A stretch of DNA of 64,000 nucleotides, taken from the NCBI GenBank assembly GCA_945903275.1, contig CAMDNW010000002.1:75829-139828 (forward strand), given 5' to 3'. Numbering within the stretch: position 1 is the first letter of the stretch; every line of letters starts with the position of its first letter. The notes under the pieces are model-generated. The model saw nothing but the letters and a program-made list of their open reading frames with translations. It was not told the DNA's origin and made no database searches. The translations under genes were made by a program, and so were the position numbers. The stretch comes from Thermoflexus hugenholtzii JAD2. Lineage in GTDB: Bacteria; Chloroflexota; Dehalococcoidia; UBA2979. Below, one piece after another: positions 1 through 64,000 of this stretch.

Positions 1-1
1 G

Positions 2-1117
2 CTCAGCAGGCAACATAGCGTGCGGTACTTGCAGGGGCGCGGGCACTTCGAGGACCCGAACACGATTCGCGTGCGCACCGACGGCGAAGTCACCGACATC
101 AACTTCGACTACGCGATCATCGCCACCGGCTCCGTACCGGCGATCCCCGCCGCATTGCGCCTCAATTCCCCGTTGGTGATGGACTCTACCGCCGCCCTCG
201 ACCTTCCCGACGTGCCCGGATCGCTGCTCATAGTCGGCGGTGGCTACATCGGCCTCGAACTTGGCTCGGTGTATTCGGCGCTGGGGTCACGAGTCACGGT
301 GGTCGAGATGACCGGCGGGCTGCTGCCGGGGGCAGATCGCGATCTGGTGGAACCACTCGAAAAGCGCCTCCGCTCGCAGTTCGAGGCGATCCTGCTCAAC
401 ACGCGCGTCGCCGAGCTGGCGGAGCAGGACGGCAGGATCCGTGCGCGCCTCTCGGCAGCGGACATCGCCGATCCAGAACGCGACTTCGACCGCGTCCTTG
501 TCGCCGTTGGGCGCGCTCCAAACACGCGCAACCTTGGCCTTGAGCAGACCAGCATTGAAGTCGATTCGCGCGGCTTCATCCACGTCGACCACATGCGCCG
601 CACCGCAGAGCCAACGATCTTCGCCATCGGCGATGTGGCAGGGGAACCGATGCTCGCGCACAAAGCCAACCATGAGGGCCGCGTCGCCGCCGAGGCGATC
701 GCCGGTCAGCCGGCGATCTTCGACCCGGCCGGCATTCCCGCCGTCGTTTTCACTGACCCGGAACTCGCGTGGTGTGGGCTCACGGAGGGGCAGGCACGCG
801 AGCGCGGTATCCCGTTCGAGGTCTCACGGTTTCCGTGGGCTGCCTCGGGCCGCAACATCACGATGGGACGCACCGACGGCCTCACCAAACTGATCATCGA
901 GCCGGGCACCGAGCGCATTCTCGGCATCGGTATCGTCGGTGTGGGCGCGGGTGAGCTGATGGGCGAGGCCACCCTCGCGATCGAGATGGGCACGCGCGTC
1001 ACCGACTTACACCTGACGGTGCATGCACACCCCACGCTTGCCGAGACGCTAATGGAGGCGGGCAGCCTTTACTTTGGCCACTCGCCGCATTACATCGCCC
1101 GCGCGCCGCGTCCGTAG
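2..1117 (+). CDS. lpdA: dihydrolipoyl dehydrogenase (E3 component), 5'-truncated at window edge
   Basis: ORF 20..1117 stays open in frame to the window start. It has the GGGYIGLELG second Rossmann (NAD) motif and the HAHPTLAE C-terminal signature of pyridine-nucleotide disulfide oxidoreductases. Confidence 0.9.
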   Translation, partial: LSRQHSVRYLQGRGHFEDPNTIRVRTDGEVTDINFDYAIIATGSVPAIPAALRLNSPLVMDSTAALDLPDVPGSLLIVGGGYIGLELGSVYSALGSRVTVVEMTGGLLPGADRDLVEPLEKRLRSQFEAILLNTRVAELAEQDGRIRARLSAADIADPERDFDRVLVAVGRAPNTRNLGLEQTSIEVDSRGFIHVDHMRRTAEPTIFAIGDVAGEPMLAHKANHEGRVAAEAIAGQPAIFDPAGIPAVVFTDPELAWCGLTEGQARERGIPFEVSRFPWAASGRNITMGRTDGLTKLIIEPGTERILGIGIVGVGAGELMGEATLAIEMGTRVTDLHLTVHAHPTLAETLMEAGSLYFGHSPHYIARAPRP

Positions 1118-1118
1118 G

Positions 1119-2000
1119 TCAGGCTCGGGGCACGAACTCGAGGGCGGCGCGGCTCTGCTCGCCCGCGTGGTACGACGATCGCACGAGCGGCCCCGCCTCG
1201 ATGTGCACGAAGCCGAGGCGGTTACCGGCTTCAGTGATTGCGGCGAACTCGTCGGGGTGCCAGTAGCGCTCGACGGGGAGATGCTTGGGGGAGGGGCGGA
1301 GGTACTGGCCCACGGTCAATAGGTCGCAGCCGTGCTCGCGCAGATCGGCCATCGTCTGCACGAGTTCCTCGAAAACCTCACCGAGGCCCACCATAACCCC
1401 GGACTTTGTGGTCATCGCCGGGTCGATCTGCTTCACCCGACGGATCAGTTCCAGCGAGCGGGAGTATCGGCCCTTCGGGCGGACGCGGGAGTAGAGGCGT
1501 GGCACGGTTTCAGTGTTGTGATTCAACACCACAGGGCCAGCCTCGACGACGGTGCGGAGTGCGTCCCAGTTGCCCTCGAAGTCAGGGATGAGCACTTCGA
1601 TCTGGCAGGCGGGGGTCTGGCGGCGGATCGCGCGCAGGCAGCTGGCAAAAATGCTCGCGCCGCCGTCATCGATGTCGTCGCGGTTCACCGAGGTGATCAC
1701 CGCGTAGTCGAGTCCTAGGCGCTCCACGGTGCGAGCCACGCGCAGCGGTTCGAGCAGGTCGAGGCCGATCGGGCGACCGGAGGTCACGTCGCAGAAACCG
1801 CAGGCGCGCGTGCAGATGTCGCCGAGGATCATAAACGTCGCGGTACCACTGTTAAAGCACTCGCCGATGTTTGGACAGCGCGCTTCTTCGCAGACGGTGT
1901 GCAAGTCCTGCTCGCGCAGCAGTCGCTTCATCTCCATGAAGCGCTCGCCGCCCGGCCACTTCGCGCGGATCCACTCTGGCTTGCGCTCGTGCACGGTCAT
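1119..2000 (-). CDS. lipA: lipoyl synthase (radical SAM)
   Basis: The translation carries CEEARCPNIGEC (auxiliary cluster) and CTRACGFC (radical-SAM CxxxCxxC) motifs. ATG at 2000 overlaps the lipB stop (ATGA). Confidence 0.92.
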   Translation of the reverse strand: MTVHERKPEWIRAKWPGGERFMEMKRLLREQDLHTVCEEARCPNIGECFNSGTATFMILGDICTRACGFCDVTSGRPIGLDLLEPLRVARTVERLGLDYAVITSVNRDDIDDGGASIFASCLRAIRRQTPACQIEVLIPDFEGNWDALRTVVEAGPVVLNHNTETVPRLYSRVRPKGRYSRSLELIRRVKQIDPAMTTKSGVMVGLGEVFEELVQTMADLREHGCDLLTVGQYLRPSPKHLPVERYWHPDEFAAITEAGNRLGFVHIEAGPLVRSSYHAGEQSRAALEFVPRA

Positions 2001-2668
2001 CGGGCGGCCACTACTTGCGATTCGATACGCGCGGCCTCACACGTGCGCGCGAAGATATCGAGGAACGTGTCTTCCACTGCCTTGTGCGGTGGAGCGTCGC
2101 CGAGTACTTGAGCCATCGAAGTCACGCCTGCGTCGGCGATGCCACAGGGGACGATCGCCTCGAACCATTCGAGATTGGTCGAGACGTTCAGCGCGAAGCC
2201 GTGCGTGCTCACGCCGTCACGGATGCGGACGCCGACCGCGGCGATCTTTGATACGCCGGCTTCCACCCACACTCCGGGGCGTCCGGGCACCCGATCAGCA
2301 TTGATACCGAAGGTAGCGAGCGTCTCGATGACGCATGACTCCAACATGCGGACGTATGTCGCAGCACCGAAGCCCAGGGCGCGTATATCGAGAATCGGGT
2401 AGGCCACGAGTTGGCCGGGGCCGTGGAAGGTCACGTCGCCGCCCCGGTCGGTCTCGACGACCGCCGCGCCGCGCGATGCCAGCCATTGTTCTGAGGCAAG
2501 CACGTGCTCTCGCGACCCTCGCATCCCGAGGGTGTAGACGGGCTCGTGCTGGAGGACGGCAATGGCCTCGGAGGCACCGGAGCGCACCTCGGCGGCGCGG
2601 GCCTGCTGCCATGCAAGGCCCTCGTGGTAGCAGAGGGTACCAAGGCGTTCGATGCGCACCGCTGTCAT
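1997..2668 (-). CDS. lipB: lipoyl(octanoyl) transferase
   Basis: Conserved LipB blocks HEPVYTLG and RGGDVTFHGPGQLVAYPILDI are present. Start chosen at ATG 2668 (MTAVRIERLG); the ORF is open up to 2797, so the N-terminus is uncertain. Confidence 0.85.
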   Translation of the reverse strand: MTAVRIERLGTLCYHEGLAWQQARAAEVRSGASEAIAVLQHEPVYTLGMRGSREHVLASEQWLASRGAAVVETDRGGDVTFHGPGQLVAYPILDIRALGFGAATYVRMLESCVIETLATFGINADRVPGRPGVWVEAGVSKIAAVGVRIRDGVSTHGFALNVSTNLEWFEAIVPCGIADAGVTSMAQVLGDAPPHKAVEDTFLDIFARTCEAARIESQVVAAR

Positions 2669-2714
2669 GCCATCAGTATGCGCGCAGAGGCTCGCTGGCG
2701 CGTCAGCACCACCC

Positions 2715-4187
2715 TTACGGCGTCCAGCGCAATACCGGATGGCGAGCCGCCGCCGTCTCGTCGAGCCGCCCGATCGGAGAACTGACCGGGGCGTCATGGA
2801 GCGCCTCGGGATTTGAGGCCGCTTCCCCCGCGATCGCCACCAGCGCAGCCGCGAGCGCCTCGATGGACTCGCGTGACTCGGTCTCCGTCGGTTCGATCAT
2901 CAGAGCCTCCTCGACGATCAGCGGAAAGTAGACCGTGGGCGGGTGGAAGCCGTAGTCGATCAGGCGCTTGGCGATGTCGTAGGTGCGGATGCCGTGCTCG
3001 CGACGTTGGCGGATGCCAGAGTAGACGACCTCGTGCAGCACGGGGCCGCCGTAGGGGAGATCGAAGTGGTCACGGGTGAGCGCCCGGAGGTAATTGGCGT
3101 TCAGTACCGCATGCTCGGAGACGGCGCGAAGGCCATCGAGGCCGAGGGCGCGGATGTAGGCATACGCGCGGAGCAGCACACCCACGTTGCCGTGGAACTG
3201 CTGCATCTGGCCGATGCTGCGATCCGGACGCGTGAGCACGAAGGCACCGTCAGGTTCCTCGACCACCGGGGCGGGGAGGTAGGGGGCGAGGCCGGGCGCG
3301 CAGAGCACGGGGCCAGCGCCGGGGCCGCCGCCGCCATGCGGTGTGCTGAACGACTTGTGCAGGTTGAGATGAATGACATCGAAGCCAAGGTCGCCAAAGC
3401 GCACGCGACCGAGGACGGCATTGAGGTTCGCACCATCACCGTAGAGGTATGCACCTGCCGCATGCACGTGTTGTGCGACCTGCTCGATGTCGCGCTCCCA
3501 GAGGCCGAGCGTGTTCGGCTCGGTGACCATGACCGCGGCGACGGTCTCGTCGAGTTCGCGGTACAGCACCTCGTGATCCATCGAACCGTCGGGTGCGCTC
3601 GGGATCTGGGTGACGGTGAAGCCCGCCATCGCCGCTGTCGCGGGGTTCGTCCCGTGCGCCGAGTCGGGGACGAGGACGCGGCGGCGGGTGGCAAGGTCGC
3701 CGCGCTCATCGAGCGCACGCTTCACCATCAAGATGCCCGCGAGTTCGCCGTGCGCGCCGGCAGCGGGCGCGAGGCTCACCCCGGCCATGCCAGTAATCGC
3801 GCAGAGCGCCGCCTGTAACTCGAAAAGCGTGCGGAGGGTGCCCTGCACGTCCTCGGCCGGTGCGAGCGGGTGCGCCTCGGCCAGCCCGGGCATCGAGGCG
3901 ATCGCCTCGTTCACCTTCGGGTTGTACTTCATGGTGCAGGATCCGAGCGGGTAGGTGCCGGAGTCGATGCCATAGTTTCGTAGCGAGAGCGCTGTGTAGT
4001 AGCGCACGAGACCGGGCTGACTCATCTCCGGTAGGCGAAGCGAGTCGCGCAACAGCCGCACATCCGGGAGATCCGTCTCGCGGCCGGTGAACCGGGGCAC
4101 ATCGACCGCTCGGCGGCCCGGCTCGCTACGGTCGAACGAAAGTCGTGCGCCGAAGTCCTCTGCACCCACCTGTTGTGCGGCGTTCAT
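2715..4187 (-). CDS. gcvPB: glycine dehydrogenase (decarboxylating) subunit 2 (P-protein C-terminal half)
   Basis: PLP-dependent GcvPB blocks CTMKYNP and NLHKSFSTPHGGGGPG are present. ATG 4187 (MNAAQQVG) overlaps the gcvPA stop (ATGA). The six-frame ORF extends artificially upstream to 4397. Confidence 0.9.
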   Translation of the reverse strand: MNAAQQVGAEDFGARLSFDRSEPGRRAVDVPRFTGRETDLPDVRLLRDSLRLPEMSQPGLVRYYTALSLRNYGIDSGTYPLGSCTMKYNPKVNEAIASMPGLAEAHPLAPAEDVQGTLRTLFELQAALCAITGMAGVSLAPAAGAHGELAGILMVKRALDERGDLATRRRVLVPDSAHGTNPATAAMAGFTVTQIPSAPDGSMDHEVLYRELDETVAAVMVTEPNTLGLWERDIEQVAQHVHAAGAYLYGDGANLNAVLGRVRFGDLGFDVIHLNLHKSFSTPHGGGGPGAGPVLCAPGLAPYLPAPVVEEPDGAFVLTRPDRSIGQMQQFHGNVGVLLRAYAYIRALGLDGLRAVSEHAVLNANYLRALTRDHFDLPYGGPVLHEVVYSGIRQRREHGIRTYDIAKRLIDYGFHPPTVYFPLIVEEALMIEPTETESRESIEALAAALVAIAGEAASNPEALHDAPVSSPIGRLDETAAARHPVLRWTP

Positions 4188-5545
4188 CGCTCGTCTCCGA
4201 TCGCGGCAAGCGCCTCGACGAGTGCGTCGATGTGTTCGGGCGGGGTGGCCTCGGTCACACAGCAGAGGAAGGCATCGCGCGCGGCCTCCTCGCGACGATC
4301 CGAGAGGTCGAGACCGCCGGTGATGCCGCGTGCGGCCAGCCGCGCGAGCAACTCCGAGGCTGGCAACGGCCCGCGCAGCAGGAATTCCTGAAACCACGGG
4401 CCGCGCTCAGGCACCTCGTAGCCGGGGAGCGCGGCGATGCGCACGGCGGCCTCGTGTGCGCGCTGATAGCAGAGGACCGCAGCCTCGCGGAGGCCTCGGG
4501 GGCCAAGGGCCTGCACTGTGATGGTGAAGGCAAGCGCAACGAGCGACTGGCCGGTCGAGACATTCGAGGTCGCGCGTTCGCGGCGGATAAATTGCTCGCG
4601 CGCCTGGAGCGTGAGGACGTAGCCCGTACGCGGCTCGCCGCCGTGCGAGCCGCGCAGTTTCTTCGTACGGCCGACGATGCGGCCGGGCATCTGGCGGAGG
4701 TACTGCTCACGTGCCGCGAAGAGGCCGACCGAAGGGCCGCCGAAGGCTACTGGCCCCGCAAGGTCGCGGCCTTCGCCCGTCACGACATCAGCACCAGCCT
4801 CACCGGGGGCGCGCAGCATGCCGAGGGCGAACGGGTTAGCCATCACGACGCAGAGCGCGCCCTGCGCGTGCGCGGCATCCGCGATGACCTCGATGTCTAC
4901 AATCGTGCCAAGGAAGTCGGGCTGCTGCACGACGACGCAGGCGTGATCTGCGTAGACAGTGTCGAGGCTAGTGATGACATCGACGCGGATATTCGCGCCA
5001 TAGGCATAGGTGCGGACAACATCGACGGTGCCGGGGTGCAACGGTTCCAGCAGGGCGACGGCCGTGCGGCCGGTAGCACGCGCGGCGAGCAGGCAGGCCT
5101 CGGCGGTGGCGGTGGCGTCGTCATAGAGGCCGGTGTTGGAGACATCGAGGCCGGTCAGTTCGCAGACGACCGACTGGTACTCGAACGCTGTTTGGAGCGT
5201 GCCCTGCGAGATTTCCGGCTGGTACGGCGTGTACGCCGTCATGAACTCGGAGCGGCTGACGAGGTATGGCACGATGCTCGGGACCGAGCGGTGGTACGCG
5301 CCTGCACCGAGGAAACTCGGACGTGTGGAGGCGTCGCGGTTCTCGGCACCACGCGCGCGCATCAGCCGCAGCAACTCCGGCTCGGCCAGCGCGGGCAGTA
5401 GATCAATCTTCGGGTCGCGGTAGGCAGCCGGGAGTGCGGCGAACAGATCCTCCGAGGATTGCAGCCCGAGGCGCGCCAGCATCAGCGCCCGATCAGCTTC
5501 GGTATTTGGGATGTACGGGTGTGCCGACCCGCCGTCAGCGACCAT
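4184..5545 (-). CDS. gcvPA: glycine dehydrogenase (decarboxylating) subunit 1 (P-protein N-terminal half)
   Basis: The N-terminus shows the HPYIPNTEADR GcvPA signature. ATG 5545 (MVADGG) was chosen; an alternative GTG lies at 5560. Confidence 0.9.
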   Translation of the reverse strand: MVADGGSAHPYIPNTEADRALMLARLGLQSSEDLFAALPAAYRDPKIDLLPALAEPELLRLMRARGAENRDASTRPSFLGAGAYHRSVPSIVPYLVSRSEFMTAYTPYQPEISQGTLQTAFEYQSVVCELTGLDVSNTGLYDDATATAEACLLAARATGRTAVALLEPLHPGTVDVVRTYAYGANIRVDVITSLDTVYADHACVVVQQPDFLGTIVDIEVIADAAHAQGALCVVMANPFALGMLRAPGEAGADVVTGEGRDLAGPVAFGGPSVGLFAAREQYLRQMPGRIVGRTKKLRGSHGGEPRTGYVLTLQAREQFIRRERATSNVSTGQSLVALAFTITVQALGPRGLREAAVLCYQRAHEAAVRIAALPGYEVPERGPWFQEFLLRGPLPASELLARLAARGITGGLDLSDRREEAARDAFLCCVTEATPPEHIDALVEALAAIGDER

Positions 5546-5587
5546 GAGTCCTCCCCACACGATTGAGACAGCGCGCTGGCGCTTGCC

Positions 5588-5974
5588 TCATGATCCCGGC
5601 GGCAGCGTGGTGCGATACGCCCCGGCGTCCAGCAGCGAGTTGACCGCTGCGGGGTCGTCGAGACGGATCCGTACCATCCAACCGGTGTCGTATGGGGAGT
5701 CGTTCACCAGTTCTGGGTGTTCCGTCAGCACCTCGTTCACGGCGATCACCTCGCCGCCAGCGGGCGCGAACAGTTCTGAGACGGTCTTCACCGATTCGAT
5801 CTCACCGAACGCCGCACCGGCGCTCACGCGCGAGCCGATGGACGGCAACTGCACAAAGACCACGTCGCCGAGTTCGTCCTGCGCGTACTCGGTGATCCCG
5901 ATCACGGCCTCGGCGCCTTCAGCGCGCAGCCACTCGTGTTCGGTCGTGTACCGGCGGTCGCCCGGAATCTCCAT
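5588..5974 (-). CDS. gcvH: glycine cleavage system H protein
   Basis: 128-aa product from ATG 5974 (MEIPGDRRYTTEHEW) with lipoyl-lysine motif EIESVKTVSEL. The six-frame ORF is artificially extended to 6247. Confidence 0.88.
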   Translation of the reverse strand: MEIPGDRRYTTEHEWLRAEGAEAVIGITEYAQDELGDVVFVQLPSIGSRVSAGAAFGEIESVKTVSELFAPAGGEVIAVNEVLTEHPELVNDSPYDTGWMVRIRLDDPAAVNSLLDAGAYRTTLPPGS

Positions 5975-5994
5975 CGGTGTGCTCCTGCGATCGG

Positions 5995-7122
5995 TTAGCC
6001 GCGGCGCGCTGAGCCGTGCACAAACGGGCGTCTGACGACTTCGGCGGGTTCGATGCGCCCGCGAACGTCCACGGCGAGGGAGATGCCGGGCTTCGCGAGT
6101 ACCGAGGGAAGGTAGGCCATCCCTATAGACGTGCGCAACGAGGGGCTGAACGCGCCGCTGGCGAGGACGCCCACGTCCTCGCCAGCGGCGTCGAGCACCG
6201 CAAAGCCGCTGCGGAATACGCCGCCACGCCCGGTCGCTCTGATACAAGCCAGCCGCAGCGGCGGCGGCTCAGCGGCAAATGTCTCGAGGGCGGGCCGTCC
6301 GGTGAAGGGTGCGCCGTCATCGAGAGTCACGGCGAAGCCGAGGCCGGCGGAGTACGGCTCAGTAGTGGGATCGATGTCGTGACCGTGCAGTGGCAGCGCG
6401 GCTTCAAGCCGGAGGGTGTCGCGCGCACCGAGGCCGACGGGGACCACACCCGCCGCAAGGAGCGCGTCCCAGAAGGCGGGGGCGTATTCGGCGGCGATGA
6501 TGCACTCACCGCCGCCCTCGCCGGTATAGCCGGTGCGGGCGAAGAGCACCGTTGTGCCTCGCCACTCGATTTCGAAGCAACCGCGTGGCGCGATCTCGGC
6601 GCATTGCGGGCCGAGGAGTTTCGCCAACAGCGCGGTGGCCTGTGGCCCCTGCACCGCGAGCATCACCGTCTCGCCGGTGACCTCGCGCGCCATGTCGCCG
6701 CAGGCGGCGGCGAGGCGGACGAAGTCGGCTTCGGCACTCGCTGCGTTATGTGCGATGAGCCAGCATTCCTCAGCGACGCGGTAAACGAAGATATCGTCCT
6801 CGATGCCGCCGCCGGCGTTGCAGTAGAGCGAGTAGTGCGACGACCCGATGGGGATCGTGGTGACATCGAAGGTCGTGACGGAGCGGATGCGGCGGCCAGC
6901 CTCGGGACCGATGGCCCAGGCACGACCGAGATGTGAAACATCGAAGACACCGACGCCTGTGCGGACGGCCTCGTGCTCCGCGACGATGCCCGCGTACTGG
7001 AGGGGCATGTCCCAACCGGCGAACGGGGCGAAGCGTGCGCCAGCGGCGACGTGGCGCTCCGCAAGCGCCAGCCGAAGCAGGCCGTCTTTCGCTGGGTTGG
7101 GAATCCCGTTCAGCACCGCCAC
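5995..7122 (-). CDS. gcvT: aminomethyltransferase (glycine cleavage T protein)
   Basis: FAGWDMPLQY and FDVSHLG GcvT blocks are present. GTG start at 7122, with another GTG at 7116. An in-frame TAG 4 codons upstream blocks further extension. Confidence 0.9.
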   Translation of the reverse strand: MAVLNGIPNPAKDGLLRLALAERHVAAGARFAPFAGWDMPLQYAGIVAEHEAVRTGVGVFDVSHLGRAWAIGPEAGRRIRSVTTFDVTTIPIGSSHYSLYCNAGGGIEDDIFVYRVAEECWLIAHNAASAEADFVRLAAACGDMAREVTGETVMLAVQGPQATALLAKLLGPQCAEIAPRGCFEIEWRGTTVLFARTGYTGEGGGECIIAAEYAPAFWDALLAAGVVPVGLGARDTLRLEAALPLHGHDIDPTTEPYSAGLGFAVTLDDGAPFTGRPALETFAAEPPPLRLACIRATGRGGVFRSGFAVLDAAGEDVGVLASGAFSPSLRTSIGMAYLPSVLAKPGISLAVDVRGRIEPAEVVRRPFVHGSARRG

Positions 7123-7188
7123 GGGAGCACTCTACGCGCACCTCCCGAACCGGGCGAGCAACGGCTCCCTAGTCTCCCGGTGGAAACT

Positions 7189-7989
7189 TCAACGCCGAGG
7201 GGAGGATGCCATCTTCGCCCATATCAGGATGCGCGGGTAGGTATAGAGGTAGGGGCGCTGGCCGCCGAGGGCGGCCTCAATGCGCTTCTCGTATTCGGCG
7301 AAGTAGGAGGCGAAGAGTTCGGGGCCGAGGCGGGTTTCGTAGGCGGTGAGGTAAGTGCCTTTGACCCACTCGATGACAGCCTCGTAGCCGGGCATCTCGT
7401 GGGGGTAGATGTTGAGGCGGACGCGCTGCTCGGGGCAGCCGATCTCCCAGAGCATCTCGGAGTAACGGACGGGGCGGAGGACGCGGTCGAAGCCGCGAGT
7501 GTAGCCGCCGAGGGCGCTGGCGTATGGCTCCTCCTCGGCGACGGCCTCGGCGGTGCGGTGGGAGACGTGCTCGTCCTGCATCGGCACCTGCACGGCGAGT
7601 TGGCCGCCGGGGGCGAGGAACGAATACAGCCTCGGGATGAGCGCCTCGTGATCGGGCACCCACTGGAGTGAGGCGTTAGCGAAGATCAGGTCGTAGCGTT
7701 CGGTGGGGTTCCACGCGGCGATGTCGTGCTGCTGGAAGCGGAGGCCGGGCTTCGCCTGCTTGGTGGTGGCGGCCATCATCGTGTCGGAGTTGTCGACGCC
7801 GATGGTCTCGCCTGCCTCGAGGTGCTCGTGGAGCCAAGCGGTGAGGGCGCCGTCGCCGCAGCCGAGATCCACAACGCGCATCCCTGGGCGCGCCTCGACC
7901 ATCGCGGCGAGGTCGTAGAACGGCTGGCTGCGCTCGGCGCGGAAACGCGCGTACTGGTCTGGGTTCCACTGGGCGCCGGTGGTAGTCAT
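7189..7989 (-). CDS. tam: trans-aconitate 2-methyltransferase-like class I SAM methyltransferase
   Basis: The N-terminus has WNPDQYARF and the VVDLGCGDG SAM motif I. Length and block order match Tam. Confidence 0.8.
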   Translation of the reverse strand: MTTTGAQWNPDQYARFRAERSQPFYDLAAMVEARPGMRVVDLGCGDGALTAWLHEHLEAGETIGVDNSDTMMAATTKQAKPGLRFQQHDIAAWNPTERYDLIFANASLQWVPDHEALIPRLYSFLAPGGQLAVQVPMQDEHVSHRTAEAVAEEEPYASALGGYTRGFDRVLRPVRYSEMLWEIGCPEQRVRLNIYPHEMPGYEAVIEWVKGTYLTAYETRLGPELFASYFAEYEKRIEAALGGQRPYLYTYPRILIWAKMASSPRR

Positions 7990-8091
7990 GTCGCCTGCTC
8001 TCGCTGATCCGCTCGCGTCTGCGCATGGTGCCGTCTGCGGCGGATTTGCGCGAGCCTGCCCCCTCTCGCATGGTGCTGGTACTCTCTCGCT

Positions 8092-9051
8092 ATGCCGCTA
8101 CATCCACAGGCGCAGGCCGTCATCGATGCTGAGGCGCGCGCCAGCCTCCCGCCGCTGCACACACTGACCGGCGTGGAGGCGCGCGCACGCTCCGCCGCCC
8201 GCCCGGTCGCCCCGATCTCGACGGGCCTCGATGTACGTTCCGAGGATCGGACAATCCCCGGCCCCGGCGGCAACTCGCTTCCCGTCCGCATCTACACGCC
8301 CAGCAGGGCGAACGAGGCAGCGGACGGCCTACCCGTGCTGGTCTGGTTCCACGGCGGCGGGTGGGTCACGGGCAGTCTCGATAGCAACGACTCGACATGC
8401 GCGCTGCTCGCGCACCACGCCGGCGCGGTAGTCGTCTCGGTGGATTACCGGCTCGCACCGGAGCATCGCTACCCTGCGGCGGCCGAGGACGCATATGCGG
8501 GGACGTTGTGGGTGGCCGAGCACGCCTCGGAGATCGGCGGGAACGGCGACTTTGTGGCAGTCGGGGGCGCATCGGCCGGCGGCAACCTCGCGGCGGCGGT
8601 GACTCAGATGGTGCGCGACCGCGAGGGGCCGCGGCTGATCCACCAGATGCTCGTCTACCCCGTCACCGACTGCGACTTCACCCGCGAGTCATACGAGACG
8701 AACGGCGAAGGCAACGGCCTCACGACTGCCTCGATGGAGTGGTACTGGCAGCAGTACCTCGGTCCGGACGGCGACCGCACCAGCCCGTACGCGGTCGTGA
8801 TGCGGGCCGAAGACTTCGCGGGGCTGCCTCGGGCGCACGTAATCACGGCGGAGTTCGACCCGCTGTGCGGCGAAGGCGAAGAATACGGCCGCCGCCTCGA
8901 AGAATGCGGCGTATTCACGGTGATGACGCGCTACCCCGGAATGATCCACGGCTTCTTCAACATGACGGCCGCCATTGACGACGCCACGAAGGCGATCCGC
9001 GAGGCTGCCGCGCAGTTGCGCATCTCGGTATCGATCGCGGCGGCGAAGTAG
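8092..9051 (+). CDS. alpha/beta hydrolase, hormone-sensitive-lipase family esterase
   Basis: VWFHGGGW oxyanion-hole motif and GASAGGNLA nucleophile elbow (GxSxG). Confidence 0.75.
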   Translation: MPLHPQAQAVIDAEARASLPPLHTLTGVEARARSAARPVAPISTGLDVRSEDRTIPGPGGNSLPVRIYTPSRANEAADGLPVLVWFHGGGWVTGSLDSNDSTCALLAHHAGAVVVSVDYRLAPEHRYPAAAEDAYAGTLWVAEHASEIGGNGDFVAVGGASAGGNLAAAVTQMVRDREGPRLIHQMLVYPVTDCDFTRESYETNGEGNGLTTASMEWYWQQYLGPDGDRTSPYAVVMRAEDFAGLPRAHVITAEFDPLCGEGEEYGRRLEECGVFTVMTRYPGMIHGFFNMTAAIDDATKAIREAAAQLRISVSIAAAK

Positions 9052-9054
9052 GCG

Positions 9055-10017
9055 CTAGCGGCGCGCCTCGCGATCATCGTTCAGGTCGGCGGCCTGCACG
9101 GAGAGCATCGAAATCCTGATTTGCTCCGCGATGTCGGAGACCGCCCCGGGGTTGTTCGGCAGGAAGATCACCGTCGCGCGGTTATTGGCGGCGATCTCCT
9201 TCTGGGTGTCCATCCACTGCACCAACAGCAACTGATCCATCACCAGCCGGTCGTCCAGCGGCTCGCCGGTGGCCTGTCGCATCAACTCGACCGACTCGCG
9301 CAGGCCCGCCGCGATGGCCTTACGCTGGTTCGCCAATCCTTCGCCCTGAAGCCGCTTGCTCTCCGCTTCCGCCTCCGCCTGCTTCACCAGCGTGATGCGG
9401 GCGCCCTCAGCACGCTGTTCTGCCGCCTCGCGCTCGCGTGATGCCGCCTGCACCTCGTTCATCGCGATCTTCACGCGGCTGTCAGGGTTGATGTCGTTCA
9501 CCAGCACGTTGACTATCTTGTAGCCGTACTGATCCATCTTCTCGGTCAACTCGGAGTCGACCGCTGTCGCGATAGAGTCCTTGTTCTCGAAGACTGCCTC
9601 CAGCGTCATGTTCGGCACCTGCGCCCGCACGACATCGAACACGTACGCCTGCACCTGCTGCTGGTGGTCGGTCAACTGGTAGACAGCATCGCGCACCGCA
9701 TCGACTTTCACCTGGTACTGCACCGCAATCGCCAGATTGACGAAGACGTTGTCCTTTGACTTGCTCTCCACTTGCACGTCGAGCTGCTGGACACGCAGGC
9801 TCACTCGCTCGCGGATCACCTCCACAAACGGGATTTTGACGTTCAAGCCTGCCTCAGCGATGCGCACGAACTTGCCGAACCGCTCGATCACCGCCCCGGT
9901 TTGCTGTTCCACCGTGAAGATGGTCATAAACACGAGGAACAGGAACGAGATCACTATCGCTATCAGGAAAAACAGTCCCACAATCGCTCCCGCTGTCGCG
10001 TTAGGATCAGATTCCAC
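9055..10017 (-). CDS. SPFH/band-7 (stomatin/prohibitin-like) membrane protein
   Basis: N-terminal TM segment followed by an SPFH core, then a long Ala/Glu-rich coiled-coil tail (EAEAESKRLQ...). Confidence 0.8.
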   Translation of the reverse strand: MESDPNATAGAIVGLFFLIAIVISFLFLVFMTIFTVEQQTGAVIERFGKFVRIAEAGLNVKIPFVEVIRERVSLRVQQLDVQVESKSKDNVFVNLAIAVQYQVKVDAVRDAVYQLTDHQQQVQAYVFDVVRAQVPNMTLEAVFENKDSIATAVDSELTEKMDQYGYKIVNVLVNDINPDSRVKIAMNEVQAASREREAAEQRAEGARITLVKQAEAEAESKRLQGEGLANQRKAIAAGLRESVELMRQATGEPLDDRLVMDQLLLVQWMDTQKEIAANNRATVIFLPNNPGAVSDIAEQIRISMLSVQAADLNDDREARR

Positions 10018-10100
10018 CTCGTCGACCTTCCGAGCGATGCTGGAGCGCGCGCAAATGCGCCGTATCCTGTGATCACATCGACCAAAGGATAGGCTACCTC

Positions 10101-10829
10101 GTGCGATTCCGCCCCTCGACCGCCGCCGTGCTCGTGCTGCTCACGCTCGCGGTTGTGGTGCTGTGCGCACTCGGCACCTGGCAGGTTTACCGGCTGCTCG
10201 AATCTCGTGAGGCCGACGCGCTCCGCGAGGCTCGCGTCGCCGCCCCGCCGCTGGACTGGGCCGCCGCTCGCGCGCTACCCAACGAGGAGGTCACCTACCG
10301 CATCGTGCGTGTCGCCGGCCGGTGGGATCACGCGCATACGATGCTGATCGCGAACCGTGACCAATACTTCACGCTCGGCCGCGAGGCGGTCACGCCGCTG
10401 CTGCCTGAGGGCGGCGGCCCCGCCATCCTCGTGAATCGCGGCTGGTTCCCGGACGTGCGGCAGGGCGAAGTGCTCGCGGCGCTCGCGACAGAGTCCGGCG
10501 CGACCGTCGAGGGCCTCGCGCGGTACGTCGGGGACGAGTTGTTGCCGGGGCGGCAGTTGCCCTCGGGACAGTGGACGCGCCTCGATCCCGCCGTGATGGG
10601 GCGCGAACTGCCGTACGAGGTGGTTCCGTGGCAACTCACTCAGGGTCGCCGCGAAATCCCCGGCGACGAACGGCAGCCGCCCACTGTGTTCCCGGTGCAG
10701 CGCTACCGGGTCGGCGGATTCACGCCGCCGCATCTCGACTACATCATCACCTGGTATGGCCTCGCAATCGCGCTGGTCGCGACCGCAGTGATTCGGCTGC
10801 GCAAGCGGGCGGCACCGCCGCCAGCCTGA
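10101..10829 (+). CDS. SURF1-family cytochrome oxidase assembly protein
   Basis: N-terminal TM, then GTWQVYRL, and a C-terminal TM with YIITWYGLA, the typical SURF1 topology and motifs. Confidence 0.75.
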   Translation: MRFRPSTAAVLVLLTLAVVVLCALGTWQVYRLLESREADALREARVAAPPLDWAAARALPNEEVTYRIVRVAGRWDHAHTMLIANRDQYFTLGREAVTPLLPEGGGPAILVNRGWFPDVRQGEVLAALATESGATVEGLARYVGDELLPGRQLPSGQWTRLDPAVMGRELPYEVVPWQLTQGRREIPGDERQPPTVFPVQRYRVGGFTPPHLDYIITWYGLAIALVATAVIRLRKRAAPPPA

Positions 10830-10865
10830 GTCGTAACCTCACTCAAACATCAACATTATCCACAT

Positions 10866-10885
10866 CTGTGGATAACCATACGTTC
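10866..10885. promoter_or_regulatory. perfect inverted pair of consensus DnaA boxes (TTATCCACA tc TGTGGATAA)
   Basis: Read directly: 9+2+9 bp palindrome in an AT-rich 78-bp intergenic island between SURF1 and the GDPD gene. Confidence 0.4.
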
Positions 10886-10907
10886 GCGTATTGATAACGT
10901 GACGTAA

Positions 10908-11645
10908 GTAGCCTCGTGTCATGGGAATCAGCGCAGACTCGCTCACGCTTGGAGTCCACCATTCGCAGTTGTCGCTCGTCTCAGCACCGCTCACCACCGC
11001 CCACTGCCGCGGCAATCACCTCGTCTCGCTCACGCCGAGGCTGCGGGTTTCGACATGGTCGAAGCGGACATCTGGCTGCATCGGGGACGGCTGGAACTCC
11101 GGCACAGCAAGACCCTGAGGCTGCTCCCGCTCCGATGCGATGAGTGGACGCTGGAATCAGGACGGCGTCCCTGCCTGACTTTGCCCGCACTGCTGCGCGC
11201 TGCGGCATCTGAGACGACGCTATCGCTCGATCTGAAGGGCCACGAGGCCCGACTGCCCACCGCGGTCATCGAGGCCATGCGGCGGCTCGTGCCGAGCCGG
11301 CCTTATGCAGTTTGCTCACCGTCGCGGGATCTGCTCGAACCGTCCATCGACGAGCCCAAGGTTCGCGTTATCCCTTCGATTGGCTCGAAGTCGATGCTGC
11401 GCGATGTGCGCGCGCGGCTGCGCGACATCACCGATCCCGCAGTTTCAGTGGATATCCGCCTGCTCACGCGACAGCACACGGCATACCTACGAAAGTGCGC
11501 CGCGCTCGTCGTCGGCTGGACGATCAATGACTCCCTCGAGGCGCAGCAAGCGCTGGGATGGGGCGTGAACGGCATCACCAGCGACAATCACGATCTGCTG
11601 CACGGCCTGCTCGCGACACGAGGCGCCGCCACAGCCGCAGCCTGA
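10908..11645 (+). CDS. glycerophosphodiester phosphodiesterase (GDPD) family protein, start uncertain
   Basis: ORF 11055..11645 begins mid-domain. Manual in-frame translation upstream gives ...STAHHRPLP...LAHAEAAGFDMVEADIWLHRGRLELRH, matching the GDPD H-R and E-x-D blocks. The C-terminus VNGITSDN resembles GVDGIITD. The nearest in-frame candidate start is GTG 10908. Confidence 0.55.
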   Translation, partial: VASCHGNQRRLAHAWSPPFAVVARLSTAHHRPLPRQSPRLAHAEAAGFDMVEADIWLHRGRLELRHSKTLRLLPLRCDEWTLESGRRPCLTLPALLRAAASETTLSLDLKGHEARLPTAVIEAMRRLVPSRPYAVCSPSRDLLEPSIDEPKVRVIPSIGSKSMLRDVRARLRDITDPAVSVDIRLLTRQHTAYLRKCAALVVGWTINDSLEAQQALGWGVNGITSDNHDLLHGLLATRGAATAAA

Positions 11646-11722
11646 CCGCCACATCCAGCCACCGCACCGCCGCCCCGTATACTGACTCGCGTTCCCCGCT
11701 AAACCGCGCACTACCGAGGTAG

Positions 11723-12160
11723 ATGAGGAAGGACGCCGCGATGTCCGTGCCCGCCCGCGTGAACCTCGTCACCTTTGGGGTGAGCGATCTCGCCCGCGCC
11801 ACGGCGTTCTACCAGGCGCTCGGTTGGCCGCTCGCGTCGGCATCGGTGGATAGTGAGGTCTCGTTCTTCCGCACCGGGGGCTGCATTGTTGGCCTATGGG
11901 GCCGCGACAACCTCGCAGCCGACGCACACGTCCCCGCGACACATCCACAGCCGTTCGGCAGCACGTCGCTCGCCATCAACGTCGAGTCGTCCGAGGCTGT
12001 TACCGCAGCCCTCGATGCCGCCGTCTCGGCGGGCGCGACGCTGTGCAAAACGGGTGAGGCCACGAACTGGGGCGGCTTCTCCGGTTACTTCGCCGACCTC
12101 GACGGCCACCACTGGGAGGTCGCACACAACCCCTTCTGGCCCCTCGACGCCGAGGGCTAG
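11723..12160 (+). CDS. VOC/glyoxalase-family protein
   Basis: Glyoxalase-like beta-alpha-beta-beta-beta module (LVTFGVSDLARATAFYQALGW...HHWEV). A possible internal start lies at ATG 11741. Confidence 0.7.
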   Translation: MRKDAAMSVPARVNLVTFGVSDLARATAFYQALGWPLASASVDSEVSFFRTGGCIVGLWGRDNLAADAHVPATHPQPFGSTSLAINVESSEAVTAALDAAVSAGATLCKTGEATNWGGFSGYFADLDGHHWEVAHNPFWPLDAEG

Positions 12161-12195
12161 GTCACTGCGTAACGAACAGAGCAAGGAGCATATCA

Positions 12196-14757
12196 ATGAC
12201 CACAGCAGCCGCTCAGCCCACCGCCCGCGATGTCCTCACACAGGTTGAGGCCGAGGGGCGCGCCGCGCGCATCTCCAACGTGTCGTACCAGCTCGTGCTC
12301 GACCTCACGCGCGGCGCGGCGACGTACAAGGGCGCCATCGATGTCAGTTTCCGCCTCACGGGGAGTGGCGACACGTTTCTGTGCTTCCGCGGTAAGACGA
12401 TCACGCGCCTCGCAGTAAACGGCACAGCGCTCGATGCCGCGCCACTGTGGAACGGCTACCGTCTCACGTTGCCGGCGGCAAACTTGCAAGCCGAGAACAT
12501 GGTGCGTGTGGAGTACGAAAACGAGTACGACCACACCGGCGACGGCTTCCACCAGTTCACCGATCCGGAAGACAGCGAGGAATATCTCTACACCAACTTC
12601 GAGCCGTACGAGTCGCACCGGCTGTTCCCGAACTTCGACCAGCCGGACATTAAGGCCGACTACACCCTAGTCGTCGTCGCGCCCGCTGACTGGGTGCTGA
12701 TCCACAATTCGTCAGCCGTGAACATGGAACCGGCCAGCGACGGCCGTACACGGCACCACTTCGAGACGACGAAGCCGTTCAGCACGTATCTATTCGCGCT
12801 GGTCTGTGGGCCGTTCCATGTCGTGCGCGAGACGCACCGGAACATCCCGCTTGGCTTTTTCTGCCGGAAGTCGCTGGTGCAGTATATCGAGGCGGATCGC
12901 GAGGAACTGTTTACTATCACCAAGCAGGGGCTCGACTTCTACGAGGATTTCTTTGCGACGCCGTACCCGTTCGGGAAGTACGACCAAATCTTCGTCCCGG
13001 AGTTCAACGCCGGGGCGATGGAGAACGTGGCCGCGGTCACGCACTCGGAACGCCTCGTGTTCCGCGACCCGCCGACGGACACACAGCGGCTGAGCCGTGC
13101 CGAGGTAATCCTGCACGAGATGGCGCACATGTGGTTCGGCGACCTCGTGACGATGCGGTGGTGGAACGACCTGTGGCTGAACGAGTCGTTTGCGACCTAC
13201 ATGGCCTACCTCACGCTTGCAGAAGCGACGCGCTTTACGTCCGCATGGCAGGCATTCAACTCGGGCATGAAGTCATGGGCCTACCGGCAGGATCAATTGG
13301 TCACGACCCACCCAATCGCGGGGCAGGTGCCGGACACGGAGCACACGTTCCTGAACTTCGACGGCATCACGTACGGCAAGGGTGCGTCTGTCATCAAGCA
13401 GCTCGTCGCCGCGATGGGCATCGATGGTTTCCGCAACGGGATGCGCATCTACTTCCAGCGCCACGCCTACGGGAACACCACACTGTCGCAGTGGCTGGAC
13501 GCGCTCGGTGAGGGCGTCGGCCGCGACCTGCATGAGTGGGCGGAGGCATGGCTGGAGACGCCGTCTCTGAACACGATCGCCGCACAGGTGGACGTCGACG
13601 GTGAGCGCGTTACACGCCTCGCACTCACGCAGATAGCGCCGGCCGACTACCCGACGATCCGCCCGCACCATCTCGAGGTCGCGCTGGTGCGCGGGCAGGG
13701 CGCGACAGCGACCGTCGATACATTCCCGGTGGACATCGCGACCGCGGAGGTAGAGGTGCCTGCCGCGATCGGTAAGGCCGCGCCGGACTTCGTGATGCCG
13801 AACCACAACGACCACGGGTTCACCAAGGTGGCGCTCGACGAGCGCTCGCTCGCGTACGTCCGCGAGCACCTCGGCGGCATCGAGGATCCGCTGCTGCGGC
13901 AACTGACGTGGCAGGCGCTGTGGAACATGGTGCGCGACCAGCAGTTGAAGTCGACCGACTATCTGGATCTCGTCGGACGGCAGATCAGATCGGAGACCAA
14001 CCCGGAGCTGATCGAAACCATTCTCGCTACCGCGAGCGCCGCGATCTCGCGCTACCTCCCCGACCAGTGGCGTGACCGCGAGGCGCACCGCTTCTTCGAG
14101 GCGGCATGGGGCATTCTGCAGGCCGCACCGCAAGGCGACATGCAGATCACGTGGGCGCGCACGCTCATCGGCGTCGCAGTCACGCCAGATGACATCAGGC
14201 ACGTCGCCCGCCTCGCGGACGGCGAGATTTCGGTGCCCGGCCTGACCATCGACCAGGCGATGCGCTGGGAGATCGCAGCGCGCTACATCGGCTATGGCCT
14301 CGAAGGCGCGCAACAGCGTGTGGCGAAGGAACGGGCGAACGACCCATCGGATCGCGGCCAGCGGGCGCTACTGCGCTGCGAGACCTCGGTACCCGACGCC
14401 GTGGTGAAGGCCGAAGCTTGGCGCAGGTTCCACGAGGAAGGCTACGGCTCGCTGCACCTCACGACGGCCGCGATGGGCGGCTTCCAGTGGTACACCCAGC
14501 GCGACCTGATCCAGCCGTATGACGAGCGGTTCTTTGAGATCGTGACGAAGGTCTACGAGGAGAAGCCGCAAGAGTTCACCCGCGCTTACTTCGGTGCGCT
14601 GTTCCCCGGCTATCGCGTGGATCGGTCGATCCTCGAACGCTCACAGCGGTTCCTCGCGACAGTCAGCCCAGAGCTGCCGACGCTGATCCGCACGCTCCGC
14701 GAGGCCAACGATGATCTTGAGCGCGCAATCAAGTGCCGCGAGTTCGCGCTGTCATGA
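12196..14757 (+). CDS. pepN: aminopeptidase N (M1 family zinc metallopeptidase)
   Basis: GAMEN exopeptidase motif, then HEMAHMWFGDLVT with a downstream NESFATY (HExxH-x18-E zinc site). The 853-aa length fits M1 peptidases. Confidence 0.92.
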   Translation: MTTAAAQPTARDVLTQVEAEGRAARISNVSYQLVLDLTRGAATYKGAIDVSFRLTGSGDTFLCFRGKTITRLAVNGTALDAAPLWNGYRLTLPAANLQAENMVRVEYENEYDHTGDGFHQFTDPEDSEEYLYTNFEPYESHRLFPNFDQPDIKADYTLVVVAPADWVLIHNSSAVNMEPASDGRTRHHFETTKPFSTYLFALVCGPFHVVRETHRNIPLGFFCRKSLVQYIEADREELFTITKQGLDFYEDFFATPYPFGKYDQIFVPEFNAGAMENVAAVTHSERLVFRDPPTDTQRLSRAEVILHEMAHMWFGDLVTMRWWNDLWLNESFATYMAYLTLAEATRFTSAWQAFNSGMKSWAYRQDQLVTTHPIAGQVPDTEHTFLNFDGITYGKGASVIKQLVAAMGIDGFRNGMRIYFQRHAYGNTTLSQWLDALGEGVGRDLHEWAEAWLETPSLNTIAAQVDVDGERVTRLALTQIAPADYPTIRPHHLEVALVRGQGATATVDTFPVDIATAEVEVPAAIGKAAPDFVMPNHNDHGFTKVALDERSLAYVREHLGGIEDPLLRQLTWQALWNMVRDQQLKSTDYLDLVGRQIRSETNPELIETILATASAAISRYLPDQWRDREAHRFFEAAWGILQAAPQGDMQITWARTLIGVAVTPDDIRHVARLADGEISVPGLTIDQAMRWEIAARYIGYGLEGAQQRVAKERANDPSDRGQRALLRCETSVPDAVVKAEAWRRFHEEGYGSLHLTTAAMGGFQWYTQRDLIQPYDERFFEIVTKVYEEKPQEFTRAYFGALFPGYRVDRSILERSQRFLATVSPELPTLIRTLREANDDLERAIKCREFALS

Positions 14758-14789
14758 CGACGACGCGATGAGCCGCTAATACCCCGCCG

Positions 14790-15199
14790 CTGCCCGGCGA
14801 CCACGAGCCGATCGCGGGGCCGCACGATGTTTCACTGCGCCCGATCGTGCTAGATGACCTCGACACGCTGCATCGCTGGCAGCACGAGGCCGAGGTTGTG
14901 CAGTGGTGGGGCGAGCCTACCGAGGATCGCGAGGAGTTCCGCGCGGACTACTTCGGCGGTACGAACTTCGGGGCGATCATAGGTACGTCCTCGATGATCG
15001 CCGCATTCGGCACAACAGCCGGGCCGCTCATCGCGGGCATTCTGGCCGACCGCACCGGCAACTACGAGTCCGGCTTCACCCTCCTCGCAGTCATGGCGGC
15101 CCTCGGCAGCATTTTTTCATCCTCGCGCGCCCGCCGAAGACGCCGGAGGACGCCGCGCGCATCGATGAGCCTGAGATGGAGGCGGTTACCGCGCGCTAA
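14790..15199 (+). pseudogene. chimeric gene remnant: AAC(6')-like GNAT N-terminal fragment fused in frame to an MFS-transporter C-terminal fragment, with a -1 frameshift in a T6 run
   Basis: Manual translation ...HDVSLRPIVLDDLDTLHRWQHEAEVVQWWGEP is a GNAT N-terminus. It is followed directly by GAIIGTSSMIAAFGTTAGPLIAGILADRTGNYESGFTLLAVMAALGSIF, typical MFS last-TM sequence. The MFS tail FFILARPPKTPEDAARIDEPEMEAVTAR continues in another frame (ORF 14903..15199) after the run cattttttcat. Confidence 0.6.
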
Positions 15200-15225
15200 C
15201 CGACTGCGTAGGTAAGTGAAGAGGC

Positions 15226-15265
15226 CCGCACCTTTCGGTGCAGGCCTCTTCACTTAGTTCTGGAA
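15226..15265. terminator. stem-loop between convergent acnA and the chimeric remnant
   Basis: agtgaagaggcccgcacc tttc ggtgcaggcctcttcact: an 18-bp stem with one G-U pair and a 4-nt loop, immediately 3' of the acnA stop. Confidence 0.5.
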
Positions 15266-15269
15266 CCGG

Positions 15270-17954
<2,685 letters not shown>

Positions 17955-18174
17955 CGAGTCACCCCCCCCCATTTATCGTCCCCGCCAGCACATCCAGTCG
18001 AGGTTCGTGCCGCACATCGTAGCGAAACAGCCGCCCGGAGACAGCCTGTAGCCCTGACAGTCTTCCGCTCGTAGGCGACCAGGCCGCTGGAGCCGTCTGA
18101 GCCGCACAGGAGCGCTCTCGGTTGAACGGCCCGAGACTGACCGCTACGCTGGTTTCTCGCGGGAGCCCCAACTG

Positions 18175-18251
18175 GGGCCGTTAGCTCAGTTGGTACGAGC
18201 GCTCGCTTCACACGCGAGAGGTCAGTGGTTCGAGTCCACTACGGCCCACCA
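18175..18251 (+). tRNA. tRNA-Val(CAC)
   Basis: Cloverleaf folded by eye. The 7-bp acceptor GGGCCGU/ACGGCCC pairs. Anticodon loop UUCACAC, T-loop TTCGAGT, encoded CCA. Confidence 0.85.
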
Positions 18252-18310
18252 TGGACGCTCGCGTGAGCAAGGTGTCACGGTCCGCAGCCGGGGCACTGGA
18301 TGATGGCCAC

Positions 18311-18397
<87 letters not shown>

Positions 18398-18445
18398 TTG
18401 TTTCGTATGGTTGAATTGGTCAGGTTGGTCTGTACGCGCTCGTAG

Positions 18446-18521
18446 CTCAGGGGATAGAGCGCAGCCCTGCGGAGGCTGAGGTCGTAGGTTCAAATCCTAC
18501 CGGGCGCACCATTCTTCGTTC
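18446..18521 (+). tRNA. tRNA-Arg with unusual GCG anticodon
   Basis: Acceptor GCGCUCG/CGGGCGC with one G-U pair, D-loop A20, anticodon stem CAGCC/GGCUG, loop CU-GCG-GA with G37, T-loop TTCAAAT, encoded CCA. Anticodon position read directly from the fold. Confidence 0.7.
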
Positions 18522-18859
18522 TGCTTTCAGGCTGCATCCCACATTCACCGCTCCCTTTGAACAGCGCCTGTATGCATGACGCCCGCGCGGTAACGGGTCT
18601 GTAACGCCCCATGGCGCATCTTGAAGATCGCTCATCGTCTGCTACAGGTACCTACTGCCTCAAGCTCCTGCAGTAGACGATGCGTCTCCACGCCGCGCGG
18701 GCGCATTGTGACGCGGCCCTCACCTCACTACGACACGATTAACGCCCTGACGTTGCGTACTAGTCCACTGCCTCATGCACCACTCTTCCCGGTTTCTGCG
18801 CCACTGTGTACATGGAGCGAGCAATTTGCCGTGTTCGCGCTCATCGTAATCGGAACACA

Positions 18860-19030
18860 CTGATCGACAGCGGAGTCTTCGCCGCACTTGTCACTCTTGG
18901 CGGCTGGCATAGCGTGTTGAGCGCGCTGCTCGCTTCAGCGAGCGGCTTCCTCGCCGGAGCGCTGAACTATTGGAACTCGCGCCTCACATTCCATGGCGCG
19001 AGGCGATCCAGGACCACCTTTGGGTGATTC
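18860..19030 (+). pseudogene. GtrA-family (polyprenyl-phosphate sugar flippase-like) N-terminal remnant
   Basis: LIDSGVFAALVTLGGWHSVLSALLASASGFLAGALNYWNSRLTF matches the first half of GtrA proteins (VDxG...N..WTF). It stops after ~55 aa, has no plausible start, and the second half is missing. Confidence 0.45.
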
Positions 19031-19126
19031 ATGGTGGTGACTAGCCTCGGTCTGTTGGTCGCAACAACCGTTTTTGCGGTTACACGATCGCTCTGGCCAC
19101 GCGCAGCCTCATCGCCTCTCCAGGAC

Positions 19127-19144
19127 GGGAACGGGCCGGTTCCC
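19127..19144. promoter_or_regulatory. GGGAAC-N6-GTTCCC inverted repeat ~90 bp upstream of uvrC (candidate SOS/LexA-like operator)
   Basis: Read directly: perfect 6-bp arms with a GAAC/GTTC core as in LexA (Cheo-type) boxes, but with non-canonical 6-bp spacing. Confidence 0.3.
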
Positions 19145-19229
19145 TCTACCAGCTCGTTTCTGTGTCCGGCACTGTCCTTATATCCGGACCTGGGCACGGT
19201 CTCATTCATACCCTCGCTACACTGGTTCC

Positions 19230-21152
19230 ATGACCGAACCGGCCGTCCTCCAGCAGGTGCGGGCGCTACCTGAGCGCTCGGGCGTCTACATCATGCGTGA
19301 CGCCCGCGGTGATGTGCTGTACGTCGGCAAGGCCACCAACCTCCGCTCGCGCGTTCGTTCGTACTTCGGCTCCTCGCGCGGGATGGAGCCGAAGATCTAC
19401 GCGCTCGCGGAGTCGGTCACGACCATCGACCACCTGCTCACCAACTCGGCCGCCGAGGCGCTCCTGCTCGAAGCCACGCTCGTAAAGCGCCACCAGCCGC
19501 CGTACAACGTCCGGCTGAAAGATGACAAGCACTATCCCTACCTGAAGGTCGATGTCCAGAACGACTGGCCTCGCGTGACCATCACCCGGCGCGTCGAGGC
19601 GGACGGCGCGCGCTACTTTGGGCCGTATGCATCGGCGGGGTCGGTGCGGCGGACGCTGGATGTCGTGAAGAAGCTGTTCCCGTGGCGGTCGTGCACCAAA
19701 ACGATCACCGGCACCGACCCGCGGCCGTGCCTCGACTACTACATCAAGCGCTGCATCGCGCCCTGCACCGCGTACTGCACCAAGGAAGAGTACGCCGCCG
19801 TGATCGGCCAGACGATCCTGTTCCTTGAAGGGCGCAGCAGCGAGGTGCTCGACTACGTGGAGGCGGACATGCTGCGCGCCTCGGAGGCGCTCAACTTCGA
19901 GCGGGCGGCGATCCTGCGCGACCAGGCGCAATCGATTCGCTTGGTCACCGAGCGGCAGCGCATGGCGACCACCACGCCGCTGGACGCCGACGTATTCGCG
20001 CTGTCCCGCAACGGCGGCGAGGCGTGCGTGCAGGTCTTCTTCGTGCGTGGCACCGTGGTCGCCGACACCGACTGGTTCCTACTGGACGGCGCGCAGGATG
20101 CGAGCGACGCCGAGGTGCTGGGCGCGTTCCTCGCGCAGTTCTTCGAGTCCGCGACCTACGTACCACGCCACTTGCTGCTCTCGCACACCCCGGCCGACCT
20201 CGAACAACTGACCGAAGTGCTGCGCGGGAAACGTGGCGGCGCGGTGGAGGTGCGCGTGCCCGAGCGCGGCGAACTGCGGGTGCTGGTGGCAAGCGCCGAA
20301 GAGAACGCGCGCTCCGCGCTCACCGCCTACCGTGTGCGCTGGCTCTCCAATCGCGAACGCACCTCGGCGGCGCTCGACGGGTTGCAGGAGGAGCTTGACT
20401 TGCCCGCGCCGCCGCAGCGCATCGAGTGTTATGACATCTCGACCATCCAGGGGACAAACACCGTGGCCTCCATGGTGGTGTTCGAGGACGGCGCACCTGC
20501 CTCGGCGCAGTACCGGCGGTTCCGCATAAAGACCGTGGAGGGGCAGGACGACTTCGCCTCGATGCGCGAGGTGCTGCGGCGCCGCTTCGCCAGCGTGGCC
20601 GAGCGCCGCCGCCGGGAGCGCGAGGGTGCCGAGGCGGTCGCAAGCCTCGCTGTCCCGCCATTGGCCGAGACTGGCCAGCCAGATGAGGATGATATCGAAG
20701 CAGCCGAAGAGATGTCGTCATGGGACACCGTCCCCGGTTTGATCGTGATCGATGGCGGCAAAGGACAGCTCAGTGCGGCGCTGGATGTGATGCGCGACTA
20801 CGGCCTCGGTGACATCCCGATCTGTGGACTCGCCAAACGCGAGGAAGAAGTGTTCGTTGCGGATGTCGACGACCCGATCATCATCCCGCGCGACGCGCAG
20901 GCGCTGTACCTGCTGCAACGCGTGCGCGACGAAGCGCACCGCTTCGCGATCACGTACCACCGCACGTTGCGAGGCAAGGGCGTGCGCGCGTCGTTGCTCG
21001 ATGCCATTTCGGGCGTCGGACCGGTGCGCAAACGTGCGCTGTTGCGGAAGTTCGGATCGGTGCGGGCGCTGCAGGACGCAACCGTCGATGAGATCGCCGC
21101 GACCGCCGGATTTACGCGCCGCCTCGCGGAGACGGTGAAGCGTTCGCTCTAA
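19230..21152 (+). CDS. uvrC: excinuclease ABC subunit C
   Basis: GIY-YIG N-terminus (GVYIMRDARGDVLYVGKA...NLRSRVRSY), then the UvrBC interaction region and a C-terminal HhH (GVGPVRKRALLRKFGS). ATG 19230 was chosen over the longer six-frame ORF. Confidence 0.93.
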   Translation: MTEPAVLQQVRALPERSGVYIMRDARGDVLYVGKATNLRSRVRSYFGSSRGMEPKIYALAESVTTIDHLLTNSAAEALLLEATLVKRHQPPYNVRLKDDKHYPYLKVDVQNDWPRVTITRRVEADGARYFGPYASAGSVRRTLDVVKKLFPWRSCTKTITGTDPRPCLDYYIKRCIAPCTAYCTKEEYAAVIGQTILFLEGRSSEVLDYVEADMLRASEALNFERAAILRDQAQSIRLVTERQRMATTTPLDADVFALSRNGGEACVQVFFVRGTVVADTDWFLLDGAQDASDAEVLGAFLAQFFESATYVPRHLLLSHTPADLEQLTEVLRGKRGGAVEVRVPERGELRVLVASAEENARSALTAYRVRWLSNRERTSAALDGLQEELDLPAPPQRIECYDISTIQGTNTVASMVVFEDGAPASAQYRRFRIKTVEGQDDFASMREVLRRRFASVAERRRREREGAEAVASLAVPPLAETGQPDEDDIEAAEEMSSWDTVPGLIVIDGGKGQLSAALDVMRDYGLGDIPICGLAKREEEVFVADVDDPIIIPRDAQALYLLQRVRDEAHRFAITYHRTLRGKGVRASLLDAISGVGPVRKRALLRKFGSVRALQDATVDEIAATAGFTRRLAETVKRSL

Positions 21153-21262
21153 CCTCGAGTGGCTATCATGCGCATAGCGTGGGGCACGCGCGATGGCAAA
21201 TCACAACCGTCGGATGGGCAGATTCCGATACCTAGACAGCCCAGCACCGGAGGCGCTATAAC

Positions 21263-22264
21263 GTGTTCCACTCGCTGTGGGCTATGTACAGTCCACAGGG
21301 GCAAGCGGGCAGCGTCGCAGCATGGCGCAGTGCGGAGCCAACAGCCGTGGAGCAGCGTGTCGAGGCATTCCTCCACTACATGTCCGCCGAGCGCGGCGCA
21401 TCCAAGAACACGATCGATGCGTACCGCAACGACCTCACCCGATTTACCGAATTCACCGCGGAGCACACCGGCAAAGACGGCGCGAGCGCATCCATCGAAA
21501 CGATCAGCCGCGACCTGATCACGAACTACATCCTCTGGCTGCGCAACGGGAACCAGTACGCCGCCGCGACCGTGGCGCGCAAAGTTGCGGCCGTGAAGTC
21601 GTTCTGCGCATTCCTGCTGGATCACGGCGAGATCACCAGCAACCCGACCGCCTCGATTGACTCACCACGCGCGCCGAAGTCGGTGCCGCACCCGATGAGT
21701 ACCACCGATGTCGACTCGCTGCTGCGGGAGCCGACGCGCCACGCCAGCCCCGAAGCGGTGCGCGATGCGGCGATGCTGGAACTCATGTACGCGACAGGGA
21801 TGCGCGTGACGGAACTAGTCTCGCTGAACATGGACAGCTTGCACCTGCCGCCCGGCCCAGCGTACGTCCGCTGCCTGGGCAAGGGTGCGAAGGAGCGCAG
21901 CATCCCCGTCTACGAGCAGGCTGTGGCCGCGGTGGAGACGTACCTCGACCACGCCCGCGCAGCGCTGCTGAAGGATCGCCAGCAGGCCGCGCTGTTCGTA
22001 AACCGGCGGGGCGAGCGGCTGACCCGGCAGGGCTTCTGGCTGATCCTGAAGGGCTACGCCAAGACCGCCGGCATCGACGCGAGCGTAACGCCGCACACAC
22101 TGCGCCATTCGTTCGCCACGCACATGCTGCGCGGCGGCGCGTCCGTGCGCGACGTGCAGGAGTTACTGGGCCACGCCAACGTCTCGACGACGCAGGTGTA
22201 CACGCAGTTGGCCGACGCACACCTCCGCGAGGTGTTTGAGACGGCGCATCCGCGAGCGCACTGA
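21263..22264 (+). CDS. xerD: site-specific tyrosine recombinase, Xer family (XerD-like)
   Basis: Catalytic R, H-x-x-R and Y blocks are present: ATGMRVTEL, HTLRHSFATHML, LLGHANVSTTQVYTQL. Confidence 0.85.
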   Translation: MFHSLWAMYSPQGQAGSVAAWRSAEPTAVEQRVEAFLHYMSAERGASKNTIDAYRNDLTRFTEFTAEHTGKDGASASIETISRDLITNYILWLRNGNQYAAATVARKVAAVKSFCAFLLDHGEITSNPTASIDSPRAPKSVPHPMSTTDVDSLLREPTRHASPEAVRDAAMLELMYATGMRVTELVSLNMDSLHLPPGPAYVRCLGKGAKERSIPVYEQAVAAVETYLDHARAALLKDRQQAALFVNRRGERLTRQGFWLILKGYAKTAGIDASVTPHTLRHSFATHMLRGGASVRDVQELLGHANVSTTQVYTQLADAHLREVFETAHPRAH

Positions 22265-22326
22265 GCACTGATTGGGAGCGGCGGCTGCCGTAGGAAGTCC
22301 TCGAACCTCAACTTACTGACGGCGTC

Positions 22327-22845
22327 GTGGTCATCCGTCCGCCGATAGTTGCCGACGCCTATTCGTGGTGGGCAGGCGAGGACGACGACCAGTGGCATTG
22401 GCTCTGGAATGAAGCCAGTTACGACACGTTTCCTCGCGCAAGCATGCTTGAAGGCGTCACGGAATTCATCGCGTCCTTAGAAAAGGAGTGGCAGGCTGGG
22501 GACAGCGCTCGGCGCATGTTCGGCGTTCGCGAGAGAGCGAGTGACACGCTCGTTGGGTTCATCGAGCTGCGGATCTGCGAGGATAAACGGGCCAATCTAT
22601 CGTGGGGCGTGTACCCGCCCTACCGGCGCCGCGGCTACGCCAGACATGCAAGCGCGCTTGCGATCGAGTACGCGCGGACGCACATGCCGGTTAAGGCCGT
22701 CGTCGGCATCATCGACGAGGAGAACATGGCCTCGAGACGAATGGCAGAAGCTGCAGGTTTCGTGCTCGATGGCCCCGCAGAACGGTGGGAGTACGGCGAC
22801 GAGACTGACGGCCATATGCTGCGCTACGTCCTGCCGCTCCGGTGA
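22327..22845 (+). CDS. GNAT-family N-acetyltransferase
   Basis: The acetyl-CoA-binding motif A region RRRGYARHASALAIEYA is present, and the fold length fits a GNAT. Confidence 0.8.
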   Translation: MVIRPPIVADAYSWWAGEDDDQWHWLWNEASYDTFPRASMLEGVTEFIASLEKEWQAGDSARRMFGVRERASDTLVGFIELRICEDKRANLSWGVYPPYRRRGYARHASALAIEYARTHMPVKAVVGIIDEENMASRRMAEAAGFVLDGPAERWEYGDETDGHMLRYVLPLR

Positions 22846-22893
22846 ATCGCACCACCCCGCCACACCCCCTACCATGTGCATCCCGACAGGTGA

Positions 22894-24195
<1,302 letters not shown>

Positions 24196-24221
24196 TCGTC
24201 CCGTATCAAAGGAACTCGCAT

Positions 24222-24881
24222 ATGGCGGAGAAACTCAAGCAGGGCGACAAGTTACCGCCACTCACACTGCACCTCACCGATGGGTCGACGCTTGAACTCC
24301 CCGCGGGCCTACCGGGCCGCTATCTCGCGCTGCTGTCGTATCGCGGCCACTGGTGCCCGTACTGCCGCCGCCAACTGGCGAGTTACCAGGCGCACCTCGA
24401 TGAACTGACCGAACTCGGCGTCACGGTAGTCGCGATGGCAGGCGACATACAGGAGCAGGCGCAGGAGCTGATCGCTAACCTCGGACTCACCTACCCAGTC
24501 GCATACGGCCTCACCGACGCCGACCTCGCGGAGTTCGACCCGTGGTTCGGCGATGACAATCACGGGCACTACACCCAACCGATGGAGTTGCTGGTGCTGC
24601 GTGGCGGCACAATCTTCGGTGCGATGTACGCCTCAGGCCCGATCGGCCGCATGGGGGTGGACGAGGTACTGAACGCGGTGCGCGGGCGCGAGCGGCGGCG
24701 GCTGGAGCAGGCGACGACGCCCGCCTCGGAGCAGGACTCGATGCGGAACGGGCTGCGCAAGGCGTTGCAACGCGAGGACAAGACACGCAAGGTCCGTGAG
24801 ATGCCGAAGCACGGGCGCTCGCTGATACACATCCTGAACGCGATCACGAAGCGGGCGCAGCAGCACGAGACGGCGCCGTAA
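24222..24881 (+). CDS. thioredoxin-fold thiol-disulfide oxidoreductase (AhpC/TSA-redoxin family, WCPYC motif) with a charged C-terminal extension
   Basis: LLSYRGHWCPYCRRQL CxxC active site in a redoxin-like fold. The last ~60 aa are R/E-rich. Confidence 0.6.
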   Translation: MAEKLKQGDKLPPLTLHLTDGSTLELPAGLPGRYLALLSYRGHWCPYCRRQLASYQAHLDELTELGVTVVAMAGDIQEQAQELIANLGLTYPVAYGLTDADLAEFDPWFGDDNHGHYTQPMELLVLRGGTIFGAMYASGPIGRMGVDEVLNAVRGRERRRLEQATTPASEQDSMRNGLRKALQREDKTRKVREMPKHGRSLIHILNAITKRAQQHETAP

Positions 24882-24895
24882 CAGAAAGTGAAGCG

Positions 24896-25813
24896 ATGAC
24901 CGTCCCCACACACGCGCACGGCGACGAGATGCCGATCCTCGACCCGCCGCAGCGGGTGTCGGGGATGCGGGTACCCGAGGCTGCTTCGTGGGTGCCAACC
25001 GGGAAGCCGGAGGGGCTAGCGGCGACCTCGGAGGATGCGTGGCGGCAGACGGGGTTCGTACTGGGTGGCGACCTGCGGCTGATCGAGGCGGGGATGCGGC
25101 TGCAACTGCAACTGGTGGGCAGCGGTTACACACCGGCCGCGCGCACGATGACGATGGCAGCGTTCGCCTCGCTGTGGAGCCGCGCCTTCTCATGCCTCGA
25201 TGACGCGGTCGCGCTAACGCGGCGCGGCGCGTATCAGTCGGCGCTGCCGCTGGTGCGGCAGGCGGTCGAGCATATTGCGGCGCAAGCGCAGTTGGGCGAG
25301 GAGCTCGACGCGTTCAAGGTGTGGGCGCACCGCGCCTACGCGCGGCATCCCGAGGCACGCGCGGAGGAGGTGGGCCTCGGTCACTACTTCGGGGGCGAGG
25401 CGATCGCGGTGGACGAGCAGTTGCGGGTGATCTACCGGGCGGCTTCGGACCTGGGGCGGCCGAACTTCGGGCCGACCGCGCTGTTCGTGGCCAATGAGGC
25501 GTCGCACGAGCGGTACCCGTTGATCTTCGCGGACAGTGCATTCCACTTCGGGTGGGCACAACTGCTGCTCGGCTGGGTGCTGCGCTGCGGGACGAAGCAG
25601 TTACATATCGCGATGCACACGCGGCAGCAATTCCCGGCCACGCAGCCGGTGCGGGACGAGGTCGTCGCGCACGTCGCGGCCGTCGATGCGGCACTGGCCG
25701 ACGAGGCACGCTGCCGCATTGAGGAGTACGTGGACGACGAGGGGCGACGGCGCCACCTGATCGTGCAGTTCCGCCGTCAGCCCTCGGACGCGACGAAGCG
25801 TCTGCTGCTCTAG
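24896..25813 (+). CDS. hypothetical protein (no recognisable domain)
   Basis: 305-aa ORF with normal codon usage, 15 nt downstream of the redoxin gene. No motif was recognised by eye. Confidence 0.5.
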   Translation: MTVPTHAHGDEMPILDPPQRVSGMRVPEAASWVPTGKPEGLAATSEDAWRQTGFVLGGDLRLIEAGMRLQLQLVGSGYTPAARTMTMAAFASLWSRAFSCLDDAVALTRRGAYQSALPLVRQAVEHIAAQAQLGEELDAFKVWAHRAYARHPEARAEEVGLGHYFGGEAIAVDEQLRVIYRAASDLGRPNFGPTALFVANEASHERYPLIFADSAFHFGWAQLLLGWVLRCGTKQLHIAMHTRQQFPATQPVRDEVVAHVAAVDAALADEARCRIEEYVDDEGRRRHLIVQFRRQPSDATKRLLL

Positions 25814-25974
25814 GGCGCCCCCGAGAACACCGCGAGCCCGATCAACACCACCACCACGGCGAAGGCCATCATGCGTCCGGCGGCTATCGCGGTCTTCAGA
25901 GCGATCGTGCCGATGAGGACGACACAAATCGCGCCCATGATCAGCGCATACACCAGCGGTGAGACATCAGACAT
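25810..25974 (-). CDS. small two-helix membrane protein
   Basis: 54 aa from ATG 25974 (MSDVSPLVYALIMGAICVVLIGTIAL...AFAVVVVLIGLAVFSG), with two hydrophobic helices. It starts 1 nt after the GNAT-pseudogene stop and overlaps the convergent ORF end by 4 nt. Confidence 0.4.
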   Translation of the reverse strand: MSDVSPLVYALIMGAICVVLIGTIALKTAIAAGRMMAFAVVVVLIGLAVFSGAP

Positions 25975-25975
25975 C

Positions 25976-26651
25976 TCAGACTCCCTGTGGCTCGGTGACG
26001 GCAGCGAGCAACTTCGCCTGAAACGCGTCAACATCGAGACTCATGATCTGGAGATCGTGGAACGCGCCGTCGTGATCCATGACGTGGCGCTTGAGCACCG
26101 CCTCGCGCTCGAAGACAGCGGTCGCCGACTGCTGGTCGGTGGTCATCTGCCTCATCATCTTCTTCACGCCACGCTGTTTTGCCATCGCGAACGCCTGCTT
26201 GGTGAACAGCCGCCCGGCGCCTTTGCCGCGCATGGAGGGCGAGACCACAATGCGTAGTTCGCCGAGGTGGCGTGTCCAGTTCAGCCCCTTTGAGACGACC
26301 GCGGTGTAGCCGACCAGTTCGCCACTGTGCAGTGCGAGCACCGTGTCGGAGAGGCTCTCGGCAGCGTCGCGCAGCCAGCCTTCGACCTGCGCCGGCTGGG
26401 TGATATCGCGGCGTAGGAACAGCAGGTCGTGTGGCGGGAGCGCGTGACGAACGCGAGGATCAGCGGGCCGTCGCCCTGTTCGAGGCGACGCAGGTGCAGG
26501 CTGGCCTCACCCGCGTGATATCCATCGGCAGCGCGAGCGCTTCGCGGGGCTGCTCGGCGGCAGCCTCGATCAACCGCCAGAGATCGCCCCACGAGGAAGC
26601 GATGGCATCGGCAGTCTCGGTGGTGGCCTGACTGGCAGTGGCGAAGTTCAT
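25976..26651 (-). pseudogene. GNAT acetyltransferase, frameshifted tandem paralogue of the gene at 27036..27710
   Basis: Three consecutive frames each match the intact downstream paralogue. MNF...AAEQPREALALPMDITRV (frame A) stops, GEASLHLRRLEQGDGPLILAFVTRS continues in frame B, and HDLLFLRRDITQPAQVEGW...GYTAVVSKGLNWTRH...LQIMSLDVDAFQAKL continues in frame C. That implies at least two frameshifts within ~120 bp. Confidence 0.6.
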
Positions 26652-27035
26652 CGCTCACGTTGCTCTCGCCCGCGGGCGGGCGGAGGGTGTCGAGGGAGGC
26701 GAGTTTCACCTAGGCAAGCGCGCGGCTCTGGCCAGCCATCGCCTCCTCCATCAGCGGCGCGTACGGGCCACTGAGCAAGGCGTCCGCATCGGCCGCGACC
26801 GAGCCGAGCTAGTTAGAGTGCCTGAAAGCGGCCGATGGCCATCTCATTCACCAATCGCTGCGGGATCAAGGCGCCTAGGCGGCTCGCTTCGTCGCTCGCA
26901 CCCGTCAGGACATCGTAGCCGTGCTGGAGCGCGTCAAGGTACTGATGCAGGCGCGAGCCATGGTCATGAGCGTCTCCTTATTCTGCGCGGGCGCAGTGCT
27001 CACGCGCTTCAAGGCATTGCGGCGCGGCAGATCTC

Positions 27036-27710
27036 CTATGACGGCCCGGCGAGCGCGGCTTGAGCGAGTAGTTCCATCGCCACCAGTTTCGCCTCGAAAT
27101 CTTCAATGTCGAGGCTCATGATCTGGAGGTCGTGCAAGGCGCCTTCCCGGTCGACGACCTGGTTGTGCAGGCGCGCCTCCTGTTCGAAGCCAAGCGTCTC
27201 GAAGATGCGCATCGCTGATTCCTGACCGACGGTCATCTGCGCAATCATCTTGCGAGCACCCTGTTCTTTCGCGATCGCGAAGGCTTGCTCGATAAGCAGC
27301 CGCCCGAGGTGCTTGCCGCGCATCGAGGCGGACACGAGCACGCGCAGTTCGCGCACGTGCCGTGTCCACGCCAAGCCGTCGGAAGCGACCGTTGCGTAGC
27401 CGACGATCACGGAGCCAGAGACGGCGACCACGGTGGTTAGGAGGCCCCGGCGCGCGTCATCAAGCCATGCGTCGATCTGCACCGGGTCGGTGATGTCGCG
27501 GCGGAGGAAGAGCAGGTCGCCGGGCGGCAGTGCCCGCGCGAACATCAGCAACGCCGGGGCGTCATCAGGCGCGAGATAGCGCAGGGTGACGGGGGCGCCT
27601 TCAACATCGATTTCTGTCGGCAGCGCGAGAGGCTGCCGGGGCTGGGCGATGGCTTGTTCAGCTACCTGCCAGCCAGGACCGAAGACCAGGGCACGTACCC
27701 ACCTAAACAT
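27036..27710 (-). CDS. GNAT-family acetyltransferase (intact paralogue)
   Basis: 224-aa ORF. GYATVASDGLAWTRHVRELRVLVSASMRGKHLGRLL carries the acetyl-CoA motif A (R-x-x-G-x-G/A). Confidence 0.8.
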   Translation of the reverse strand: MFRWVRALVFGPGWQVAEQAIAQPRQPLALPTEIDVEGAPVTLRYLAPDDAPALLMFARALPPGDLLFLRRDITDPVQIDAWLDDARRGLLTTVVAVSGSVIVGYATVASDGLAWTRHVRELRVLVSASMRGKHLGRLLIEQAFAIAKEQGARKMIAQMTVGQESAMRIFETLGFEQEARLHNQVVDREGALHDLQIMSLDIEDFEAKLVAMELLAQAALAGPS

Positions 27711-27918
27711 TGTCCATCTCCGGTTCTGCTTGCTGCCTCAGACTGGGGCGAAGCGGCAATCAGGGCGTACAGACAGGATCAGTATATACCTATTCGATGG
27801 CCCGTGAGGGACTCGGATCTGCCTACCCGCTAGAGGCCCACCGGGGGCCGCGCTACAATTCCTCAACCCTCCCCATGCCTCGTTTTATCGAGACTATCGA
27901 GCGCCAGAGGAGTAAGCG

Positions 27919-28944
27919 GTGCCCGACAAGAAACTTCGTGTTGCGATCAATGGACTAGGCCGCACCGGGAGGCAGGTCGTGCGCGCCTGGTGGGACAATC
28001 ACCGGGACAACTTCGACCTCGTGGCCATCAACGGCCGCAGCGATGCCGCCATGCATGCCCACCTGCTGAAGTATGACAGCGACTACGGTCGCTTCCCCGC
28101 GGTCATCGAGGCCGGCAAAGAGTCGCTCAGCATCGGCGGGCGCGAGGTACGCGTCTTCGCGCAGGACGACCCCGAGCAGATCGACTGGAACAGCGCCGCC
28201 GTTGATGTGGTCATCGAGGCGACAGGCGAATTCGACTACCGCGAGGGGTCGATGAAGCACCTGCGCGGCAGCGTGAAGAAAGTAATTATCACCGCGAACG
28301 CCAAGGATGAGGACTGGATGGTCATTTTGGGCGTGAACCACGAGGAGTACGACCCGGCGCGGCACCACATCATCTCCAACGGCTCGTGCACAACGAACTG
28401 CGTGGTGCCGATGGTGAAAGTGCTGCATGACGCGTTTGGCGTGAAGCGCGGACTGATGACGACGATTCACTCGTACACGCGCGACCAGAACCTGGTGGAC
28501 GCGAAGCACGGCGACCTGCGCCGCGCGCGGGCCGCAGGCCTCAACATCATTCCGACCTCGACCGGAGCCGCGCGCTCCGTCGGGCGGATCATCCCGGAAC
28601 TCGAAGGTAAGATGAATGGCCTCGCGTACCGCGTACCGACGCCGACAGTGTCCGTGGTCGACCTTGTGACCGACCTGCAGGACAAGGTTTCCAAAGAATC
28701 GGTAAACGAGGCATTCCTGGCCGCGGCGGAAGGGCCCTTAAAAGGCTACCTCTATTACGAGAAGGAAGAACTGGTCTCGACGGACTTCCGCAGCCACCCG
28801 GGTTCCGCGATCTTCGACGGGCCGGGGACGATGGTGCTGGACGACGACATGGTGAAGACGATGGGCTGGTACGACAACGAGTACGGCTACGCCTGTCGCA
28901 TCGCCGACCTCGTCACGTTCATCGGGGAGCGCGGGCTCGAATAA
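27919..28944 (+). CDS. gap: type I glyceraldehyde-3-phosphate dehydrogenase
   Basis: INGLGRTGR NAD-binding N-terminus and the SCTTNC catalytic-cysteine block. Confidence 0.95.
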   Translation: MPDKKLRVAINGLGRTGRQVVRAWWDNHRDNFDLVAINGRSDAAMHAHLLKYDSDYGRFPAVIEAGKESLSIGGREVRVFAQDDPEQIDWNSAAVDVVIEATGEFDYREGSMKHLRGSVKKVIITANAKDEDWMVILGVNHEEYDPARHHIISNGSCTTNCVVPMVKVLHDAFGVKRGLMTTIHSYTRDQNLVDAKHGDLRRARAAGLNIIPTSTGAARSVGRIIPELEGKMNGLAYRVPTPTVSVVDLVTDLQDKVSKESVNEAFLAAAEGPLKGYLYYEKEELVSTDFRSHPGSAIFDGPGTMVLDDDMVKTMGWYDNEYGYACRIADLVTFIGERGLE

Positions 28945-29056
28945 CGCGTACCTATAGGCGTGACATCGAGGGGCGCCCTGTGGCGCCCTTCGTGTTTCCG
29001 GCAGGACATCACAGGTGCGAGGCAAACTTTTCGAGTGCGCTTCGCGTTACAGGGAT

Positions 29057-29236
29057 ATGAGTACGACGACGAAAATCCGCCACATTGGCCTTAGTCTGGG
29101 TGCGCTGGCGCTGTTGGGCCTCGCTGCCGCGTGCTACGAGGCTGGGACCGCACACCGACGCCGCAGCCGACGGCCACGGTGCGCTCCGACCCGACGGCGA
29201 CGCCAGCAGGCACGCCGAGTGTCTCGCCTACCGTGA
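29057..29236 (+). CDS. possible small lipoprotein fragment (signal peptide with lipobox, Pro/Thr-rich tail in an alternative frame)
   Basis: MSTTTKIRHIGLSLGALALLGLAAAC has n-, h- and LAAAC lipobox regions. The downstream sequence reads TPTPQPTATV...PTATPGAG in the +1 frame, so the gene is either frameshifted or a remnant. Confidence 0.25.
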   Translation: MSTTTKIRHIGLSLGALALLGLAAACYEAGTAHRRRSRRPRCAPTRRRRQQARRVSRLP

Positions 29237-29382
29237 CGGCGACGGTCACCACATCGGCGCCCACCGCAACACCGGGGGCGGGGTGATCGGAGGTTTAGGA
29301 AGTTTTATATAGGTTGGGCGCGAATACAGCGACGCCGAGGCATCCTGCCTCGGCGTCGTGGTGTCGGGGCGCGTGCCGGGGT

Positions 29383-29547
29383 TTAGCCGACGGTGCGGGT
29401 GACGCGGGAGTCGATGAGTTCCGGCTCGGGGTTGTTGTCGTTGTGGGCGGTGAGGATGTGCTGACGGGCCTGGTGGCGCACCTGCGAGCGGACGGTGTTG
29501 GCGAAGGTAAAGCTGCAGTCGCACTTGTAGGTGTAGGTGTCAAGCAT
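29383..29547 (-). CDS. DUF1059-like small protein
   Basis: 54-aa ORF preceded by AAGGGGG-N6-ATG. The pattern YKCDCSFTFANT...HQARQHILTAH resembles the C-x-DC-x-F...H-x4-H pattern of DUF1059. Confidence 0.5.
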   Translation of the reverse strand: MLDTYTYKCDCSFTFANTVRSQVRHQARQHILTAHNDNNPEPELIDSRVTRTVG

Positions 29548-30016
29548 TAGGAACCCCCTTAGTCTCGGAAGGATTTGTAACGGAAAGCGGGGGGAAAGGG
29601 AAGGGGATGCGGGGGCGAAGCGGGGATCGGCGGGTGACGTGAGGTATCGTGCAAGGCCGAGGGATTCCGGAGGTGGTTCGACACGGTGCGCCGCAAGCGG
29701 CACTCCGGCTCACCACGAGCGGAGTGGACAAGGCGGGCTACGTATCGGGGTTGAGGTTCTTGTTGCGGCTGTGGCGGGCGAGTGTGTGGATGGTGTTTCA
29801 GTCGCTGCCGATCAGGACTTCTTTCTTTGCGCGAGACCAGCGTTTGATCTGCACTTCGGCAGCAAGGGCTTCGTCGCGGGTGGGGAAGGGTTGGCGTGTA
29901 ACAAGAACGGGAATTGGAGGATCGCACGCGAGATGAATCGCTCAGAGGTTGACTACACCGACCTCGAACAGTTTCTGAAGACGCTGGCTTCGGCAGCCAT
30001 GCCGTAAACTTCCATC

Positions 30017-31360
30017 ATGCTTGACGCACTTTCTGAACGACTGCAGTCCACGTTTCGCCGCTTAGGGACGCACGGGAAGATTACCGAGGCGGACTTGGAT
30101 GCGGCGCTGCGCGAGGTGCGAGTGGCGCTGCTAGAGGCAGACGTCAATTTCCGGGTGGTGCGGGACTTTATTGCGGCGGTGCGGGAGCGGGCGCTGGGGC
30201 AGGATGTGATGCAGTCGATCACGCCGGCGCAGCAGGTGATCGGGGTGGTGCACCAGCAATTGATCGCGATCCTGGGTGGCGACCAGACGCCATTGCAGCG
30301 GGCGTCACAGGGGCCGACGAAGATCATCGTGTGCGGGATCAAAGGCAGCGGGAAGACGACGCTGGTCGCGCGCCTAGGGCTGCACCTGAAGTCGCAGGGG
30401 ATGCGGCCGATGCTGGTGGCGACGGACTTCGACCGGGTGGCGGCGACGGAGCAGTTGCAGGTGCTGGGCGAGCAGATCGGCGTGCCGGTCTACAGCGAAG
30501 TGAAGGAAGCACCAGCCGCGCAAGTGGCGAAGCGAGCGCTGCGCGAGGCAGAGCGGCAGAACTGCAACGCGATCATCGTGGACACGCGGGGCACCGTGAG
30601 CCTCGACGACGAATTCGCGGACGGTCTGGCGGCGCTGGCGGACGAGGTGGACCCGACCGAAGTGCTGATCGCGGTGGACTCGATGACCGGGCAGGAGGCG
30701 GTGAACCTCGCGAAGGAGTTCGACGAGGCGGTGGAGGGCACGGGGATCGTGGTGACGAAAGTGGACTCGGACGCGCGCGGCGGGGCGGTGCTCTCGGTGC
30801 GGTCAGTGACGGGGTTGCCGGTGAAGTTCATCACGACGGGCGAGCGGCTGGAGGCGCTGGAGGCGTTCTACCCGGATCGGTTCGCCTCGCGTGTGCTCGG
30901 CATGGGCGACGTGGTGACGCTGGTGGAGCGGGCGAAGCAAGCGATCGGTGAGCGCGACGCCAAAGAGGTGGCGCGGCGGATGTCGCGGGGCGAGTTCGAC
31001 CTGCAGGACTTCCTGACGCAGATGCAGCAGGTGAAGTCGATGGGGTCCATCACCGGGATGCTGGAGATGATGCCGGGAATGAGCGGGCTGAAGCAGCAGC
31101 TAGGCGGGGCGAACCTAGACGAGAGTTACTTCAAGCAGTCGGAGGCGATCATCCAGTCGATGACGGTGGCGGAGCGGCGGCGGCCGGACATCCTAAACGG
31201 GTCGCGGCGGCGGCGGATCGCGGCGGGGTCGGGGACGACGCCGGCGGACGTGAACCGGCTGATGAACCAGTTCACGCAGGCGAAGAAGCTGATGCAGATG
31301 ATGACCTCGAACAAGAGCGGAGCCGTGGGGCGCGGCCTGCGTGGGCTGCTAGGGTTCTAG
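30017..31360 (+). CDS. ffh: signal recognition particle protein
   Basis: N-domain, then a G-domain with GIKGSGKTT and DTRG motifs, and a Met-rich M-domain (MMPGMSGLKQQ). Confidence 0.95.
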   Translation: MLDALSERLQSTFRRLGTHGKITEADLDAALREVRVALLEADVNFRVVRDFIAAVRERALGQDVMQSITPAQQVIGVVHQQLIAILGGDQTPLQRASQGPTKIIVCGIKGSGKTTLVARLGLHLKSQGMRPMLVATDFDRVAATEQLQVLGEQIGVPVYSEVKEAPAAQVAKRALREAERQNCNAIIVDTRGTVSLDDEFADGLAALADEVDPTEVLIAVDSMTGQEAVNLAKEFDEAVEGTGIVVTKVDSDARGGAVLSVRSVTGLPVKFITTGERLEALEAFYPDRFASRVLGMGDVVTLVERAKQAIGERDAKEVARRMSRGEFDLQDFLTQMQQVKSMGSITGMLEMMPGMSGLKQQLGGANLDESYFKQSEAIIQSMTVAERRRPDILNGSRRRRIAAGSGTTPADVNRLMNQFTQAKKLMQMMTSNKSGAVGRGLRGLLGF

Positions 31361-31556
31361 CCGGGTTCGGACCTAGGGGCCGAGTCGGTTGGGCATCGGG
31401 CGATTCCGGGGCGGCACCTAGCCATATCGGGCTGAATCGGCCACAATTGTAGGCCGATACCGACGACTGAGCGGCGAACGCCGCCTACCTCGATGGTGTA
31501 GTGATAGTGCGATGGGTGCCCGTGGCGAGAGCCGCGCGGCAAGGAATGGGGACCGT

Positions 31557-32027
31557 ATGCTCCGAATGCGTTTGCGCCGAGTCGGCAAGACGAAGCAGCC
31601 ACAGTACCGCGTGATCGTTGCCGACCAGCGCGCCAAACGCGACGGGGACTTTGTGGAGATCTTGGGACACTACAACCCGCGCACGAAGCCGAGCACGTTT
31701 GAGGTGCACGAAGACCGCGTTGCACACTGGCTGGCGCAAGGCGCGCAGCCGTCCGAGACGGTACACCGGCTGCTGCACGAGCGCGGCCTGACGACGATTG
31801 CGCTGCCGACGCGCGTGACGAAGCCCTCGAATGCCGACATTGCGGCCGCGAAGGCTGTCGCCGACGCCGCGGCTGCCGCCGCCGCTGAGAAAGCGGCAGC
31901 CGAGAAAGCAGCCGCGGACGCCGCACTGGCGGAGCAGGAGAAGGCCGCCGCCGAGGAGGCTGCTGTGCAGCAGGCGGGGGCTGAGGCGGAGTTCACGGAG
32001 AACCTCGATAAGCCGGCCGCTTCCTAG
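31557..32027 (+). CDS. rpsP: 30S ribosomal protein S16 with Ala/Glu-rich C-terminal extension
   Basis: MLRMRLRRVGKTKQPQYRVIVAD is the S16 N-terminus. ~65 extra C-terminal residues are low-complexity (AAAEKAAAEKAAADAALAEQEKAAAEEAA). Confidence 0.9.
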   Translation: MLRMRLRRVGKTKQPQYRVIVADQRAKRDGDFVEILGHYNPRTKPSTFEVHEDRVAHWLAQGAQPSETVHRLLHERGLTTIALPTRVTKPSNADIAAAKAVADAAAAAAAEKAAAEKAAADAALAEQEKAAAEEAAVQQAGAEAEFTENLDKPAAS

Positions 32028-32053
32028 CGGCGCGTAACGAAAGCAGCGTCACG

Positions 32054-32281
32054 ATGAAGGCACTCGTCGAATACTTGGCACGCGCGCTGGTGAGGAACCC
32101 TGAAGAGGTGACCGTTGAGGAGGAGCACTTGGGGGATCGGGTGATCTTGCGGGTGCATGTGTCGGATGAGGACAAGGGGCGGATCATCGGGCGTGAGGGC
32201 CGCATCGCGAATGCGATCCGGAGCCTGGTGTATGTGGCGGCGACGCGCGCGGGTGTGCGCGCGACGGTGGACATCGACTAG
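32054..32281 (+). CDS. KH-domain RNA-binding protein (UPF0109/YlqC-like)
   Basis: 75 aa with a GRIIGREGRIANAIRSL KH GxxG loop, in the conserved rpsP-KH-rimM neighbourhood. Confidence 0.8.
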   Translation: MKALVEYLARALVRNPEEVTVEEEHLGDRVILRVHVSDEDKGRIIGREGRIANAIRSLVYVAATRAGVRATVDID

Positions 32282-32469
32282 TACGCCTCTCTTGGCCGTG
32301 ACCGGTACTTCGGACTCGGACATCCTCGGCCGCGCGCCTGCGGCGCTTGGCCTCGGATGGGGACACGTCCGCTGGTATTCGAGGGCCTCCACTTGCCAGT
32401 TTCTTGTGGAGAAGACCCACACACACTCCGATCCGGAACACTGTGGTCACACAGCACACCTCGATCAAC

Positions 32470-33111
32470 ATGAATAAACCGATGAACGACACATCTCCGG
32501 AGTCACCCCCACCACCTGAATCTGAGGGGGCCGACGCCCAAAAGGCCCGCCTCGATGCGGAGGGGGCTGGAACGGATCCTCTATCACCAGAGGGGACTGA
32601 GCAGCAGGCACTCGACCCCGACCGCGTGGCGGTGGGGCGGATCAATACGACGTGGGGGCTGAAGGGCCATGTGAAGGTAACGCCGTTCACGGGGAATCCG
32701 GGGCGGTTTCGGGTGGGGGCGGTGTTGTTGGTGCGGGGGGAGCCTCGGAAGATTCTTGAGGTGAACACCTCGCAGGGGTATCCGATCGTGCGGTTCGATG
32801 GGTACACGGACGAGACCACGTCGAAGGTGTTGCGGGGGACGACGATCGAGATTGCGGCGGAGGAGCTGCCGCCGTTGCCGCCGGGTGAGTACTACGTACA
32901 CGACCTCGAAGGGCTGGATGTGGTGACGCGTGAGGGCGAGCGCATCGGGACGCTGGCGCAGGTGCTGACGACGGGCGCGAATGATGTGTACCTGGTGCGG
33001 CGCGCGGGGAAACCGGACGCGCTGATTCCGGCGATTGCGGATGTGGTGCTGGACGTGGACATAGCAGCGCGGCGGATGCGGATCGAGGCCATGCCGGGGC
33101 TGCTGGATTAG
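32470..33111 (+). CDS. rimM: ribosome maturation factor RimM
   Basis: VAVGRINTTWGLKGHVKV N-terminal beta-barrel and a PRC C-domain. ATG 32470 was chosen; the six-frame ORF opens at 32347, so the start is uncertain. Either start gives an acidic, Pro-rich N-extension. Confidence 0.85.
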   Translation: MNKPMNDTSPESPPPPESEGADAQKARLDAEGAGTDPLSPEGTEQQALDPDRVAVGRINTTWGLKGHVKVTPFTGNPGRFRVGAVLLVRGEPRKILEVNTSQGYPIVRFDGYTDETTSKVLRGTTIEIAAEELPPLPPGEYYVHDLEGLDVVTREGERIGTLAQVLTTGANDVYLVRRAGKPDALIPAIADVVLDVDIAARRMRIEAMPGLLD

Positions 33112-33185
33112 ACGCGCACGGGGCGCCCTATAGGGCGTTCGCGCGCAAGGGAATGACGCCGATATACTCGGTGCCTGCCCACGGT

Positions 33186-33261
33186 GGGGGTGTAGCTCAG
33201 TTGGGAGAGCGCTGCATTCGCATTGCAGAGGTCAGGGGTTCGAATCCCCTCACCTCCACCA
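33186..33261 (+). tRNA. tRNA-Ala(CGC)
   Basis: Acceptor GGGGGUG/CACCUCC with the G3:U70 Ala identity pair, anticodon loop UUCGCAU, T-loop TTCGAAT, encoded CCA. Confidence 0.85.
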
Positions 33262-33363
33262 AATTTCACAGCACGCTTTGACATTCATTGACCTCTGCTG
33301 ATTGATTCGCCTCGGTCGCCATGTGGCGGCGAGGTTTCTCCACACCTGACGTGAGCGGCTAGA

Positions 33364-34770
33364 ATGCGGCGCGGATGGCGCGGCCGCGAGCAGCGGCGCG
33401 CACATGCGAGGCCCATCGTGACGACATCGGCGGCACCAGTACCACCGGCACCTGAGCAGCGGACGGCGGCGGATTTGCCGTTGCCGGCGTCGCTGTTTGG
33501 GCGGGCGGTGTTTTATGGGTGGTACATCGTGGCGGCGGGGCTGGTGGCTTCGGCGCTGTCTTCGGGGATCCAAGCGTACGGCCTCGGGACGTTCATCCGG
33601 CCGATGACGGAGGAGTTGGGCTGGTCGCGGACGGACATCTCGCTGGGGCAGACGCTCTCGACGGCGGTGGGCGGGATCATCGGGCTGTTCATCGGGGGAC
33701 TGATCGACCGGCGGGGCGGGCGGATGCTGATGATCGTGGGCGCGATCATCGGAGGCGCGGGGTTCGTGGGCCTCGGGTTCGTGCAGACGCTGTGGCAGTA
33801 CTACCTGGTGAAGGCTGTGATCCTCACGATCGGCATGGCGGGGATGGGGCCGATGATCGTGAACGTCGCGATCTCGAACTGGTTCGTGCGGCGGCGCGGG
33901 CGCGCGATCGCGATCTCGGCGATGGGGATATCGGTAGGGGCGTTTGTGGTGCCGTCACTGGCGGCGTGGCTGATCGGACAGTTCGGGTGGCGCATCGCGT
34001 GGATGGTGTTTGGCGTGGCGGTGTGGGTGGTGATCATCCCGGTCGCGGCGGTGGTGATGCGGCGGCGGCCGGAGGACTTCGGCCTCGAACCCGATGACGG
34101 GTGGGTGTCGTCGCGGGCGGTGAGCGCGCTCGACCAGCGGCGGGCGGATGCGGACGCGCTGGAGTGGACGCGGCGGGAGGCGATGCGGACGCCGACGCTG
34201 TGGCTGTTGATCCTCACGTTCGGCCTGGCTGGCATGGGCGTGGGGGCGCTGTTGCTGCACCTGATCGCGTACCTCACGGACATCGGCTTCTCGACGGCTG
34301 AGGCAGCGTTCGCGTTTAGCATGATCGGGCTGTCGGGACTGATCTCGAAGCCGTTCTGGGGGCTGCTCGTGGAGCGGGTAGCGACTCGGTTTGTGGCAGC
34401 TGCGGAGTTCGTGCTGCTGGGGGTGGGGATCCTGCTGGTGATGATGGCACCGGGGCTGTGGCTGACAGCAGCGGCGATCTTCATCTTTGGGGTGGGCGTG
34501 GGCGGGACGCTGACGGTGCAGGAGACGGTGTGGGCGGACTACTACGGACGGAAGACGCTGGGGACGGTGCGAAGCATCGGGCGGCCGTTCACGATCGTGT
34601 CCAGCGCAGGCGGGCCGGTATTGGCGGGGATGGCGTACGACCTCGGCGGGTCGTACGAGGTGGCGTTCAGCGTGTTCGTGGTGGCGTACCTGGGGGCGGC
34701 GGCGCTGATCTTGTTCACGCCGGAGCCTCGGCATCCGGGGCGGGCCTCGGTGAGAGCGGCGAGCACGTGA
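33364..34770 (+). CDS. MFS transporter
   Basis: ~12 predicted TM helices with the MFS motif-A-like loop GGLIDRRGGRMLM after TM2. Confidence 0.8.
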   Translation: MRRGWRGREQRRAHARPIVTTSAAPVPPAPEQRTAADLPLPASLFGRAVFYGWYIVAAGLVASALSSGIQAYGLGTFIRPMTEELGWSRTDISLGQTLSTAVGGIIGLFIGGLIDRRGGRMLMIVGAIIGGAGFVGLGFVQTLWQYYLVKAVILTIGMAGMGPMIVNVAISNWFVRRRGRAIAISAMGISVGAFVVPSLAAWLIGQFGWRIAWMVFGVAVWVVIIPVAAVVMRRRPEDFGLEPDDGWVSSRAVSALDQRRADADALEWTRREAMRTPTLWLLILTFGLAGMGVGALLLHLIAYLTDIGFSTAEAAFAFSMIGLSGLISKPFWGLLVERVATRFVAAAEFVLLGVGILLVMMAPGLWLTAAAIFIFGVGVGGTLTVQETVWADYYGRKTLGTVRSIGRPFTIVSSAGGPVLAGMAYDLGGSYEVAFSVFVVAYLGAAALILFTPEPRHPGRASVRAAST

Positions 34771-34813
34771 GGTGGATACATGTAGCACATTTGGTGCTAC
34801 ATGTATCCACCTC
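34769..34813. promoter_or_regulatory. perfect 45-bp palindrome (20-bp arms, 5-nt centre): candidate toxin-antitoxin operator and/or terminator of the MFS gene
   Basis: gaggtggatacatgtagcac atttg gtgctacatgtatccacctc, read directly. It overlaps the MFS stop codon and the 5' end of the antitoxin reading frame. Confidence 0.6.
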
Positions 34814-35100
34814 GTATTCAGTATCGGTATCCGGAAACTGCGGCAGAACGCCAGCAAATACCTTCGCCGCGTCAAGGCGGGCGAGACGATCACGATCACC
34901 GACCGAGGTGAGCCAGTCGCAGAGATTCGGCCGTGAAGCCGACTAGATCGGTGGTTGCCCGGCTGATCGCGGAGAGGCGTGCGACGCCGCCGACGATGGA
35001 CATTCGGGAGACACTTGCGAAACACCCACCTGCGCAGCTGCGACCGGGAGAGCGGTCACTCAGCGAGCTATTGATGGAGATGCGTGACGAGGATTCCTGA
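34772..35100 (+). pseudogene. Phd/YefM-type (VapB-like) antitoxin, apparently frameshifted, start obscured
   Basis: Frame 2 reads ...IRKLRQNASKYLRRVKAGETITITDRGEPVAEIRP then stop at 34934 (the Phd/YefM N-terminal fold). Frame 1 continues VKPTRSVVARLIAERRATPP...LSELLMEMRDEDS, stopping 6 nt before vapC. Joining them needs a 1-nt (G) indel at ~34933. The only in-frame start is GTG 34772, inside the palindrome. Confidence 0.55.
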
Positions 35101-35106
35101 TAAATC

Positions 35107-35493
35107 GTGTTCTACGCAGACTCATCAGCATTGACCAAACTCGTAGTACCAGAATCGGAATCAGATGCGCTCCGCGCATACAACGGCGACGACCACACCG
35201 TTGCATCCTCCCTATTGTCGATCACGGAACTGCTGCGAGCGGCGTACCGAACGAACACTGAACTCGACGGACAGGCACGGCGGGTACTCGCATCACTGCT
35301 GCTCATTGATATAGATCGAGCGGTACTGAAATCTGCAGCAACCCTTGCATCGCCAGCGTTGAGGACGCTCGACGCGATTCACGTCACGACGGCACTGACG
35401 CTGGGTAGAGACCTCGACGCGGTGCTCACGTACGACACTCGGATGAGCAAAGCAGCACGAAGTACGGGCTTCCGCGTGAAGGCTCCGGTGTAG
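35107..35493 (+). CDS. vapC: PIN-domain ribonuclease toxin
   Basis: MFYADSSAL (D5), SITELLRA (E), LRTLDAIHVTTAL (D) and LTYDTRM (D) cover the four PIN acidic residues. GTG start sits 6 nt after the antitoxin stop. Confidence 0.75.
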   Translation: MFYADSSALTKLVVPESESDALRAYNGDDHTVASSLLSITELLRAAYRTNTELDGQARRVLASLLLIDIDRAVLKSAATLASPALRTLDAIHVTTALTLGRDLDAVLTYDTRMSKAARSTGFRVKAPV

Positions 35494-35500
35494 AGCAGCC

Positions 35501-36607
35501 CTAGACCTGCACGGCCACGGTGCGGCCTTCGCGCGAGGAGCGCTCGATGGCATCGATGAGGCGGTGGCGGGTGACGGCGAGGGCGAAGTCCGGCGCGGCG
35601 GAGGGCTGGCCTTCCCACGCGTCGGCGATACCGGCGTAGGCCTGGGCGACGTTGCGCGGCGGGCCGCTCGGGGTGCCCTCGGGGACGAGGGTGTACTTGT
35701 CGGGCACCGTGAGTTCGGCGGCGGCCTCGCGGCCCTGCGCGCCGAAGATACGGTTCGGCCCGGTGGAGAGCGCGCCAGCGGAGGCGAGCAACAGGGTGCC
35801 TTTGTGACCGTAGATTTCTAGGCGGCTGCCGGTAGGACTGACCGGGACGGCGGCGACCTGAATGGCGACCTCAGCACCGCTCACGAGGCGTCCAGCGATG
35901 GCGATGCTGTCGGGCGCGTCGACGGGGACGGACTGGTTGTTATCGGTATCGAGCCACTCGGTGACGCGCGTGGTGACGCGTGCGGAGACCTCGGCAAACT
36001 CGCCGAGGATGGTGCAGAGCGCATCGATGCCGTGGCCGCCGGAGATGGTGAGCGTATTCGCGCCGTTCTTGCGCTCGCGCTGCCAGAGGCGGCCGGCAGC
36101 GCGCTCATACGATGCGCCGGACATGACGCTCAGGTTCGCGGAGAGCACCTCGCCGAGGTAGCCATCGGCGACGAGGTCGTGGGCGTAGCGGATCGCGGGG
36201 TCACTGCGGCCCTGGAGGCCGACGATGGTGCGGAGCCCCTGCTCGCGGGCGAGCGCGGCCATCTCCTCGGCCTCGGCGAGGTTGGCGCCGAGGGGCCACT
36301 CACAGAAGACGGGCTTGCCAGCGCGCAGACCGGCCATGACAAGGTCGCGGTGCCACGGGACGCGCACGCAGACGACGACCATATCGACCTCTGGGTGGGC
36401 GACCATGTCCTCGATGTTGTGAAAGGCGAGTTCCGCGCCGAAGGCGGCGGCAGAGGCCTGCGCGGTCTCGGCGTGGGCGGTGCAGACGGCTTTGACCTCG
36501 AAGTCCGGGAGGGCCTTGAGCGCGGGGACGTGGGCGTTGGCGCCCCAGCCACTGCCACCGGGCGTGACGGTGGCACCAACAATCCCGACCCGAATCTTGT
36601 CCGCCAT
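35501..36607 (-). CDS. Gfo/Idh/MocA-family NAD(P)-dependent oxidoreductase
   Basis: IRVGIVG...GANAHVPAL Rossmann N-terminus and the EWP (EKP-like) motif VFCEWPLG. Confidence 0.8.
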   Translation of the reverse strand: MADKIRVGIVGATVTPGGSGWGANAHVPALKALPDFEVKAVCTAHAETAQASAAAFGAELAFHNIEDMVAHPEVDMVVVCVRVPWHRDLVMAGLRAGKPVFCEWPLGANLAEAEEMAALAREQGLRTIVGLQGRSDPAIRYAHDLVADGYLGEVLSANLSVMSGASYERAAGRLWQRERKNGANTLTISGGHGIDALCTILGEFAEVSARVTTRVTEWLDTDNNQSVPVDAPDSIAIAGRLVSGAEVAIQVAAVPVSPTGSRLEIYGHKGTLLLASAGALSTGPNRIFGAQGREAAAELTVPDKYTLVPEGTPSGPPRNVAQAYAGIADAWEGQPSAAPDFALAVTRHRLIDAIERSSREGRTVAVQV

Positions 36608-36697
36608 CGCTCGATCCCTTCGCGCGCCTCGTGAGTTGCTGAGGGAGTATACGGGGTGGGGGCGGGAAGTCCGGAAGGGCGGGGATGATTGTTTGCG

Positions 36698-36716
36698 ACA
36701 TCCGGCTGCCGGATGT
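36698..36716. promoter_or_regulatory. 19-bp perfect palindrome ACATCCGGCTGCCGGATGT upstream of the Gfo/Idh/MocA gene
   Basis: Read directly, ~90 bp 5' of the minus-strand start at 36607. Candidate operator. Confidence 0.25.
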
Positions 36717-37111
36717 GCCGGCGGTGGTGGCGGCGGTGGAGTGGGTGCCGGCGGCGTTCGCGGCTGCGTTATACCCGGAGCTCGTCGCGGACATCAAGCT
36801 TTAGACCGTCCAGCTAGTCGACATCGACACGATTGAACTCGGATCCTTCCTCCCAGATCACCACAACCCGATGCGATCGCAGGGGGTTGCGTCAGGACTG
36901 AGGGTCGGCTGGGCAGGGTAGCCTCGTTCGGCTGAGACGAGGAGCCCCGTGAGCTGCCCGAACTGCAACTCGAAGCCGCCGCTAAGATGGATGCGTTCCT
37001 CGCCGTGCGGAACCAGTGAGTACCGAGATGGGTACACAAGCCCTACAGGTAGCGGACAACAGGAGGTGCGGGCTACGAATGCCCTTATTCAGTAGCGTTC
37101 TTTCAGTTCGT

Positions 37112-37186
37112 GCCCTCGTAGCTCAGGGGATAGAGCATCGGTTTCCTAAACCGTGCGCGCAGGTTCGAGTCCTGCCGGGGGCACCA
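37112..37186 (+). tRNA. tRNA-Arg(CCT)
   Basis: Acceptor GCCCUCG/CGGGGGC, anticodon loop UUCCUAA, 4-nt variable loop, T-loop TTCGAGT, encoded CCA. Confidence 0.8.
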
Positions 37187-37423
37187 CGAAGGCTGTGAGT
37201 GGGGCAAGAGGCGCGGCATGACTCGATGGCTGGGGCGGCGGCGGGTGGCATCGAGGGGGCGCTGGTGCTGATGGCGCTGGTGTTCGCGGCAGGGTGTTCA
37301 GAGGTGTGCGAGACGGACACGGAGCGGGCAACGCGCCAGTTCGGCGGGCAGATGCAGCACATGATAGGAAGCGCGACCGTTGGGCTATCGACGCCGCGCC
37401 CGGTGACGTCGGTGAGTGCCCTG

Positions 37424-37684
37424 TCAACCTTTGGCCTGGTCGGCGGCGATGCGTCGGCTGATCTGGGCTTGGTAGCCGTCCAGGATCGCGCTGAGGATGC
37501 TTTCTCTGCCCATGGCGGCGACGGCGAGCGGGCCGAACTGCGTAACCATAGACACGAAGTCATCGGGAGTGAGCGGGGAGGTGAGAAGCGCGGCAGTCAA
37601 GGCTGAGGCGGTACTGACATGGGTGTACCCGCACCCACCATGCTCGGCGACCACGAACCACAGCGAAGTGACAGTAGTGGCCAC
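37424..37684 (-). CDS. hypothetical small ORF (doubtful)
   Basis: 86-aa ORF in the otherwise unassigned 650 bp between tRNA-Arg(CCT) and pepP. No motif recognised, and other ORFs overlap it. Confidence 0.2.
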   Translation of the reverse strand: MATTVTSLWFVVAEHGGCGYTHVSTASALTAALLTSPLTPDDFVSMVTQFGPLAVAAMGRESILSAILDGYQAQISRRIAADQAKG

Positions 37685-37839
37685 ACTTCATGAGGGCTTC
37701 GGACACGCGCCAACGATCACGACGATCTGCACCTATGCCGGGTCAGGAACCGGGCGCGGACCGGCCTGTCAGCAGGCGCGGTAGGCGCCCTCGACGCGAG
37801 TCTCGACGCAATGCGCTGGATATGTGAGGCTGCACGGCT

Positions 37840-39258
37840 ATGAGCACTACACGCACCCGACGCCGTCCTACTGCCGCTACTTCTACTGCCCGTGCAGCCT
37901 CGAAGACTGCGCGACCGGCACGCGGCACCGCGCCCGCCGCGGCCTCGCCGTTTGCGAAGCGGCGGGAGGCGCTGATGCGGCTGCTGATGCGTGATGCGGC
38001 GGCGAGCGGGGGGCCGGTGGCGGCGGTGTTCGCCTCGGGGCACGAGGCGAACCGGAACGGGGACGTGGACTACGAATTCCGGCAGCCCTCGACGTTCTAC
38101 TACCTGACGGGATTCGAAGAGCCGGAGGCGGTGGCGGTGCTGCGGCCGGGGCACAAGGAACCGTTCGTGCTGCTAGTACGGCCACACGATCCACAGATGG
38201 CGATCTGGGTGGGGACACGCGCGGGCATCGAAGGCGCGGTGCAGCGGTACGGCGCGTCCGCGTCGCATGCGATCGACGAGTTGGACGAGCAGTTGCCGAA
38301 GTTGCTGGCGGGGATGCGCACGGTCTACTTCTCGCTGGGGGCCGACGAGCGCATCGAGAAGTTAGTGTCGCGCTCGGTGGCGCAGAGCCGGGGAGCCGGG
38401 CAGCGTGGCGGCGTGGCGATCGAGCGGGTGGCGGACCCATTCCCATTCGTCTCGCAATTGCGCGTGATTAAGACGGCGGAGGAGATCGCGACGTTGCAGA
38501 GCGCGATCGACATCACCGGCGCGGGCATCGAAGCGACGATGCGTGCGACGAAGCCGGGGATGCACGAGTACGAGTTGCAGGCGATCCTGGAAGCCGAGTA
38601 CCGGCGGCTAGGGTCGCCGCGCAATGGGTTCCCCTCGATTGTCGCGACAGGGGCGAACGCGTGCACGCTGCACTACACAAGCAACCGCGCGCGGGTGGAG
38701 CATAACGACCTCGTGTTGCTGGATACCGGCGCGGAAGTGGACTACTACGGCGCGGACGTCTCACGCACGTATCCGGCGAGCGGGCGGTTCACGCCGGAGC
38801 AGCGGGCGGTGTACGACGTGGTGCACGAGGCGCAACGGCAGGCAATGGCAATCATCGCGCCGGGGGTGCGCTTCATAGAAGTACACGACCGAGCGGTGAA
38901 GGTGCTCGTCGATGGCCTGCGGCACCTCGGAGTGCTGGATGGTCGGACGGCGAAGTTGACGAAGGACGGGGCGTACCGGCCGTACTACATGCACGCGACG
39001 AGCCACTGGCTGGGCATGGATGTCCACGATGTGGGCGCGTACCGCGAAGGCGGGGCATCAGTGGCGTTGCGGCCGGGGATGGTGCTGACGGTGGAGCCGG
39101 GGCTGTACATCGCGCCGGACTCGGATACGCCTCGTGCGTTGCGCGGGATCGGCGTGCGCATCGAGGACGACGTGCTGGTGACGCGGGACGGGCACCGGAA
39201 CCTATCGGTGGGGATCACCTCGGACGCGGACGAGTTAGAGGCGATCGTCCGGGGGTAG
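37840..39258 (+). CDS. pepP: Xaa-Pro aminopeptidase (M24B)
   Basis: N-domain FYYLTGFEEPEAVAVL, then the pita-bread metal ligands HYTSN...DTGAEVDYYGADVSRT...HWLGMDVHD...E. N-terminal ~35 aa are R/T/A-rich. Confidence 0.88.
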   Translation: MSTTRTRRRPTAATSTARAASKTARPARGTAPAAASPFAKRREALMRLLMRDAAASGGPVAAVFASGHEANRNGDVDYEFRQPSTFYYLTGFEEPEAVAVLRPGHKEPFVLLVRPHDPQMAIWVGTRAGIEGAVQRYGASASHAIDELDEQLPKLLAGMRTVYFSLGADERIEKLVSRSVAQSRGAGQRGGVAIERVADPFPFVSQLRVIKTAEEIATLQSAIDITGAGIEATMRATKPGMHEYELQAILEAEYRRLGSPRNGFPSIVATGANACTLHYTSNRARVEHNDLVLLDTGAEVDYYGADVSRTYPASGRFTPEQRAVYDVVHEAQRQAMAIIAPGVRFIEVHDRAVKVLVDGLRHLGVLDGRTAKLTKDGAYRPYYMHATSHWLGMDVHDVGAYREGGASVALRPGMVLTVEPGLYIAPDSDTPRALRGIGVRIEDDVLVTRDGHRNLSVGITSDADELEAIVRG

Positions 39259-39364
39259 TACGCCGACGCTGACGTGCGGGTGAGCACCTGCCGAGCGGAG
39301 ACCACGACCGTCGTGCAGCGCCGCTGTATAACGCACGGACAGTGGGCATCCGACCCGACTACTG

Positions 39365-41473
39365 GTGTTGCGCCGAGGTTGTTCAATGCCCGACAAGTAC
39401 GGATCGCGGTCTGGTTCAGAGATCACCGAGATCGCCTCGGGCACTGCGCGTGCATGGATAGCCACGCGGGCGGGCGCGGTAGTCGTGGTGCCCGTATTCA
39501 ATGAGCGCGAGAGCGTGCACACGGTGCTCGACGACATCGTGCGGTGGGGCGCGGGGACGATCCTGATCGTGGACGACGGATCGACGGACGGGTCGGCGGG
39601 TATCCTAGATGACTGGGCGGCGGGGAAGCCGGGCGTGCGGGTGCTGCACCTGCCGGAGAACCACGGCAAGTCGGCCGCGCTGCGGGCGGCGTGGGGGCAG
39701 TTGCGAGATGACCTCGATCGCGACGCGGTGAGCACGGAGACAGCCGTCATCACCATCGACGCTGATGGACAGCACGACCTCACGGCGTTGGGCGCGCTGG
39801 TGGCGCGCCTCGATGACCTCGGGGCCGACGCGGTGATCGCGCGGCGGGATATGAGGTACCACGGGCGATACAAGCGGGCGGGCAACTGGGTGATGACCGC
39901 GCTTGGCAGCCTATGCGGCGGCACGCGGTTGCATGACATCGAAAGCGGCTACCGCGTAGTGCGACTGGGGCCGCTGCTGCACGCGCACGAGTTCTACAAG
40001 GGGCGTCGGTACAGCGAAGCGGCGGAGCAGGTGGTCGTACTAGGACGCCTTGGCTACCGCGTGGACAACGAGTACATGGTGCAGGTGCCGGTGGAGCGCT
40101 CGCGGACGCGGCTGCGCGACGCGGTGAACCATGCGGTGTCGATGTGCGCAGCATGGTATCGGGTGCTGTGCTGGCGCGAGACGCCTCGGGAGCAGCGGTC
40201 GAGCCTCGGCGCGTGGTCAGCGGCGCTACTACTGGGGTCGTTCGTGGGGCTGCTGGCGGTGATGCTGACGCATCGCGTGTACCTGGGGAACGACAGCGCA
40301 CAGTCGTACGCGCATGTATGGCACATCGCGCGATCGCTGTTCGGGGGGGAGGGGTTGCCACTACACATGGCGAGCCTCGAATCTGGGCGGGCGTTCACCT
40401 TCCCGTACGCGGCGATCCCGTGGCTACCGACGGCGCTGGTGTACCCGGTGTTGGGCGACTGGGCGGTGACAGCGAGCATGGTGCTCGGCGTGGTGCTGCT
40501 TGCGGTAGGTATCTGGCGATGGCTACCGCGCACGGCAAACCCGCTGATGACAGCGCTGTTCCTGCTCAACCCGCAGTTGTGGATGGGGGTCGCGCAGTTC
40601 CAGTTGCCGACGGTGTGGGCGTTCGCTTTCGTATGCTTCTCAGCAGCGGCGTTCGACCGGGAGCAGCCGCGCCGAGGAACGGCGCTGGCGGTCGCGGCGC
40701 TGGTCGCGCATCCGCTCATGGGTGCGACGGGGCTGCTCCTGACCGTGCTCCTACACATCGGAGAGCGGCGGCGGGCGCCAGTGCTGCGGGTCGCGCTGCT
40801 GGGGCTGGCGGCTGTGATCACAGCGCCCGCAGTGTGGATATTCGCCTCGATGCCGTTGGTGGAGCAGGTGGGATATAGCGCACTGCTCGTGCCGTTGCAG
40901 GCGACGCTGACACGACTGAGCATGCTGTGGTGGCCGTGGCTGGTGCAGCGCTTCGGTGCGTGGTCGCTGCGCGTCCACGCGCCGCTGTTGTTGATCGGGC
41001 TGGTGTTCGTCGCGCATAACGCGAGCATCCGTCACCCGCATAACCTGTGGGATTACACCCAGCCGAGGTTCGCGGACTATATCGAGGCTGGACAGGTCGA
41101 CACCGGCACTCGCTACCGGGTGCTAACGATGACCGAGCATGAAGATGGCATGGTTCAGTTGATCCGCGCAGGTGGGACGCTCGCACACGAGTTCTTCGAC
41201 GAAAGCATCAAGCGTGACTCATTCAGGACGACCGAGAATTACCGCTGTTTCCTAGGGCTGAAGCGAACGACGCACGTGCTCGTGAGCGCGGAGTGGCAAC
41301 GGCGGGGCTACACAGACGAGTTGCGGCTGCTCGACCAGATGGTGGAAGACAGCTACGCGACGTTGGCGTTCCGCGGGCTAGCGGGGACGCTGGACTACAA
41401 GCTTCAGGGCAACGCACCGTTATCCTGCCCGGGCGTCGCATTCCCCGCCGGCGCGCCGCGAACAGCGCAATGA
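39365..41473 (+). CDS. GT2-family (polyprenyl-phosphate sugar synthase-like, DPM1/GtrB/ArnC type) glycosyltransferase fused to a ~400-aa polytopic membrane domain and a C-terminal soluble domain
   Basis: The N-terminus shows the GT-A fold with VVVVPVFNE, IVDDGSTDG, DADGQHD (DxD) and the ESGYRVV catalytic-base region. Residues ~270-540 contain ~10 hydrophobic helices, followed by ~160 soluble residues. Confidence 0.8.
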   Translation: MLRRGCSMPDKYGSRSGSEITEIASGTARAWIATRAGAVVVVPVFNERESVHTVLDDIVRWGAGTILIVDDGSTDGSAGILDDWAAGKPGVRVLHLPENHGKSAALRAAWGQLRDDLDRDAVSTETAVITIDADGQHDLTALGALVARLDDLGADAVIARRDMRYHGRYKRAGNWVMTALGSLCGGTRLHDIESGYRVVRLGPLLHAHEFYKGRRYSEAAEQVVVLGRLGYRVDNEYMVQVPVERSRTRLRDAVNHAVSMCAAWYRVLCWRETPREQRSSLGAWSAALLLGSFVGLLAVMLTHRVYLGNDSAQSYAHVWHIARSLFGGEGLPLHMASLESGRAFTFPYAAIPWLPTALVYPVLGDWAVTASMVLGVVLLAVGIWRWLPRTANPLMTALFLLNPQLWMGVAQFQLPTVWAFAFVCFSAAAFDREQPRRGTALAVAALVAHPLMGATGLLLTVLLHIGERRRAPVLRVALLGLAAVITAPAVWIFASMPLVEQVGYSALLVPLQATLTRLSMLWWPWLVQRFGAWSLRVHAPLLLIGLVFVAHNASIRHPHNLWDYTQPRFADYIEAGQVDTGTRYRVLTMTEHEDGMVQLIRAGGTLAHEFFDESIKRDSFRTTENYRCFLGLKRTTHVLVSAEWQRRGYTDELRLLDQMVEDSYATLAFRGLAGTLDYKLQGNAPLSCPGVAFPAGAPRTAQ

Positions 41474-41522
41474 CGGATACGGAGCCGGATGTTGCACGCG
41501 TGTTCAAGGCGCTAGACGCGGA

Positions 41523-42239
41523 GTGAAGGGCATTAGGGTCGTGGGCGGCCTCGCGATTCTCGTGGCGGGCGTGTGGGCAGTGCTGCTCGGGATGGGCGGA
41601 TTCGACCAAGGAATCACGCACGGGATGGATGAGCGGCCGATGGTGGCGCTCACCTTCGACGACGGGTTAAACGAGCACTACACGGTCGCGGTCGCGGACA
41701 TCCTGGAACGCTACGGGGCACGGGGGACGTTCTTCATCGTGGGGCGACCGCTCGCGGAGCAGGCCTCGTTGGCACAGCGGCTGCGCGAGCGCGGGCATCT
41801 GCTCGCGAACCATTCGTACACGCACACGCGGGCAATGCGGAGCGATGTGCAGTACAACGAACTATCACGCACGCAGGCGGCGTTCGAGGAGCAACTGGGA
41901 GCGTGCCCACGGTTCTTCCGCCCGCCGTACGGGACGGAGACGGTGTTCACCAAAGCAGCAGTACAACGCGCGGGGATGCAGACGGTACTGTGGGACGTAG
42001 AAGTGGCTGACTGGGGGGAGAGCAACCCTCAACGGCTGGCGGCGCGCGTGCTGGGACTGGTGCATGCGGGAGCAATCGTACTGCTACACGACGGCCTCGA
42101 TGGGAGGCCCGGGGCGGATCGGTCGGTGTTGGTCGCAGCGTTGCCTATCATCCTCGATGGACTGCGGGCGCGCGGGCTGATGGCGGTGGGAGTGGACGAG
42201 TTGCTGGGGGCACCGGGCTACCTCGATCAGTGCGGATGA
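41523..42239 (+). CDS. polysaccharide deacetylase (CE4/NodB family) with N-terminal membrane anchor
   Basis: N-terminal TM, then the NodB motifs ALTFDDG, HSYTH and RPPYG. GTG start 49 nt downstream of the GT2 fusion gene. Confidence 0.85.
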   Translation: MKGIRVVGGLAILVAGVWAVLLGMGGFDQGITHGMDERPMVALTFDDGLNEHYTVAVADILERYGARGTFFIVGRPLAEQASLAQRLRERGHLLANHSYTHTRAMRSDVQYNELSRTQAAFEEQLGACPRFFRPPYGTETVFTKAAVQRAGMQTVLWDVEVADWGESNPQRLAARVLGLVHAGAIVLLHDGLDGRPGADRSVLVAALPIILDGLRARGLMAVGVDELLGAPGYLDQCG

Positions 42240-42295
42240 CCTAGATACACCTCGAGGCGCATGATTCCGCCGGAGCCGAAGGCAGGAGTAGCAAC

Positions 42296-42667
42296 ATGAC
42301 CTCGACGCCGGGGCGGATGAGCGCCATGCCGTACTTCGTGGTGCGGGAGGCGCCGCGGTTCATCGACTTCCTGGAGCGGGCGTTCTTAGCCGAGGTACTG
42401 CTGCGGGTGCCGGGGTTCGACGCGAGCATCGCACATGCCGAGGTGCGCATCGGTGACTCACTGATCGGCTTCAGCGAGTCATTCGACCGCGACGAACTAA
42501 CGCGCGGCGCAACTATGCTGCACACCGACGATGTGGATGCGACGTACTGGCGGGCGATGGAGGCGGGGGCGAACTCGCTCCGGGGGCCGGCCGATCAGGC
42601 GCGCGACGGGCGGATCGCGGAAGTGGTCGACTGGTGGGGGAACCGCTGGTTGATCACGTCGCGCTGA
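42296..42667 (+). CDS. VOC/glyoxalase-family protein
   Basis: The PhnB-like VOC fold motifs MPYFVV...FLERAF and RWLITS are present. Confidence 0.7.
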   Translation: MTSTPGRMSAMPYFVVREAPRFIDFLERAFLAEVLLRVPGFDASIAHAEVRIGDSLIGFSESFDRDELTRGATMLHTDDVDATYWRAMEAGANSLRGPADQARDGRIAEVVDWWGNRWLITSR

Positions 42668-42732
42668 CAGAACGTTTACGCGACCCGATCACTGTCCGAT
42701 TAGCATCGATACATATCAGCTAAGGACAACGT

Positions 42733-42900
42733 AATGCCTCGTGTTGTGCACTTCGAGATTCACGCGGACGACCATGAACGGGCGATGAAATTCTATGGCG
42801 ATGTCCTAGGATGGACATTTCAGGAGTACTTCCCCGACTACTGGGGGGTGGCTTTGCCTCAAAACCCCATGATCAGCGGGACTTCTGAGGCAGGCGGCTG
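42733..42900 (+). pseudogene. truncated VOC/glyoxalase N-terminal fragment
   Basis: MPRVVHFEIHADDHERAMKFYGDVLGWTFQEYFPDYWGVAL is the first glyoxalase half-domain, terminating after 55 aa where the 3' end overlaps the transposase remnant. Confidence 0.5.
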
Positions 42901-43107
42901 ACTTTTGGGGCAGTCCTGCCAGAACGCCGGTTCGATGCCGAGTTCGTACACCGACTGGATCAGGACAACGATGTTGTGACAGAGAAACTTCATCAGCGCC
43001 TCGTTGATCTGGGCCGTGGGAATCTTAGCCCGCGACGCCAAGTCATCGAAGCGAATATCTGAGCCTGCTGAGCGGTGTGCAACACCCTGCGACGCGCCTA
43101 CGCTGCC
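42859..43107 (-). mobile_element. ISAs1-family (IS4 superfamily) transposase C-terminal remnant
   Basis: Minus-strand translation ...SDIRFDDLASRAKIPTAQINEALMKFLCHNIVVLIQ aligns with the ISAs1 C-terminal block F(R/D)ED.SR...G.AAEN(L/F)A.LRR.ALNLL. An upstream in-frame stop lies at 43108, and there is no N-terminal part or inverted repeats. Confidence 0.45.
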
Positions 43108-43308
43108 TCAACCTCATATTGTCCTGATATGTATACGCGCTTATGCGTTGACACCGCAATCTGAGCGGGCTTACTGTCCGATCCCCGCACAGCACAACTG
43201 CTTACGCGGCTAAGCATCTAGGCCCAACATCTTGCGACTCCGCCCTAGCCAAACCCCACGGCTAGCGGTAACAAGCAGATAGCGGCCCGTAGCAGACGGG
43301 ACCTTCCC

Positions 43309-46300
43309 ATGCGTATTCAACGACACTTCACTACCGCCGGCCACGACCCCTACGAGGGCATCGAATTCGTCGCGCGGGAGTCAAAGATCATCAATCCTGA
43401 TGGATCGGCGGTGTTCTCCGCGGACGGCCTCGACATGCCAGCGGTGTGGTCGCAGGTGGCGGTCGACATCATGGCGCAGAAGTACTTCCGCAAGCGCGGC
43501 GTGCCCTCGTCGGCGCGGCACATATGGGAGGCCGACGTACCCCCGTGGCTGTGGACCTCGATGCCCGAGGCGAACGCGACGATGGGCGGCGGCGAGACAG
43601 ACGCGCGGCAGGTGTTCCACCGCCTGGCGGGAACGTGGACGTACTGGGGCTGGAAGCACAAGTACTTCGACAGCGAGCAGGACGCTGCCGCGTTTTATGA
43701 CGAGTTGTGCTACATGATGGCGACGCAGCGCGCCGCGCCGAACTCGCCGCAGTGGTTCAACACCGGCCTGCACTGGGCCTACGGCATCACCGGCCCGGCC
43801 CAGGGCCACTGGTACGTCGACCCGATCGCGGGCGACCTGCGCGCCTCGACCTCAGCGTACGAGCGGCCGCAGCCGCACGCGTGCTTCATCCAGTCTGTGA
43901 CCGACGACCTCGTGAACGAGGGCGGGATCATGGACCTGTGGACGCGCGAGGCGCGCATCTTCAAGTACGGATCGGGCACAGGTTCCAACTTCTCGCAGTT
44001 GCGCGGCGAGAACGAGCCGCTGTCGGGCGGCGGCAAGTCGTCGGGGCTGATGTCGTTCCTCAAGATCGGCGACCGGGCGGCGGGAGCGATCAAGTCGGGC
44101 GGCACCACGCGGCGCGCGGCAAAGATGGTGATCGTCAACGCCGACCACCCGGATGTGGAGCAGTTCATCGAGTGGAAGGTGCTGGAAGAGCAGAAGGTCG
44201 CATCGCTCGTCACCGGGTCGAAGGTCACGCGGCGGTCGCTGCGGGCGATCCTCGACGCGGCTGAGGCGGACGGCATCGACCCGGTCGCGAACCGGGGGCT
44301 GCGGCGGGCGGTGGCGCGGGCGCGGCGTGACGGAGTGGCGGAGGCGTACATCCAGCGCGCGCTGCAACTGGCGCAGACGGGCAACTTCGACTTCGACTTC
44401 CGGCAATTCGACACGGACTGGCAGGGCGAGGCCTACCTGACGGTAGCGGGGCAGAACTCCAACAACTCGGTACGCGTGACCGCGGACTTCCTGAGCGCGG
44501 TCGAGGACGACGGCGATTGGAACCTGACCAGGCGCACTGACGGTAGCGTGGAGAAGACGCTGAAAGCGCGTGACCTGTGGGCGCGCATCGCGAATGCGGC
44601 GTGGCAGTCGGCCGACCCGGGGTTGCAGTACGACACCACGATTAACGAGTGGCACACGGCTCCGGCGGGCGGGCGCATTGACGGTTCCAACCCGTGCAGC
44701 GAGTACATGTTCCTCGATGACACGGCGTGCAACCTAGCATCGCTGAACCTGCTCGCGTTCTACGACGAGACGAAGGCACAGTTCGACATTGAGGCGTACG
44801 AGTACGCCAACCGGCTGTGGACGATGGTGCTGGAGATCTCCGTGCTGATGGCGCAGTACCCGAGCCGGACGATCGCGCAGTTGTCATATGACTACCGCAC
44901 GCTGGGCCTCGGCTATGCCAATCTGGGCGCGATGCTGATGGTGCAGGGGATCCCGTACGACTCGCCGGAAGCGCTGGCGCAGGCCGGGGCGCTGACCGCG
45001 ATCATGACGGGCATCTCGTACGCGACCTCGGCGGAGATGGCGGCGGAGCTGGGCTCGTTCCCACGGTACGTTGAGAACCGGACGGCTATGCTGCGCGTGA
45101 TCCGCAACCACCGGCGCGCGGCCTACGCCGCGCCTCGTGAGCAATACGAAGAGCTGACGGTGCTGCCGAAGGCGATCGATCAGCAGTTGTGCCCGCGCGA
45201 CCTGCTCACGGCGGCGCAGCGTGCGTGGGACAACGCGCTCACGCTGGGCGAGGCGCACGGCTACCGCAACGCACAGACCTCGCTGATCGCGCCGACCGGC
45301 ACGATCGGGCTGCTGATGGACTGCGATACCACAGGCGTAGAGCCGGACTTTGCGCTGGTGAAGTTCAAGAAACTGGCGGGCGGCGGCTACTTCCGCATCA
45401 TCAACCTGTCGGTGCCGGGGGCGCTCGCACGCCTCGGGTACACGACGGCGCACGCGGACGACATCGTGCGGTACTGCGCGGGCACGGGCACGCTGGCCGG
45501 AGCGCCGCACATCAACCACGAGACGCTGGCGGCCAAGGGCTTCCCGGCGGACATGCTGGCGCGCATCGACACGTCGCTGCCGTCGGCGTTCGATATCACC
45601 TTTGCGTTCAACAAGTGGTCGCTCGGCGCGGAGTTCTGCCGCGACGTTCTCGGCTTCACGGACGAGCAGCTGTCCGACCCGGCGTTCGGCGTGCTCGACG
45701 CGCTCGGGTTCACCCGGGCGCAGGTGGAGGCGGCGAACGACCATATCGTGGGCCGCATGACGGTCGAGGGCGCGCCGCACCTGAAGCCGGAGCACTACGC
45801 GGTGTTCGACTGCGCCAATCGCTGCGGCAAGTACGGCACGCGCTACATCGCCCCGATGGCGCACGTGCGGATGCTGGCGGCGGCGCAGCCGTTCATCTCC
45901 GGCGCGATCAGCAAGACGATCAACATGCCATTCGACGCGACGATCGAGGAGGTGGCCGACGTCTACATGGCCTCGGCGAAGAGCATGGTGAAAGCGGTCG
46001 CGCTGTACCGCGACGGATCAAAGCTGTCACAGCCACTGTCCGCGGTAGCATTCGACGACCTCGATGAGGAGTACTTCGAGGACGACGGGCCGGTGGTACC
46101 GCCGGCGGCGGCCGACCACCCGGCGGTACGCGCGGCGGAGGACTTCGTACGTAGCTTGCAGCGCGGGTCGCGAGAAAAGCTGCCGACGCGGCGGCGCGGG
46201 TACGCGCAGAAGGCAAAGGTGGGCGGGCACTCGATCTACCTGCACACGGGCGAGTTCAACGAGCGGAACGACGACGGATCGCCTCGGCTCGGCGAGATCT

Positions 46301-46884
46301 TCGTGTCGATGTCGAAAGAGGGCGCGGCGTTCGGTTCGCTCATGAACTGCTTCGCGATCGGCGTGAGTATCGGCCTCCAGCACGGAGTGCCGCTGCAAGC
46401 GTACGTAGACTCGTTCATCTTCCAGAAGTTCGAGCCGAACGGGATGGTGATCGGCCACGACCGCATCTCGATGGCGACGAGCATCATCGACTACCTGTTC
46501 CGCGAGCTGGCAGTCACGTACATGGGCCGCGACGACCTAGCGCACTTCGGGCCGCCCGAGGATCACGACCCGGCGGAAGACGCCATCGACCAGCCGACGC
46601 CGGTGACGGCACGAGACTTCATCGCCTTCGACAGCGGTGATGGCGACGTGGCGCCCGCTCCGGCGGCGGCCACTGTGGTGGCCGATCCGCCACGGCTGCC
46701 GAGCGCCACGCCGGTTTCGGCAGTCCTCGAAATGCACGTGCAGAAGCCAGCTGACCGAGTGGTGGAGGCGCGCCTGAAGGGCTACGAGGGCGACCCATGC
46801 GACGAGTGCGGGCAGTTGATGATGGTGCGCAACGGGACGTGCTTGAAGTGCCTCAACTGCGGCGCGACGTCAGGGTGTAGCTAG
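43309..46884 (+). CDS. nrdJ: adenosylcobalamin-dependent (class II) ribonucleotide reductase, long form with C-terminal zinc ribbon
   Basis: RNR barrel with SNPCSEY active-site Cys region, GGG...FIS...KTINMP C-terminal radical-transfer area, and a terminal CDECGQL...CLKCLNCG ribbon. No intein blocks are seen. Confidence 0.93.
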   Translation: MRIQRHFTTAGHDPYEGIEFVARESKIINPDGSAVFSADGLDMPAVWSQVAVDIMAQKYFRKRGVPSSARHIWEADVPPWLWTSMPEANATMGGGETDARQVFHRLAGTWTYWGWKHKYFDSEQDAAAFYDELCYMMATQRAAPNSPQWFNTGLHWAYGITGPAQGHWYVDPIAGDLRASTSAYERPQPHACFIQSVTDDLVNEGGIMDLWTREARIFKYGSGTGSNFSQLRGENEPLSGGGKSSGLMSFLKIGDRAAGAIKSGGTTRRAAKMVIVNADHPDVEQFIEWKVLEEQKVASLVTGSKVTRRSLRAILDAAEADGIDPVANRGLRRAVARARRDGVAEAYIQRALQLAQTGNFDFDFRQFDTDWQGEAYLTVAGQNSNNSVRVTADFLSAVEDDGDWNLTRRTDGSVEKTLKARDLWARIANAAWQSADPGLQYDTTINEWHTAPAGGRIDGSNPCSEYMFLDDTACNLASLNLLAFYDETKAQFDIEAYEYANRLWTMVLEISVLMAQYPSRTIAQLSYDYRTLGLGYANLGAMLMVQGIPYDSPEALAQAGALTAIMTGISYATSAEMAAELGSFPRYVENRTAMLRVIRNHRRAAYAAPREQYEELTVLPKAIDQQLCPRDLLTAAQRAWDNALTLGEAHGYRNAQTSLIAPTGTIGLLMDCDTTGVEPDFALVKFKKLAGGGYFRIINLSVPGALARLGYTTAHADDIVRYCAGTGTLAGAPHINHETLAAKGFPADMLARIDTSLPSAFDITFAFNKWSLGAEFCRDVLGFTDEQLSDPAFGVLDALGFTRAQVEAANDHIVGRMTVEGAPHLKPEHYAVFDCANRCGKYGTRYIAPMAHVRMLAAAQPFISGAISKTINMPFDATIEEVADVYMASAKSMVKAVALYRDGSKLSQPLSAVAFDDLDEEYFEDDGPVVPPAAADHPAVRAAEDFVRSLQRGSREKLPTRRRGYAQKAKVGGHSIYLHTGEFNERNDDGSPRLGEIFVSMSKEGAAFGSLMNCFAIGVSIGLQHGVPLQAYVDSFIFQKFEPNGMVIGHDRISMATSIIDYLFRELAVTYMGRDDLAHFGPPEDHDPAEDAIDQPTPVTARDFIAFDSGDGDVAPAPAAATVVADPPRLPSATPVSAVLEMHVQKPADRVVEARLKGYEGDPCDECGQLMMVRNGTCLKCLNCGATSGCS

Positions 46885-47108
46885 AGTAATGGAGTACCGC
46901 GTAACCCTCGGGACGCATCCCGAGGGTTACGCGGTAGCGTGCTTCTATACCACTCTCAGAAACGTCAGCGATAAGCATGGGTGCCGTTTGTGACCGCAGA
47001 GGACAGTGACAGCGGGTACCTCGGTGTGGTGTTTGAGACAGGACATCAGTCATGTGTTGCCGTGCGTTGTAGCATGCGCGGCAACACATGACTGATGTGG
47101 AGGTCGCC

Positions 47109-48341
47109 ATGCCGGACAAAGCGCTCTCGCGCATTCGCATCACCGACTTCAGCGGCGTGCTCGCCGGAGCAGGGGCCAGCCGCATCCTCGCGGCCTTCGG
47201 CGCGCAGGTGATCCGTGTTGAAAATCCAGCGAACAAGGGGGCTTGGGACCCGCTGCGCGCGAGCGCCCCTTACATCGATGAGCGGCGGGGGCACAACTTC
47301 GGGGGCGGGTGGCAGAATCACAACGTCGAGAAGCTGGGTGTCACTTTGAACCTCGCCACGCCGAAGGGGCGCGAGCTGTTCCCGCGCCTCGTAGCCATCT
47401 CCGACATCGTGGCCGAGAACTTCGCGGCCGGCGTGCTCGCGCGCCTCGGTTTCGCGTACGAGCAACTACAGTCGATAAAACCGGACATCATCTACCTCTC
47501 AAACTGCGGGTTTGGGCACTGGGGACCGTACGAACAGTTCAAGACGTGGGGTCCCATCGTGCAGGCGTTCAGCGGCCTCACGTACACCTCCGGGCTACCC
47601 GACCGGGCACCCGCTGGGTGGGGCTACTCATACATGGACCACGGCGGCGCGTACTTCGGCGCGATCGCCATGCTCGCGGCGCTGCACCACCGCCACAAGA
47701 CCGGCGAGGGCCAGCACATCGATCTTGCCACCACCGAGGCAGCATCGACGCTCATGGGCACACACATTCTCGACTACACCGTGAACGGCCGCCGAACGCG
47801 CAACGAGCATGGCGTCGACTCGAACCGTGGCGAGGCGCTCATGGCGCCGCACAACATCTACGCGGCCAATGGCGAAGATGAATGGGTCGCGATCGCCTGC
47901 CGTGATGATGCCGAATGGCGCGCACTGGCTGGCGAGATCGGAAAGCGTGCGGAGGATCCGCGCTTCACGATGCTCGAAGGCCGCCTCGCGCACCGTGACG
48001 ACCTCGAAGCGCTGGTGGGTATCTGGACCGCGGATCAAAACAAGTTCGCGGTCCAGCGCCGGCTACAGGCGCTCGGCATCCCGGCAGCAGCCGTGCAGCG
48101 GCCCGAGGAACGCGTCGACAAAGACCCAAACACGGCGGCGTGGGGGCTGTGGCCGCAGGTGCACCACAACGAGATGGGGAAAGTGCGCGTCGACGGCATC
48201 CCCGTGCACGCCTCGGCCACAGACTGGGAGATCAAGCGTGGCGCGCCGCTACTCGGCCAACACAACTACGAGGTATACGGAGGGCTGCTCGGCATGAGCG
48301 ACGGCGAGATCGCAGCGCTGACGGCGGAGGGCGTGCTATGA
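47109..48341 (+). CDS. family III CoA-transferase (CaiB/BaiF/Frc family), subunit 1
   Basis: N-terminus RIRITDFSGVLAGAGASRILAAFGAQVIRVENP and the central family III fold. The stop overlaps the next start (ATGA at 48338). Confidence 0.85.
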   Translation: MPDKALSRIRITDFSGVLAGAGASRILAAFGAQVIRVENPANKGAWDPLRASAPYIDERRGHNFGGGWQNHNVEKLGVTLNLATPKGRELFPRLVAISDIVAENFAAGVLARLGFAYEQLQSIKPDIIYLSNCGFGHWGPYEQFKTWGPIVQAFSGLTYTSGLPDRAPAGWGYSYMDHGGAYFGAIAMLAALHHRHKTGEGQHIDLATTEAASTLMGTHILDYTVNGRRTRNEHGVDSNRGEALMAPHNIYAANGEDEWVAIACRDDAEWRALAGEIGKRAEDPRFTMLEGRLAHRDDLEALVGIWTADQNKFAVQRRLQALGIPAAAVQRPEERVDKDPNTAAWGLWPQVHHNEMGKVRVDGIPVHASATDWEIKRGAPLLGQHNYEVYGGLLGMSDGEIAALTAEGVL

Positions 48342-49612
48342 CCGGCTCACTGAACGACCTGCGAGTAATCGAGCTCTGCGATGAGGCCGGCGCGTGGGCT
48401 GGAAAGCTGCTCGCGGACATGGGCGCCGACGTTATCAAGGTGGAACCGCCTCGGGGCAGCATCGTGCGCTCGTACCCGCCGTTCTACCACGACGAACCGC
48501 ACCCCGACCGCAGCCTCGCGTTCTGGAACTACAACACCAGCAAGCGCGGCGTCACGATCGACTTAGAGCAGGCGGCAGGGCGTGAGGTGTTTCGCAATCT
48601 AGTCGCGAGCGCAGACATGCTGATCGAAGATCAGGCGCCCGACCGCATGGCAGCCTGGGGCCTCGATTATACTGACCTCGCGCCGACACACCCGGGGCTG
48701 ATCATGGTCTCGATCACGCCGTTCGGGCGGTCCGGCCCGCGCTCTGAGGAGCAGGCGACCGACCTCACGCTGCTCGCTGGCGGAGGCCCAGTGTGGTCAT
48801 GCGGTTACGACGACCACACACTGGCGCCGGTGCGCGGACACGGTAATCAGGGCTACCTCACGGCGAGCAACTGGGCCGTCGCGACCGCGCTGATCGCTCT
48901 GCTGCACCGTGATTTCACGGGCGAGGGTCAGCACCTTGATGTGAACATGCACGCCGCACAGAACGTCACAACGGAGGCCGCCAGTTACACGTGGCTGGTC
49001 GCTAAGCAGACCGTGCAGCGGCAGACAGGGCGTCATGCCTCAGTGGTGCCTTCGGGAGACGTGCAAGTGATCGCTGGCGACGGACGCTACGTGACGACGG
49101 GCTTCGCGCCGCGCCGGCCCGCCCAGATAGCCATGATCCTCGAATGGCTCCACACGCTCGGTATAAAGGAACAGTTCGACCAGTGGCCACTACTCGAGGT
49201 CGGCGCACACCTCAACCACGACATCACGATCGCTGCCATCGAAGAAGGTGGCGAGGATGCGATGATCTTTGGGGCGGTGCGCGCGGCGCTGCTCTTCATC
49301 GCGCAGCACATCACTGCCTACGAGTTCTTCGTAGGCACGCAGTCGCGCGACATGCAGTGCGGTCTCATCAACGCGCCCGACGATGTCATCGATGACCCGC
49401 ACATGCGCGAGCGCGGCTTCGCGGTCGAGGTCGCACATCCGGAGCTTGGCCGCTCGTTCATCTATCCCGGCGCGCCGTACCATCTGCCAGCCTCACCATG
49501 GCGCATATCGAGACGTGCGCCCTTGCTCGGCGAGCACACGGACGAGGTGCTGTCGGAGATAGGTGTATCGACGGTGGAGCGGCAGCAACTGCGGGAGGCA
49601 GGCGTGGTTTAG
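48338..49612 (+). CDS. family III CoA-transferase, subunit 2 (paralogous to upstream gene)
   Basis: LRVIELCDEAGAWAGKLLADMGADVIKVEPP N-terminus, same family, translationally coupled to the upstream gene. Confidence 0.85.
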   Translation: MTGSLNDLRVIELCDEAGAWAGKLLADMGADVIKVEPPRGSIVRSYPPFYHDEPHPDRSLAFWNYNTSKRGVTIDLEQAAGREVFRNLVASADMLIEDQAPDRMAAWGLDYTDLAPTHPGLIMVSITPFGRSGPRSEEQATDLTLLAGGGPVWSCGYDDHTLAPVRGHGNQGYLTASNWAVATALIALLHRDFTGEGQHLDVNMHAAQNVTTEAASYTWLVAKQTVQRQTGRHASVVPSGDVQVIAGDGRYVTTGFAPRRPAQIAMILEWLHTLGIKEQFDQWPLLEVGAHLNHDITIAAIEEGGEDAMIFGAVRAALLFIAQHITAYEFFVGTQSRDMQCGLINAPDDVIDDPHMRERGFAVEVAHPELGRSFIYPGAPYHLPASPWRISRRAPLLGEHTDEVLSEIGVSTVERQQLREAGVV

Positions 49613-51036
49613 ACGGACGTGCCCTCCGCAGCAGAGGCGCTCTTCTGCACGACTCGCGGAGTGCGTTCGGTGGCGAACAGAACGGCGGAGAGCAGACCGA
49701 TCGCACCACCCGCCAGCAGTGCACCGCCGATGCCGACGCGATCCGCCAACACTGCGGCGGCGATCGGCGCCACCACGCCAGCGGTGTAGACCACAGTCGT
49801 GTCGATCGAGTTAAACGTCACGCCATAGCCGGCGGGTACCGTGCTCATGAGACGGTCGAAGATGGCGAGGTTCATGCCTGAGCTGAACACTGCGCCCAGC
49901 CCGGCGAGCAACGCAGCCACCGCCACGTATTGCGTCGAGGCGAGCGCGACTGGGTAGAGCGCGTACCCGAACATCGCAACCACCAACACGAAGGCGGCAC
50001 CGCGCCTGTGCGACTGGCGTCGCCAGATCGCGTAGCCGACGAGCAACATCAGCGACTGCGTGGTGCCGATAAACCCGATCCAGCGGTCGGACGCGTCGAG
50101 CACGCGCACGTAGTACAGCGGTATCAGCGGCATGATGAAGGTCACGCTGATAGCGGAGACGAAGCGTCGCATCTCGAATGCGAGGAAGGGACGCTCGATG
50201 CGCACACGAGCTGCCATGGCGGCGGTACGTGCGCGCACGGAGTCGCCCAAAACTCCTCGTGCCGCCGACGGATGGTCCGGCACGCGGATGCGCGATCCAT
50301 ACTGGTATGCCCAGAGACCGGCGACCGAGAAGGCACAGAACACGAGCTGGTAGTTGAGCGGGAAGGGGAGCCGGTTGAGCATGTCTCCGGCCACGGCCAG
50401 AGTGACAGCGGTCATGAATCCCATGAGCGACCAGCGGCGGCTCATCAGTTCGAAACGCCCGCGCGTGCCCGCGGTCGCGTCCATCACGACGTTGAACGCG
50501 ACGTTCGTCGCGGTCGCGAAGATCATTGCGACCCCGTAGATCGCGAGGATCGCGGGAATCACCAGATCCGGCGGCATCATCAACGAAGCCAGCGCCGCCG
50601 CACCGAACGCGGCTTGCCCACCGATCCTTCCGTACGCGTACCATGGGATTATGTTACGCCGCGTCTGCATGAACAACCCGAGCGGGATTGCGAGCGCCAC
50701 TCCCGCAAGGCTGGGAAGGGTAGTGATCAGGCTGATCTGGATGTTGGAGCCACCGAGGCGCGCCATGAACACCGGGAGGAACGTGCTAGCCGCGTTGATT
50801 ACGCCGATAAGCGCCGCCTCCCTGAAGGCGTAGTGGAAGTTGTGCTGCTCCGTGAGCGTTGAGCCGAGGGGGGCCTCTAAGTAGTCACGTAACCAGCGGA
50901 ATGGCCTGCCGCGAGTTGCGACCGCGAACTTCGGCGTCGAGTCTTGCGACGGGTCGGGCTGCGTCATCCTGAGCATCGTATAGTCTCGAGTGCTTACTAG
51001 GACTGCAGACGATGTGGCCCAGGTGAGCGTGCTCAT
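49609..51036 (-). CDS. MFS transporter
   Basis: ~12 TM helices. Its stop overlaps the CoA-transferase 2 stop region (convergent). Confidence 0.8.
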   Translation of the reverse strand: MSTLTWATSSAVLVSTRDYTMLRMTQPDPSQDSTPKFAVATRGRPFRWLRDYLEAPLGSTLTEQHNFHYAFREAALIGVINAASTFLPVFMARLGGSNIQISLITTLPSLAGVALAIPLGLFMQTRRNIIPWYAYGRIGGQAAFGAAALASLMMPPDLVIPAILAIYGVAMIFATATNVAFNVVMDATAGTRGRFELMSRRWSLMGFMTAVTLAVAGDMLNRLPFPLNYQLVFCAFSVAGLWAYQYGSRIRVPDHPSAARGVLGDSVRARTAAMAARVRIERPFLAFEMRRFVSAISVTFIMPLIPLYYVRVLDASDRWIGFIGTTQSLMLLVGYAIWRRQSHRRGAAFVLVVAMFGYALYPVALASTQYVAVAALLAGLGAVFSSGMNLAIFDRLMSTVPAGYGVTFNSIDTTVVYTAGVVAPIAAAVLADRVGIGGALLAGGAIGLLSAVLFATERTPRVVQKSASAAEGTSV

Positions 51037-51341
51037 CGGGGGGTCTCATCGCTAGCGGTGGCGCGCCGGGAACAGGGCTATTAAGCCTGACGGCGCGGCC
51101 TGCTGGCAAGTCGGAGATTGTTAGGACGGTTCTCGTCTCCCATCGCGAGGTATCGTCGCGTGACGGCGAGCCATATCAGGTTAAGCAATTGTGCGGTGAG
51201 ACCGATGGAACGGATAGAAATCGTCACCGTCGTTCGCTCTGGGCATCCTGCACGCGAGAGACAAGGTGAGGGTGATCTCGCATGGGTCCACTCCGTCGCG
51301 GGCCGCTCCAATGCGCCGGAAGGCCATGCTACGCTCGGAGT

Positions 51342-51728
51342 ATGACAGCCGAACCACCTCGTGAGCCCGTTCGCGCGGAGGACGATCCATTGCTGGACTG
51401 GCATTCGGACGCGCGCGTGATCATGGATTCGTATGCAAACGACATCGCGTACCGGCAGATCGCTGGAACACAGATAGAGTTGCTGCGCCTCGGTGAGCGT
51501 GCGGAAGGGATCGCGGCTGCGGAGGTGGCGGTGCTATTCGAGCGACATGTGCAGCGATGCGGTGAAACGGGACACCTCGACCTCGCGTTCACGCGGGAGT
51601 CGTTCGTGGGGTTCCTCGTGTCGCGAGTGCTGCTGCGCGCCTCGGACAATAGGTACGTGACGACGACCGTGGGTCACGGGATGTTGCAGTACATCGACGA
51701 GCGGGAGTTGCCAGATAAGGCGCTCTGA
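51342..51728 (+). CDS. hypothetical protein
   Basis: 129 aa from ATG 51342 (MTAEPPREPV). No recognisable motif. Confidence 0.4.
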   Translation: MTAEPPREPVRAEDDPLLDWHSDARVIMDSYANDIAYRQIAGTQIELLRLGERAEGIAAAEVAVLFERHVQRCGETGHLDLAFTRESFVGFLVSRVLLRASDNRYVTTTVGHGMLQYIDERELPDKAL

Positions 51729-51731
51729 CGG

Positions 51732-52985
51732 CTACGGTTCCGGCGTCGCACGCACGGGTAGCGATGCCGCTGCTTCCGGGTGGACGCCGGAGGTGAGGGC
51801 GCGCTCGACGGAGCGGGCGACGGCATCAATGTCGTCCTCGTTGTTGTAGGCGTGGAGCGAGAGGCGCAAGCAGGCGGTCTCGCGAACGGAGCGGCAGACG
51901 ATCTTGGCGTCGAGCCAGAGGTGCGCGGCGAGCAGTGCGGCCTCGATGCCTTCGGCGCGGAAGGCGAAGAGGCCGCTGCGGGTGGCCTCGGTGCGCGGGC
52001 TGCTAATGGTGACGCCGGGAATGCCGGCGATGCGGGCCTCGGCGTACTGGTTGAGGGTGCGGGCGCGATCCCAGACGTTCTGGGGGCCGGAGTCGAGGTA
52101 CTGCTGCACGGTGGCGAGGCCACCCGCGAGCAGCACGCCGGAGACAGTAGTCAGTTCGAATTTCTGAATCGACTCGCGGTTAGGCGTGAAGCCGCCCTCG
52201 AAATCAAACGAGGCGGCTGCGTGGCCGCCAACGGCGGCAGGCTCCAAGTCGGTGATGCGGTCGCGGCGGACGTAGAGGGCGCCGAGGCCACCAGGGCCGG
52301 ACATCCACTTATGCATCGGAATCGCGTAGGCATCGACACCACTGGCGTGCATATCGAGCGGCTCATGGCCGCCGGTCTGTGCGCCGTCGATGAGCACGAT
52401 CGACTGGGGTGCCTCGCGGTGTGCAAGGGCGACGATGTCCGCGACGGGGAGGCGCTGGCCGGTGGAGTAGGAGATGCCGGAGATCAGTACGAGGCTCGTG
52501 CGAGAGTCGATGGCGCGGCCGAACGCCTCGACCATCGTTCCCGGTGAGTCATCCGAGCCGATGGGGACGATGTGCAGATCAGCGCCGCGGCGCTCGCGGA
52601 GGTAGTAGGACGGCACGATACCGGAGGCGTGTTCGATACCGGAGGTAACGATGCCGTCGCCGGCCTCGACGGACATGCCGGAGGTGACCATGTTGATGCC
52701 GTCGGTGGTGTTGTCAGTGATCGCGATCTCGTCAGCGTCCGCGCCGAGCATTTTCGCGACGGCCTCGCGGTACTGCTGGCTGAGTTCGCGGCGAGCGGCG
52801 AGCAGCGGGCGGGAGGTGGGGCCTTCGCGGAGTTCGCGGTCGAGCCATGCAGTCATCGCCTCGGCGATCGGCTCGGACATCGGGCCCTGGAAGCCGGAGT
52901 TGAGGTAGATCATCTCGCGGAGCGTGGGGGTCTTGGCACGGAGCCAAGCCCAGCGCGCGGCGGTGTCGGTAGTGGTGGTCGCCAT
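51732..52985 (-). CDS. class V aminotransferase (cysteine desulfurase / isopenicillin-N-epimerase-like)
   Basis: PLP fold with HKWMSGPGGLGALYV (PLP-lysine region) and DNTTDGINMV. ATG 52985 has GGAG 8 nt upstream. Confidence 0.85.
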   Translation of the reverse strand: MATTTTDTAARWAWLRAKTPTLREMIYLNSGFQGPMSEPIAEAMTAWLDRELREGPTSRPLLAARRELSQQYREAVAKMLGADADEIAITDNTTDGINMVTSGMSVEAGDGIVTSGIEHASGIVPSYYLRERRGADLHIVPIGSDDSPGTMVEAFGRAIDSRTSLVLISGISYSTGQRLPVADIVALAHREAPQSIVLIDGAQTGGHEPLDMHASGVDAYAIPMHKWMSGPGGLGALYVRRDRITDLEPAAVGGHAAASFDFEGGFTPNRESIQKFELTTVSGVLLAGGLATVQQYLDSGPQNVWDRARTLNQYAEARIAGIPGVTISSPRTEATRSGLFAFRAEGIEAALLAAHLWLDAKIVCRSVRETACLRLSLHAYNNEDDIDAVARSVERALTSGVHPEAAASLPVRATPEP

Positions 52986-53102
52986 CTTGCGGCTCCTGTC
53001 TCGACGCCCAGACGAGCATCGGGAGTATCTTGCCACTTCGCGGGGGTGGCCGGAGGGTGCGGAGCGGGTACGATGCGCGCGGCACAGGAGACGAGGACAC
53101 CC

Positions 53103-53657
53103 ATGGACGTATACGAGGCCATCCACACCCGACGCGATGTCGAGGCGTTCGACCAGACGCTACCGGCGCGCGAGGTCATTGAGCGGCTGATCGAGGCAGC
53201 GACGTGGGCGCCCAACCACCGGATGACCGAGCCGTGGCGCTTCCACGTGGTCGCCGGCGAGGCGCGCGACAACCTAGGTGCTGAAGTGGCGGGGTGGCTG
53301 GCGGGTAAAGGCGAGCCGGAGGCCCTCGGTGTCTCCGCGAACGCCAAACTGATGCGCGCGCCGGTGACGATCTTCCTCAGCCAGAGCGGCAGCCCGGACG
53401 ACCCGGTGCGCGAGCTGGAGGATTACGCCGCATGCGCCGCCGCGATGCAGAACCTGCTGCTGGCAGCACGCGCCGAGGGGCTGGTAGCGCACGTCAGCAC
53501 CGACCGGATGATCGGCTATGAGGCCATCAAGCAGCACCTCGGCCTCAGCCAGTACGACCGGGTCGTGGTGATGGTGAACGTGGGGAGTATCCGTGAGGGC
53601 GCAACGCCGAAGCAGGGCGTGCGGCGGCCAGCGGTCGTGACATGGCAGTGGGCGTAA
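53103..53657 (+). CDS. nitroreductase-family protein
   Basis: HTRRDVEAFD...APNHRMTEPWRF N-terminal FMN-binding block, typical of the NfsB/NfnB fold. Confidence 0.8.
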   Translation: MDVYEAIHTRRDVEAFDQTLPAREVIERLIEAATWAPNHRMTEPWRFHVVAGEARDNLGAEVAGWLAGKGEPEALGVSANAKLMRAPVTIFLSQSGSPDDPVRELEDYAACAAAMQNLLLAARAEGLVAHVSTDRMIGYEAIKQHLGLSQYDRVVVMVNVGSIREGATPKQGVRRPAVVTWQWA

Positions 53658-53661
53658 CACG

Positions 53662-54231
53662 ATGCAGCAGCGAGAAGAACACCGGGCGATGACCAGCCAG
53701 CAGAACCTAGTGATCGAACCGGGGCGCACGGTAGTCGTGATCATGGACTTTCAGGTCGGCATTGTGAGCGCGGCGGCGCGGAACCCCCAGGCGACGCTGG
53801 AAAACGCCGTGGCCGTCCTCGATGCCGCGCGGACGGTGGGGATTCCTGTCATCTACATCCAGCATCGGGGCGGGCGGTTCGAAGTGGATACGCCGGAGGC
53901 GGAGTTCCACCCGGCGATCACGCCGCGGCCGGGAGAGCGCGTGTTCCAGAAGTTGCGGGCCGGCTCGTTCTCCACGACGGGCCTCGACGTGCTGCTGCGA
54001 GAGGCAGGACGAGACACGCTGGTGTTGATGGGGATCGCCACGAGCGGCTGTGTGCTTTCGACGGTGCGCTGGGGCGCGGATGTGAACTACCGGCTGGTGG
54101 TGATCAAGGACGCGTGCGACGACCCGGACGAGGAAGTCCACCGCGTGCTCACCGAGAAGCTGTTCCCGCGTCAGGCGAATGTGCTAACGACGGAGCAGTT
54201 CGTGAACGGCGCGTACAACCTGCTCGGGTAG
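53662..54231 (+). CDS. isochorismatase-family cysteine hydrolase
   Basis: VVVIMDFQ (D), K and GIATSGCV (catalytic C) triad blocks. Confidence 0.8.
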   Translation: MQQREEHRAMTSQQNLVIEPGRTVVVIMDFQVGIVSAAARNPQATLENAVAVLDAARTVGIPVIYIQHRGGRFEVDTPEAEFHPAITPRPGERVFQKLRAGSFSTTGLDVLLREAGRDTLVLMGIATSGCVLSTVRWGADVNYRLVVIKDACDDPDEEVHRVLTEKLFPRQANVLTTEQFVNGAYNLLG

Positions 54232-54234
54232 TGC

Positions 54235-54591
54235 CTAGCGAGCGCCCCAGCCAGCCTCATTCTGACCGGGTTCAGCGCCGTAAATGTTTGTGACGGGCTG
54301 GCTGAGTTGTGCGGCGAGGTAGTAGCCGTACAGCGGCGCGAGCACACACCAGCCAGAGCGGCCGATATCGTGCATGCGGCGCACGCTGACCGCGACCGTG
54401 GGTGAGAGCAGTACGAAGGCGATGATGTGCGCGAGGCCGCCGAAACCGCCGGTCGTGGACAGCGCGTCCTCGATCAAGGCGACGCCCAGGACGAGCACGA
54501 GATAGAAGGCAAGCCAGTACCAGTACTCGGCGCGAGAAGCGTACTTGAAGTAGCGGCTCAGGCCTCGGGTGATCGCTTCGACGATGAACAT
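54235..54591 (-). CDS. DUF805-family inner-membrane protein
   Basis: RRMHDIGRSGWC matches the DUF805 signature (RRLHDxGxSGWW) between TM helices. Confidence 0.75.
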   Translation of the reverse strand: MFIVEAITRGLSRYFKYASRAEYWYWLAFYLVLVLGVALIEDALSTTGGFGGLAHIIAFVLLSPTVAVSVRRMHDIGRSGWCVLAPLYGYYLAAQLSQPVTNIYGAEPGQNEAGWGAR

Positions 54592-54656
54592 GTAAGTCTC
54601 CGCACCAGTGCCCCGCAGGAGCGAAACGCAGCACGCACACGGACGCGGTGAACCGG

Positions 54657-55319
54657 CTAGTCCGCGACCCAGATGCGGCGCGCCGCTTCCATGCCCAGGA
54701 CAAGATCCCGACCATTGAAGCGGGCGGTGACGGTGCCGCGGTAGGGGGCGGCGTCGACGACCTCGACACTGACGCCGGGGCGGATGCCTTCGACATCGAA
54801 GAAGCGGAGGAGTTGCTCATCCTCCTCGTAGACGCGCTCTATGATGCTGCGTGTACCGGTCTTGAGGTCGGAGAGATGCCGGCTAGAGAGGGGGTGGTCG
54901 TGTTTCGAACCGGGAATGGGATAGCCGAAGGGAGAGACCTTCGGGTCGCCGAGGCGCTCCACGATCAGCGGCTCGGTGATGTCGGAGATGGAGTGCTCCA
55001 TGAGGTGGGCTTCCTCGTAGGCGCGCCACCATTCTAGGCCGAGGATCTCCACGAGCAGGCATTCAGCGAGACGGTGGCGGCGCACCATCTGCTCGGCGCG
55101 GGCGAAGCCGGTGCGGGTCAGGGAGATGCGCTTCTTTGCGTCCATCTCGACGAGCCGGTCCCGGCTGAGACGGGCGAGCATACCGGCGACGGAGGCGGGC
55201 TTGATGCCGAGGCGCTCCGAGACGCGGGCGGCGATCACTTCCTCGTGCTCGTCGTGAGAGAGCCGATACATCGTGGTCAGTGCGTCGTCGGACGCGACAT
55301 TGGTGACCTGCTTGGGCAC
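54657..55319 (-). CDS. DtxR/IdeR/MntR-family metal-dependent transcriptional regulator with C-terminal FeoA/SH3-like domain
   Basis: N-terminal wHTH (ARVSERLGIKPASVAGMLARL), metal-site region HRLAECLL...EEAH..EH, and a C-terminal FeoA-like domain. Confidence 0.85.
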   Translation of the reverse strand: MPKQVTNVASDDALTTMYRLSHDEHEEVIAARVSERLGIKPASVAGMLARLSRDRLVEMDAKKRISLTRTGFARAEQMVRRHRLAECLLVEILGLEWWRAYEEAHLMEHSISDITEPLIVERLGDPKVSPFGYPIPGSKHDHPLSSRHLSDLKTGTRSIIERVYEEDEQLLRFFDVEGIRPGVSVEVVDAAPYRGTVTARFNGRDLVLGMEAARRIWVAD

Positions 55320-55424
55320 TTGCGAGCCTCCTCACGGGGATGCTCACATGCCGGGGGCCGACCGGCAAGCGCATAGAAGTATTACGACTTATGATTCGCG
55401 AGTTCCACGTTACCTGAGCACGAG

Positions 55425-56024
55425 GTGACGACCGTAAGCGCCGAAGAACTCATCGACCCCGAGGCGATCCAGAACGCCATCTTGCCACCGCTGATCCGCG
55501 TGGTCGAAGAGGCTGCCGTTGGCGAGCGCTGGGCGCTGGTGGGCGCTACCGCCTGCCGGTTGCAGGGCGTCTACGCCACCTCGCCGAACCTGGAATTCAT
55601 CACCGCCGAGCCGCCGCTACACTCGCTGGCCGAGATGCTGGATATCCCCTCGGAATGGGGGCGAGGGACGCACCTAGCCGCCCAGCGACTGCACTTCATG
55701 CGCGGGCGTGTGCCGGTGTTCGTGTTCGGGAACCCGGTGTTCCACGGGCGGTACGACTCACTCACGCCAATGGAGATCCCGTCGCTCTGGGACTCCCGTG
55801 TGCGCGTAGATGTTGAGGGCGGCAGCGGGGTGCTGGTCACGCCGCTGGAATGGGAGTTGCTGCTAGCGGTGGTGCTGGAGTCCTCCGCGCGGCTGGACGC
55901 GGTGCGGAAGCACCTGCGCGATCATGGCTTCGACAACCGGCTGCTGACGCGGCTGCTGCGCGAGGGGCATGTGGGGTCGGCGACCGAGGAAGCCGTGTGG
56001 CGGGAAGTCGAGACTGAGGCGTAG
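55425..56024 (+). CDS. hypothetical protein, possibly a degenerate nucleotidyltransferase-fold domain
   Basis: LVGATACRLQGV-x9-NLEF resembles the G(S/G)-x9-13-DxD NTase motif but with the acidic residues replaced. Divergent from the DtxR gene. Confidence 0.35.
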   Translation: MTTVSAEELIDPEAIQNAILPPLIRVVEEAAVGERWALVGATACRLQGVYATSPNLEFITAEPPLHSLAEMLDIPSEWGRGTHLAAQRLHFMRGRVPVFVFGNPVFHGRYDSLTPMEIPSLWDSRVRVDVEGGSGVLVTPLEWELLLAVVLESSARLDAVRKHLRDHGFDNRLLTRLLREGHVGSATEEAVWREVETEA

Positions 56025-56221
56025 CCCTTCCCCTCGCGTTTCACCTCGATAGCAGGGATACCCACACCGACCGCACGATTTTTGATCGCTTGTCGATATG
56101 CATGGTGATATGTAGCGCTTGAGGCGGCGCCACAGCCAGTAGATTGGTCTCAGTCAGGCGGGGGCGCCACCGGAGCCGAGCTGCAACAAGCTCCGAGGGC
56201 GGGCAGTTCCATCCTGATAAG

Positions 56222-56255
56222 AATCGCGCGGCTTCGGTACCGAGGCCGCGCGATT
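56222..56255. terminator. near-perfect 34-bp palindrome between convergent genes
   Basis: aatcgcgcggc ttcggtaccgag gccgcgcgatt (two G-U positions), followed by the T-containing tail tgctatt. Confidence 0.5.
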
Positions 56256-56283
56256 TGCTATTCCCAGGCGATTCCGTGAGGCG

Positions 56284-57405
56284 CTAGCGGCTCTTTCTTA
56301 GCAGCGGCTGCGCTTCCCTGCCGAGGGTGTCGAGGCGCTTGCGGAGGGCCTCGACATACGTCTCGGCCTTCGGGACGGTCTCCAACATGCGGACGAAGAT
56401 ACGGACGAGACCGTCAAGGTCACCGAGGTGGACGGTCTCGGCGGCGACGCGGTTGCGCGGACCGGCGTTGTGGTAGTTGCCGAGGGCAATGCAGGCAGCG
56501 CCGGTCTCGTAGCCGTAGAGGTCGTAGACAGTAGCCTCGGTGGTACCGCCGTCCATGAGTTTGCGCTGGTAACGGAAGGCGGGGTCGGCGGCGGCGAGTT
56601 CGTTCGCGAGGCCGACCATCCAGCGGGTCATCATGGGCGAGAAGATGTGGATGGCGTCGCCGACGCGGACAATCGGGCCGCCACCCTGCACCGCGCGGCC
56701 TCCAGCCATCGAAGACGTCTCCACAGCGACGATGAGCACGTCCTCTGGCAGTAATCGTGCGCGGCCGACGACCGATGCACCACGCAGGCCGACTTCCTCG
56801 GCGCGGGTGAAGAGGCCGATCAGGGTGCCCAGAGTGCGTGCGGCAACAGCGCGGTCGAGGGTCGCGAGGACGGCGACGCAGCCGGCGAGGTCATCGCAGC
56901 CGCGGGCCTGCACGATGTCGCCGCGGAAGCGGCAGGCAGGCACATCCCAGAGTGCGAGGTCGCCGGCCTCGGCGGTCGCGCCAGCATCGAGTTGGGCAGT
57001 GGCGGTGGCGATGGTCTTGCGCTCGCTCGCCTGCACGGTGGTAATGGTGGCCGTGCCGAGGTCGTCGAGGTCTTGTGCGCCGAAGAGGCGGAGACACTCG
57101 CCCTTGCCGTAAGCGGCGGAGAGGCCGCCACGGAACTCGAGGGTGAGGCGGCGGCCACGGACGGCGGTGACGACGAAGCCGGGATGGTCAATATGCGCGC
57201 CAAGGACGAGCGCACGGCGGGGGCGGCCACGCTGGTAGCGGATGTATGCGTTGCCGTAGTCGTCTTCGGCGTATTCGAGCCCGCGCTCAGCCGCGAAGGC
57301 GCGGAGATAGGCGCGGACGCCGTGTTCGAGGTAAGAGACGGTGGGGATAGAGACGATCTCGGAGACGAGATTGCGGAGCGGTTTCGGTTCATGTGCAGGG
57401 GTCAT
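56284..57405 (-). CDS. M42-family metallopeptidase (FrvX/glutamyl aminopeptidase-like)
   Basis: LVLGAHIDHPGF, ARGCDDLAGC and the HxDxxG-type metal ligand arrangement. ATG 57405 has GGAG 8 nt upstream. The six-frame ORF is over-extended to 57753. Confidence 0.75.
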   Translation of the reverse strand: MTPAHEPKPLRNLVSEIVSIPTVSYLEHGVRAYLRAFAAERGLEYAEDDYGNAYIRYQRGRPRRALVLGAHIDHPGFVVTAVRGRRLTLEFRGGLSAAYGKGECLRLFGAQDLDDLGTATITTVQASERKTIATATAQLDAGATAEAGDLALWDVPACRFRGDIVQARGCDDLAGCVAVLATLDRAVAARTLGTLIGLFTRAEEVGLRGASVVGRARLLPEDVLIVAVETSSMAGGRAVQGGGPIVRVGDAIHIFSPMMTRWMVGLANELAAADPAFRYQRKLMDGGTTEATVYDLYGYETGAACIALGNYHNAGPRNRVAAETVHLGDLDGLVRIFVRMLETVPKAETYVEALRKRLDTLGREAQPLLRKSR

Positions 57406-57479
57406 GGTTTCTCCTCGGTCAGCCGCGCGCGTGGCGGCATCGTACACGCGAAGCCGGGAGGGTCGAGTAGGCTGAGATT

Positions 57480-58073
57480 GTGGACGAGACACCGATCGGC
57501 GAACGCCTCGACATCCGCGAAGTAGGACACGACAACTGGAACGACTTCGTGCGGCTGTTCGAGGGGCGAGGCTCGCCGTCGTACTGCTACTGCCTGGTGT
57601 GGCGGGAGCCCAGCGAGGCGCGGAAAAGCCTCGACCTCGCGGGGCGGCGGGCGTTGACGCAGCAGCAGGTCGCGGGCGTGACGCCGTTGGGGCTGCTCGC
57701 ATACCTCGACGGCGTGCCTGTGGGCTGATGCTCGGTCGCGCCACGCAAGACATACCGGCCGCTAGGCGGCCTCAACTATCCAGCAGAAACAAGGGTGTGG
57801 GCGGTGGTGTGCTTCTTCGTGCAGAGGGCGCTGCGCGGACGGGGCGCGGCGACGGCGCTACTAGAGGCGGCTGTCGCGACGGCCAAGCGCCACGGCGCGC
57901 AGGTGGTGGAGGCGACGTCGGTAGACCCCGATTCGCCATCGTTCCGCTTCATGGGGTACCGGTCCATGTTTCGGGCGGCGGGGTTTGAAAATGTACAGCC
58001 CGCCGAGAGCCGACGGCACGTGATGCACCGGGTGTTGAGCGCGCCCCTACGCCGTCGCCTCGCTAGCACGTAG
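57480..58073 (+). pseudogene. GNAT-family acetyltransferase interrupted by an in-frame TGA at a conserved Trp position
   Basis: ORFs 57480..57728 and 57795..58073 are in the same frame. Manual translation across the gap reads ...LAYLDGVPVG*CSVAPRKTYRPLGG...RVWAVVCFFVQRALRGRGAATALLEA. GNATs of this subgroup have G-W-C at the stop position (TGG to TGA). Confidence 0.6.
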
Positions 58074-58083
58074 GCTGGATCGC

Positions 58084-59355
58084 ATGACGACACTCGACAG
58101 CCTTGACGAAGCCCACGCATCCGCACGACCGGCACGCCGCCGGAAGGATCGGTGGGTGCTCGACCAGCCTCGCAAGCCGCTGGAACTCACGCTGGAGGGG
58201 TTCGCGGCGGGCGGGAAAGCGGTGGGGCACGCCCCGGACGGACGAGTGGTGTTCGTGGAGCGGGGCATCCCCGGCGAGCGGGTGATCGCGGAGATCACGA
58301 AGGAAGAGACCTCATACATCGAGGCGACGACGGTGATGGTGCTAGAGGCCGCGGATTCGCGGGTAACACCTCGGTGCCAGTATTTCGGGCGGTGCGGCGG
58401 GTGCCAATTGCAGCACATCGAGTACGGGGAGCAGTTGCGGCTGAAGGCCGGGGTAGTGCGCGAGCAGTTGCAGCGGATAGGGCACTTCGAGTACCCGCCG
58501 CTGCGCGAGATGATTGGGATGCGCGAGCCGTGGAACTACCGAAACCACTTACGGTTCACGGTGCGGCGCGATGGCGACGTGGGCTTTATGGAGCACGGGA
58601 CGCATCGATTCCTACGCATCGACCAGTGCGCGATCGCCCATCCGAAGGTGAATGAGGTGCTGCGCGACGCGCAGGGACGGACAATGCAGACGACGCAATT
58701 GACCGTGCGCGTGGGCGAGCACACGAACGACATGCTGGTGCAGCCGAAGTTGCGCTGGCGGCCGGGGCGGAACAGGCACGTGCCGAGCGGACAACCGCAC
58801 TACATCGAACAGTTGGGGCCGCAGCGGTTCCGCGTCTCGTCGCCAGCATTCTTTCAGGTGAACACACGACAGGCGGAACGCCTCGCAGAACTGGTGATGG
58901 CACGGGTGCTGGAGGCGAAGCCACGGGTGGTGGTCGACGCATACGCGGGCGTCGGGACGTTCGCGGCGCTGCTCGCGCCGCACGTGGCACAGGTGGTGAC
59001 GATCGAGTGGTCAGCGGCGGCGGGCAGTGATGCCGAGGTGAATCTGGCGGGCTTCGACAACGTGCGGCGAGTGACGGGCAGCGTCGAAGACGTGTTGCCG
59101 GGAATGGAGCCATCGCCCGACGTGGTGGTGGTCGACCCGCCACGCGTCGGGCTACAGGCAGCGGTGGTTGAGGCTATCCTCATGTCGAAGGCGCGGCGGC
59201 TGGTGTACGTATCGTGCGACCCGGCGACGCTGGCTCGCGATCTGCGGCTGTTCGTCTCGGGTGGCTTCATGCTGACTGAGGTGCAGCCGATCGACATGTT
59301 CCCGCACACGCAACACATCGAGTGCATCACGACGCTGGACCGCAGCGAGTCCTAG
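58084..59355 (+). CDS. rlmD: 23S rRNA (uracil-C5)-methyltransferase RlmD/RumA family (TRAM + [4Fe-4S] + SAM-MTase)
   Basis: TRAM domain N-terminus, Cys cluster CQYFGRCGGCQLQH, MTase motif I DAYAGVGTF, and the catalytic C in YVSCDPATLARD. Confidence 0.88.
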   Translation: MTTLDSLDEAHASARPARRRKDRWVLDQPRKPLELTLEGFAAGGKAVGHAPDGRVVFVERGIPGERVIAEITKEETSYIEATTVMVLEAADSRVTPRCQYFGRCGGCQLQHIEYGEQLRLKAGVVREQLQRIGHFEYPPLREMIGMREPWNYRNHLRFTVRRDGDVGFMEHGTHRFLRIDQCAIAHPKVNEVLRDAQGRTMQTTQLTVRVGEHTNDMLVQPKLRWRPGRNRHVPSGQPHYIEQLGPQRFRVSSPAFFQVNTRQAERLAELVMARVLEAKPRVVVDAYAGVGTFAALLAPHVAQVVTIEWSAAAGSDAEVNLAGFDNVRRVTGSVEDVLPGMEPSPDVVVVDPPRVGLQAAVVEAILMSKARRLVYVSCDPATLARDLRLFVSGGFMLTEVQPIDMFPHTQHIECITTLDRSES

Positions 59356-59978
59356 TGGTTCAGCGAATCGTTCTCGCGTCCGGGTCGGCGCGGCGGCCGG
59401 AGTTGTTGGCGGGCCTGGGGCTTGAATTTGAGGTGGCCCCGGCGAACATCGATGAAACGTCGGCGGAACGCGACCCGGCAGTGTTGACGGAAATGCTGGC
59501 ACTGCTGAAGGCGCGGGCGGGCGTGACGACTGCACCAGATGCCGTGGTCATCGGTGCGGACACGTTGGTTGTGTTGGACGGGCAGATTATCGGAAAGCCT
59601 GCGGATGCGGACGCGGCGCGCGCGACGCTCGAAGCACTGCGTGAGCGAACGCACAAGGTGGTGAGCGGCGTAGCGGTGGTGGCGGGCCACCGTGCGGCCT
59701 CGCGAGTGGTTACGACGCACGTGACGATGCGGGCGTACACGGACGAAGAGATCGCGGCGTACGTCGCGAGCGGCGACCCACTGGACAAGTCGGGGGCGTA
59801 CGCCGTGCAGCATCCAACGTTCGCGCCCGCGGCGCGCGTCGATGGCTGCATTTGCTCGGTGGTGGGACTGCCGCTATGGGCGACGCGCAGACTGCTGCGC
59901 GAGGTCGCGGGCATCGACACCGGCGCGCCGGCGTTCGGGCGGTGCCGGTTCTGCCCGGAGCGAGAAAGCGCACCGTAG
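59356..59978 (+). CDS. maf: Maf-like nucleoside triphosphate pyrophosphatase
   Basis: IVLASGSARRPELL N-terminus and DKSGAYAVQ block. GTG start immediately follows the rlmD stop. Confidence 0.85.
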
Positions 59979-60124
59979 CAGTTCTGGCTTGCCTCGGAGG
60001 CTAGCGCTGCACGACGAGTAGTTCGCCGACGAAAGCGGAGAGGCGCATCTGCACGCGACGGGCTGAACTTTGCTATCTGCACTGGAGTGACGGGCAAACC
60101 GTAGGGCGGCGGGAGCCTCCCGAC

Positions 60125-61567
60125 CTAGATGGGGGCGGGGAGTGCGCTTTCACCCATGAGGTAGGCGTCGATGCCGTGGGCGGCGGTGCGGCCTTCGGCG
60201 ATAGCCCAGACGATGAGGGACTGGCCGCGGGCCATGTCGCCGGCGGCAAAGACGCCGGGAACGCTGGTCATGCGGTTTGCGTTGACCTTCACGTTGCCGC
60301 GGTCGGTGAGTTCGACGCCGAGTTGGCTGAGGATGCCGCGGCGCTCGGGGCCGAGGAAGCCCATGGCGAGGAGCAGCATGTCGGTCTCAACCTCGAACTC
60401 GGAGCCGGAGACTTCGTGCATGACCGGGCGGCCATTCTCAGGGACGAACTCGACACGAACGGCGTGCAGTTTCTTCAAGACGCCGTCTTCGCCGGAGAGC
60501 GACTTGGTGAGGATGCTGTAGTTGCGGGCGCCGCCTTCCTCGTGGGCCGAGGAGACGCGGTAGATGTTGGGCCATGTGGGCCATGGGTTCTCATCGGGGC
60601 GAGTCGCGCCGGGGCGAGGGAGCAGTTCGTACTGGAGCACCTCGGTAGCACCCTGGCGTATAGCGGTGCCGAGGCAGTCCGCGCCGGTATCGCCGCCACC
60701 GAGGATGATCACGCGCTTGCCTTCGGCGGAAATAAACTTGTCCTCAGGCACCTCGTCGCCTGCGTTGCGGCGGTTCTGGAGGGGGAGGTAGTCCATCGCA
60801 AAGTGGATACCATCGAGATCGCGGCCGGGCACTTCGAGGTCACGCGCCCAAGTTGCACCGCCGGCGAGCAGGACCGCATCGAACTGCGAGCGGAGAGCGG
60901 CGCCATCGATGTCCACGCCGACGTTGACGGAGGGGCGGAAGACAACACCTTCGGCTTCCATCTGGGCGAGGCGGCGATCGAGATATTCCTTCTGCATCTT
61001 GAAGTCGGGAATGCCGTAACGCATCAGACCGCCGATGCGGTCGTCGCGCTCGAAGACGGTGACATCGTGACCGGCACGAGCAAGCTGCTGCGCAGCAGCG
61101 AGTCCGGCGGGGCCGGAGCCGATGACGGCGAGGCGCTTCTCTGTGCGCTTCTTCGCGCGCTGCGGAGCGATCCAGCCGGCATCGTAGGCGCGCTCGATGA
61201 TTGAGAGTTCGACTTGCTTGATGGTCACCGGATCCTGATTGATGCCGAGGACGCAGGCGGCCTCGCACGGGGCGGGGCAAAGGCGGCCAGTGAACTCTGG
61301 GAAGTTGTTGGTGGCGTGGAGGCGGTCGATGGCCTCTTCCCACTTGTCGCGGTACACGAGGTCGTTCCAATCAGGAATGATGTTGCCGAGAGGACAGCCC
61401 TGTTGGCAGAACGGAATGCCGCAGTCCATACAGCGCGCGGCCTGCTGCTGGAGCGCGGCGACGGGAAACTCCTCGTAGACCTCCAACCAGTCGTGGACGC
61501 GCTCGGCTACGAGGCGGCGCTGGGGAGTCTCTCGCCCGAACTCCAGAAAGCCGGTGGGCTTAGCCAT
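60125..61567 (-). CDS. gltD: glutamate synthase small (beta) subunit
   Basis: Two Cys clusters ([17 protein letters not shown]), FAD/NAD Rossmann [10 protein letters not shown], and [11 protein letters not shown] 61567 (MAKPTGF) was chosen. Confidence 0.92.
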
Positions 61568-64000
61568 TGGCGGCGACCGTGGCGGCTTCGCGAGCGCGCT
61601 GCTCATCGATCACGCGTCGGTACTCCTTCGGCATCACCTTCACAAAACGGGCGGCGGCCTTCGGCCAACCGGTGAGCAGGCCAGCGGCGACGGTGCTGCC
61701 GGTGTACTCGACGTGGCGCTCCAGCAGGCCCTTGACGAGGTCGAGGTCTTCGGGCTCGTCAAGGGCCTCGAGACCGATCATCTCTAGGTTGCAGTGGTTG
61801 GCAAGGTCGCCGTCGACATTGAGCACGTAGGCGACACCGCCGCTCATGCCTGCGCCGAAGTTGCGGCCGATGTGGCCGATGACGACGACACGACCGCCGG
61901 TCATGTACTCGCAGCAGTGGTCGCCGGTGCCCTCGACGACAGTGACTGCGCCGCTGTTGCGGACGGCGAAGCGCTCGCCGGCCAGACCGCGGAAGAACGC
62001 CGCGCCGCTGGTTGCACCGTACAACGCGACGTTGCCGATGATGATGTTCTCCTCCGGCACGAAGGTGGAGGCAGGCGACGGGGCGACGATGATCTTGCCG
62101 CCCGAGAGACCCTTGCCAACATAGTCGTTGGTGTCACCCTCGATGCGGAGGGTCATACCGGACGGGATGAAGGCGCCGAACGACTGACCGGCCGAGCCGG
62201 TGAAACGGATGTCGATGGTGTCGTCCGGCAGGCCGGTGTTGGCGTAGCGGCGGGTTACCTCGCTGCCGAGGATGGTGCCGACGGTGCGGTTCACGTTGCG
62301 GATCGGCATGTCGATGCGCACGTGCTCGCCGCGCTCCAGCGCGGGAGCGGCGAGCAGCAGGAGTTGCTGGTCGAGGGCAGCCTCGAGTCCGTGATCCTGC
62401 GTGGTGACGCAGTGGGTGGCGACGTCATCGCCAACCTCGGGGCGATAGAGGACGGCGGAGAGGTCGAGGCCGCTGGCCTTCCAGTGGTCGACAGCGCGGC
62501 GAGTATCGAGCAGGTCGCTGCGGCCCACCATCTCATCGAAAGTGCGGAAGCCGAGGGCGGACATGTACTCGCGGACTTCCTCAGCGATGAAGCGGAAGAA
62601 GTTGACGACGTGCTCAGCTTTGCCATCGAAGCGCTCGCGCAGTTGCGGGTTCTGCGTGGCGATGCCTACTGGACAGGTGTCGAGGTGGCAGACACGCATC
62701 ATCACGCAGCCCATGACAACAAGCGGCGCGGTGGCGAAGCCGAACTCCTCAGCGCCGAGGAGCGCGCCGATAATGACATCACGGCCGGTCTTGAGCTGGC
62801 CGTCGACCTCGACGCGGATGCGGTCGCGGAGTTTGTTGAGGACGAGGGTTTGCTGGGTCTCAGCGAGGCCGAGTTCCCACGGGACGCCCGCGTGCTTGAG
62901 CGAGGTGAGCGGGCTTGCGCCGGTGCCGCCATCGTGGCCGCTGATCAGCACGACATCGGACTTGGCTTTCGCGACTCCGGCGGCGACGGTGCCCACACCA
63001 ACCTCGGCGACCAGTTTCACGCTGATGCGCGCACGGGTGTTTGCGTTCTTCAGGTCGTGGATCAGCTGCGCGAGATCCTCGATCGAGTAGATATCGTGGT
63101 GCGGGGGCGGGCTGATAAGGCCGACGCCGGGGGTGGCGTGGCGTACCTCGGCGATCCACGGCCAGACCTTGGAACCGGGCAGTTGGCCACCCTCGCCAGG
63201 CTTCGCGCCCTGCGCCATCTTGATCTGGAGTTCGTCGGCGTTCACGAGGTACTCGCTGGTCACGCCGAAGCGGCCGGAGGCGACCTGCTTAATCGCGCTG
63301 CGGCGGGAGTCGCCGTTGGCGTCGGGCGTGTAGCGGCGGCGGTCTTCGCCGCCCTCGCCGGTGTTGCTCTTGCCGCCGATGCGGTTCATGGCAATGGCGA
63401 GCGTCTCGTGGGCCTCGGCGCTGATAGAGCCGTAAGACATGGCACCGGTCTTGAAGCGCTTGAAGAGCACCTCGGCGGACTCGACCTCGTCAAGGGGCAC
63501 GGGCGGGCCGGCGGGGGCGATATCGAAGAGGCCGCGCAGCGTCGCGAGTTGCGCGGACTGGTCGTCCACCATCTTGGTGTACTCGCGGAAGATCGATTGG
63601 CGGCCGGTGCGCGTCGCGTGCTGGAGGCGGAAGACGGTGTCCGGGTTGAACAGGTGAAACTCGCCGTCACGCCGCCACTGGTACTGGCCGCCCCACTCGA
63701 GTTCATCGACGCCGCCCTCGCGAGTGGGGAAGGCACGGCTGTGGTGGTGCAGTGTTTCCTCGGCAACAGTCTCGATGCCGATGCCGCCGATGCGAGAGGT
63801 GGTCTTGGTGAAGTAGCGGTCGATGAGTTCCGGAGAAAGGCCGATGGCCTCGAAAATCTGCGCACCACGATAGGAATGTACGGTGGAGATGCCCATCTTG
63901 GACATCACCTTGACGACGCCCTTCTTGAGGGACTTCAGGTAGTGCTCATGCGCCTCGTTCACATCGAGGGTCGCGGAGACGTAGCCGCTCTCACGAAGGC
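61560..64000 (-). CDS. gltB: glutamate synthase large (alpha) subunit, 5'-truncated at window edge (C-terminal ~810 aa present)
   Basis: The FMN/Fe-S central domain ([11 protein letters not shown], CxxxC cluster region) and the C-terminal GXGXG beta-helix domain are present. The ORF is open to the window end, and its stop overlaps the gltD start by 8 nt. Confidence 0.92.

Follow-up and report, generated by a model that had tools for sequence, protein, structure and literature searches.

Introduction

Experiments in E. coli, B. subtilis, Streptomyces and mycobacteria have established that dnaA is autoregulated through DnaA boxes in its own promoter (PMC8203912). The core of the E. coli DARS elements contains boxes I and II, which are placed 5 bp apart, and box III, which stands in tandem with box II (PMC6868365). 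In B. subtilis, stable binding of DnaA in vivo was observed only at dense clusters of boxes (PMC2533591).

Here, we describe a perfect head-to-head pair of DnaA boxes in a 64-kb stretch of DNA (hereafter the window), which comes from an uncultured member of the Chloroflexota, of Dehalococcoidia type according to its closest named homologues. All named homologues of its enolase at 73-82% identity, as well as the closest named SURF1 homologues, carry Chloroflexota or Dehalococcoidia labels. The palindrome formed by the two boxes is probably a former operator or a weak sink for DnaA.

Identification of the box pair

The sequence TTATCCACATCTGTGGATAA is present as a single copy in the window, at positions 10856-10875, and consists of two DnaA boxes arranged head to head on either side of the 2-bp spacer TC (TTATCCACA-TC-TGTGGATAA, a 9-2-9 palindrome). 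The left box (10856-10864) is read on the plus strand and the right box (10867-10875; TGTGGATAA on the plus strand, with G at 10868) on the minus strand, and both arms are exact, with zero mismatches to the DnaA-box 9-mer TTATCCACA or to its degenerate form TTWTNCACA. The initial annotation had recognised this perfect inverted pair, which is indeed present, but had placed it at 10866-10885; the true position lies ten bases to the left. Judged by sequence, the arms are DnaA boxes of the high-affinity type, and DnaA of this organism would be expected to bind them. The genome of another member of the Chloroflexota (L024) carries seven exact TTATCCACA boxes within 1 kb, which suggests that this consensus is used in the phylum; a different DnaA-box consensus in this organism appears unlikely.

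The palindrome is far beyond chance. According to a first-order Markov model of the window, exact boxes are expected at 0.084 per 64 kb and palindromes at about 2e-6 per 5 Mb, and allowing one mismatch raises the latter expectation of the same model only to about 2e-4 per 5 Mb. The degenerate 9-mer TTWTNCACA was observed three times in the window (0.59 expected), and two of these three occurrences are the palindrome arms themselves. The nearest box with one mismatch is found 1.8 kb from the palindrome. A further box, TTGATAACG, had been proposed a short distance downstream, and this proposal is not sustained, because a count from the sequence gives five mismatches to the DnaA box. The weak box-like 9-mer that overlaps it (TTATCAATA, 10889-10897, minus strand) has two mismatches, and sites of this quality occur across the window at chance frequency (70 found, 61 +/- 7 expected), so that it is probably no real box either.

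Genomic context

The palindrome is located in the intergenic gap at 10830-10920, between a SURF1-family gene on the plus strand (10101-10829), whose stop codon is separated from the palindrome by 26 bp, and the ATG at 10921. This gap had been described as an AT-rich island in a GC-rich background; it is AT-rich, and by our measurement it is 91 bp long with 44% GC, compared with 65.8% GC for the whole window. The distance from the end of the palindrome to ATG 10921 is 46 bp, which falls inside the range of palindrome-to-dnaA-frame distances in other phyla (mostly 13-85 bp); this geometry would suit an operator. An operator for a minus-strand gene was considered and rejected, because both flanking genes are on the plus strand.

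No sigma-70-type promoter was found by a consensus scan of 10700-11200, a type from which the promoters of this lineage may differ. The scan for promoters and terminators returned the palindrome itself as the sole terminator-like match, on the minus strand, where no gene ends. The Rfam scan of the whole window yielded five tRNAs only and no match at the palindrome. Neither terminal repeats nor mobile-element genes were seen flanking the palindrome.

Within 24 kb, the 17 largest ORFs all have functions in metabolism or repair. The genes in this range encode lipoamide dehydrogenase, lipoyl synthase, LipB, the glycine-cleavage proteins P, H, and T, a methyltransferase, an esterase, a Band_7 protein, SURF1, the GDPD-like protein, a glyoxalase, PepN, aconitase, tRNAs, UvrC, a Xer-type recombinase, and enolase. 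A search of the six-frame translation of the 64-kb window with a DnaA HMM gave no match, in agreement with the earlier statement that no dnaA is nearby. A cluster of three tRNA genes is located near UvrC (18175-18508), and the gene of the Xer-type tyrosine recombinase follows UvrC (21263-22264). Elsewhere in the window there are three perfect GC-rich inverted repeats (46895-46936, 6153-6190, and 29330-29358, with arms of 19, 17, and 13 nt, respectively, and loops of 3-4 nt), which are probably terminators or other hairpins.

A frameshifted GDPD-like gene downstream

The gene downstream of the gap encodes a protein whose homologues are rare (10 among 5.8 billion proteins) and which has weak GDPD signatures. 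It is divided into an N-terminal part (10921-11028, plus strand; MGISADS...TAHCRGNHLV), which is out of frame with the remainder, and a C-terminal part (11025-11645, plus strand), of which the called ORF covers only 11055-11645 (196 aa). According to the alignment of homologues, the conserved N-terminal motif AH(K/R)GGNHL is encoded in the frame of ATG 10921, and the remainder of the protein, beginning with LAHAEAAGFDMVEADIW, is read in a frame shifted by one. The frameshift, which is located near 11023-11030 and looks like a 1-nt deletion, is the reason why gene callers report only the 196-aa ORF from ATG 11055, which is devoid of the conserved AH.GGNHL motif; it also explains the unclear start that the initial annotation had pointed out for this gene.

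Across the GDPD-like region, six independent assemblies match the window at 100% identity, the frameshift is shared by the assemblies of three sister strains, and it is fixed in all nine of the nine assemblies examined. Since it recurs in independent assemblies and in sister strains, it is a genuine mutation that has become fixed, not an artefact of assembly, and as read from these assemblies the GDPD-like gene is inactivated. A near-perfect 10-bp tandem repeat (CACCGCTCAC/CACCGCCCAC, 10985-11004) lies just upstream of the frameshift and puts an 'AH' dipeptide in two frames, which makes the assignment of the N-terminal frame ambiguous, and a tblastn search with P0002, which together with P0003 and P0004 makes up the three closest intact GDPD-like homologues, gave an alignment in one frame from 10956 onward. 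Two compensating frameshifts, one in the repeat at 10985-11004 and the other being the 1-nt deletion, were considered and rejected, because the 10956 frame contains no start codon before 11055 and the ATG 10921 frame has both a start and a better AH.(R/G)GNHL motif. A programmed -1 frameshift was also rejected, as no slippery heptamer in the correct phase was found on reading the sequence.

The substitutions between the strain groups suggest relaxed constraint on this gene, with the proviso that the SNP numbers are small: three synonymous and eight non-synonymous SNPs were counted in the GDPD-like part, compared with 5/3 (synonymous/non-synonymous) in SURF1, 5/3 in Band_7, and 8/6 in the esterase gene. 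In the glyoxalase gene (11741-12160), all six SNPs relative to sister strain L175 are non-synonymous and five of them fall at first codon positions; this pattern is odd for a gene with a clear Pfam match, and the numbers are again small.

Comparison with sister strains and relatives

In the three sister strains (L175, L176, and L177; 98-99% identical to the window; NCBI, ENA, and Logan assemblies), the right arm of the palindrome reads TATGGATAA. The G at 10868 of the window is replaced by A in all three independent assemblies, which hits a consensus position and turns the box into TTATCCATA, so that the sister allele of the whole palindrome is TTATCCACATCTATGGATAA. Only two SNPs distinguish the gap (10830-10920) from that of the sister strains, at 10868 and 10919, and no sign of purifying selection on the palindrome was seen at this locus. 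We infer that the perfect palindrome is probably the ancestral form and the sister allele a product of decay, because a random change in the gap has a chance of about 20% of falling on any of the 18 specified bases, whereas a gain from 17 of 18 needs one particular change.

The palindrome and the GDPD-like gene together form an 833-bp block (10834-11666) that is absent from a sibling species (L182). The alignment of this relative to the window, at 90.5%, runs up to window position 10833 and resumes at 11667 (junction at L182:1097-1099), and its SURF1 gene is followed directly by the glyoxalase promoter-like motif, there in the form CCCCGTATACTG. In the window this motif, CCCCGTATACTGACT (11673-11687, plus strand), marks the right edge of the variable block; it holds a -10-like hexamer, TATACT, and precedes the glyoxalase gene by 35-60 bp. 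It is kept in two more distant relatives, L170 (~3805-3820) and L173 (~3790-3805), down to 56% SURF1 identity, and is present with one substitution at L182:~1105-1120, directly after SURF1; it is probably the promoter of the glyoxalase gene.

The order of genes after SURF1 varies accordingly among the relatives. It is GDPD-like, glyoxalase, PepN in the window; glyoxalase, PepN in L170, L173, and L182; GDPD-like, PepN in L178 and in the P0003 contig; and in L180 an unrelated lipoprotein-like gene follows. In L170 and L173 (56-58% SURF1 identity), SURF1 leads straight to the glyoxalase gene without any box. L178, which is the nearest relative with an intact GDPD-like gene (68% SURF1 identity), has no DnaA box in its 122-bp upstream gap. 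Likewise, perfect boxes and pairs of boxes are missing from the 500 bp upstream of all 43 distant metagenomic GDPD-like loci; two of the 43 have a single box with one mismatch about 290-350 bp upstream. By these comparisons, the palindrome is restricted to one species-level lineage and varies within that lineage. When the gaps of the window and L178 are compared by eye, TCGTAAC and TTGATA.ACG.GAC are shared and might bracket an insertion; the MAFFT alignment of the two was uninformative.

Occurrence of the palindrome in other genomes

The query TTATCCACANNTGTGGATAA was scanned against one genome per bacterial or archaeal species and returned at least 120 loci, compared with about nine matches expected in 596 Gb of uniform composition by our own arithmetic. 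A DnaA profile was built from the retrieved loci and run on 120 slices of at most 8 kb, which detected dnaA within the slice in 66 of the 120 loci listed, and at these dnaA-linked loci the palindrome is nearly always no more than 320 bp upstream of the dnaA open frame. According to a Pfam census of the loci listed, the genes whose 5' end faces the palindrome include DnaA (48/128) and rnpA (18/128), as well as NrdD, the small subunit of ribonucleotide reductase, and GidA. The gene rnpA, which encodes the RNase P protein, is the usual divergent neighbour of dnaA. The lineages represented among the loci listed include Rokubacteria, Binatia, Methylomirabilota, Nitrospirota, Rhodococcus, Clostridia, Selenomonadales, Elusimicrobia, Synergistota, and Bacillus.

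Since more than half of the 20-mers listed stand directly upstream of dnaA, they are to be read as DnaA boxes and not as the half-sites of another dimeric regulator. The linkage of 66 of the 120 listed copies to dnaA thus upholds the initial assignment of the arms as DnaA boxes and counts against the alternative offered with it, an operator for another dimeric regulator with the same half-site. On the evidence of these loci, the exact 20-mer is a genuine DnaA operator that is widely used across phyla.

At many of these loci the palindrome is accompanied by a third box, which was scored as a match to TGTGGATAA with three or fewer mismatches on the dnaA-proximal side. Such a box was found at 57 of the 68 dnaA-linked palindromes listed, and in 47 of these the gap is exactly 3 bp, which results in the layout 9-2-9-3-9 (TTATCCACA-NN-TGTGGATAA-NNN-TGTGnnTAA) in very diverse phyla (L009, L018, L026, L027, L034, L070, L075, L093, L112, and about 50 other loci). 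On the distal side a third box is far rarer (16/68 of the dnaA-linked palindromes). A shallow literature search turned up no description of the 9-2-9-3-9 layout upstream of dnaA. At the palindrome of the window no third box was found with gaps of 1-5 bp, the best match having seven mismatches on the right and five on the left, and its flanks show no similarity to the dnaA-upstream regions listed, which argues that the window copy was not simply copied from a dnaA promoter.

About 15 of the 120 loci listed are isolated palindromes away from dnaA. These stand before mraW/rsmH in two Nitrospira (L069:4194, L114:6143) and before an AAA_22 ATPase gene in two Binatia (L012:3893, L060:2730). One case each was seen before the gene of a ribonucleotide reductase small subunit and before a plasmid gene for a Rep3 initiator (L042:1996, Saprospiraceae; L081:953, Cytophagales), and among the annotated loci others precede aminopeptidase P and an epimerase. 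The gene mraW/rsmH is the first gene of the division cluster. The copies before mraW/rsmH, AAA_22, ribonucleotide reductase, and Rep3 are candidate members of lineage-specific DnaA regulons, and as isolated copies before genes other than dnaA, some of them conserved between species, they provide a precedent for the use of this operator outside dnaA. In Acidaminococcus fermentans (L054), three 9-2-9 palindromes (at 1396, 1815, and 2752) and many boxes were observed within 1.4 kb upstream of dnaA; this box-rich region is probably oriC.

Interpretation of the palindrome

The explanation that we favour, and hold with moderate confidence, is that the palindrome is a lineage-specific orphan high-affinity DnaA site, an operator in decay that is under little or no selection and is not an origin. 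The palindrome would have arisen in one lineage of uncultured Dehalococcoidia-type Chloroflexota. At high DnaA levels each box of the pair would carry a DnaA molecule, and the bound pair may then impede RNA polymerase in or close to the GDPD-like promoter, or stop transcription that runs on from SURF1, which would be a repressive or roadblock effect; as a side effect, a couple of DnaA molecules would be soaked up. The GDPD-like gene is now frameshifted, and little or no selection appears to act on the palindrome. In view of the cluster requirement reported for B. subtilis, a palindrome of two boxes may be occupied only transiently.

The functional importance of the palindrome is probably low. 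The initial annotation had preferred a DnaA-titrating site or a DnaA-regulated promoter, and a role of this kind with current importance does not agree with the missing sigma-70-type promoter, the frameshifted gene, and the relaxed substitutions. A currently important DnaA locus is equally hard to reconcile with an arm that is mutated in sister strains, a segment that is absent from a relative of about 90% identity, and the lack of any box at the intact L178 orthologue.

The same comparisons bear on the reading that we place second after a decaying orphan operator, namely that the palindrome is a relic or incidental copy that was taken either from a foreign replicon or from the dnaA promoter or oriC of this organism, or that came about with the AT-rich insertion, and that was never selected here; DnaA would then bind it only incidentally. 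This is fairly unlikely in our judgement, yet a good part of the data is compatible with it: the palindrome is missing from the intergenic regions of L178, L170, L173, and L182, is polymorphic within the species, sits in a dispensable 833-bp block, and lies in a gap whose SNP density (2 in 91 bp) resembles that of neighbouring neutral-looking DNA. However, a copy of this origin would be expected to bring along flanks similar to the listed dnaA-upstream regions and the canonical third box, neither of which is present, there are no terminal repeats or mobile-element genes alongside, and a perfect 18/18 match is hard to generate or maintain without selection. A further reading is that of an important DnaA-control locus, which would titrate DnaA or, in the manner of DARS, change its nucleotide state by means of a head-to-head DnaA dimer; E. 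coli DARS depends on two boxes of opposite orientation (PMC6868365). Both boxes are of the highest-affinity type, and DnaA titration by the chromosome is experimentally supported in E. coli (PMC12371093); nevertheless, we consider this improbable, because neither the mutation seen in sister strains nor the loss from a sibling species would be expected of an important control locus, while titration by two boxes would be negligible compared with clusters, and the DARS core comprises three boxes, with I and II 5 bp apart, whereas the window has a 2-bp spacer and no credible third box. Another reading, in which the palindrome is a lineage-specific DnaA control point, either as a minimal two-box DARS-like element or by coupling a phospholipid-headgroup (GDPD-like) enzyme to the replication cycle, has in our estimate a very small chance of being right; if it were true, the strains would differ functionally through the G/A polymorphism at 10868.

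A role in initiation is the least probable of all. The earlier judgement that the site is unlikely to be oriC is confirmed by the presence of two boxes only, the absence of dnaA and of a DNA unwinding element (DUE), and a neighbourhood of housekeeping metabolism. No box cluster surrounds the two exact boxes, no repeated AT-rich 13-mers or trinucleotide arrays were seen on reading the 91-bp gap, and the GC skew does not switch at 10.8 kb, the cumulative skew having a shallow minimum near 20 kb; lacking dnaA, a cluster of boxes and an unwinding element in its vicinity, the palindrome is not oriC. A secondary or cryptic origin would make use of the high-affinity boxes and the locally AT-rich stretch, but it is extremely improbable, given that there are two boxes without dnaA, AT-rich repeats or an unwinding element, a moderately AT-rich stretch (44% GC) of no more than some 90 bp, no skew switch at the palindrome, and no such block in sibling species L182. 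Two further explanations dispense with DnaA. Perfect palindromes with 9-bp arms are typical of dimeric regulators, and this one lies in an intergenic 5' region, so an operator of a different dimeric transcription factor that shares the half-site may be imagined; this is very doubtful, however, since the identical 20-mer tracks dnaA across genomes and no regulator gene adjoins it (the neighbours being SURF1, GDPD-like, glyoxalase, PepN, Band_7, esterase, and methyltransferase). The palindrome could also act as an RNA hairpin that terminates or stabilises the SURF1 transcript at its 3' end, where, 26 nt past the SURF1 stop codon, the RNA would fold into a stem of 8 bp closed by a 4-nt loop (-10.5 kcal/mol). 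We regard this as highly improbable too, because there is no U-tract on the plus strand and the terminator-like call is on the minus strand only, the stem is AT-rich and weak and even weaker in the sister allele (-7.1 kcal/mol), and the exact match to the DnaA consensus would be left unexplained.

Taken alone, a decaying orphan operator of this kind matters little, being another pair of DnaA boxes outside an origin and before a decaying gene. It does serve as a caution that a consensus site that is impossible by chance can still be evolutionarily transient. Of wider interest is the 20-mer itself, which, usually with a third box 3 bp off, fronts dnaA in very diverse phyla, and the orphan copies of which recur before mraW/rsmH, ribonucleotide reductase, and AAA_22 ATPase genes in particular lineages.

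Comparison with known DnaA sites

A possible likeness to the E. coli DARS1/DARS2 core (PMC6868365) is that the palindrome of the window has two oppositely oriented boxes, which would hold two facing DnaA molecules, but its spacer is 2 bp instead of 5 bp and it has no box III. With datA and the DnaA-box clusters of B. subtilis it shares high-affinity boxes away from oriC; those sites are dense clusters of four or more boxes, whereas the window has two. The non-origin DnaA regulon, such as the nrd genes and the B. subtilis sites (PMC8203912, PMC2533591), offers a parallel in that boxes are placed 5' of a gene unrelated to initiation. Unlike the site in the window, which stands before a GDPD-like gene with a frameshift and differs between strains of the species, the sites of that regulon are conserved between species or precede genes relevant to the cell cycle. 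In the dnaA-promoter operators, the identical 9-2-9 head-to-head pair is found a few tens of bp before the start codon, as it is here, while the downstream gene in the window is GDPD-like and not dnaA, and the site has no third box and is not conserved between relatives. Orphan use of the 9-2-9 palindrome already has known examples.

Follow-up and report, generated by a model that had tools for sequence, protein, structure and literature searches.

The region studied here, a 64-kb stretch of DNA with 66% G+C from an uncultured Chloroflexota bacterium (the window), contains six loci at which a gene appears to be broken, which raises the question of whether these lesions are real, and, if they are, whether their number is unusual. 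All six had been named in the original prediction, and all were found at or near the positions given there; they are numbered here in their order along the window. The window was compared with contigs matching it at 99.3–100% identity from at least 15 samples, which came from independently assembled metagenomes of different studies (ENA ERZ272..., Logan ERR4405442, ERR5863107, SRR13399485 and SRR12053438, NCBI GCA_947445005.1), and with contigs of a second, divergent lineage (ERZ27257033, GCA_005802045.1, SRR8894381). Every assembly compared was a short-read metagenome assembly, and the checks of the lesions rest on assembled contigs. Intact ancestral genes of lesions 1 and 2 were searched for in the syntenic regions of more distant relatives; the closest reference MAGs have 84–85% aconitase identity to the window. 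The window contains 47 intact genes, which alone give a coding density of 83%, and its only Rfam matches are tRNAs. The homology of the broken genes to known families was defined by Pfam matches to MFS_1, GtrA_DPMS_TM, Acetyltransf_1 (twice), PhdYeFM_antitox and Ble-like_N, and for an IS5 remnant through its homologues.

Lesion 1 (14772..15215, forward strand), detected by Pfam and NCBIfam matches, is a chimeric relic, in which a GNAT-like N-terminal piece (about 14829–14930) is joined in frame to the end of an MFS transporter (14931–15116). The last ~60 codons of the MFS part are in frame (MFS_1, E=1.8e-9), and the conserved tail at 15119–15199 is shifted to another frame by the loss of one nucleotide in a T6 run at 15112–15117. 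A fusion of this kind with a frameshift in a T6 run had been described in the original prediction, but the run had been placed at 14932. The GNAT-like piece matched Pfam Acetyltransf_8 at positions 4–36 (E=1.5e-4; 21.8 bits, with the cut-off at 27) and three NCBIfam AAC(6′) models under their curated cut-offs (E=6.6e-4 to 4e-3), and a word-based search returned no homologues of it; its GNAT identity is weak. A comparison with orthologous loci had been proposed as a check. Three relatives (L024, L026 and L027) contain at the same position, between the aconitase and M1 peptidase genes, a full-length MFS gene of 437, 489 and 431 aa, respectively, ending in ...IRADYFGG...LGSFFF..., of which the window retains only the last ~85 codons. 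Judged from this synteny, the ancestral intact gene of lesion 1 is a full-length MFS gene. Over its last two transmembrane helices and the tail, the relic is 50–67% identical to these MFS_1 proteins, which are of the oxalate/formate or monocarboxylate type; it differs from them in lacking ~340–400 N-terminal residues, in its fusion to an unrelated GNAT-like piece and in its frameshifted tail. The relic was identical across five assemblies, and its frame structure was also kept in the divergent lineage (L109/L110).

Lesion 2 (18854..19084, forward strand) matched the GtrA_DPMS_TM profile (PF04138) above the cut-off, at positions 9–88 of 117 (E=6e-7). The presence of a damaged GtrA gene agrees with the original prediction, but its description as a half-gene does not hold, because about three quarters of the gene are present, with an in-frame TGA at 19025–19027 and with both ends of the domain missing. 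The relic has a low GC3 of 0.69, and in the divergent lineage (L114) it is unchanged except for 2 substitutions. Directly upstream of it lies a cluster of tRNA-Val(cac), tRNA-Leu(cag) and tRNA-Arg(gcg) genes (18175..18511, forward strand), which was detected by ARAGORN and Rfam. The spacer between aconitase and uvrC varies in the relatives, with a putA-like gene in L024, and ArsR and cupredoxin genes in L027. No att-like direct repeats of tRNA 3′ ends and no IS inverted repeats were found around lesions 2, 4 and 5. One contig, L004, was initially considered as a separate divergent strain and was dropped, as its 96 differences are confined to two clusters, a sign of recombination or of a mosaic, so that it is uninformative for lesions 1 and 2. 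A 1-bp polymorphism at 21310 was rejected as a frameshift of the xerC-like gene, because the site is located upstream of the conserved N-terminus.

Two further lesions affect GNAT genes. Lesion 3 (25979..26651, reverse strand) was recognized by tblastn against its paralogue and by a Pfam Acetyltransf_1 match. The functional paralogue is an intact 224-aa GNAT gene in tandem with it (27036..27710, reverse strand; Acetyltransf_1, E=1.5e-11), which gene callers predicted in every assembly. The alignment between the two has 56% identity, runs through three frames and contains a 5-aa gap. It agrees with the claim of at least two frameshifts, which lie at ~26509 and ~26441–26448, and adds a 15-nt in-frame deletion at ~26122, which removes part of the GNAT core. 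Three other contigs (L006, L007, L008) share this structure, and so does the divergent lineage (L111–L113). Lesion 6 (57480..58073, forward strand) was defined by an alignment with 12 homologues, which bore out the predicted in-frame stop: TGA at 57726–57728 takes the place of a conserved Trp in the motif ...PV(A/G)WCS(V/I)AP, and this Trp is kept in all full-length homologues aligned. The nearest intact relatives of this gene are only 59–64% identical to it.

The internal TGA of lesion 6 could in principle be read as Trp or Sec, and this is part of a wider explanation, according to which some of the lesions would be recoded or split genes, through stop-codon readthrough, programmed frameshifting or the production of an antitoxin in two pieces. 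TGA ends 15 of the 47 intact genes, that is, it is a normal stop in this organism, and recoding is therefore unlikely. The copy of lesion 6 in the other lineage (L104) has the same TGA and, in addition, a 5-nt insertion at 57836 that shifts the frame further. The two lineages differ in this relic by 11 substitutions in 496 nt, 8 of them nonsynonymous, compared to 11 in 1344 nt of the flank, which also argues against recoding.

The case for a split gene is best considered at lesion 4 (34820..35100, forward strand), a relic of a Phd/YefM-type antitoxin (Pfam PhdYeFM, positions 3–39 of 74). A 1-nt frameshift divides it into an N-part (34820–34933), which ends with TGA at 34934–34936, and a C-part in the +1 frame (34936–35097), which matches residues 51–100 of ~100-aa antitoxins. 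When the two parts are joined, they give a gapless alignment to a 102-aa antitoxin (P0135) with 55% identity over 93 aa, as expected from the frameshifted antitoxin of the original prediction. There is no homopolymer at the frameshift site, and the same frameshift is present in four other contigs (L006, L007, L107, L108). The sole in-frame start of the relic is GTG 34772, with no convincing start near the conserved N-terminus. A repeat search found a perfect inverted repeat of 20 nt with a loop of 5 nt (34769..34813), which overlaps this GTG and the stop codon of the preceding MFS gene and is probably an operator or terminator; its loop has the opposite orientation in the divergent lineage. 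Downstream of the relic is an unbroken PIN-domain (VapC-like) toxin ORF (35107..35496, forward strand; full Pfam PIN domain, E=2.9e-9), in which all four acidic residues (D5, E41, D89 and D109) are present. The GC3 of this ORF is only 0.61, and it was not called as a gene in any assembly. The locus resembles type II Phd/YefM-VapC (PIN) modules in the order of antitoxin and toxin, placed a few bases apart, in the palindrome upstream, in the Phd/YefM-like N-domain of the antitoxin and in the colinearity of its C-part with 100-aa antitoxins. Unlike modules in which both genes are intact, it combines a whole PIN ORF with an antitoxin that a frameshift has divided and that lacks a clear start codon; its GC3 is also low, and the cassette is not called as genes. 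Simple decay does not explain why a PIN toxin that looks intact stands next to a disrupted antitoxin.

The sequence at the frameshift allows another reading of this cassette. GTG 34933 overlaps the stop of the N-part (GTGA), and this stop-start overlap could open a putative toxin-neutralizing C-terminal ORF, so that the antitoxin may be made as two translationally coupled pieces restraining the intact PIN toxin, which would explain why the toxin has remained whole. The unbroken PIN ORF with its four acidic residues, in which the lineages differ at only 3 of 387 nt, with 2 of these changes synonymous, would fit this proposal, but these counts are too small to indicate constraint. Against it also stand the lack of a convincing start near the conserved N-terminus, the fact that the PIN ORF is passed over by gene callers, and the sole stand-alone homologue of the C-part (P0131), which is itself an orphan fragment with neither a Phd nor a PIN partner. 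Taken together with the observations on lesion 6, it is very unlikely that any of the lesions is a recoded or split gene, and we consider the antitoxin, like the GNAT genes, as disabled.

Lesion 5 consists of two overlapping fragments on opposite strands. The first (42734..42901, forward strand) is the truncated N-terminus, ~36–45 residues long, of a VOC/bleomycin-resistance-like protein (Pfam Ble-like_N, positions 1–35 of 41, E=5.8e-13), whose start codon is lost in the divergent lineage (42733A>C). The second (42859..43056, reverse strand), which overlaps the end of the VOC fragment, is a C-terminal stub of a DDE transposase of ~65 codons, recognized by its homologues P0123–P0127. The original prediction was right about a VOC fragment beside a transposase stub, but had assigned the stub to ISAs1. 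Pfam and NCBIfam gave no match for the stub, while its homologues match NCBIfam NF033579 (IS5; E down to 5e-11) and DDE_Tnp_1, with the fragmentary P0126 matching positions 186–288 of 289 of NF033579 under the curated cut-off. The ISAs1 identity was rejected, because no ISAs1 model was among the matches at E up to 1; by transitive homology the stub appears IS5-like. As in IS5-family elements, the homologues carry a C-terminal Y-(2)-R-(3)-E region and the transposase end, of which the window stub keeps only the part after the Y-R-E signature, and the stub adjoins a gene that is cut short, in the way that an insertion would leave its target. It differs from whole IS5 elements in that only ~65 codons are left, and inverted repeats and a target duplication were not found.

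The reproducibility of these lesions bears directly on whether they could be assembly or consensus errors of the MAG, for example indels in homopolymers, wrongly called bases or chimeric joins, an explanation toward which the original prediction had leaned because it counted three lesions in or close to homopolymers. The sequence comes from a metagenome assembly, and one frameshift indeed lies in the T6 run at 15112. This is, however, the only one of the ten runs of at least 6 bases in the window which coincides with a lesion, and the only one of about five frameshifts in a homopolymer, and it was reproduced in all assemblies. A C9 run, which the original prediction also mentioned, is at 17962 in the ribosome-binding region, and was rejected as an aconitase lesion, because the real start of aconitase (MPDVTTS) lies downstream of it. 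The data showed that the lesions are base-for-base identical in the window-lineage contigs from at least 15 samples. All six are also present with the same frame structure in the second lineage, which differs from the window at 1.1% of 25.8 kb. The same damage in many independent assemblies of different studies and in a lineage ~1% divergent, together with the missing sequence that constitutes lesions 1, 2 and 5, does not agree with errors, which could also not produce the neutral substitution pattern described below. The explanation by errors is hardly tenable and has already been largely refuted, and of the two alternatives raised by the original prediction it is decay that stands.

To see how the relics evolve, the substitutions between the two lineages were pooled and compared with those in intact genes. 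The relics contained 38 substitutions in 2389 nt (1.59%), distributed 13:12:13 over the three codon positions, with 26 nonsynonymous and 12 synonymous changes. The intact genes contained 185 in 18738 nt (0.99%), distributed 48:35:102, with 88 nonsynonymous and 97 synonymous changes. The pooled relic density was 1.6 times that of intact genes, and Fisher tests distinguished the two sets in density (P=0.010), in the nonsynonymous to synonymous ratio (P=0.021) and in the share of third positions (P=0.021). Only these pooled tests are significant, as the counts per lesion are small; lesions 2 and 3 taken singly are not faster than the genome average. The relics thus evolve neutrally between the lineages, and the lesions are real, reproducible and common to both. 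Taken together, the six loci have homology to known families, carry disabling lesions, exist in the organism and, in the pooled data only, evolve under relaxed constraint, which are the features of pseudogenes. Decay has not stopped, since further lesions are private to each lineage. In the second lineage these are the 5-nt insertion in the GNAT relic, the loss of the ATG of the VOC fragment and a seventh lesion site, found by contig comparison (33499..33723, forward strand), where in ERZ27257033 and GCA_005802045.1 215 nt are deleted between two GGGCGGGCGG repeats. This deletion frameshifts an MFS gene (33364–34770) which is intact in the window, and it is the only indel between the lineages that falls inside an intact gene.

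Whether the lesions are also unusually dense is less clear. Six disrupted loci against 47 intact genes make ~11% of gene-like loci, while the published background in bacteria is 1–5%, with 10–12% in some free-living or pathogenic genomes (PMC522871). The binomial probability of six lesions is 0.012 at a background of 3.6% and 0.048 at 5%, in a post hoc test on a single window with a baseline that dates from 2004 and was obtained by a different method. The unusual density claimed by the original prediction is in this sense only moderately supported, although the fraction is above the background. The lesions could be real and their density ordinary, with a similar number of relics in the intergenic DNA of any free-living bacterium. 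The window may merely include two or three variable accessory spots, three of the six lesions are short relics of the kind usually ignored by annotation pipelines, the syntenic region of the relatives also has gaps longer than 400 nt, and a P value of 0.048 from a post hoc test is not compelling. On the other hand, the fraction of 11–14% exceeds 1–5%, the coding density from intact genes is 83%, and every gap longer than 500 nt between intact genes holds a relic or tRNAs, except 28945–30016. We lean slightly against an ordinary density, but it remains a serious contender. In six-frame searches at E up to 0.1, no Pfam domains were detected in the gaps 28945–30016, 36608–37225, 37607–37974, 51037–51389, 56025–56283 and 46885–47108. 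Two candidate relics in the first of these gaps, a GIY-YIG-like C-terminal relic near 29800–30010 (no Pfam match at E up to 0.1 and no NCBIfam match) and a frameshifted lipoprotein near 29040–29300 (no Pfam match at E up to 0.1), were unsupported. A coding-density baseline from a simple GC3-based gene caller applied to the loci of relatives was unreliable, because too many genes were missed.

The composition of the relics suggests how the damage could have arisen. The intact genes have a GC3 of 0.83 ± 0.04, and the relics of lesions 1, 3 and 6 are host-like (0.81–0.85), while lesion 2, lesion 4, the PIN ORF and the VOC fragment have values of 0.61–0.74. Very probably, the window contains accessory and mobile-element genes in genuine decay that is fixed in the population and still ongoing. 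We infer from these data in which order each locus was damaged, that the low-GC3 relics are foreign, and what drives the decay. The relics form two classes, one of native accessory genes with host-like codon bias, and the other of low-GC3, probably imported or mobile-element genes. The native class would have been disabled through ordinary mutations: the MFS transporter may have lost ~1.1–1.3 kb of its 5′ part and then one nucleotide in the T run, the redundant tandem GNAT copy may have acquired two frameshifts and the 15-nt deletion, and the third GNAT gene a nonsense change from TGG to TGA. The low-GC3 class would be truncated or split genes undergoing erosion, namely the GtrA relic by the tRNA cluster, the Phd/PIN cassette and the VOC fragment, whose gene was presumably interrupted by an IS5-type element of which most was later lost. 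The lesions are older than the split of the two lineages ~1% apart, and relaxed selection on dispensable genes, together with the bacterial deletion bias, could have driven their decay.

These results have consequences for annotation. The loci should be annotated as pseudogenes, and neither "corrected" nor taken as MAG errors, and the small ORFs called here (122, 121, 63, 82, 55 and 44 aa) are pieces of relics rather than new proteins. The comparison also shows that public metagenome contigs from different samples can decide between an error and a real pseudogene without raw reads. The window illustrates several modes of decay, which are repeat-mediated deletion, the loss of a redundant paralogue, the erosion of a TA cassette and an IS element, and relics located by tRNA genes. 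A raised density throughout the genome would be moderately interesting for the study of gene loss in environmental Chloroflexota. A pseudogene fraction that is several times the bacterial background, near-clonal populations with 99.9–100% identity in many samples and studies, and the lesions accruing independently in sister lineages could be taken as signs of accelerated loss. That an uncultured Chloroflexota lineage has been caught early in accelerated gene loss seems unlikely; if true, it would parallel, in a free-living environmental organism, the decay seen in recently host-restricted bacteria.

The relics can be compared with the bacterial pseudogenes described in previous surveys (Liu, Harrison, Kunin and Gerstein 2004, PMC522871; Kuo and Ochman 2010, PMC2916853). 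Like these, they are intergenic disabled copies of genes from known families, and the disabling events are frameshifts, nonsense codons, truncations and IS insertions (PMC522871, PMC2916853). As among the surveyed pseudogenes, accessory, transposition-related and probably transferred genes are overrepresented, and several of the relics have an anomalous codon composition, with a GC3 of 0.61–0.74 compared to 0.83. They differ from the surveyed pseudogenes in the local fraction, which is ~11% versus 1–5%, and in being fixed in two lineages of an environmental Chloroflexota rather than in a pathogen or symbiont. By this comparison, the window is an ordinary, somewhat dense case of bacterial gene decay.

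The G+C content is 63–68% along the entire 64-kb window, which contains 47 intact protein genes (coding density 83%) and five tRNA genes. With aconitase as a probe, the nearest reference genomes were uncultured Chloroflexota MAGs at 84–85% amino-acid identity ('Dehalococcoidia bacterium SO_2016_LW3_48', 'Chloroflexota bacterium ELA490' and 'Chloroflexi bacterium ZH-3nov15-188'), followed by two MAGs at 69–70%, while the species itself is present in many public assemblies. Contigs from many samples of several studies were 99.9–100% identical over tens of kb, and besides these window-type contigs only one further lineage, of about 1% divergence, was seen among all loci compared; the population is strikingly clonal for an environmental bacterium. 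The 1.07 kb between gap (GAPDH) and ffh (28945–30016) has a 54-aa ORF as its only called gene and gave no Pfam match in any frame; it contains a candidate lipoprotein-like signal peptide ORF at about 29040 and, on the minus strand at about 29800–29900, a putative motif recalling GIY-YIG C-termini.

All six disrupted or fragmentary genes described in the original prediction were present in the sequence, with details corrected. Genuine decay had been weighed there against assembly or consensus error, and error was preferred on the grounds that three lesions lie at or near homopolymers. Only ten runs of six or more bases occur in the window, however, and because a single one, the T6 run at 15112 (previously placed at 14932), coincides with a lesion, the main argument for error fails. 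The C9 run (G9 on the minus strand) at 17962–17970 precedes the true aconitase ATG (MPDVTTS...) by 5–6 nt, and it is probably part of the ribosome-binding site of this gene; a longer aconitase ORF from 17972 was dismissed as an ORF-listing artefact.

To compare the lesions across independent assemblies, these were retrieved by exact-protein look-ups, which returned MEGAHIT-style contigs from at least nine ENA samples, Logan assemblies (ERR4405442, ERR5863101/07/17, SRR13399485 and SRR12053438/39) and NCBI assembly GCA_947445005.1. The retrieved contigs were 99.3–100% identical to the window, with zero differences within any lesion. The second lineage (ERZ27257033, GCA_005802045.1 and SRR8894381) differed at 293 of 25,787 compared positions (1.1%), and it carried all six lesions with unchanged frame structure. 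It also carried private damage: the ATG of the VOC fragment of lesion 5 is gone, 5 nt are inserted at 57836 within the GNAT relic of lesion 6, and in ERZ27257033 and GCA_005802045.1 a 215-nt deletion between two GGGCGGGCGG repeats (33499–33723) shifts the frame of the MFS gene at 33364–34770, intact in the window, leaving a 348-aa ORF. Because the second lineage has all six lesions as well as damage of its own, the lesions predate the lineage split, and decay is still under way. Hence, genuine decay is upheld by lesions identical across independent assemblies and common to a 1.1% divergent lineage, and the reading as assembly or consensus error is wrong.

Among near-identical assemblies, a single-base C/- polymorphism at 21310 alters the length of a called xerC-like gene (333 versus 305 aa); it was rejected as a coding change, because its position, 5′ of the conserved N-terminus, is intergenic. 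In two assemblies the differences from the others fall in tight short tracts, the rest being identical (L007 at 38154–38263; L004 at 15537–15585 and 19343–20837), which suggests recombination or mosaic assembly of co-occurring strains.

In lesion 1 (14772–15215), a single frame joins a GNAT-like N-terminal piece to the final two helices of an MFS transporter. The former piece matches GNAT models weakly (Acetyltransf_8, E = 1.5e-4; AAC(6') models, E of about 1e-3; all under cut-offs), the MFS part matches MFS_1 with E = 1.8e-9, and the conserved tail '...FILARPPK...' is displaced by one base 3′ of the T6 run. Since three related MAGs have a full-length MFS gene (437, 489 and 431 codons in L024, L026 and L027, respectively) at this position, flanked by the genes for M1 aminopeptidase and aconitase, with a C-terminus 50–67% identical to the remnant, the window has lost about 1.1–1.3 kb of it. 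Lesion 2 (18854–19084) covers GtrA profile positions 9–88 of 117, over the Pfam cut-off, lacks both ends of the domain and is interrupted by an in-frame TGA at 19025–19027. It is located just 3′ of three tRNA genes in the aconitase–uvrC spacer, which differs among relatives (a putA-like gene in one, ArsR and cupredoxin in another); this variability would fit an insertion/deletion hot spot, and a search for att-like repeats around the spacer found none. Lesion 3 (25979–26651, minus strand) is a tandem paralogue, 56% identical, of the intact 224-aa GNAT at 27036–27710; its coding is spread across three frames, and its GNAT core is short of 5 residues by deletion. Lesion 6 is a 197-codon GNAT with a TGA (57726–57728) at the Trp of '...PV(A/G)WCS(V/I)AP...' found in every full-length homologue aligned.

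The N-part of lesion 4 is a Phd/YefM domain terminated by a TGA at 34934–34936, and its C-part, 54 residues in the next frame, corresponds to residues 51–100 of antitoxins of about 100 aa; when joined, the two align without gaps to one such antitoxin (55% identity over 93 residues). No homopolymer is present at the frameshift site. The stop of the N-terminal ORF overlaps the GTG opening the C-terminal ORF (GTGA), and the downstream PIN ORF (35107–35493) is unbroken and keeps all four acidic residues; given this overlap and the intact-looking toxin, it is conceivable that the antitoxin works as two pieces. Against this, the PIN ORF is uncalled by gene callers and has a GC3 of only 0.61, and the C-part has just one stand-alone homologue, a fragment that is an orphan in its own right. 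This 56-aa orphan (130–300 of L115, an unrelated JGI metagenome contig) lies directly 3′ of the end of a membrane-protein gene, without a Phd or PIN partner, and is a further relic of the same antitoxin family. Lesion 5 retains the N-terminus of a VOC/Ble-like protein, about 36–45 residues long (E = 5.8e-13), and some 65 codons from the 3′ end of a transposase gene overlap it on the opposite strand. This transposase stub gave no direct family match; its few database homologues, fragments themselves, match the C-terminus of IS5-family NF033579 and DDE_Tnp_1, instead of the ISAs1 family proposed earlier.

Two hairpins are flipped between the two lineages. A G+C-rich 44-nt hairpin at 15213–15256, a probable bidirectional terminator, separates the convergent MFS relic and aconitase gene. 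In the divergent lineage the 16 nt at its centre are present as an exact inversion (loop TTTC to GAAA; CGCACC...GGTGCA to TGCACC...GGTGCG), apparently through a hairpin-flip or template-switch event. The second, a perfect 20-nt inverted repeat with a 5-nt loop at 34769–34813, at the MFS stop and antitoxin start, has its loop reverse-complemented and its closing C-G pair changed to T-A.

Substitution patterns were compared between the two lineages, with small numbers for individual relics. The relics had 38 substitutions in 2389 nt (1.59%; codon positions 1:2:3, 13:12:13; nonsynonymous:synonymous, 26:12), while the intact genes had 185 in 18,738 nt (0.99%; 48:35:102; 88:97). These differences were significant for density (Fisher P = 0.010), nonsynonymous/synonymous ratio (0.021) and third-position share (0.021), and all small inter-lineage indels were outside intact genes. 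The clearest single relic was lesion 6, with 11 substitutions in 496 nt versus 11 in 1344 nt (P = 0.026). Read-through or programmed frameshifting at the lesions is unlikely, because TGA terminates 15 of the 47 intact genes, an Rfam search of the window returned only tRNAs, lesion 6 has an extra frameshift, and codon positions are flat. The C-terminal part (40648–41473) of a 695-aa GT2 glycosyltransferase had 19 substitutions, 16 of them nonsynonymous (codon positions 7:7:5), and is a relaxed or fast-evolving region in an otherwise intact gene.

The six disrupted loci against 47 intact genes correspond to 11%, or 14% with fused pieces counted apart, while the published pseudogene background is 1–5%, with group means of 3.3–3.9% and 10–12% in a few genomes (PMC522871). 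The binomial P values were 0.012 against 3.6% and 0.048 against 5%, for a window chosen for this feature and with methods unlike those of the baseline study. Thus, the unusual density originally claimed holds as a moderate, post hoc elevation in one window, unproven genome-wide. What is seen is ordinary pseudogene formation in a bacterium of a little-studied phylum. The GC3 of intact genes was 0.83 ± 0.04 (minimum 0.73), and the values of 0.81–0.85 for relics 1, 3 and 6 indicate native genes. Relic 2 (0.69), the VOC fragment (0.65) and the PIN ORF were all under the lowest intact gene, and relic 4 (0.70–0.74) fell in this low group, which suggests that they were imported or came from mobile elements, or that they are older. 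These low-GC3 relics agree with the literature, in which many pseudogenes of prokaryotes are viewed as failed transfers (PMC522871).

Follow-up and report, generated by a model that had tools for sequence, protein, structure and literature searches.

A chromosomal VapBC-type toxin-antitoxin cassette, probably in decay: an antitoxin broken twice beside an intact but partly foreign PIN toxin

Results

The window analysed here, a stretch of 64 kb of DNA, contains a Phd/YefM antitoxin lying across two reading frames and an intact PIN/VapC gene, with a perfect inverted repeat alongside. The left flank of the cassette is a forward-strand MFS transporter gene (33364-34770; 468 aa; PF07690 MFS_1, E 1.5e-44), whose stop codon, TGA at 34768-34770, shares its last two bases with the start of the repeat. 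The right flank is a GFO/IDH/MocA oxidoreductase gene on the reverse strand (35501-36607), identified by Pfam and by alignment with the ortholog locus L018, which is convergent with the toxin gene, 7 nt separating the two stop codons. Alignment indicates that both flanks are syntenic in L018. At another locus, L012, the position beside the GFO gene holds an unrelated 241-aa membrane protein. The first-pass annotation had placed the GTG start of the toxin 6 nt past the antitoxin stop and had called the locus VapBC-like; both statements are borne out, the stop in question being the TGA that ends the second antitoxin ORF, and the Pfam matches support a VapBC-type operon in which the antitoxin is of the Phd/YefM type and the toxin a PIN protein. 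As such it is a routine chromosomal cassette with ordinary biology.

The locus was compared with several sets of relatives. Six contigs from independent metagenome assemblies (L002-L007) carry the same locus and are identical to the window through 34933, and a sister strain (L017) is 98.8% identical (1.2% divergent), with 31 SNPs and no indel at the frameshift site. The syntenic ortholog locus L018, with MFS, antitoxin, PIN and GFO genes, was used to call the derived state; its antitoxin, P0121, is intact, has 97 aa and is 88% identical to the fused reading of the window. Family alignments comprised 21 members, in which the antitoxin homologs are all single ORFs of 91-106 aa, and upstream regions were compared among L018, L019/L020, L021 and L022, which represent unrelated genomic contexts. 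The toxin/antitoxin family is widespread and occurs at different loci, the best protein-database match outside the locus being 54% identical. None of five GTDB loci found via the GFO gene (58-78% identity) has a toxin-antitoxin pair next to it, which supports insertion of the cassette. The arrangement typical of a type II system, an intact cognate antitoxin immediately upstream of the toxin and co-oriented with it, is present in L018 and L019-L021 and absent from the window.

The N-terminal half of the antitoxin pseudogene (VFSIGIRKLRQNASKYLRRVKAGETITITDRGEPVAEIRP; 34814-34932, forward strand) comprises the domain for DNA binding and dimerisation typical of Phd/YefM. The ORF called mechanically around it runs from GTG 34772 to TGA 34936 and matches PF02604 PhdYeFM_antitox over residues 17-52 (36.3 bits, cut-off 29.8) and TIGR01552 (39.8 bits, cut-off 20.8). 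The C-terminal half (VKPTRSVVARLIAERRATPP...SELLMEMRDEDS; 34933-35100, forward strand), presumed to be the toxin-binding region, lies in the -1 frame; it aligns over its full length with the 21 single-ORF homologs, while the ORF 34933-35100 taken alone has no Pfam match. A stand-alone 55-aa product of this half is possible. The two halves are separated by a 1-nt deletion at 34931-34932 on the forward strand, where the window, L002-L007 and L017 have CC and L018 has CCC (CGGCCCGTG in L018, CGGCCGTG in the window), changing CGG CCC GTG into CGG CCG TGA and creating a TGA at 34934-34936 that overlaps GTG 34933-34935 as GTGA. Comparison with the single-ORF homologs confirms the one-base frameshift in the antitoxin that had been proposed; a single-nucleotide indel does split the frames, but what has been lost is a C from the CCC run and not, as first described, a G near 34933. 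Programmed -1 frameshifting was considered and rejected, as the site (T CGG CCG TGA) is not slippery and the relatives are single-frame; transcriptional slippage was likewise rejected, there being no homopolymeric site and the homologs again being single-frame.

A second lesion lies at the former start codon of the antitoxin (34811-34813, forward strand, by comparison with homologs), which reads CTC in the window, CGC in L017 and ATG in L018, L019, L021 and L022; with the two codons that follow, the sequence is ATG GTA TTC in L018 and CTC GTA TTC in the window. In place of the one continuous ORF with a start codon expected of a Phd/YefM antitoxin there are two frames and a CTC at the ancestral ATG, and on these comparisons the antitoxin has been broken twice, by a lost base and by an overwritten start codon. 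The remaining antitoxin sequence is argued to be under relaxed constraint, on the basis of E9K, which alters a residue shared by at least 90% of homologs, AERR in place of the AEGR of homologs, an end of DEDS versus the DEER type, and a dN/dS relative to L018 of about 0.23 in the C-terminal half versus 0.03 in the N-terminal half (dN 0.012, dS 0.38). Between the window and L017, three of the four changes in the antitoxin body are non-synonymous.

Directly upstream of the lost start codon is a conserved box, GTGCTACATGTATCCAC (34794-34810, forward strand), recognised from the upstream regions of L018, L019/L020, L021 and L022 and predicted to function as the promoter/operator of this antitoxin family. 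Homologs carry GTGCTACATGT(A/G)(G/T)ACAC immediately 5' of the ATG, and the box GTGCTACATGTAGACAC, nearly palindromic itself, occurs directly 5' of the ATG in four contexts. In the window a -10-like TACATG (34798-34803) comes after a TG (34795-34796) within the box, and a -35-like hexamer, GATACA, is found at 34775-34780, for which homologs have GTGACA or CTGACA 17-18 nt upstream. The full arrangement in L018, L019, L021 and L022 is (C/G)TGACA (GTGCAA in L022), 17-18 nt, TGTGCTACA(T/A)G, 7 nt and ATG. A generic sigma-70 promoter scan did not call the box site, since position 6 of the -10 element is G. The ancestral ATG lies 7 nt past the TACATG element and is preceded by no Shine-Dalgarno sequence, which together suggest that the native antitoxin mRNA would have been leaderless.

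The box forms part of the inverted repeat (34769-34813, not assigned to a strand), whose 20-nt arms (34769-34788 and 34794-34813) are 100% complementary around a 5-nt spacer, ATTTG, at 34789-34793. The description of a perfect 45-bp palindrome overlapping the MFS stop codon is therefore correct. CTC 34811-34813 forms the final three bases of the right arm and pairs with GAG 34769-34771, and two ACATGT cores, at 34778 and 34799, lie 21 bp apart. The predicted folding energy is -24 kcal/mol as a DNA hairpin (z = -10.9) and -39.7 kcal/mol as RNA (z = -6.5). An arm is unique within the window, two matches being obtained in 0 of 100 shuffles, and its sole match in metagenomes is the same locus in the sister strain. 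A repeated element or MITE was rejected as an identity for the repeat, the arm being unique in the window and absent from viral contigs, as was an intrinsic (rho-independent) terminator, for which the stem is present but the T-run is not and a terminator scan returned 0 sites. A search of the palindrome against Rfam 15 gave only sub-threshold matches to mir-633 and mir-3479 (31 and 28 bits versus thresholds of 90 and 79).

The arms are 11 nt long in L018 versus 20 nt in the window, and more distant homologs have a single 17-bp box only; on this ground the perfect 45-bp form is judged to be a derived, lineage-specific lesion and not the native operator. The palindrome had been put forward as a candidate operator, and this stands insofar as it overlaps the conserved promoter/operator box of the family, but not for the perfect form itself. 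Nor do the codons within the palindrome, taken earlier for the antitoxin N-terminus, belong to the ancestral antitoxin: homologs begin at the codon matching 34811-34813. The 14 codons within the palindrome hold 7 of the 31 differences between the window and L017, and nearly all of these are non-synonymous, so that the palindrome codons do not look coding. Compared with its relatives L018 and L017, the window spacer matches at 0 of 5 positions in direct orientation and at 4 of 5 when inverted.

The vapC-type PIN toxin gene (35107-35493, forward strand) has a GTG start and encodes an intact protein of 128 aa that matches PF01850 PIN (38 bits, cut-off 23.6); NCBIfam contains no model that matches it. 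The four acidic catalytic positions noted earlier are indeed kept: D5, E41, D89 and D110 are invariant across the 21-sequence alignment and present in the window toxin, as are all 18 columns invariant among the family members. The AlphaFold2 model has a pLDDT of 95.3, and Foldseek matched it to the VapC structures 5x3t, 5wz4, 4chg and 6a7v (TM 0.70-0.77, probability 1.00), although at a sequence identity to solved VapCs of only 12-22%. With the toxin as query, phmmer retrieved nothing from the PDB, and a search with the family profile produced a single weak match, to K. pneumoniae VapC 7by2 (E 0.0017).

The toxin gene is nevertheless a mosaic. A forward-strand segment with approximate boundaries of 35064-35375, delimited by identity, GC and dS, takes in the 3' end of the antitoxin, the junction between the two genes and the first 90 or so codons of the toxin. 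In sliding comparisons its identity to L018 is 53-67%, versus at least 90% in the flanks; its GC content is 0.43-0.63 versus 0.60-0.73; and its dS is 1.13 versus 0.27 in toxin codons 91-128, 0.16 in the MFS gene and 0.09 in the GFO gene. The segment is a replacement, about 300 bp long, by a divergent, lower-GC allele, and three outgroup comparisons together with GC content were used to assign the recombination to the window and not to L018. The earlier description of the toxin as intact holds for the ORF and its invariant residues, but not for its origin, the first 90 codons being a recombinant replacement, and it is the mosaic origin of residues 1-90 that makes Mg2+-dependent RNase activity of the chimeric toxin uncertain. 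Between the window and L017 the toxin has one non-synonymous and two synonymous changes, to which L001 adds V32G; these are too few to separate selection from drift. The lesions of the cassette are common to these strains 1.2% apart, and the toxin ORF is open in both.

Discussion

It is suggested, with a probability of roughly 0.6, that the locus is a chromosomal type II toxin-antitoxin cassette of the VapBC type at an early stage of decay, in which the antitoxin has been broken twice and the toxin is intact yet partly foreign. The interpretation given in the first-pass annotation is in this sense partly supported. By the alignments, L018 preserves the ancestral state, and three changes have gone to fixation in the lineage of the window. 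The ancestral order was that of L018: MFS gene, promoter/operator, 97-aa antitoxin, 128-aa PIN toxin and GFO gene. In the first change, the arms of the operator repeat grew from 11 to 20 nt, the right arm overwriting ATG with CTC; in the second, one C of the CCC run was lost, leaving the antitoxin in two frames; and in the third, the end of the antitoxin gene and the first 90 toxin codons were swapped for those of a divergent allele. Growth of the repeat probably proceeded by template switching between its arms during replication, and the same process may later have flipped the spacer of the window strain. The clustered changes in the repeat all raise the complementarity of the arms, and template switching is documented to homogenise arms, to expand them and to invert spacers (PMC8604942, PMC13100816).

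Under the decay model, the full-length repressor-antitoxin would no longer be produced, and the toxin would be tolerated either because it is not made at harmful levels or because it is inactive; a defunct or silent module is the most likely reason. Translation of the toxin would have depended on the upstream antitoxin ORF, whose start codon is gone, and for this reason the toxin may not be made at harmful levels. Growth of the repeat would also have altered the -35 element and the discriminator, and the chimeric protein itself may be impaired. That the toxin ORF is still intact would reflect too little time having elapsed for it to be damaged. Several observations count against decay: first, the toxin keeps all its invariant residues and has a confident PIN model, so that its sequence bears no sign of inactivity. 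Second, loss of the repressor-antitoxin should derepress the promoter, which would make an expressed toxin more dangerous, not less. Third, the presence of the lesions in strains 1.2% apart indicates that the arrangement has persisted stably over some period. Finally, the promoter and the leaderless start are predictions from conservation only.

A plausible but unlikely alternative is that the split antitoxin is functional, both halves being made and the module working as a three-part system, in which the 55-aa peptide from GTG 34933 would be produced by termination-reinitiation at GTGA and would neutralise VapC, and the product of the N-terminal half, which would start at GTG 34772 in coupling with the MFS stop, may still bind the operator. 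The overlap of TGA 34934-34936 with GTG 34933-34935 is a classic translational-coupling arrangement and fits a stand-alone second-frame product, without proving it; GTG 34772 lies about 1-2 nt past the MFS stop in a frame that is open in both strains; the folded Phd/YefM domain and the C-terminal region lie on either side of the break; the N-terminal half is under strong purifying selection relative to L018; and the arrangement persists, with the toxin intact, across the two divergent strains. However, neither GTG has a good Shine-Dalgarno sequence, and GTG 34772 sits inside the very stable RNA stem, upstream of the predicted native transcription start, among codons whose strain differences do not look like those of a coding sequence. 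Moreover, the C-terminal half has two non-synonymous and no synonymous strain changes, with substitutions at conserved positions, and the toxin surface has been swapped by recombination, so that the resident antitoxin C-terminus may no longer match it. The stronger proposal that the 1-nt deletion turned a two-gene system into a working three-part module is quite improbable; it would require a chain of translational coupling from the MFS stop to GTG 34772, through the TGA/GTG overlap at 34933, to the toxin GTG 6 nt after the stop.

It is also rather improbable that an active, expressed toxin is held in check in trans by a paralogous Phd/YefM-type antitoxin elsewhere in the genome, perhaps the cognate antitoxin of the allele from which the N-terminal two-thirds of the toxin came. 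The mosaic toxin does imply an encounter with another, divergent allele from the family, and the wide distribution of that family over different loci is in keeping with such a partner. Against this, a tblastn search of the 64-kb window found no second PIN or Phd/YefM homolog, and the protein database yielded no close donor allele, its best match outside the locus having the 54% identity given above.

The palindrome might instead act mainly as an RNA element, a terminator or stabiliser hairpin on the 3' end of the MFS transcript that shields the toxin-antitoxin remnant from read-through. The stability of the RNA hairpin, its start within the MFS stop codon and the coincidence of palindrome growth with inactivation of the downstream operon are in line with this role, which is nonetheless very unlikely: no U-tract follows the palindrome and the terminator scan is empty, the Rfam matches amount to sub-threshold microRNA-hairpin noise, and the right-arm core is conserved 5' of antitoxin genes not flanked by an MFS gene, which points to an origin as a DNA promoter/operator. 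Scarcely credible is a single true ORF disguised by an error or read through programmed -1 frameshifting or transcriptional slippage, for although one base in a short C/G run restores the 97-aa protein close to P0121, seven other assemblies from different runs and assemblers have the same CC state (the six identical contigs and the indel-free sister strain refuting the sequencing error first offered as an explanation), CGGCCGTGA contains neither an X XXY YYZ slippery heptamer nor a long homopolymer, and the start codon is also lost, so that restoring the frame alone would not yield the native antitoxin.

Among known systems, the closest in kind are the solved VapBCs of M. tuberculosis, 5x3t (VapBC), 4chg (VapBC15), 6a7v (VapBC11) and 5wz4 (VapC20), and of Shigella (VapBC 3tnd). 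The cassette shares with these a 128-aa PIN fold with four acidic residues, a toxin gene directly downstream of a small antitoxin gene and a palindromic box over the predicted promoter; unlike them, it has a Phd/YefM-type antitoxin, which is a pseudogene in this genome. The N-terminal PF02604/TIGR01552 domain is that of the Phd/YefM antitoxins of E. coli yefM-yoeB and P1 phd-doc, but the antitoxin is here paired with a PIN toxin instead of YoeB or Doc, and its gene in the window is split and has no start codon. The E. coli yefM-yoeB operator consists of two palindromes, L and S, with a TGTACA core over the -10 region (PMC1802561, PMC4803016). The two ACATGT cores of the predicted operator similarly form paired palindromic sites overlapping the -10 region, whereas the core motif differs and the centre-to-centre distance is 21 bp in the window versus 12 bp in E. 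coli. Three-component systems with a separate regulator and antitoxin include omega-epsilon-zeta and paaR2-paaA2-parE2. If both antitoxin halves were made, DNA binding and neutralisation would here too reside on separate polypeptides; unlike in those systems, the split is a recent 1-nt deletion and not a conserved architecture, all 21 homologs being single ORFs.

Template-switch mutagenesis at quasipalindromes is described by the Ripley model (PMC7202029, PMC8604942, PMC13100816). The repeat resembles its products in its clustered multi-nucleotide changes, perfect arms, growth from 11 to 20 nt and spacer inverted between close strains, but differs from documented cases in that the process is deduced from three natural sequences and that it has removed a start codon within a toxin-antitoxin operator. 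If the decay model holds, the locus provides a natural example in which the antitoxin was broken before the toxin, an order usually assumed to be lethal, and a straightforward setting in which to test silencing of a toxin, the function of a split antitoxin or cross-neutralisation. For annotation, it indicates that an intact toxin beside a frameshifted antitoxin can be genuine and not a sequencing error. A functional split would make the three-part module a natural snapshot of the origin of systems with separate regulator and antitoxin, and growth of the palindrome by template switching, if that is what occurred, would have rewired expression of the operon. The inverted repeat of the operator would then have grown by template switching until the start codon of the regulated gene was erased, with a spacer flip seen between strains 1.2% apart. 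Beyond this locus, the GTGCTACATGTAGACAC-ATG box marks the predicted promoter/operator of this Phd/YefM-PIN subfamily.

The antitoxin gene

The antitoxin is divided between two ORFs, the first (34772-34936) matching PF02604 (Phd/YefM antitoxin) over residues 17-52 and the second (34933-35100) having no Pfam match of its own, in a cassette with a GC content of 0.55-0.62 vs ~0.68 in its surroundings. A search with the conceptually fused antitoxin identified P0121 (97 aa; 88% identity at 99% query coverage), together with a set of single-ORF homologs of 91-106 aa; one antitoxin homolog is named as from a Dehalococcoidia MAG. Contig L018, which carries P0121, has the gene order of the window (MFS, antitoxin, 128-aa PIN, GFO/IDH/MocA) and, given ~90-97% nucleotide identity in its flanks, is a syntenic ortholog whose module is intact. 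Aligned with L018, the window proves to be derived in three respects: a frameshift, a lost start codon and a grown palindrome. At the frameshift site L018 reads CGG CCC GTG AAG (R P V K) and the window CGG CCG TGA, without one C of the CCC run (34931-34932); the G indel reported in the first-pass annotation is thus correct as a one-base frameshift of the same effect, but the historical event, judged against L018, was the loss of a C. At the start site, ...GTACAC ATG GTA TTC AGC (M V F S) in L018 corresponds to ...ATCCAC CTC GTA TTC AGT in the window, with CGC for this codon in the sister-strain contig L017. All close homologs begin M-x-x-x-IGIRELRQ, so the 14 codons from GTG 34772 to 34813 are not ancestral coding sequence and, contrary to the earlier claim, the palindrome does not embed ancestral N-terminal codons of the antitoxin. 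Of the 31 substitutions that separate the window from L017, 7 lie in these 42 bases, nearly all of them non-synonymous.

Seven public metagenome contigs, produced in separate runs and by separate assemblers, code for a protein identical to the window toxin; six (L002-L007) span 34933 and match the window exactly at this site, with zero indels. L017, a further contig from the metagenome search with the palindrome arm, is 98.8% identical to the window over 2.5 kb (31 substitutions, 0 gaps) and includes the frameshift, indicating that the lesion is fixed in a natural population and older than the 1.2% strain split. Both results contradict the sequencing error offered earlier as one option. At the level of sequence, these comparisons establish the full-length antitoxin gene as a pseudogene with two independent lesions that are real and common to two strains. 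The N-terminal half has the Phd/YefM domain and there is no continuous ORF with a start codon; the appropriate annotation of the locus is therefore a vapC-like gene plus an antitoxin pseudogene of the Phd/YefM family.

The toxin gene

The toxin ORF (35107-35493) has a PIN domain by Pfam and a GTG start that lies, as first described, 6 nt past a stop, that of ORF 34933-35100; in homologs the toxin starts 1-4 nt past the antitoxin stop. The protein retains every one of the 18 columns that are invariant in an alignment of 21 members, including D5, E41, D89 and D110, the four acidic catalytic positions recognized at first pass. The structure model (pLDDT 95.3) matches solved VapC toxins with TM 0.70-0.77, and by Pfam domain, predicted fold and acidic tetrad the toxin is a member of the PIN/VapC family.

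Nucleotide identity to L018, 0.90 or more in the flanks, falls to 0.53-0.67 over ~35064-35375, where GC is 0.43-0.63 in the window vs 0.60-0.73 in L018. Against L018, toxin codons 1-90 have a dS of 1.13 and a dN of 0.415, and codons 91-128 a dS of 0.27 and a dN of 0.089; the corresponding values (dS, dN) are 0.38 and 0.012 for the antitoxin N-half, 0.53 and 0.124 for its C-half, 0.16 and 0.017 for the MFS gene and 0.09 and 0.017 for the GFO gene. This limitation of saturated synonymous divergence to one segment means allelic replacement by recombination. Over residues 1-90 the window and L018 toxins are 56% identical, L018 and the non-syntenic L019 61%, and the window and L019 only 48%, while the antitoxins have the opposite pattern (88% vs ~70%); on the evidence of this outgroup and of GC content, the recipient was probably the window lineage. 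A close donor was not found in the database, the best match outside this locus being 54% identical. Two population variants of the toxin, both non-synonymous, are A8V (L017, window 35129), at a family-invariant position, and V32G (metagenome contig L001, window 35201); they may hint at relaxed constraint, in numbers far too small to tell. Homologous PIN toxins in L019 (4298-4678) and L022/L023 (1496-1880) are full-length by tblastn or translation but are missed (L019) or shortened to 76 aa (L022/L023) in public gene calls, probably because of non-ATG starts, which means that an antitoxin in these data can look orphaned through faulty annotation.

The proposed promoter/operator box and the palindrome

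Comparison of 90-nt upstream regions from antitoxin homologs in unrelated genomic contexts, adjoining an MptA/B-family glycosyltransferase gene in L019/L020 and L021 and a cadherin-repeat protein gene in L022/L023, identified a common box directly before the ATG: GTGCTACATGTAGACAC-ATG in L019 and L021, GTGCTACATGTGTACAC-ATG in L018 and GTGCTACAAGTAGCTAC-ATG in L022. In each compared locus (C/G)TGACA (GTGCAA in L022) lies 17-18 nt upstream of TACATG, and a plausible reading of the region is a -35 element followed by an extended -10 (TGnTACATG), with a discriminator of 7 nt up to the ATG. No Shine-Dalgarno sequence precedes the ATG in these upstream regions, which points to a leaderless antitoxin mRNA. 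The more distant relatives L008 and L010 have TACAAT, 7 nt and ATG within a palindrome of their own, TGTTCT...AGAACA. A generic sigma-70 promoter scan did not call the site because the last -10 base is G. The box comes close to being a palindrome itself (GTGCTACATGTAG[A]CAC), a form that would suit an operator recognised by a repressor dimer; YefM of E. coli binds a pair of palindromes whose core is TGTACA, and one of them overlaps the -10 (PMC1802561, PMC4803016). The window system would work, or would once have worked, like other autoregulated type II modules.

The only outstanding inverted repeat in a search of 34600-35600 has 20-nt arms (34769-34788 and 34794-34813), 100% complementary and 5 nt apart, its start lying within the MFS stop TGA (34768-34770), in agreement with the original description. 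It folds as single-stranded DNA at -24 kcal/mol (z = -10.9) and contains two ACATGT cores 21 bp apart. The arm has no second copy anywhere in the 64-kb window, and no shuffle attained two matches. The box forms the right arm (34794-34810), and the left arm is its inverted copy, overlapping the putative -35. The box is single in distant homologs, the arms are only 11 nt long in L018 (ACATGTAGCAC / CAGAT / GTGCTACATGT, -14 kcal/mol), and in L017 19 of the 20 arm positions pair at the outer end. Hence the palindrome survives as a candidate operator in its core, the conserved box, but not in its perfect 45-bp form, which on this comparison is lineage-specific.

Changes between L018 and the window are concentrated in the 9 outermost nt of the two arms, and every one raises complementarity. 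The left-arm GAG (34769-34771), which L018 shares, is constrained by its setting at the MFS stop codon, and its complement is the CTC that took the place of ATG in the right arm. The window spacer ATTTG, compared with CAGAT in L018 and TAAAT in L017, has 0/5 matches as written and 4/5 when reverse-complemented, indicating inversion in the window strain after its split from L017. Given that replication template switching at imperfect inverted repeats yields arm homogenisation, arm expansion and spacer inversion (PMC8604942, PMC13100816, PMC7202029), it is suggested that the palindrome grew by this route.

Contigs L005, L002 and L007 have 5' ends at window 34772, 34816 and 34824, inside the palindrome or at most 11 nt past it; assembly may tend to break at the repeat, or the site may be a boundary in coverage or between strains. 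Within each arm, GAGGTGGATACATGTAG (window 34776-34785) also reads as a Shine-Dalgarno-like GAGGTG, a spacer, ATG and an immediate TAG, a start-stop pair that probably arises by chance from the ACATGT core.

State of the module

The favoured reading, at a probability of about 0.6, is of a TA module that is no longer functional, or is at any rate silent. With its 5' AUG gone, a leaderless message would be unable to start translation of the antitoxin frame, and the toxin would lose coupled translation with the antitoxin. The window -35 differs from the ancestral one (GTGACA to GATACA, plus a 1-nt insertion), a change that would count toward silence, and the chimeric toxin may also be impaired. 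Under neutral decay, the toxin ORF, a target of only ~390 bp, could plausibly stay open while the antitoxin took two lesions. A functional split antitoxin would fit the GTGA stop/start overlap of the two ORFs and the position of GTG 34772, 1 nt after the MFS stop, but is unlikely. Somewhat less likely still is neutralisation in trans by an antitoxin paralog, none being present within the 64-kb window. It is improbable that the hairpin, which as RNA folds at -39.7 kcal/mol (z = -6.5), acts as a terminator or insulator, as it has no U-tract. Sequencing error or recoding has next to no likelihood. The first-pass annotation holds as an observation and only partly as an interpretation, failing on sequencing error and on the palindromic N-terminal codons as ancestral. 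In summary, the locus is a decaying VapBC-type module of an ordinary kind, instructive in two respects: its putative operator repeat has extended across the start codon of the antitoxin, and its toxin is recombinant.

The neighbourhood

The window and L018 differ near the MFS 3' end, a short distance upstream of the palindrome, by an in-frame indel of 9 nt: L018 (~253-261) has GTGGTGAGG, which the window (~34756) lacks. In L017 (~2506-2515, minus orientation) the MFS gene is without 215 nt between 10-nt direct repeats, GGGCGGGCGG (window 33499-33508 and 33714-33723); this loss frameshifts the transporter, and the neighbouring gene thus also seems to be decaying in L017, unless this is an assembly artefact. 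GFO homologs in GTDB genomes are mostly from Dehalococcoidia (61-63% identity), which, with the antitoxin homolog named as from a Dehalococcoidia MAG, makes a high-GC relative of the Chloroflexota the probable source of the window; the closest GTDB match (78%) is L012 (JAUXWR010000101.1), a 2.3-kb high-GC contig binned as 'Legionella sp.', probably wrongly, with an unrelated 241-aa membrane protein at the place of the TA cassette. The block of MFS gene, TA cassette and GFO gene is flanked by tRNA-Ala(CGC) (33186-33261) and tRNA-Arg(CCT) (37112-37186).

Follow-up and report, generated by a model that had tools for sequence, protein, structure and literature searches.

Two genes with the same direction of transcription, together referred to here as the module, were identified in a 64,000-nucleotide stretch of DNA from Thermoflexus hugenholtzii JAD2 (the window). 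The first predicts a protein that combines an N-terminal GT2 domain, a polytopic membrane domain and a C-terminal globular domain, and the second predicts a deacetylase of the CE4 family. Both open reading frames lie where an initial annotation of this DNA had placed them, with a spacing of 49 nt. The open reading frame of 702 aa reported there for the fusion protein is present and begins with GTG, but an ATG at 39386 is the likelier start as it has a GAGG Shine-Dalgarno sequence 7 nt upstream. The resulting 695 aa product is 100% identical to database protein P0001. A database protein search recovered approximately 100 full-length homologues (34-63% identity) with the same architecture, indicating that both open reading frames are real genes and not chance occurrences. 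Scans for promoters and terminators around the module gave no signal exceeding background. The neighbouring genes in the window are housekeeping genes (aminopeptidase P, glyoxalase and class II RNR).

Table 1. Features of the module, with positions numbered from the first nucleotide of the window.
Feature	Position	Strand	Details
GT2-GT-C fusion gene	39365..41473	+	702 aa from GTG 39365
GT2 (GT-A fold) catalytic domain and interface helices	39476..40174	+	residues ~38-270, predicted cytoplasmic; motifs DDGSTD, DADGQH
Polytopic membrane part of predicted GT-C-fold domain	40211..41029	+	residues 283-555; ~9 TM helices, N-in/C-out; first outer loop residues 302-349
D310 codon	40292..40294	+	invariant in 40/40 diverse members; 9 residues past TM1, motif LGxDSxxxYAHVW
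C-terminal extracytoplasmic alpha/beta globular domain (predicted)	41030..41434	+	residues 556-690; invariant R585, E652; YR and EFFxES motifs
Membrane-anchored CE4 (NodB-type) deacetylase gene	41523..42239	+	238 aa; anchor residues 6-24

Domain structure of the predicted proteins

The GT2 domain matches Pfam PF00535 over residues 40-189 (E 8e-25), and the four motifs quoted in the initial annotation, VVVVPVFNE (39-47), IVDDGSTDG (68-76), DADGQHD (132-138) and SGYRV (194-198), are all found. Three ArnC sequences are its best homologues among PDB sequences, with the DAD-x-Q segment aligned, and the sole further match, to GalT1, is weak (E 5e-4). D132-A-D134-G-Q136-H pairs with DADLQN of ArnC in the alignment, which gives the DxD metal/nucleotide-sugar motif of this GT2 class, and all 13 fused members in the test alignment retain DADGQH. 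The nearest structural relatives belong to the GtrB/ArnC/DPM1 class and not to the processive synthases or soluble GT2 enzymes. The NCBIfam equivalogs ArnC, PpgS and AglJ all score far under their cut-offs on this domain (for PpgS, 44.8 bits where 370 is required). ArnC, GtrB and DPMS load a sugar from a nucleotide sugar onto polyprenyl phosphate, and we infer from homology and fold that the GT2 domain is a polyprenyl-phosphate sugar synthase of this type.

The remainder of the fusion protein had been described as about 10 helices plus a soluble domain, which is about right, with approximately 9 transmembrane (TM) helices and juxtamembrane helices preceding the alpha/beta domain (~556-690). 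Two independent AF2 models have high confidence (pLDDT 90.7 and 91.0, pTM 0.89 and 0.90), and structure comparison of these models found that the predicted fold of the membrane domain resembles GT-C glycosyltransferases only, the superfamily whose polytopic fold is common to ArnT, PglB/AglB/STT3, PMT, ALG and Emb/Aft enzymes. ArnT is among the nearest folds, and the resemblance to AglB includes the AglB C-terminal domain. A permease or other non-glycosyltransferase family, which the initial annotation had allowed for, was not matched. The GT-C identity it had proposed for checking stands by predicted fold but not by family profile, as PMT (PF02366), PMT_2 (PF13231)/ArnT (GT83), YkcB, YfhO, DUF2029 and other named GT-C families gave no significant match. 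Residues 271-702 have no family match in Pfam or NCBIfam at E up to 1, and a spermidine synthase match of 11-13 bits was discarded as meaningless. A profile of the membrane domain recovered only chance GPCR matches from all PDB sequences (E above 0.2), and hhalign against the PMT_2-containing protein P0104 gave a probability of 0.8%, indicating no relationship. The GT-C assignment is nevertheless supported by the models, and the domain appears to found a GT-C family that is without an existing profile and is seemingly restricted to Chloroflexota. No description of a GT2-GT-C fusion or of a GT-C and CE4 module of this family was found in the literature searched.

A first topology model with 7 TM segments was dropped because two adjacent K/R-rich loops violate the positive-inside rule, and was replaced by a model with 9 TM segments that follows the AF2 helices. 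This N-in/C-out model obeys the rule, with 0.26-0.66 K+R per residue in the inner loops and 0.02-0.07 in the outer loops. It places D310, H449, R585 and E652, all invariant, on the outer side together with Q413, W418 and R517, which are nearly so, and puts the invariant G341, P347 and Y348 where the first outer loop meets TM2. In GT-C fold enzymes, as in the ArnT, PglB and PMT structures, the first extracytoplasmic loop, which follows TM1, holds an acidic residue that is conserved. D310 occupies this position in all 40 members and is a candidate catalytic or metal-binding acid. It is the fusion to the GT2 domain that suggests use of a lipid-phosphate-linked donor.

The product of the second gene matches Pfam PF01522 (E 8e-28). 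The CE4 family has five catalytic motifs (TFDDG, H-S/T-x-x-H, R-x-P-Y, D-x-x-D-W/Y and L-x-H), and all five are intact in the translation, as TFDDG (44-48), H97-S-x-x-H101, R133-P-P-Y136, D158-x-x-x-x-D163-W164 and L188-H189. The N-terminal anchor noted in the initial annotation is a single hydrophobic segment (residues 6-24, Kyte-Doolittle 2.39) with K2 and R5 ahead of it. The best NCBIfam matches are PdaB, NodB and PgdA, and its PDB homologues deacetylate chitin, xylan or peptidoglycan GlcNAc and include SpPgdA 2c1g. ArnD is represented neither by a model among the NCBIfam matches (E up to 1) nor by a chain among the PDB matches. CE4 partners in related loci carry an N-terminal anchor or signal peptide approximately 20 residues ahead of TFDDG, one of them with a lipobox-like LVVAC, and in a triple fusion no TM segment separates the CE4 from the C-terminal globular domain that precedes it. 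These features point to a signal-anchored NodB/PgdA-type enzyme located outside the membrane, unlike ArnD-type enzymes, which work on the cytoplasmic side. The CE4 family also includes O-deacetylases. Close homologues of this CE4 are found in Chloroflexota only, and many of them seem to share a contig with a fusion protein.

Fusion and adjacency in related loci

The initial annotation had suggested that recurrence of the fusion and its co-occurrence with a CE4 gene be checked, and both hold. The membrane domain is fused to GT2 in 89 of the 129 near-full-length family members, and a CE4 gene accompanies it in every locus with enough flanking sequence. One homologue, P0053, comes from the Tepidiformaceae. 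The CE4 is directly downstream in 16/16 compact loci with flank (L001, L002, L004 and L007-L019), a set that includes near-identical loci such as L001/L002/L007, and is within the cluster in L003, L005/L020 and L006. Two proteins, P0002 and P0006, are GT2-GT-C-CE4 triple fusions. A permuted form occurs in L022, where a GT2-TM-CE4 fusion is followed 83 nt on by a standalone gene of the GT-C family. P0100 and P0101 are also GT2-TM-CE4 fusions; hydropathy counts of their TM segments (6 versus 2) are unreliable and were not used. Several loci with standalone GT-C and CE4 genes have no GT2 inside 8 kb. At the level of gene organization, fusion and adjacency show that the CE4 is functionally linked to the module, and the permuted fusions would be a natural demonstration of a polyprenyl-P-sugar synthase, a GT-C transferase and a CE4 acting as one unit.

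A two-component system is clustered with distant family members, which in L003, L005 and L006 lie in operons with a PseC/LegC/ArnB-type 4-aminotransferase and 4,6-dehydratase-like SDRs, a setting that fits an amino-sugar product. These sister operons contain no formyltransferase gene. Their association with a two-component system suggests regulated remodelling of surface charge in monoderms, analogous to polymyxin resistance.

A possible route for envelope decoration and its alternatives

The preferred reading, which we consider fairly probable, is that the two genes form a module of three activities that decorates the cell envelope via a lipid-linked sugar, in four steps and with a new GT-C family. 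The sugar added is probably a positively charged amino sugar, since the fusion is accompanied by a secreted deacetylase. Going by homology and fold, the cytoplasmic GT2 domain would first take a sugar from a nucleotide sugar and attach it to polyprenyl phosphate; the simplest candidate for this sugar is an N-acetylhexosamine, for example GlcNAc or GalNAc. The lipid-linked sugar would then be flipped to the outer leaflet, a step for which no component was found at the module. In the third step the GT-C-fold domain would use the polyprenyl-P-sugar as donor for an extracytoplasmic acceptor, possibly a wall polymer, peptidoglycan, a lipoglycan or an S-layer protein; the fold, the invariant outer-loop Asp and the fusion are consistent with this role. 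The anchored CE4, with its catalytic motifs intact, would be expected to strip the N-acetyl group outside the membrane, with the lipid-linked donor (once flipped and not yet used for transfer) or the already transferred sugar as its substrate. Deacetylation in either order would give a free-amine, cationic envelope sugar.

The self-contained pathway originally proposed for this locus stands as to the linkage of GT2, GT-C fold and CE4 but not as to flipping, as no flippase gene adjoins the module in the window. The degraded GtrA remnant that had been cited in its favour is sub-threshold only, as it scores 22.1 bits on PF04138 and the cut-off is 26.1. This sole GtrA-like sequence in the window is a 73 aa open reading frame (18806..19027) located 20 kb off, and it matches positions 9-59 of the 117 in the profile. 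Two MFS genes in the window were rejected as flippase candidates. One (33364..34770) is of the lactate/oxalate-formate transporter type, the other has no family match, and both are unlike the operon MFS genes. Resemblance to the LtaA flippase is weak in one of the three operon MFS proteins and absent in the other two.

A bolder form of the preferred reading, which is tentative and on balance doubtful, is that a single machine with a new Chloroflexota-specific GT-C family makes a cationic amino sugar, deacetylating it on the lipid carrier, and transfers it, given that the GT-C domain is covalently attached to the synthase of its donor and tied to a CE4 on the outer face. The compact two-gene form might then work without a dedicated flippase. 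If this were true, the module would provide the kind of enzyme needed for the long-unassigned conversion of polyprenyl-P-HexNAc to polyprenyl-P-HexN in mycobacterial GalN decoration, and the larger sister operons regulated by two-component systems would be the monoderm counterpart of PmrAB-Arn charge remodelling.

Should activity be shown, the GT-C domain would define a new CAZy family with a minimal GT-C architecture of approximately 430 residues. The module is a testable candidate route from lipid-linked N-acetylhexosamines to free amino sugars on bacterial envelopes, and offers a view of envelope chemistry in Dehalococcoidia and other Chloroflexota, which are abundant and mostly uncultured and have poorly known walls.

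An alternative role for the GT-C-fold domain is as a scaffold that binds the lipid-linked sugar and presents polyprenyl-P-HexNAc to the CE4, with the deacetylated glycolipid used by an enzyme encoded elsewhere. PIG-U within the GPI transamidase is a model for such a non-transferase role, though we consider it unlikely here.

A synthase-dependent exopolysaccharide of the PNAG/Ica or chitosan type, in which a processive GT2 polymerises GlcNAc and exports the chain via its own membrane domain, with partial deacetylation of the polymer by the CE4, is judged quite improbable. A GT2 together with an extracytoplasmic CE4 follows the logic of PgaC/PgaB and IcaA/IcaB, the N-terminal 110 residues give a partial match to NCBIfam PgaC_IcaA (44 bits), and the CE4 is nearest to polymer-acting deacetylases. 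However, processive synthases (PgaC/IcaA, BcsA, HAS) are recognized by a QxxRW motif and have TM helices on both sides of the GT2 domain, and the QxxRW motif is absent from the fusion protein.

A true Arn-type pathway, in which a polyprenyl-P-4-formamido- or acylamido-sugar is deformylated by an ArnD-like CE4 on the cytoplasmic face before flipping, is highly improbable. The Arn pathway (ArnB, ArnA, ArnC, ArnD, ArnT and ArnE/F; PmrAB-regulated and adding L-Ara4N) does include a CE4-family enzyme, ArnC is the solved protein nearest to the GT2 domain, ArnT is close in fold to the membrane domain, and the clusters of distant family members resemble Arn in their two-component system, 4-aminotransferase and SDR sugar-modifying enzymes. 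Here, however, the CE4 resembles PdaB, NodB and PgdA and not ArnD, the signal anchors or lipobox of this CE4 and its orthologues and its fusion after the extracytoplasmic C-terminal domain argue for an outer location, and GT2 and GT-C are fused. No ArnB, ArnA or ArnE/F is encoded near the module in the window, nor is any formyltransferase, aminotransferase, dehydratase or other gene for sugar-nucleotide modification, and the hosts are monoderm Chloroflexota that lack lipid A (PMC10284905).

That a GtrB-like enzyme with an accessory membrane tail happens to lie beside an unrelated housekeeping peptidoglycan deacetylase is scarcely credible, for although the CE4 is PgdA/PdaB-like and the flanking window genes are housekeeping, the genes stay adjacent in every compact locus with sufficient flank even though the surroundings change, and two kinds of covalent CE4 fusion already contradict this explanation.

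Relation to known glycosylation systems

The envelope-decorating module proposed here has elements in common with several known systems. Three-component systems include GtrA/GtrB/GtrV of Shigella phage cassettes, CsbB/GtcA/YfhO and GacI/GacJ/GacL. In this scheme a GtrB-type GT2 polyprenyl-P-sugar synthase feeds a GT-C-fold transferase on the outer face (PMC13390465). The same pairing is seen in the module, but its synthase and GT-C domain are on one polypeptide, the CE4 is an obligatory third partner, the GT-C domain is without a Pfam, NCBIfam or PDB sequence match, and the GtrA-family gene that would be expected next to the GT2 and GT-C genes of a three-component system is absent.

In mycobacteria, PpgS (Rv3631) makes polyprenol-P-GalNAc and, with Rv3632 and the GT-C enzyme Rv3779, belongs to the system for GalN decoration of arabinogalactan. 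The logic is alike, in that a HexNAc placed on polyprenyl phosphate by a GT2 loses its acetyl group, and the resulting free amino sugar is passed to a wall polymer by a GT-C enzyme (PMC5964476, PMC3485146). The mycobacterial components are separate proteins, whereas the candidate deacetylase of the module is genetically and sometimes covalently attached, and the GT-C families of the two systems are unrelated by sequence.

Compared with AglB/STT3/PglB (GT66), the GT-C domain of the module is much smaller (~430 aa and ~9 TM helices), and the WWDYG motif characteristic of the C-terminal domain in GT66, searched for as WW[DE][YWF]G, occurs in 0/40 family members. The donor would be expected to be a monophosphate-linked monosaccharide from the fused GT2 and not a diphosphate-linked oligosaccharide.

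The 773 aa protein P0104 also carries a GT2 at its N-terminus, ahead of a GT-C domain, which differs from that of the module in being of a recognized ArnT/PMT type (PF13231, PF02366), and we know of no CE4 partnership for it. As P0104 has the same domain order, the principle of fusing GT2 to GT-C is not unique to the module.

Organization and predicted functions of the module

The initial annotation described a GT2 fused to a polytopic membrane domain and, 49 nt downstream, a CE4 deacetylase, and translation of the window recovered both ORFs. The longest ORF for the fusion opens with a GTG at 39365, and the first in-frame ATG is at 39386 with GAGG 7 nt upstream. Because P0001, a 695-aa database entry identical to the window protein along its entire length, also begins at this ATG, the true product is probably 695 aa, with the GTG placed 7 codons too early. 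Residue numbers refer to the 702-aa ORF throughout.

Coordinates of the module, its flanking genes and other features (window G+C ~66%)
Feature	Position	Strand	Details
tRNA-Val, tRNA-Leu, tRNA-Arg	18175..18511
GtrA-like ORF	18806..19027	+	73 aa; PF04138, E 1.8e-4, 22.1 bits against a cut-off of 26.1; profile positions 9-59 of 117
Tyrosine recombinase	21263..22264	+	Phage_integrase and N-terminal SAM-like domain
Aminopeptidase P	37840..39258		housekeeping flank of module
GT2-GT-C fusion	39365..41473	+	702-aa ORF
CE4 deacetylase	41523..42239	+	238 aa; 49-nt gap after fusion ORF
Small glyoxalase-fold protein	42296..42667		housekeeping flank of module
Class II ribonucleotide reductase	43309..46884	+	housekeeping flank of module; B12-dependent; 1191 aa; C-terminal TSCPD domain
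Family III CoA-transferase, first	47088..48341	+
Family III CoA-transferase, second	48140..49612	+	longest ORF

The four GT2 motifs noted initially are located at residues 39-47, 68-76, 132-138 and 194-198, and residues 40-189 belong to Pfam Glycos_transf_2 (E 8e-25). Matches in NCBIfam were weak and sub-threshold (AglJ, PpgS, ArnC, haloarchaeal DPH transferase and generic GT2 enzymes). Among all PDB sequences, the sole homologues at E < 1e-6 are three ArnC sequences, and the ArnC DADLQN aligns with D132-A-D-G-Q-H. When the AlphaFold model of the full-length fusion (mean pLDDT 90.7, pTM 0.89) was used in Foldseek, ranks 1-19 were occupied by ArnC and GtrB, and the processive hyaluronan and cellulose synthases had lower structural scores and very high rmsd. 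The QxxRW motif is absent from the fusion protein. From the ArnC/GtrB matches, the poor fit to processive synthases and the lack of QxxRW, the GT2 half is predicted with good confidence to be a polyprenyl-phosphate monosaccharide synthase, in keeping with the DPM1/GtrB/ArnC type first suggested.

HMM searches of the membrane half (residues 271-702), which had been suggested as a check against named GT-C families, gave no matches in Pfam or NCBIfam. Profile similarity to a PMT_2-type GT-C was not found, a 35-sequence family profile matched none of the PDB sequences, and the WWDYG motif of oligosaccharyltransferases occurs in 0 of 40 family members. In the GT-C comparison of the membrane domain, the paired values were 13.6 and 349 for AglB, 12.8 and 319 for ArnT, 12.4 and 294 for AftA, 12.3 and 284 for ALG12, 12.2 and 362 for STT3B, 12.1 and 239 for Pmt4, and 12.1 and 351 for DPY19. 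On its predicted fold, the membrane half is a GT-C-fold protein, in line with the possibility first raised, from a family that the profile libraries searched do not capture. HMMER, run exhaustively over 1.84 billion cluster representatives, detected only 188 relatives (E <= 1e-3). Those spanning at least 330 profile positions include 89 GT2-fused forms, confirming that the fusion architecture recurs, 39 standalone forms (400-470 aa) and 2 with an extra C-terminal CE4.

D310 (codon 40292..40294), 9 residues past TM1 in the motif LGxDSxxxYAHVW, is invariant in 40 diverse members, as are G341, P347, Y348, H449, R585 and E652; Y315, H317, W319, Q413, W418, R517 and Y584 are near-invariant. A 9-TM, N-in/C-out model drawn from the predicted helices obeys the positive-inside rule (K+R per residue 0.26-0.66 in inner and 0.02-0.07 in outer loops) and has the invariant polar residues D310, H449, R585 and E652 all on the outer side. 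A 7-TM model was ruled out by its poor fit to this rule. The domain could instead be a non-catalytic scaffold of GT-C-like fold, as in PIG-U, but this is less likely given the invariant polar residues and the stronger matches to active enzymes. A processive synthase of the PNAG type would conflict with the GT2 subtype and domain order seen here, with the absence of QxxRW and with the GT-C fold.

The 238-aa protein belongs to Pfam Polysacc_deac_1 (E 8e-28) with all five CE4 catalytic motifs intact in the translation, and has the N-terminal anchor initially described, a single hydrophobic segment with K2 and R5 ahead of it. Its closest NCBIfam families are PdaB, NodB and PgdA, and the closest solved structures are chitin/xylan deacetylases and enzymes that deacetylate peptidoglycan GlcNAc, SpPgdA among them; ArnD is absent from both sets of matches. 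CE4 orthologues beside other family members carry a similar anchor ~20 residues ahead of TFDDG. The window anchor looks uncleaved, whereas the CE4 of locus L013 (L013:9260-9958), which begins VRRLLAAATVLVSLLVVACGG, has a lipobox-like LVVAC and looks like a lipoprotein with a signal peptide. In P0002, a homologue that includes all three domains, the C-terminal globular domain leads into CE4 without a TM segment between them. The anchors, the lipobox-like sequence and this domain order indicate that CE4 lies outside the membrane, where the predicted GT-C active site would also be.

Linkage in related loci

Five arrangements were distinguished in 22 related loci. The window, L004, L008-L011, L013, L015, L018 and L019 have the GT2-GT-C fusion followed by CE4, separated by a few to ~170 nt or overlapping by 4 nt. 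P0002 (883 aa) and P0006 (898 aa) are single GT2-GT-C-CE4 polypeptides. In L022:2133-5400, a 647-aa GT2-TM-CE4 fusion lacks GT-C, and 83 nt beyond it lies a standalone gene of the GT-C family that scores 443 bits against the family profile; P0100 (643 aa) is a fusion of the same type. A standalone GT-C precedes CE4 in L001/L002/L007, L012, L014 and L017; here a related GT2 is missing from the surrounding 8 kb, or the only GT2 nearby is an unrelated one at a distance of 3 kb. The remainder (L003, L005/L020 and L006) are larger operons. Neighbouring genes vary, and a CE4 orthologue (42-62% identity to that of the window) accompanies the GT-C domain in every sufficiently flanked locus. The window CE4 has its closest homologues under Chloroflexota or Dehalococcoidia names only, and for many of them the longest contig is listed at the same length as that of a fusion protein, suggesting that the two share a contig. 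The permuted fusions are strong evidence that the three activities act in one pathway, and they contradict chance adjacency of the genes.

In the larger operons, the family members share 35-44% identity with the window protein and occupy a conserved cluster (L003:1728-11242, L005:486-11670, equivalent to L020, and L006:1172-12510). The order is an OmpR-type response regulator, a histidine kinase, a DegT-family aminotransferase (best NCBIfam PseC, LegC, DesI and ArnB, 4-aminotransferases), an SDR dehydratase (closest RmlB and LegB), the GT2-GT-C fusion, an MFS transporter and, usually, a second SDR; CE4 is also included. The L005/L020 and L006 lineages, two of three, additionally carry a divergently transcribed pair made up of a standalone GT-C and a CE4 of ~400 aa whose N-terminus is polytopic. 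Two paralogous copies occur in MAG SSF39 (JAIBBD01; compact two-gene L013 and large operon L020) and in MAG ELA490 (L016 and L019). The predicted gene content indicates that the family acts on amino sugars. Since the operons include no formyl- or acetyltransferase, the acyl group removed by CE4 would most simply be the 2-N-acetyl of a UDP-HexNAc-derived sugar. The layout is similar to PmrAB-arn, and by analogy these operons look like its monoderm counterpart; both the CE4, in its type and location, and the missing genes contradict a literal Arn pathway.

Proposed pathway and hosts

The computed features are the domain identities and folds, intact GT2 and CE4 catalytic motifs, an invariant outer-loop Asp, and genetic and covalent linkage of the three parts. 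In the pathway proposed, GT2 would form polyprenyl-P-HexNAc in the cytoplasm, the lipid-linked sugar would be flipped across the membrane, and the GT-C domain would move the sugar onto an envelope acceptor. CE4 would strip the acetyl group outside, either while the sugar is carrier-linked or after its transfer, to yield a cationic amino sugar. Functionally, the nearest precedent comes from mycobacteria, which decorate arabinogalactan with GalN.

The species-representative genome collection contributed 15 loci, all of them in Chloroflexota MAGs, mostly labelled Dehalococcoidia, from lakes and groundwater, and every named homologue is likewise from Chloroflexota. Dehalococcoidia are monoderm with S-layers; the class had peptidoglycan ancestrally, and several of its orders have lost it (PMC10284905). 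Hence, candidate acceptors are peptidoglycan, secondary wall polymers, lipoglycans and S-layer glycoproteins.

The logic of a GT2 synthase followed by a GT-C transferase, with CE4, is already known in the Gtr, Arn and mycobacterial systems, and the fusion is not unique, as database protein P0104 joins GT2 to a recognised GT-C domain (PMT_2). What is new is a compact GT-C family missing from Pfam, NCBIfam and PDB, its obligatory partnership and occasional fusion with an extracytoplasmic CE4, and its apparent restriction to Chloroflexota; no account of the family or module was found in full-text literature. The actinobacterial database proteins P0105-P0119 (Streptomyces and Candidatus Microthrix; 840-1062 aa), named GT2 / dolichyl-phosphate beta-glucosyltransferase, have unannotated C-terminal extensions of 600-850 residues and may be other kinds of GT2-membrane-domain fusion.

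Other features of the window

The GtrA-like ORF, just downstream of three tRNA genes, is plausibly a truncated gene. As a sub-threshold match it is weak evidence for the GtrA remnant noted initially, and nothing ties it to the module. The tyrosine recombinase, 2.2 kb downstream of this fragment and a uvrC-like gene, may have a housekeeping role of the XerC/D type instead of being the integrase of a mobile element. The ribonucleotide reductase is unusually long, and residues 289-356, weakly like the TACO1/YebC N-terminal domain, may be an insertion. The two consecutive CoA-transferase ORFs overlap by ~200 nt, and the true start of the second is therefore probably further downstream.
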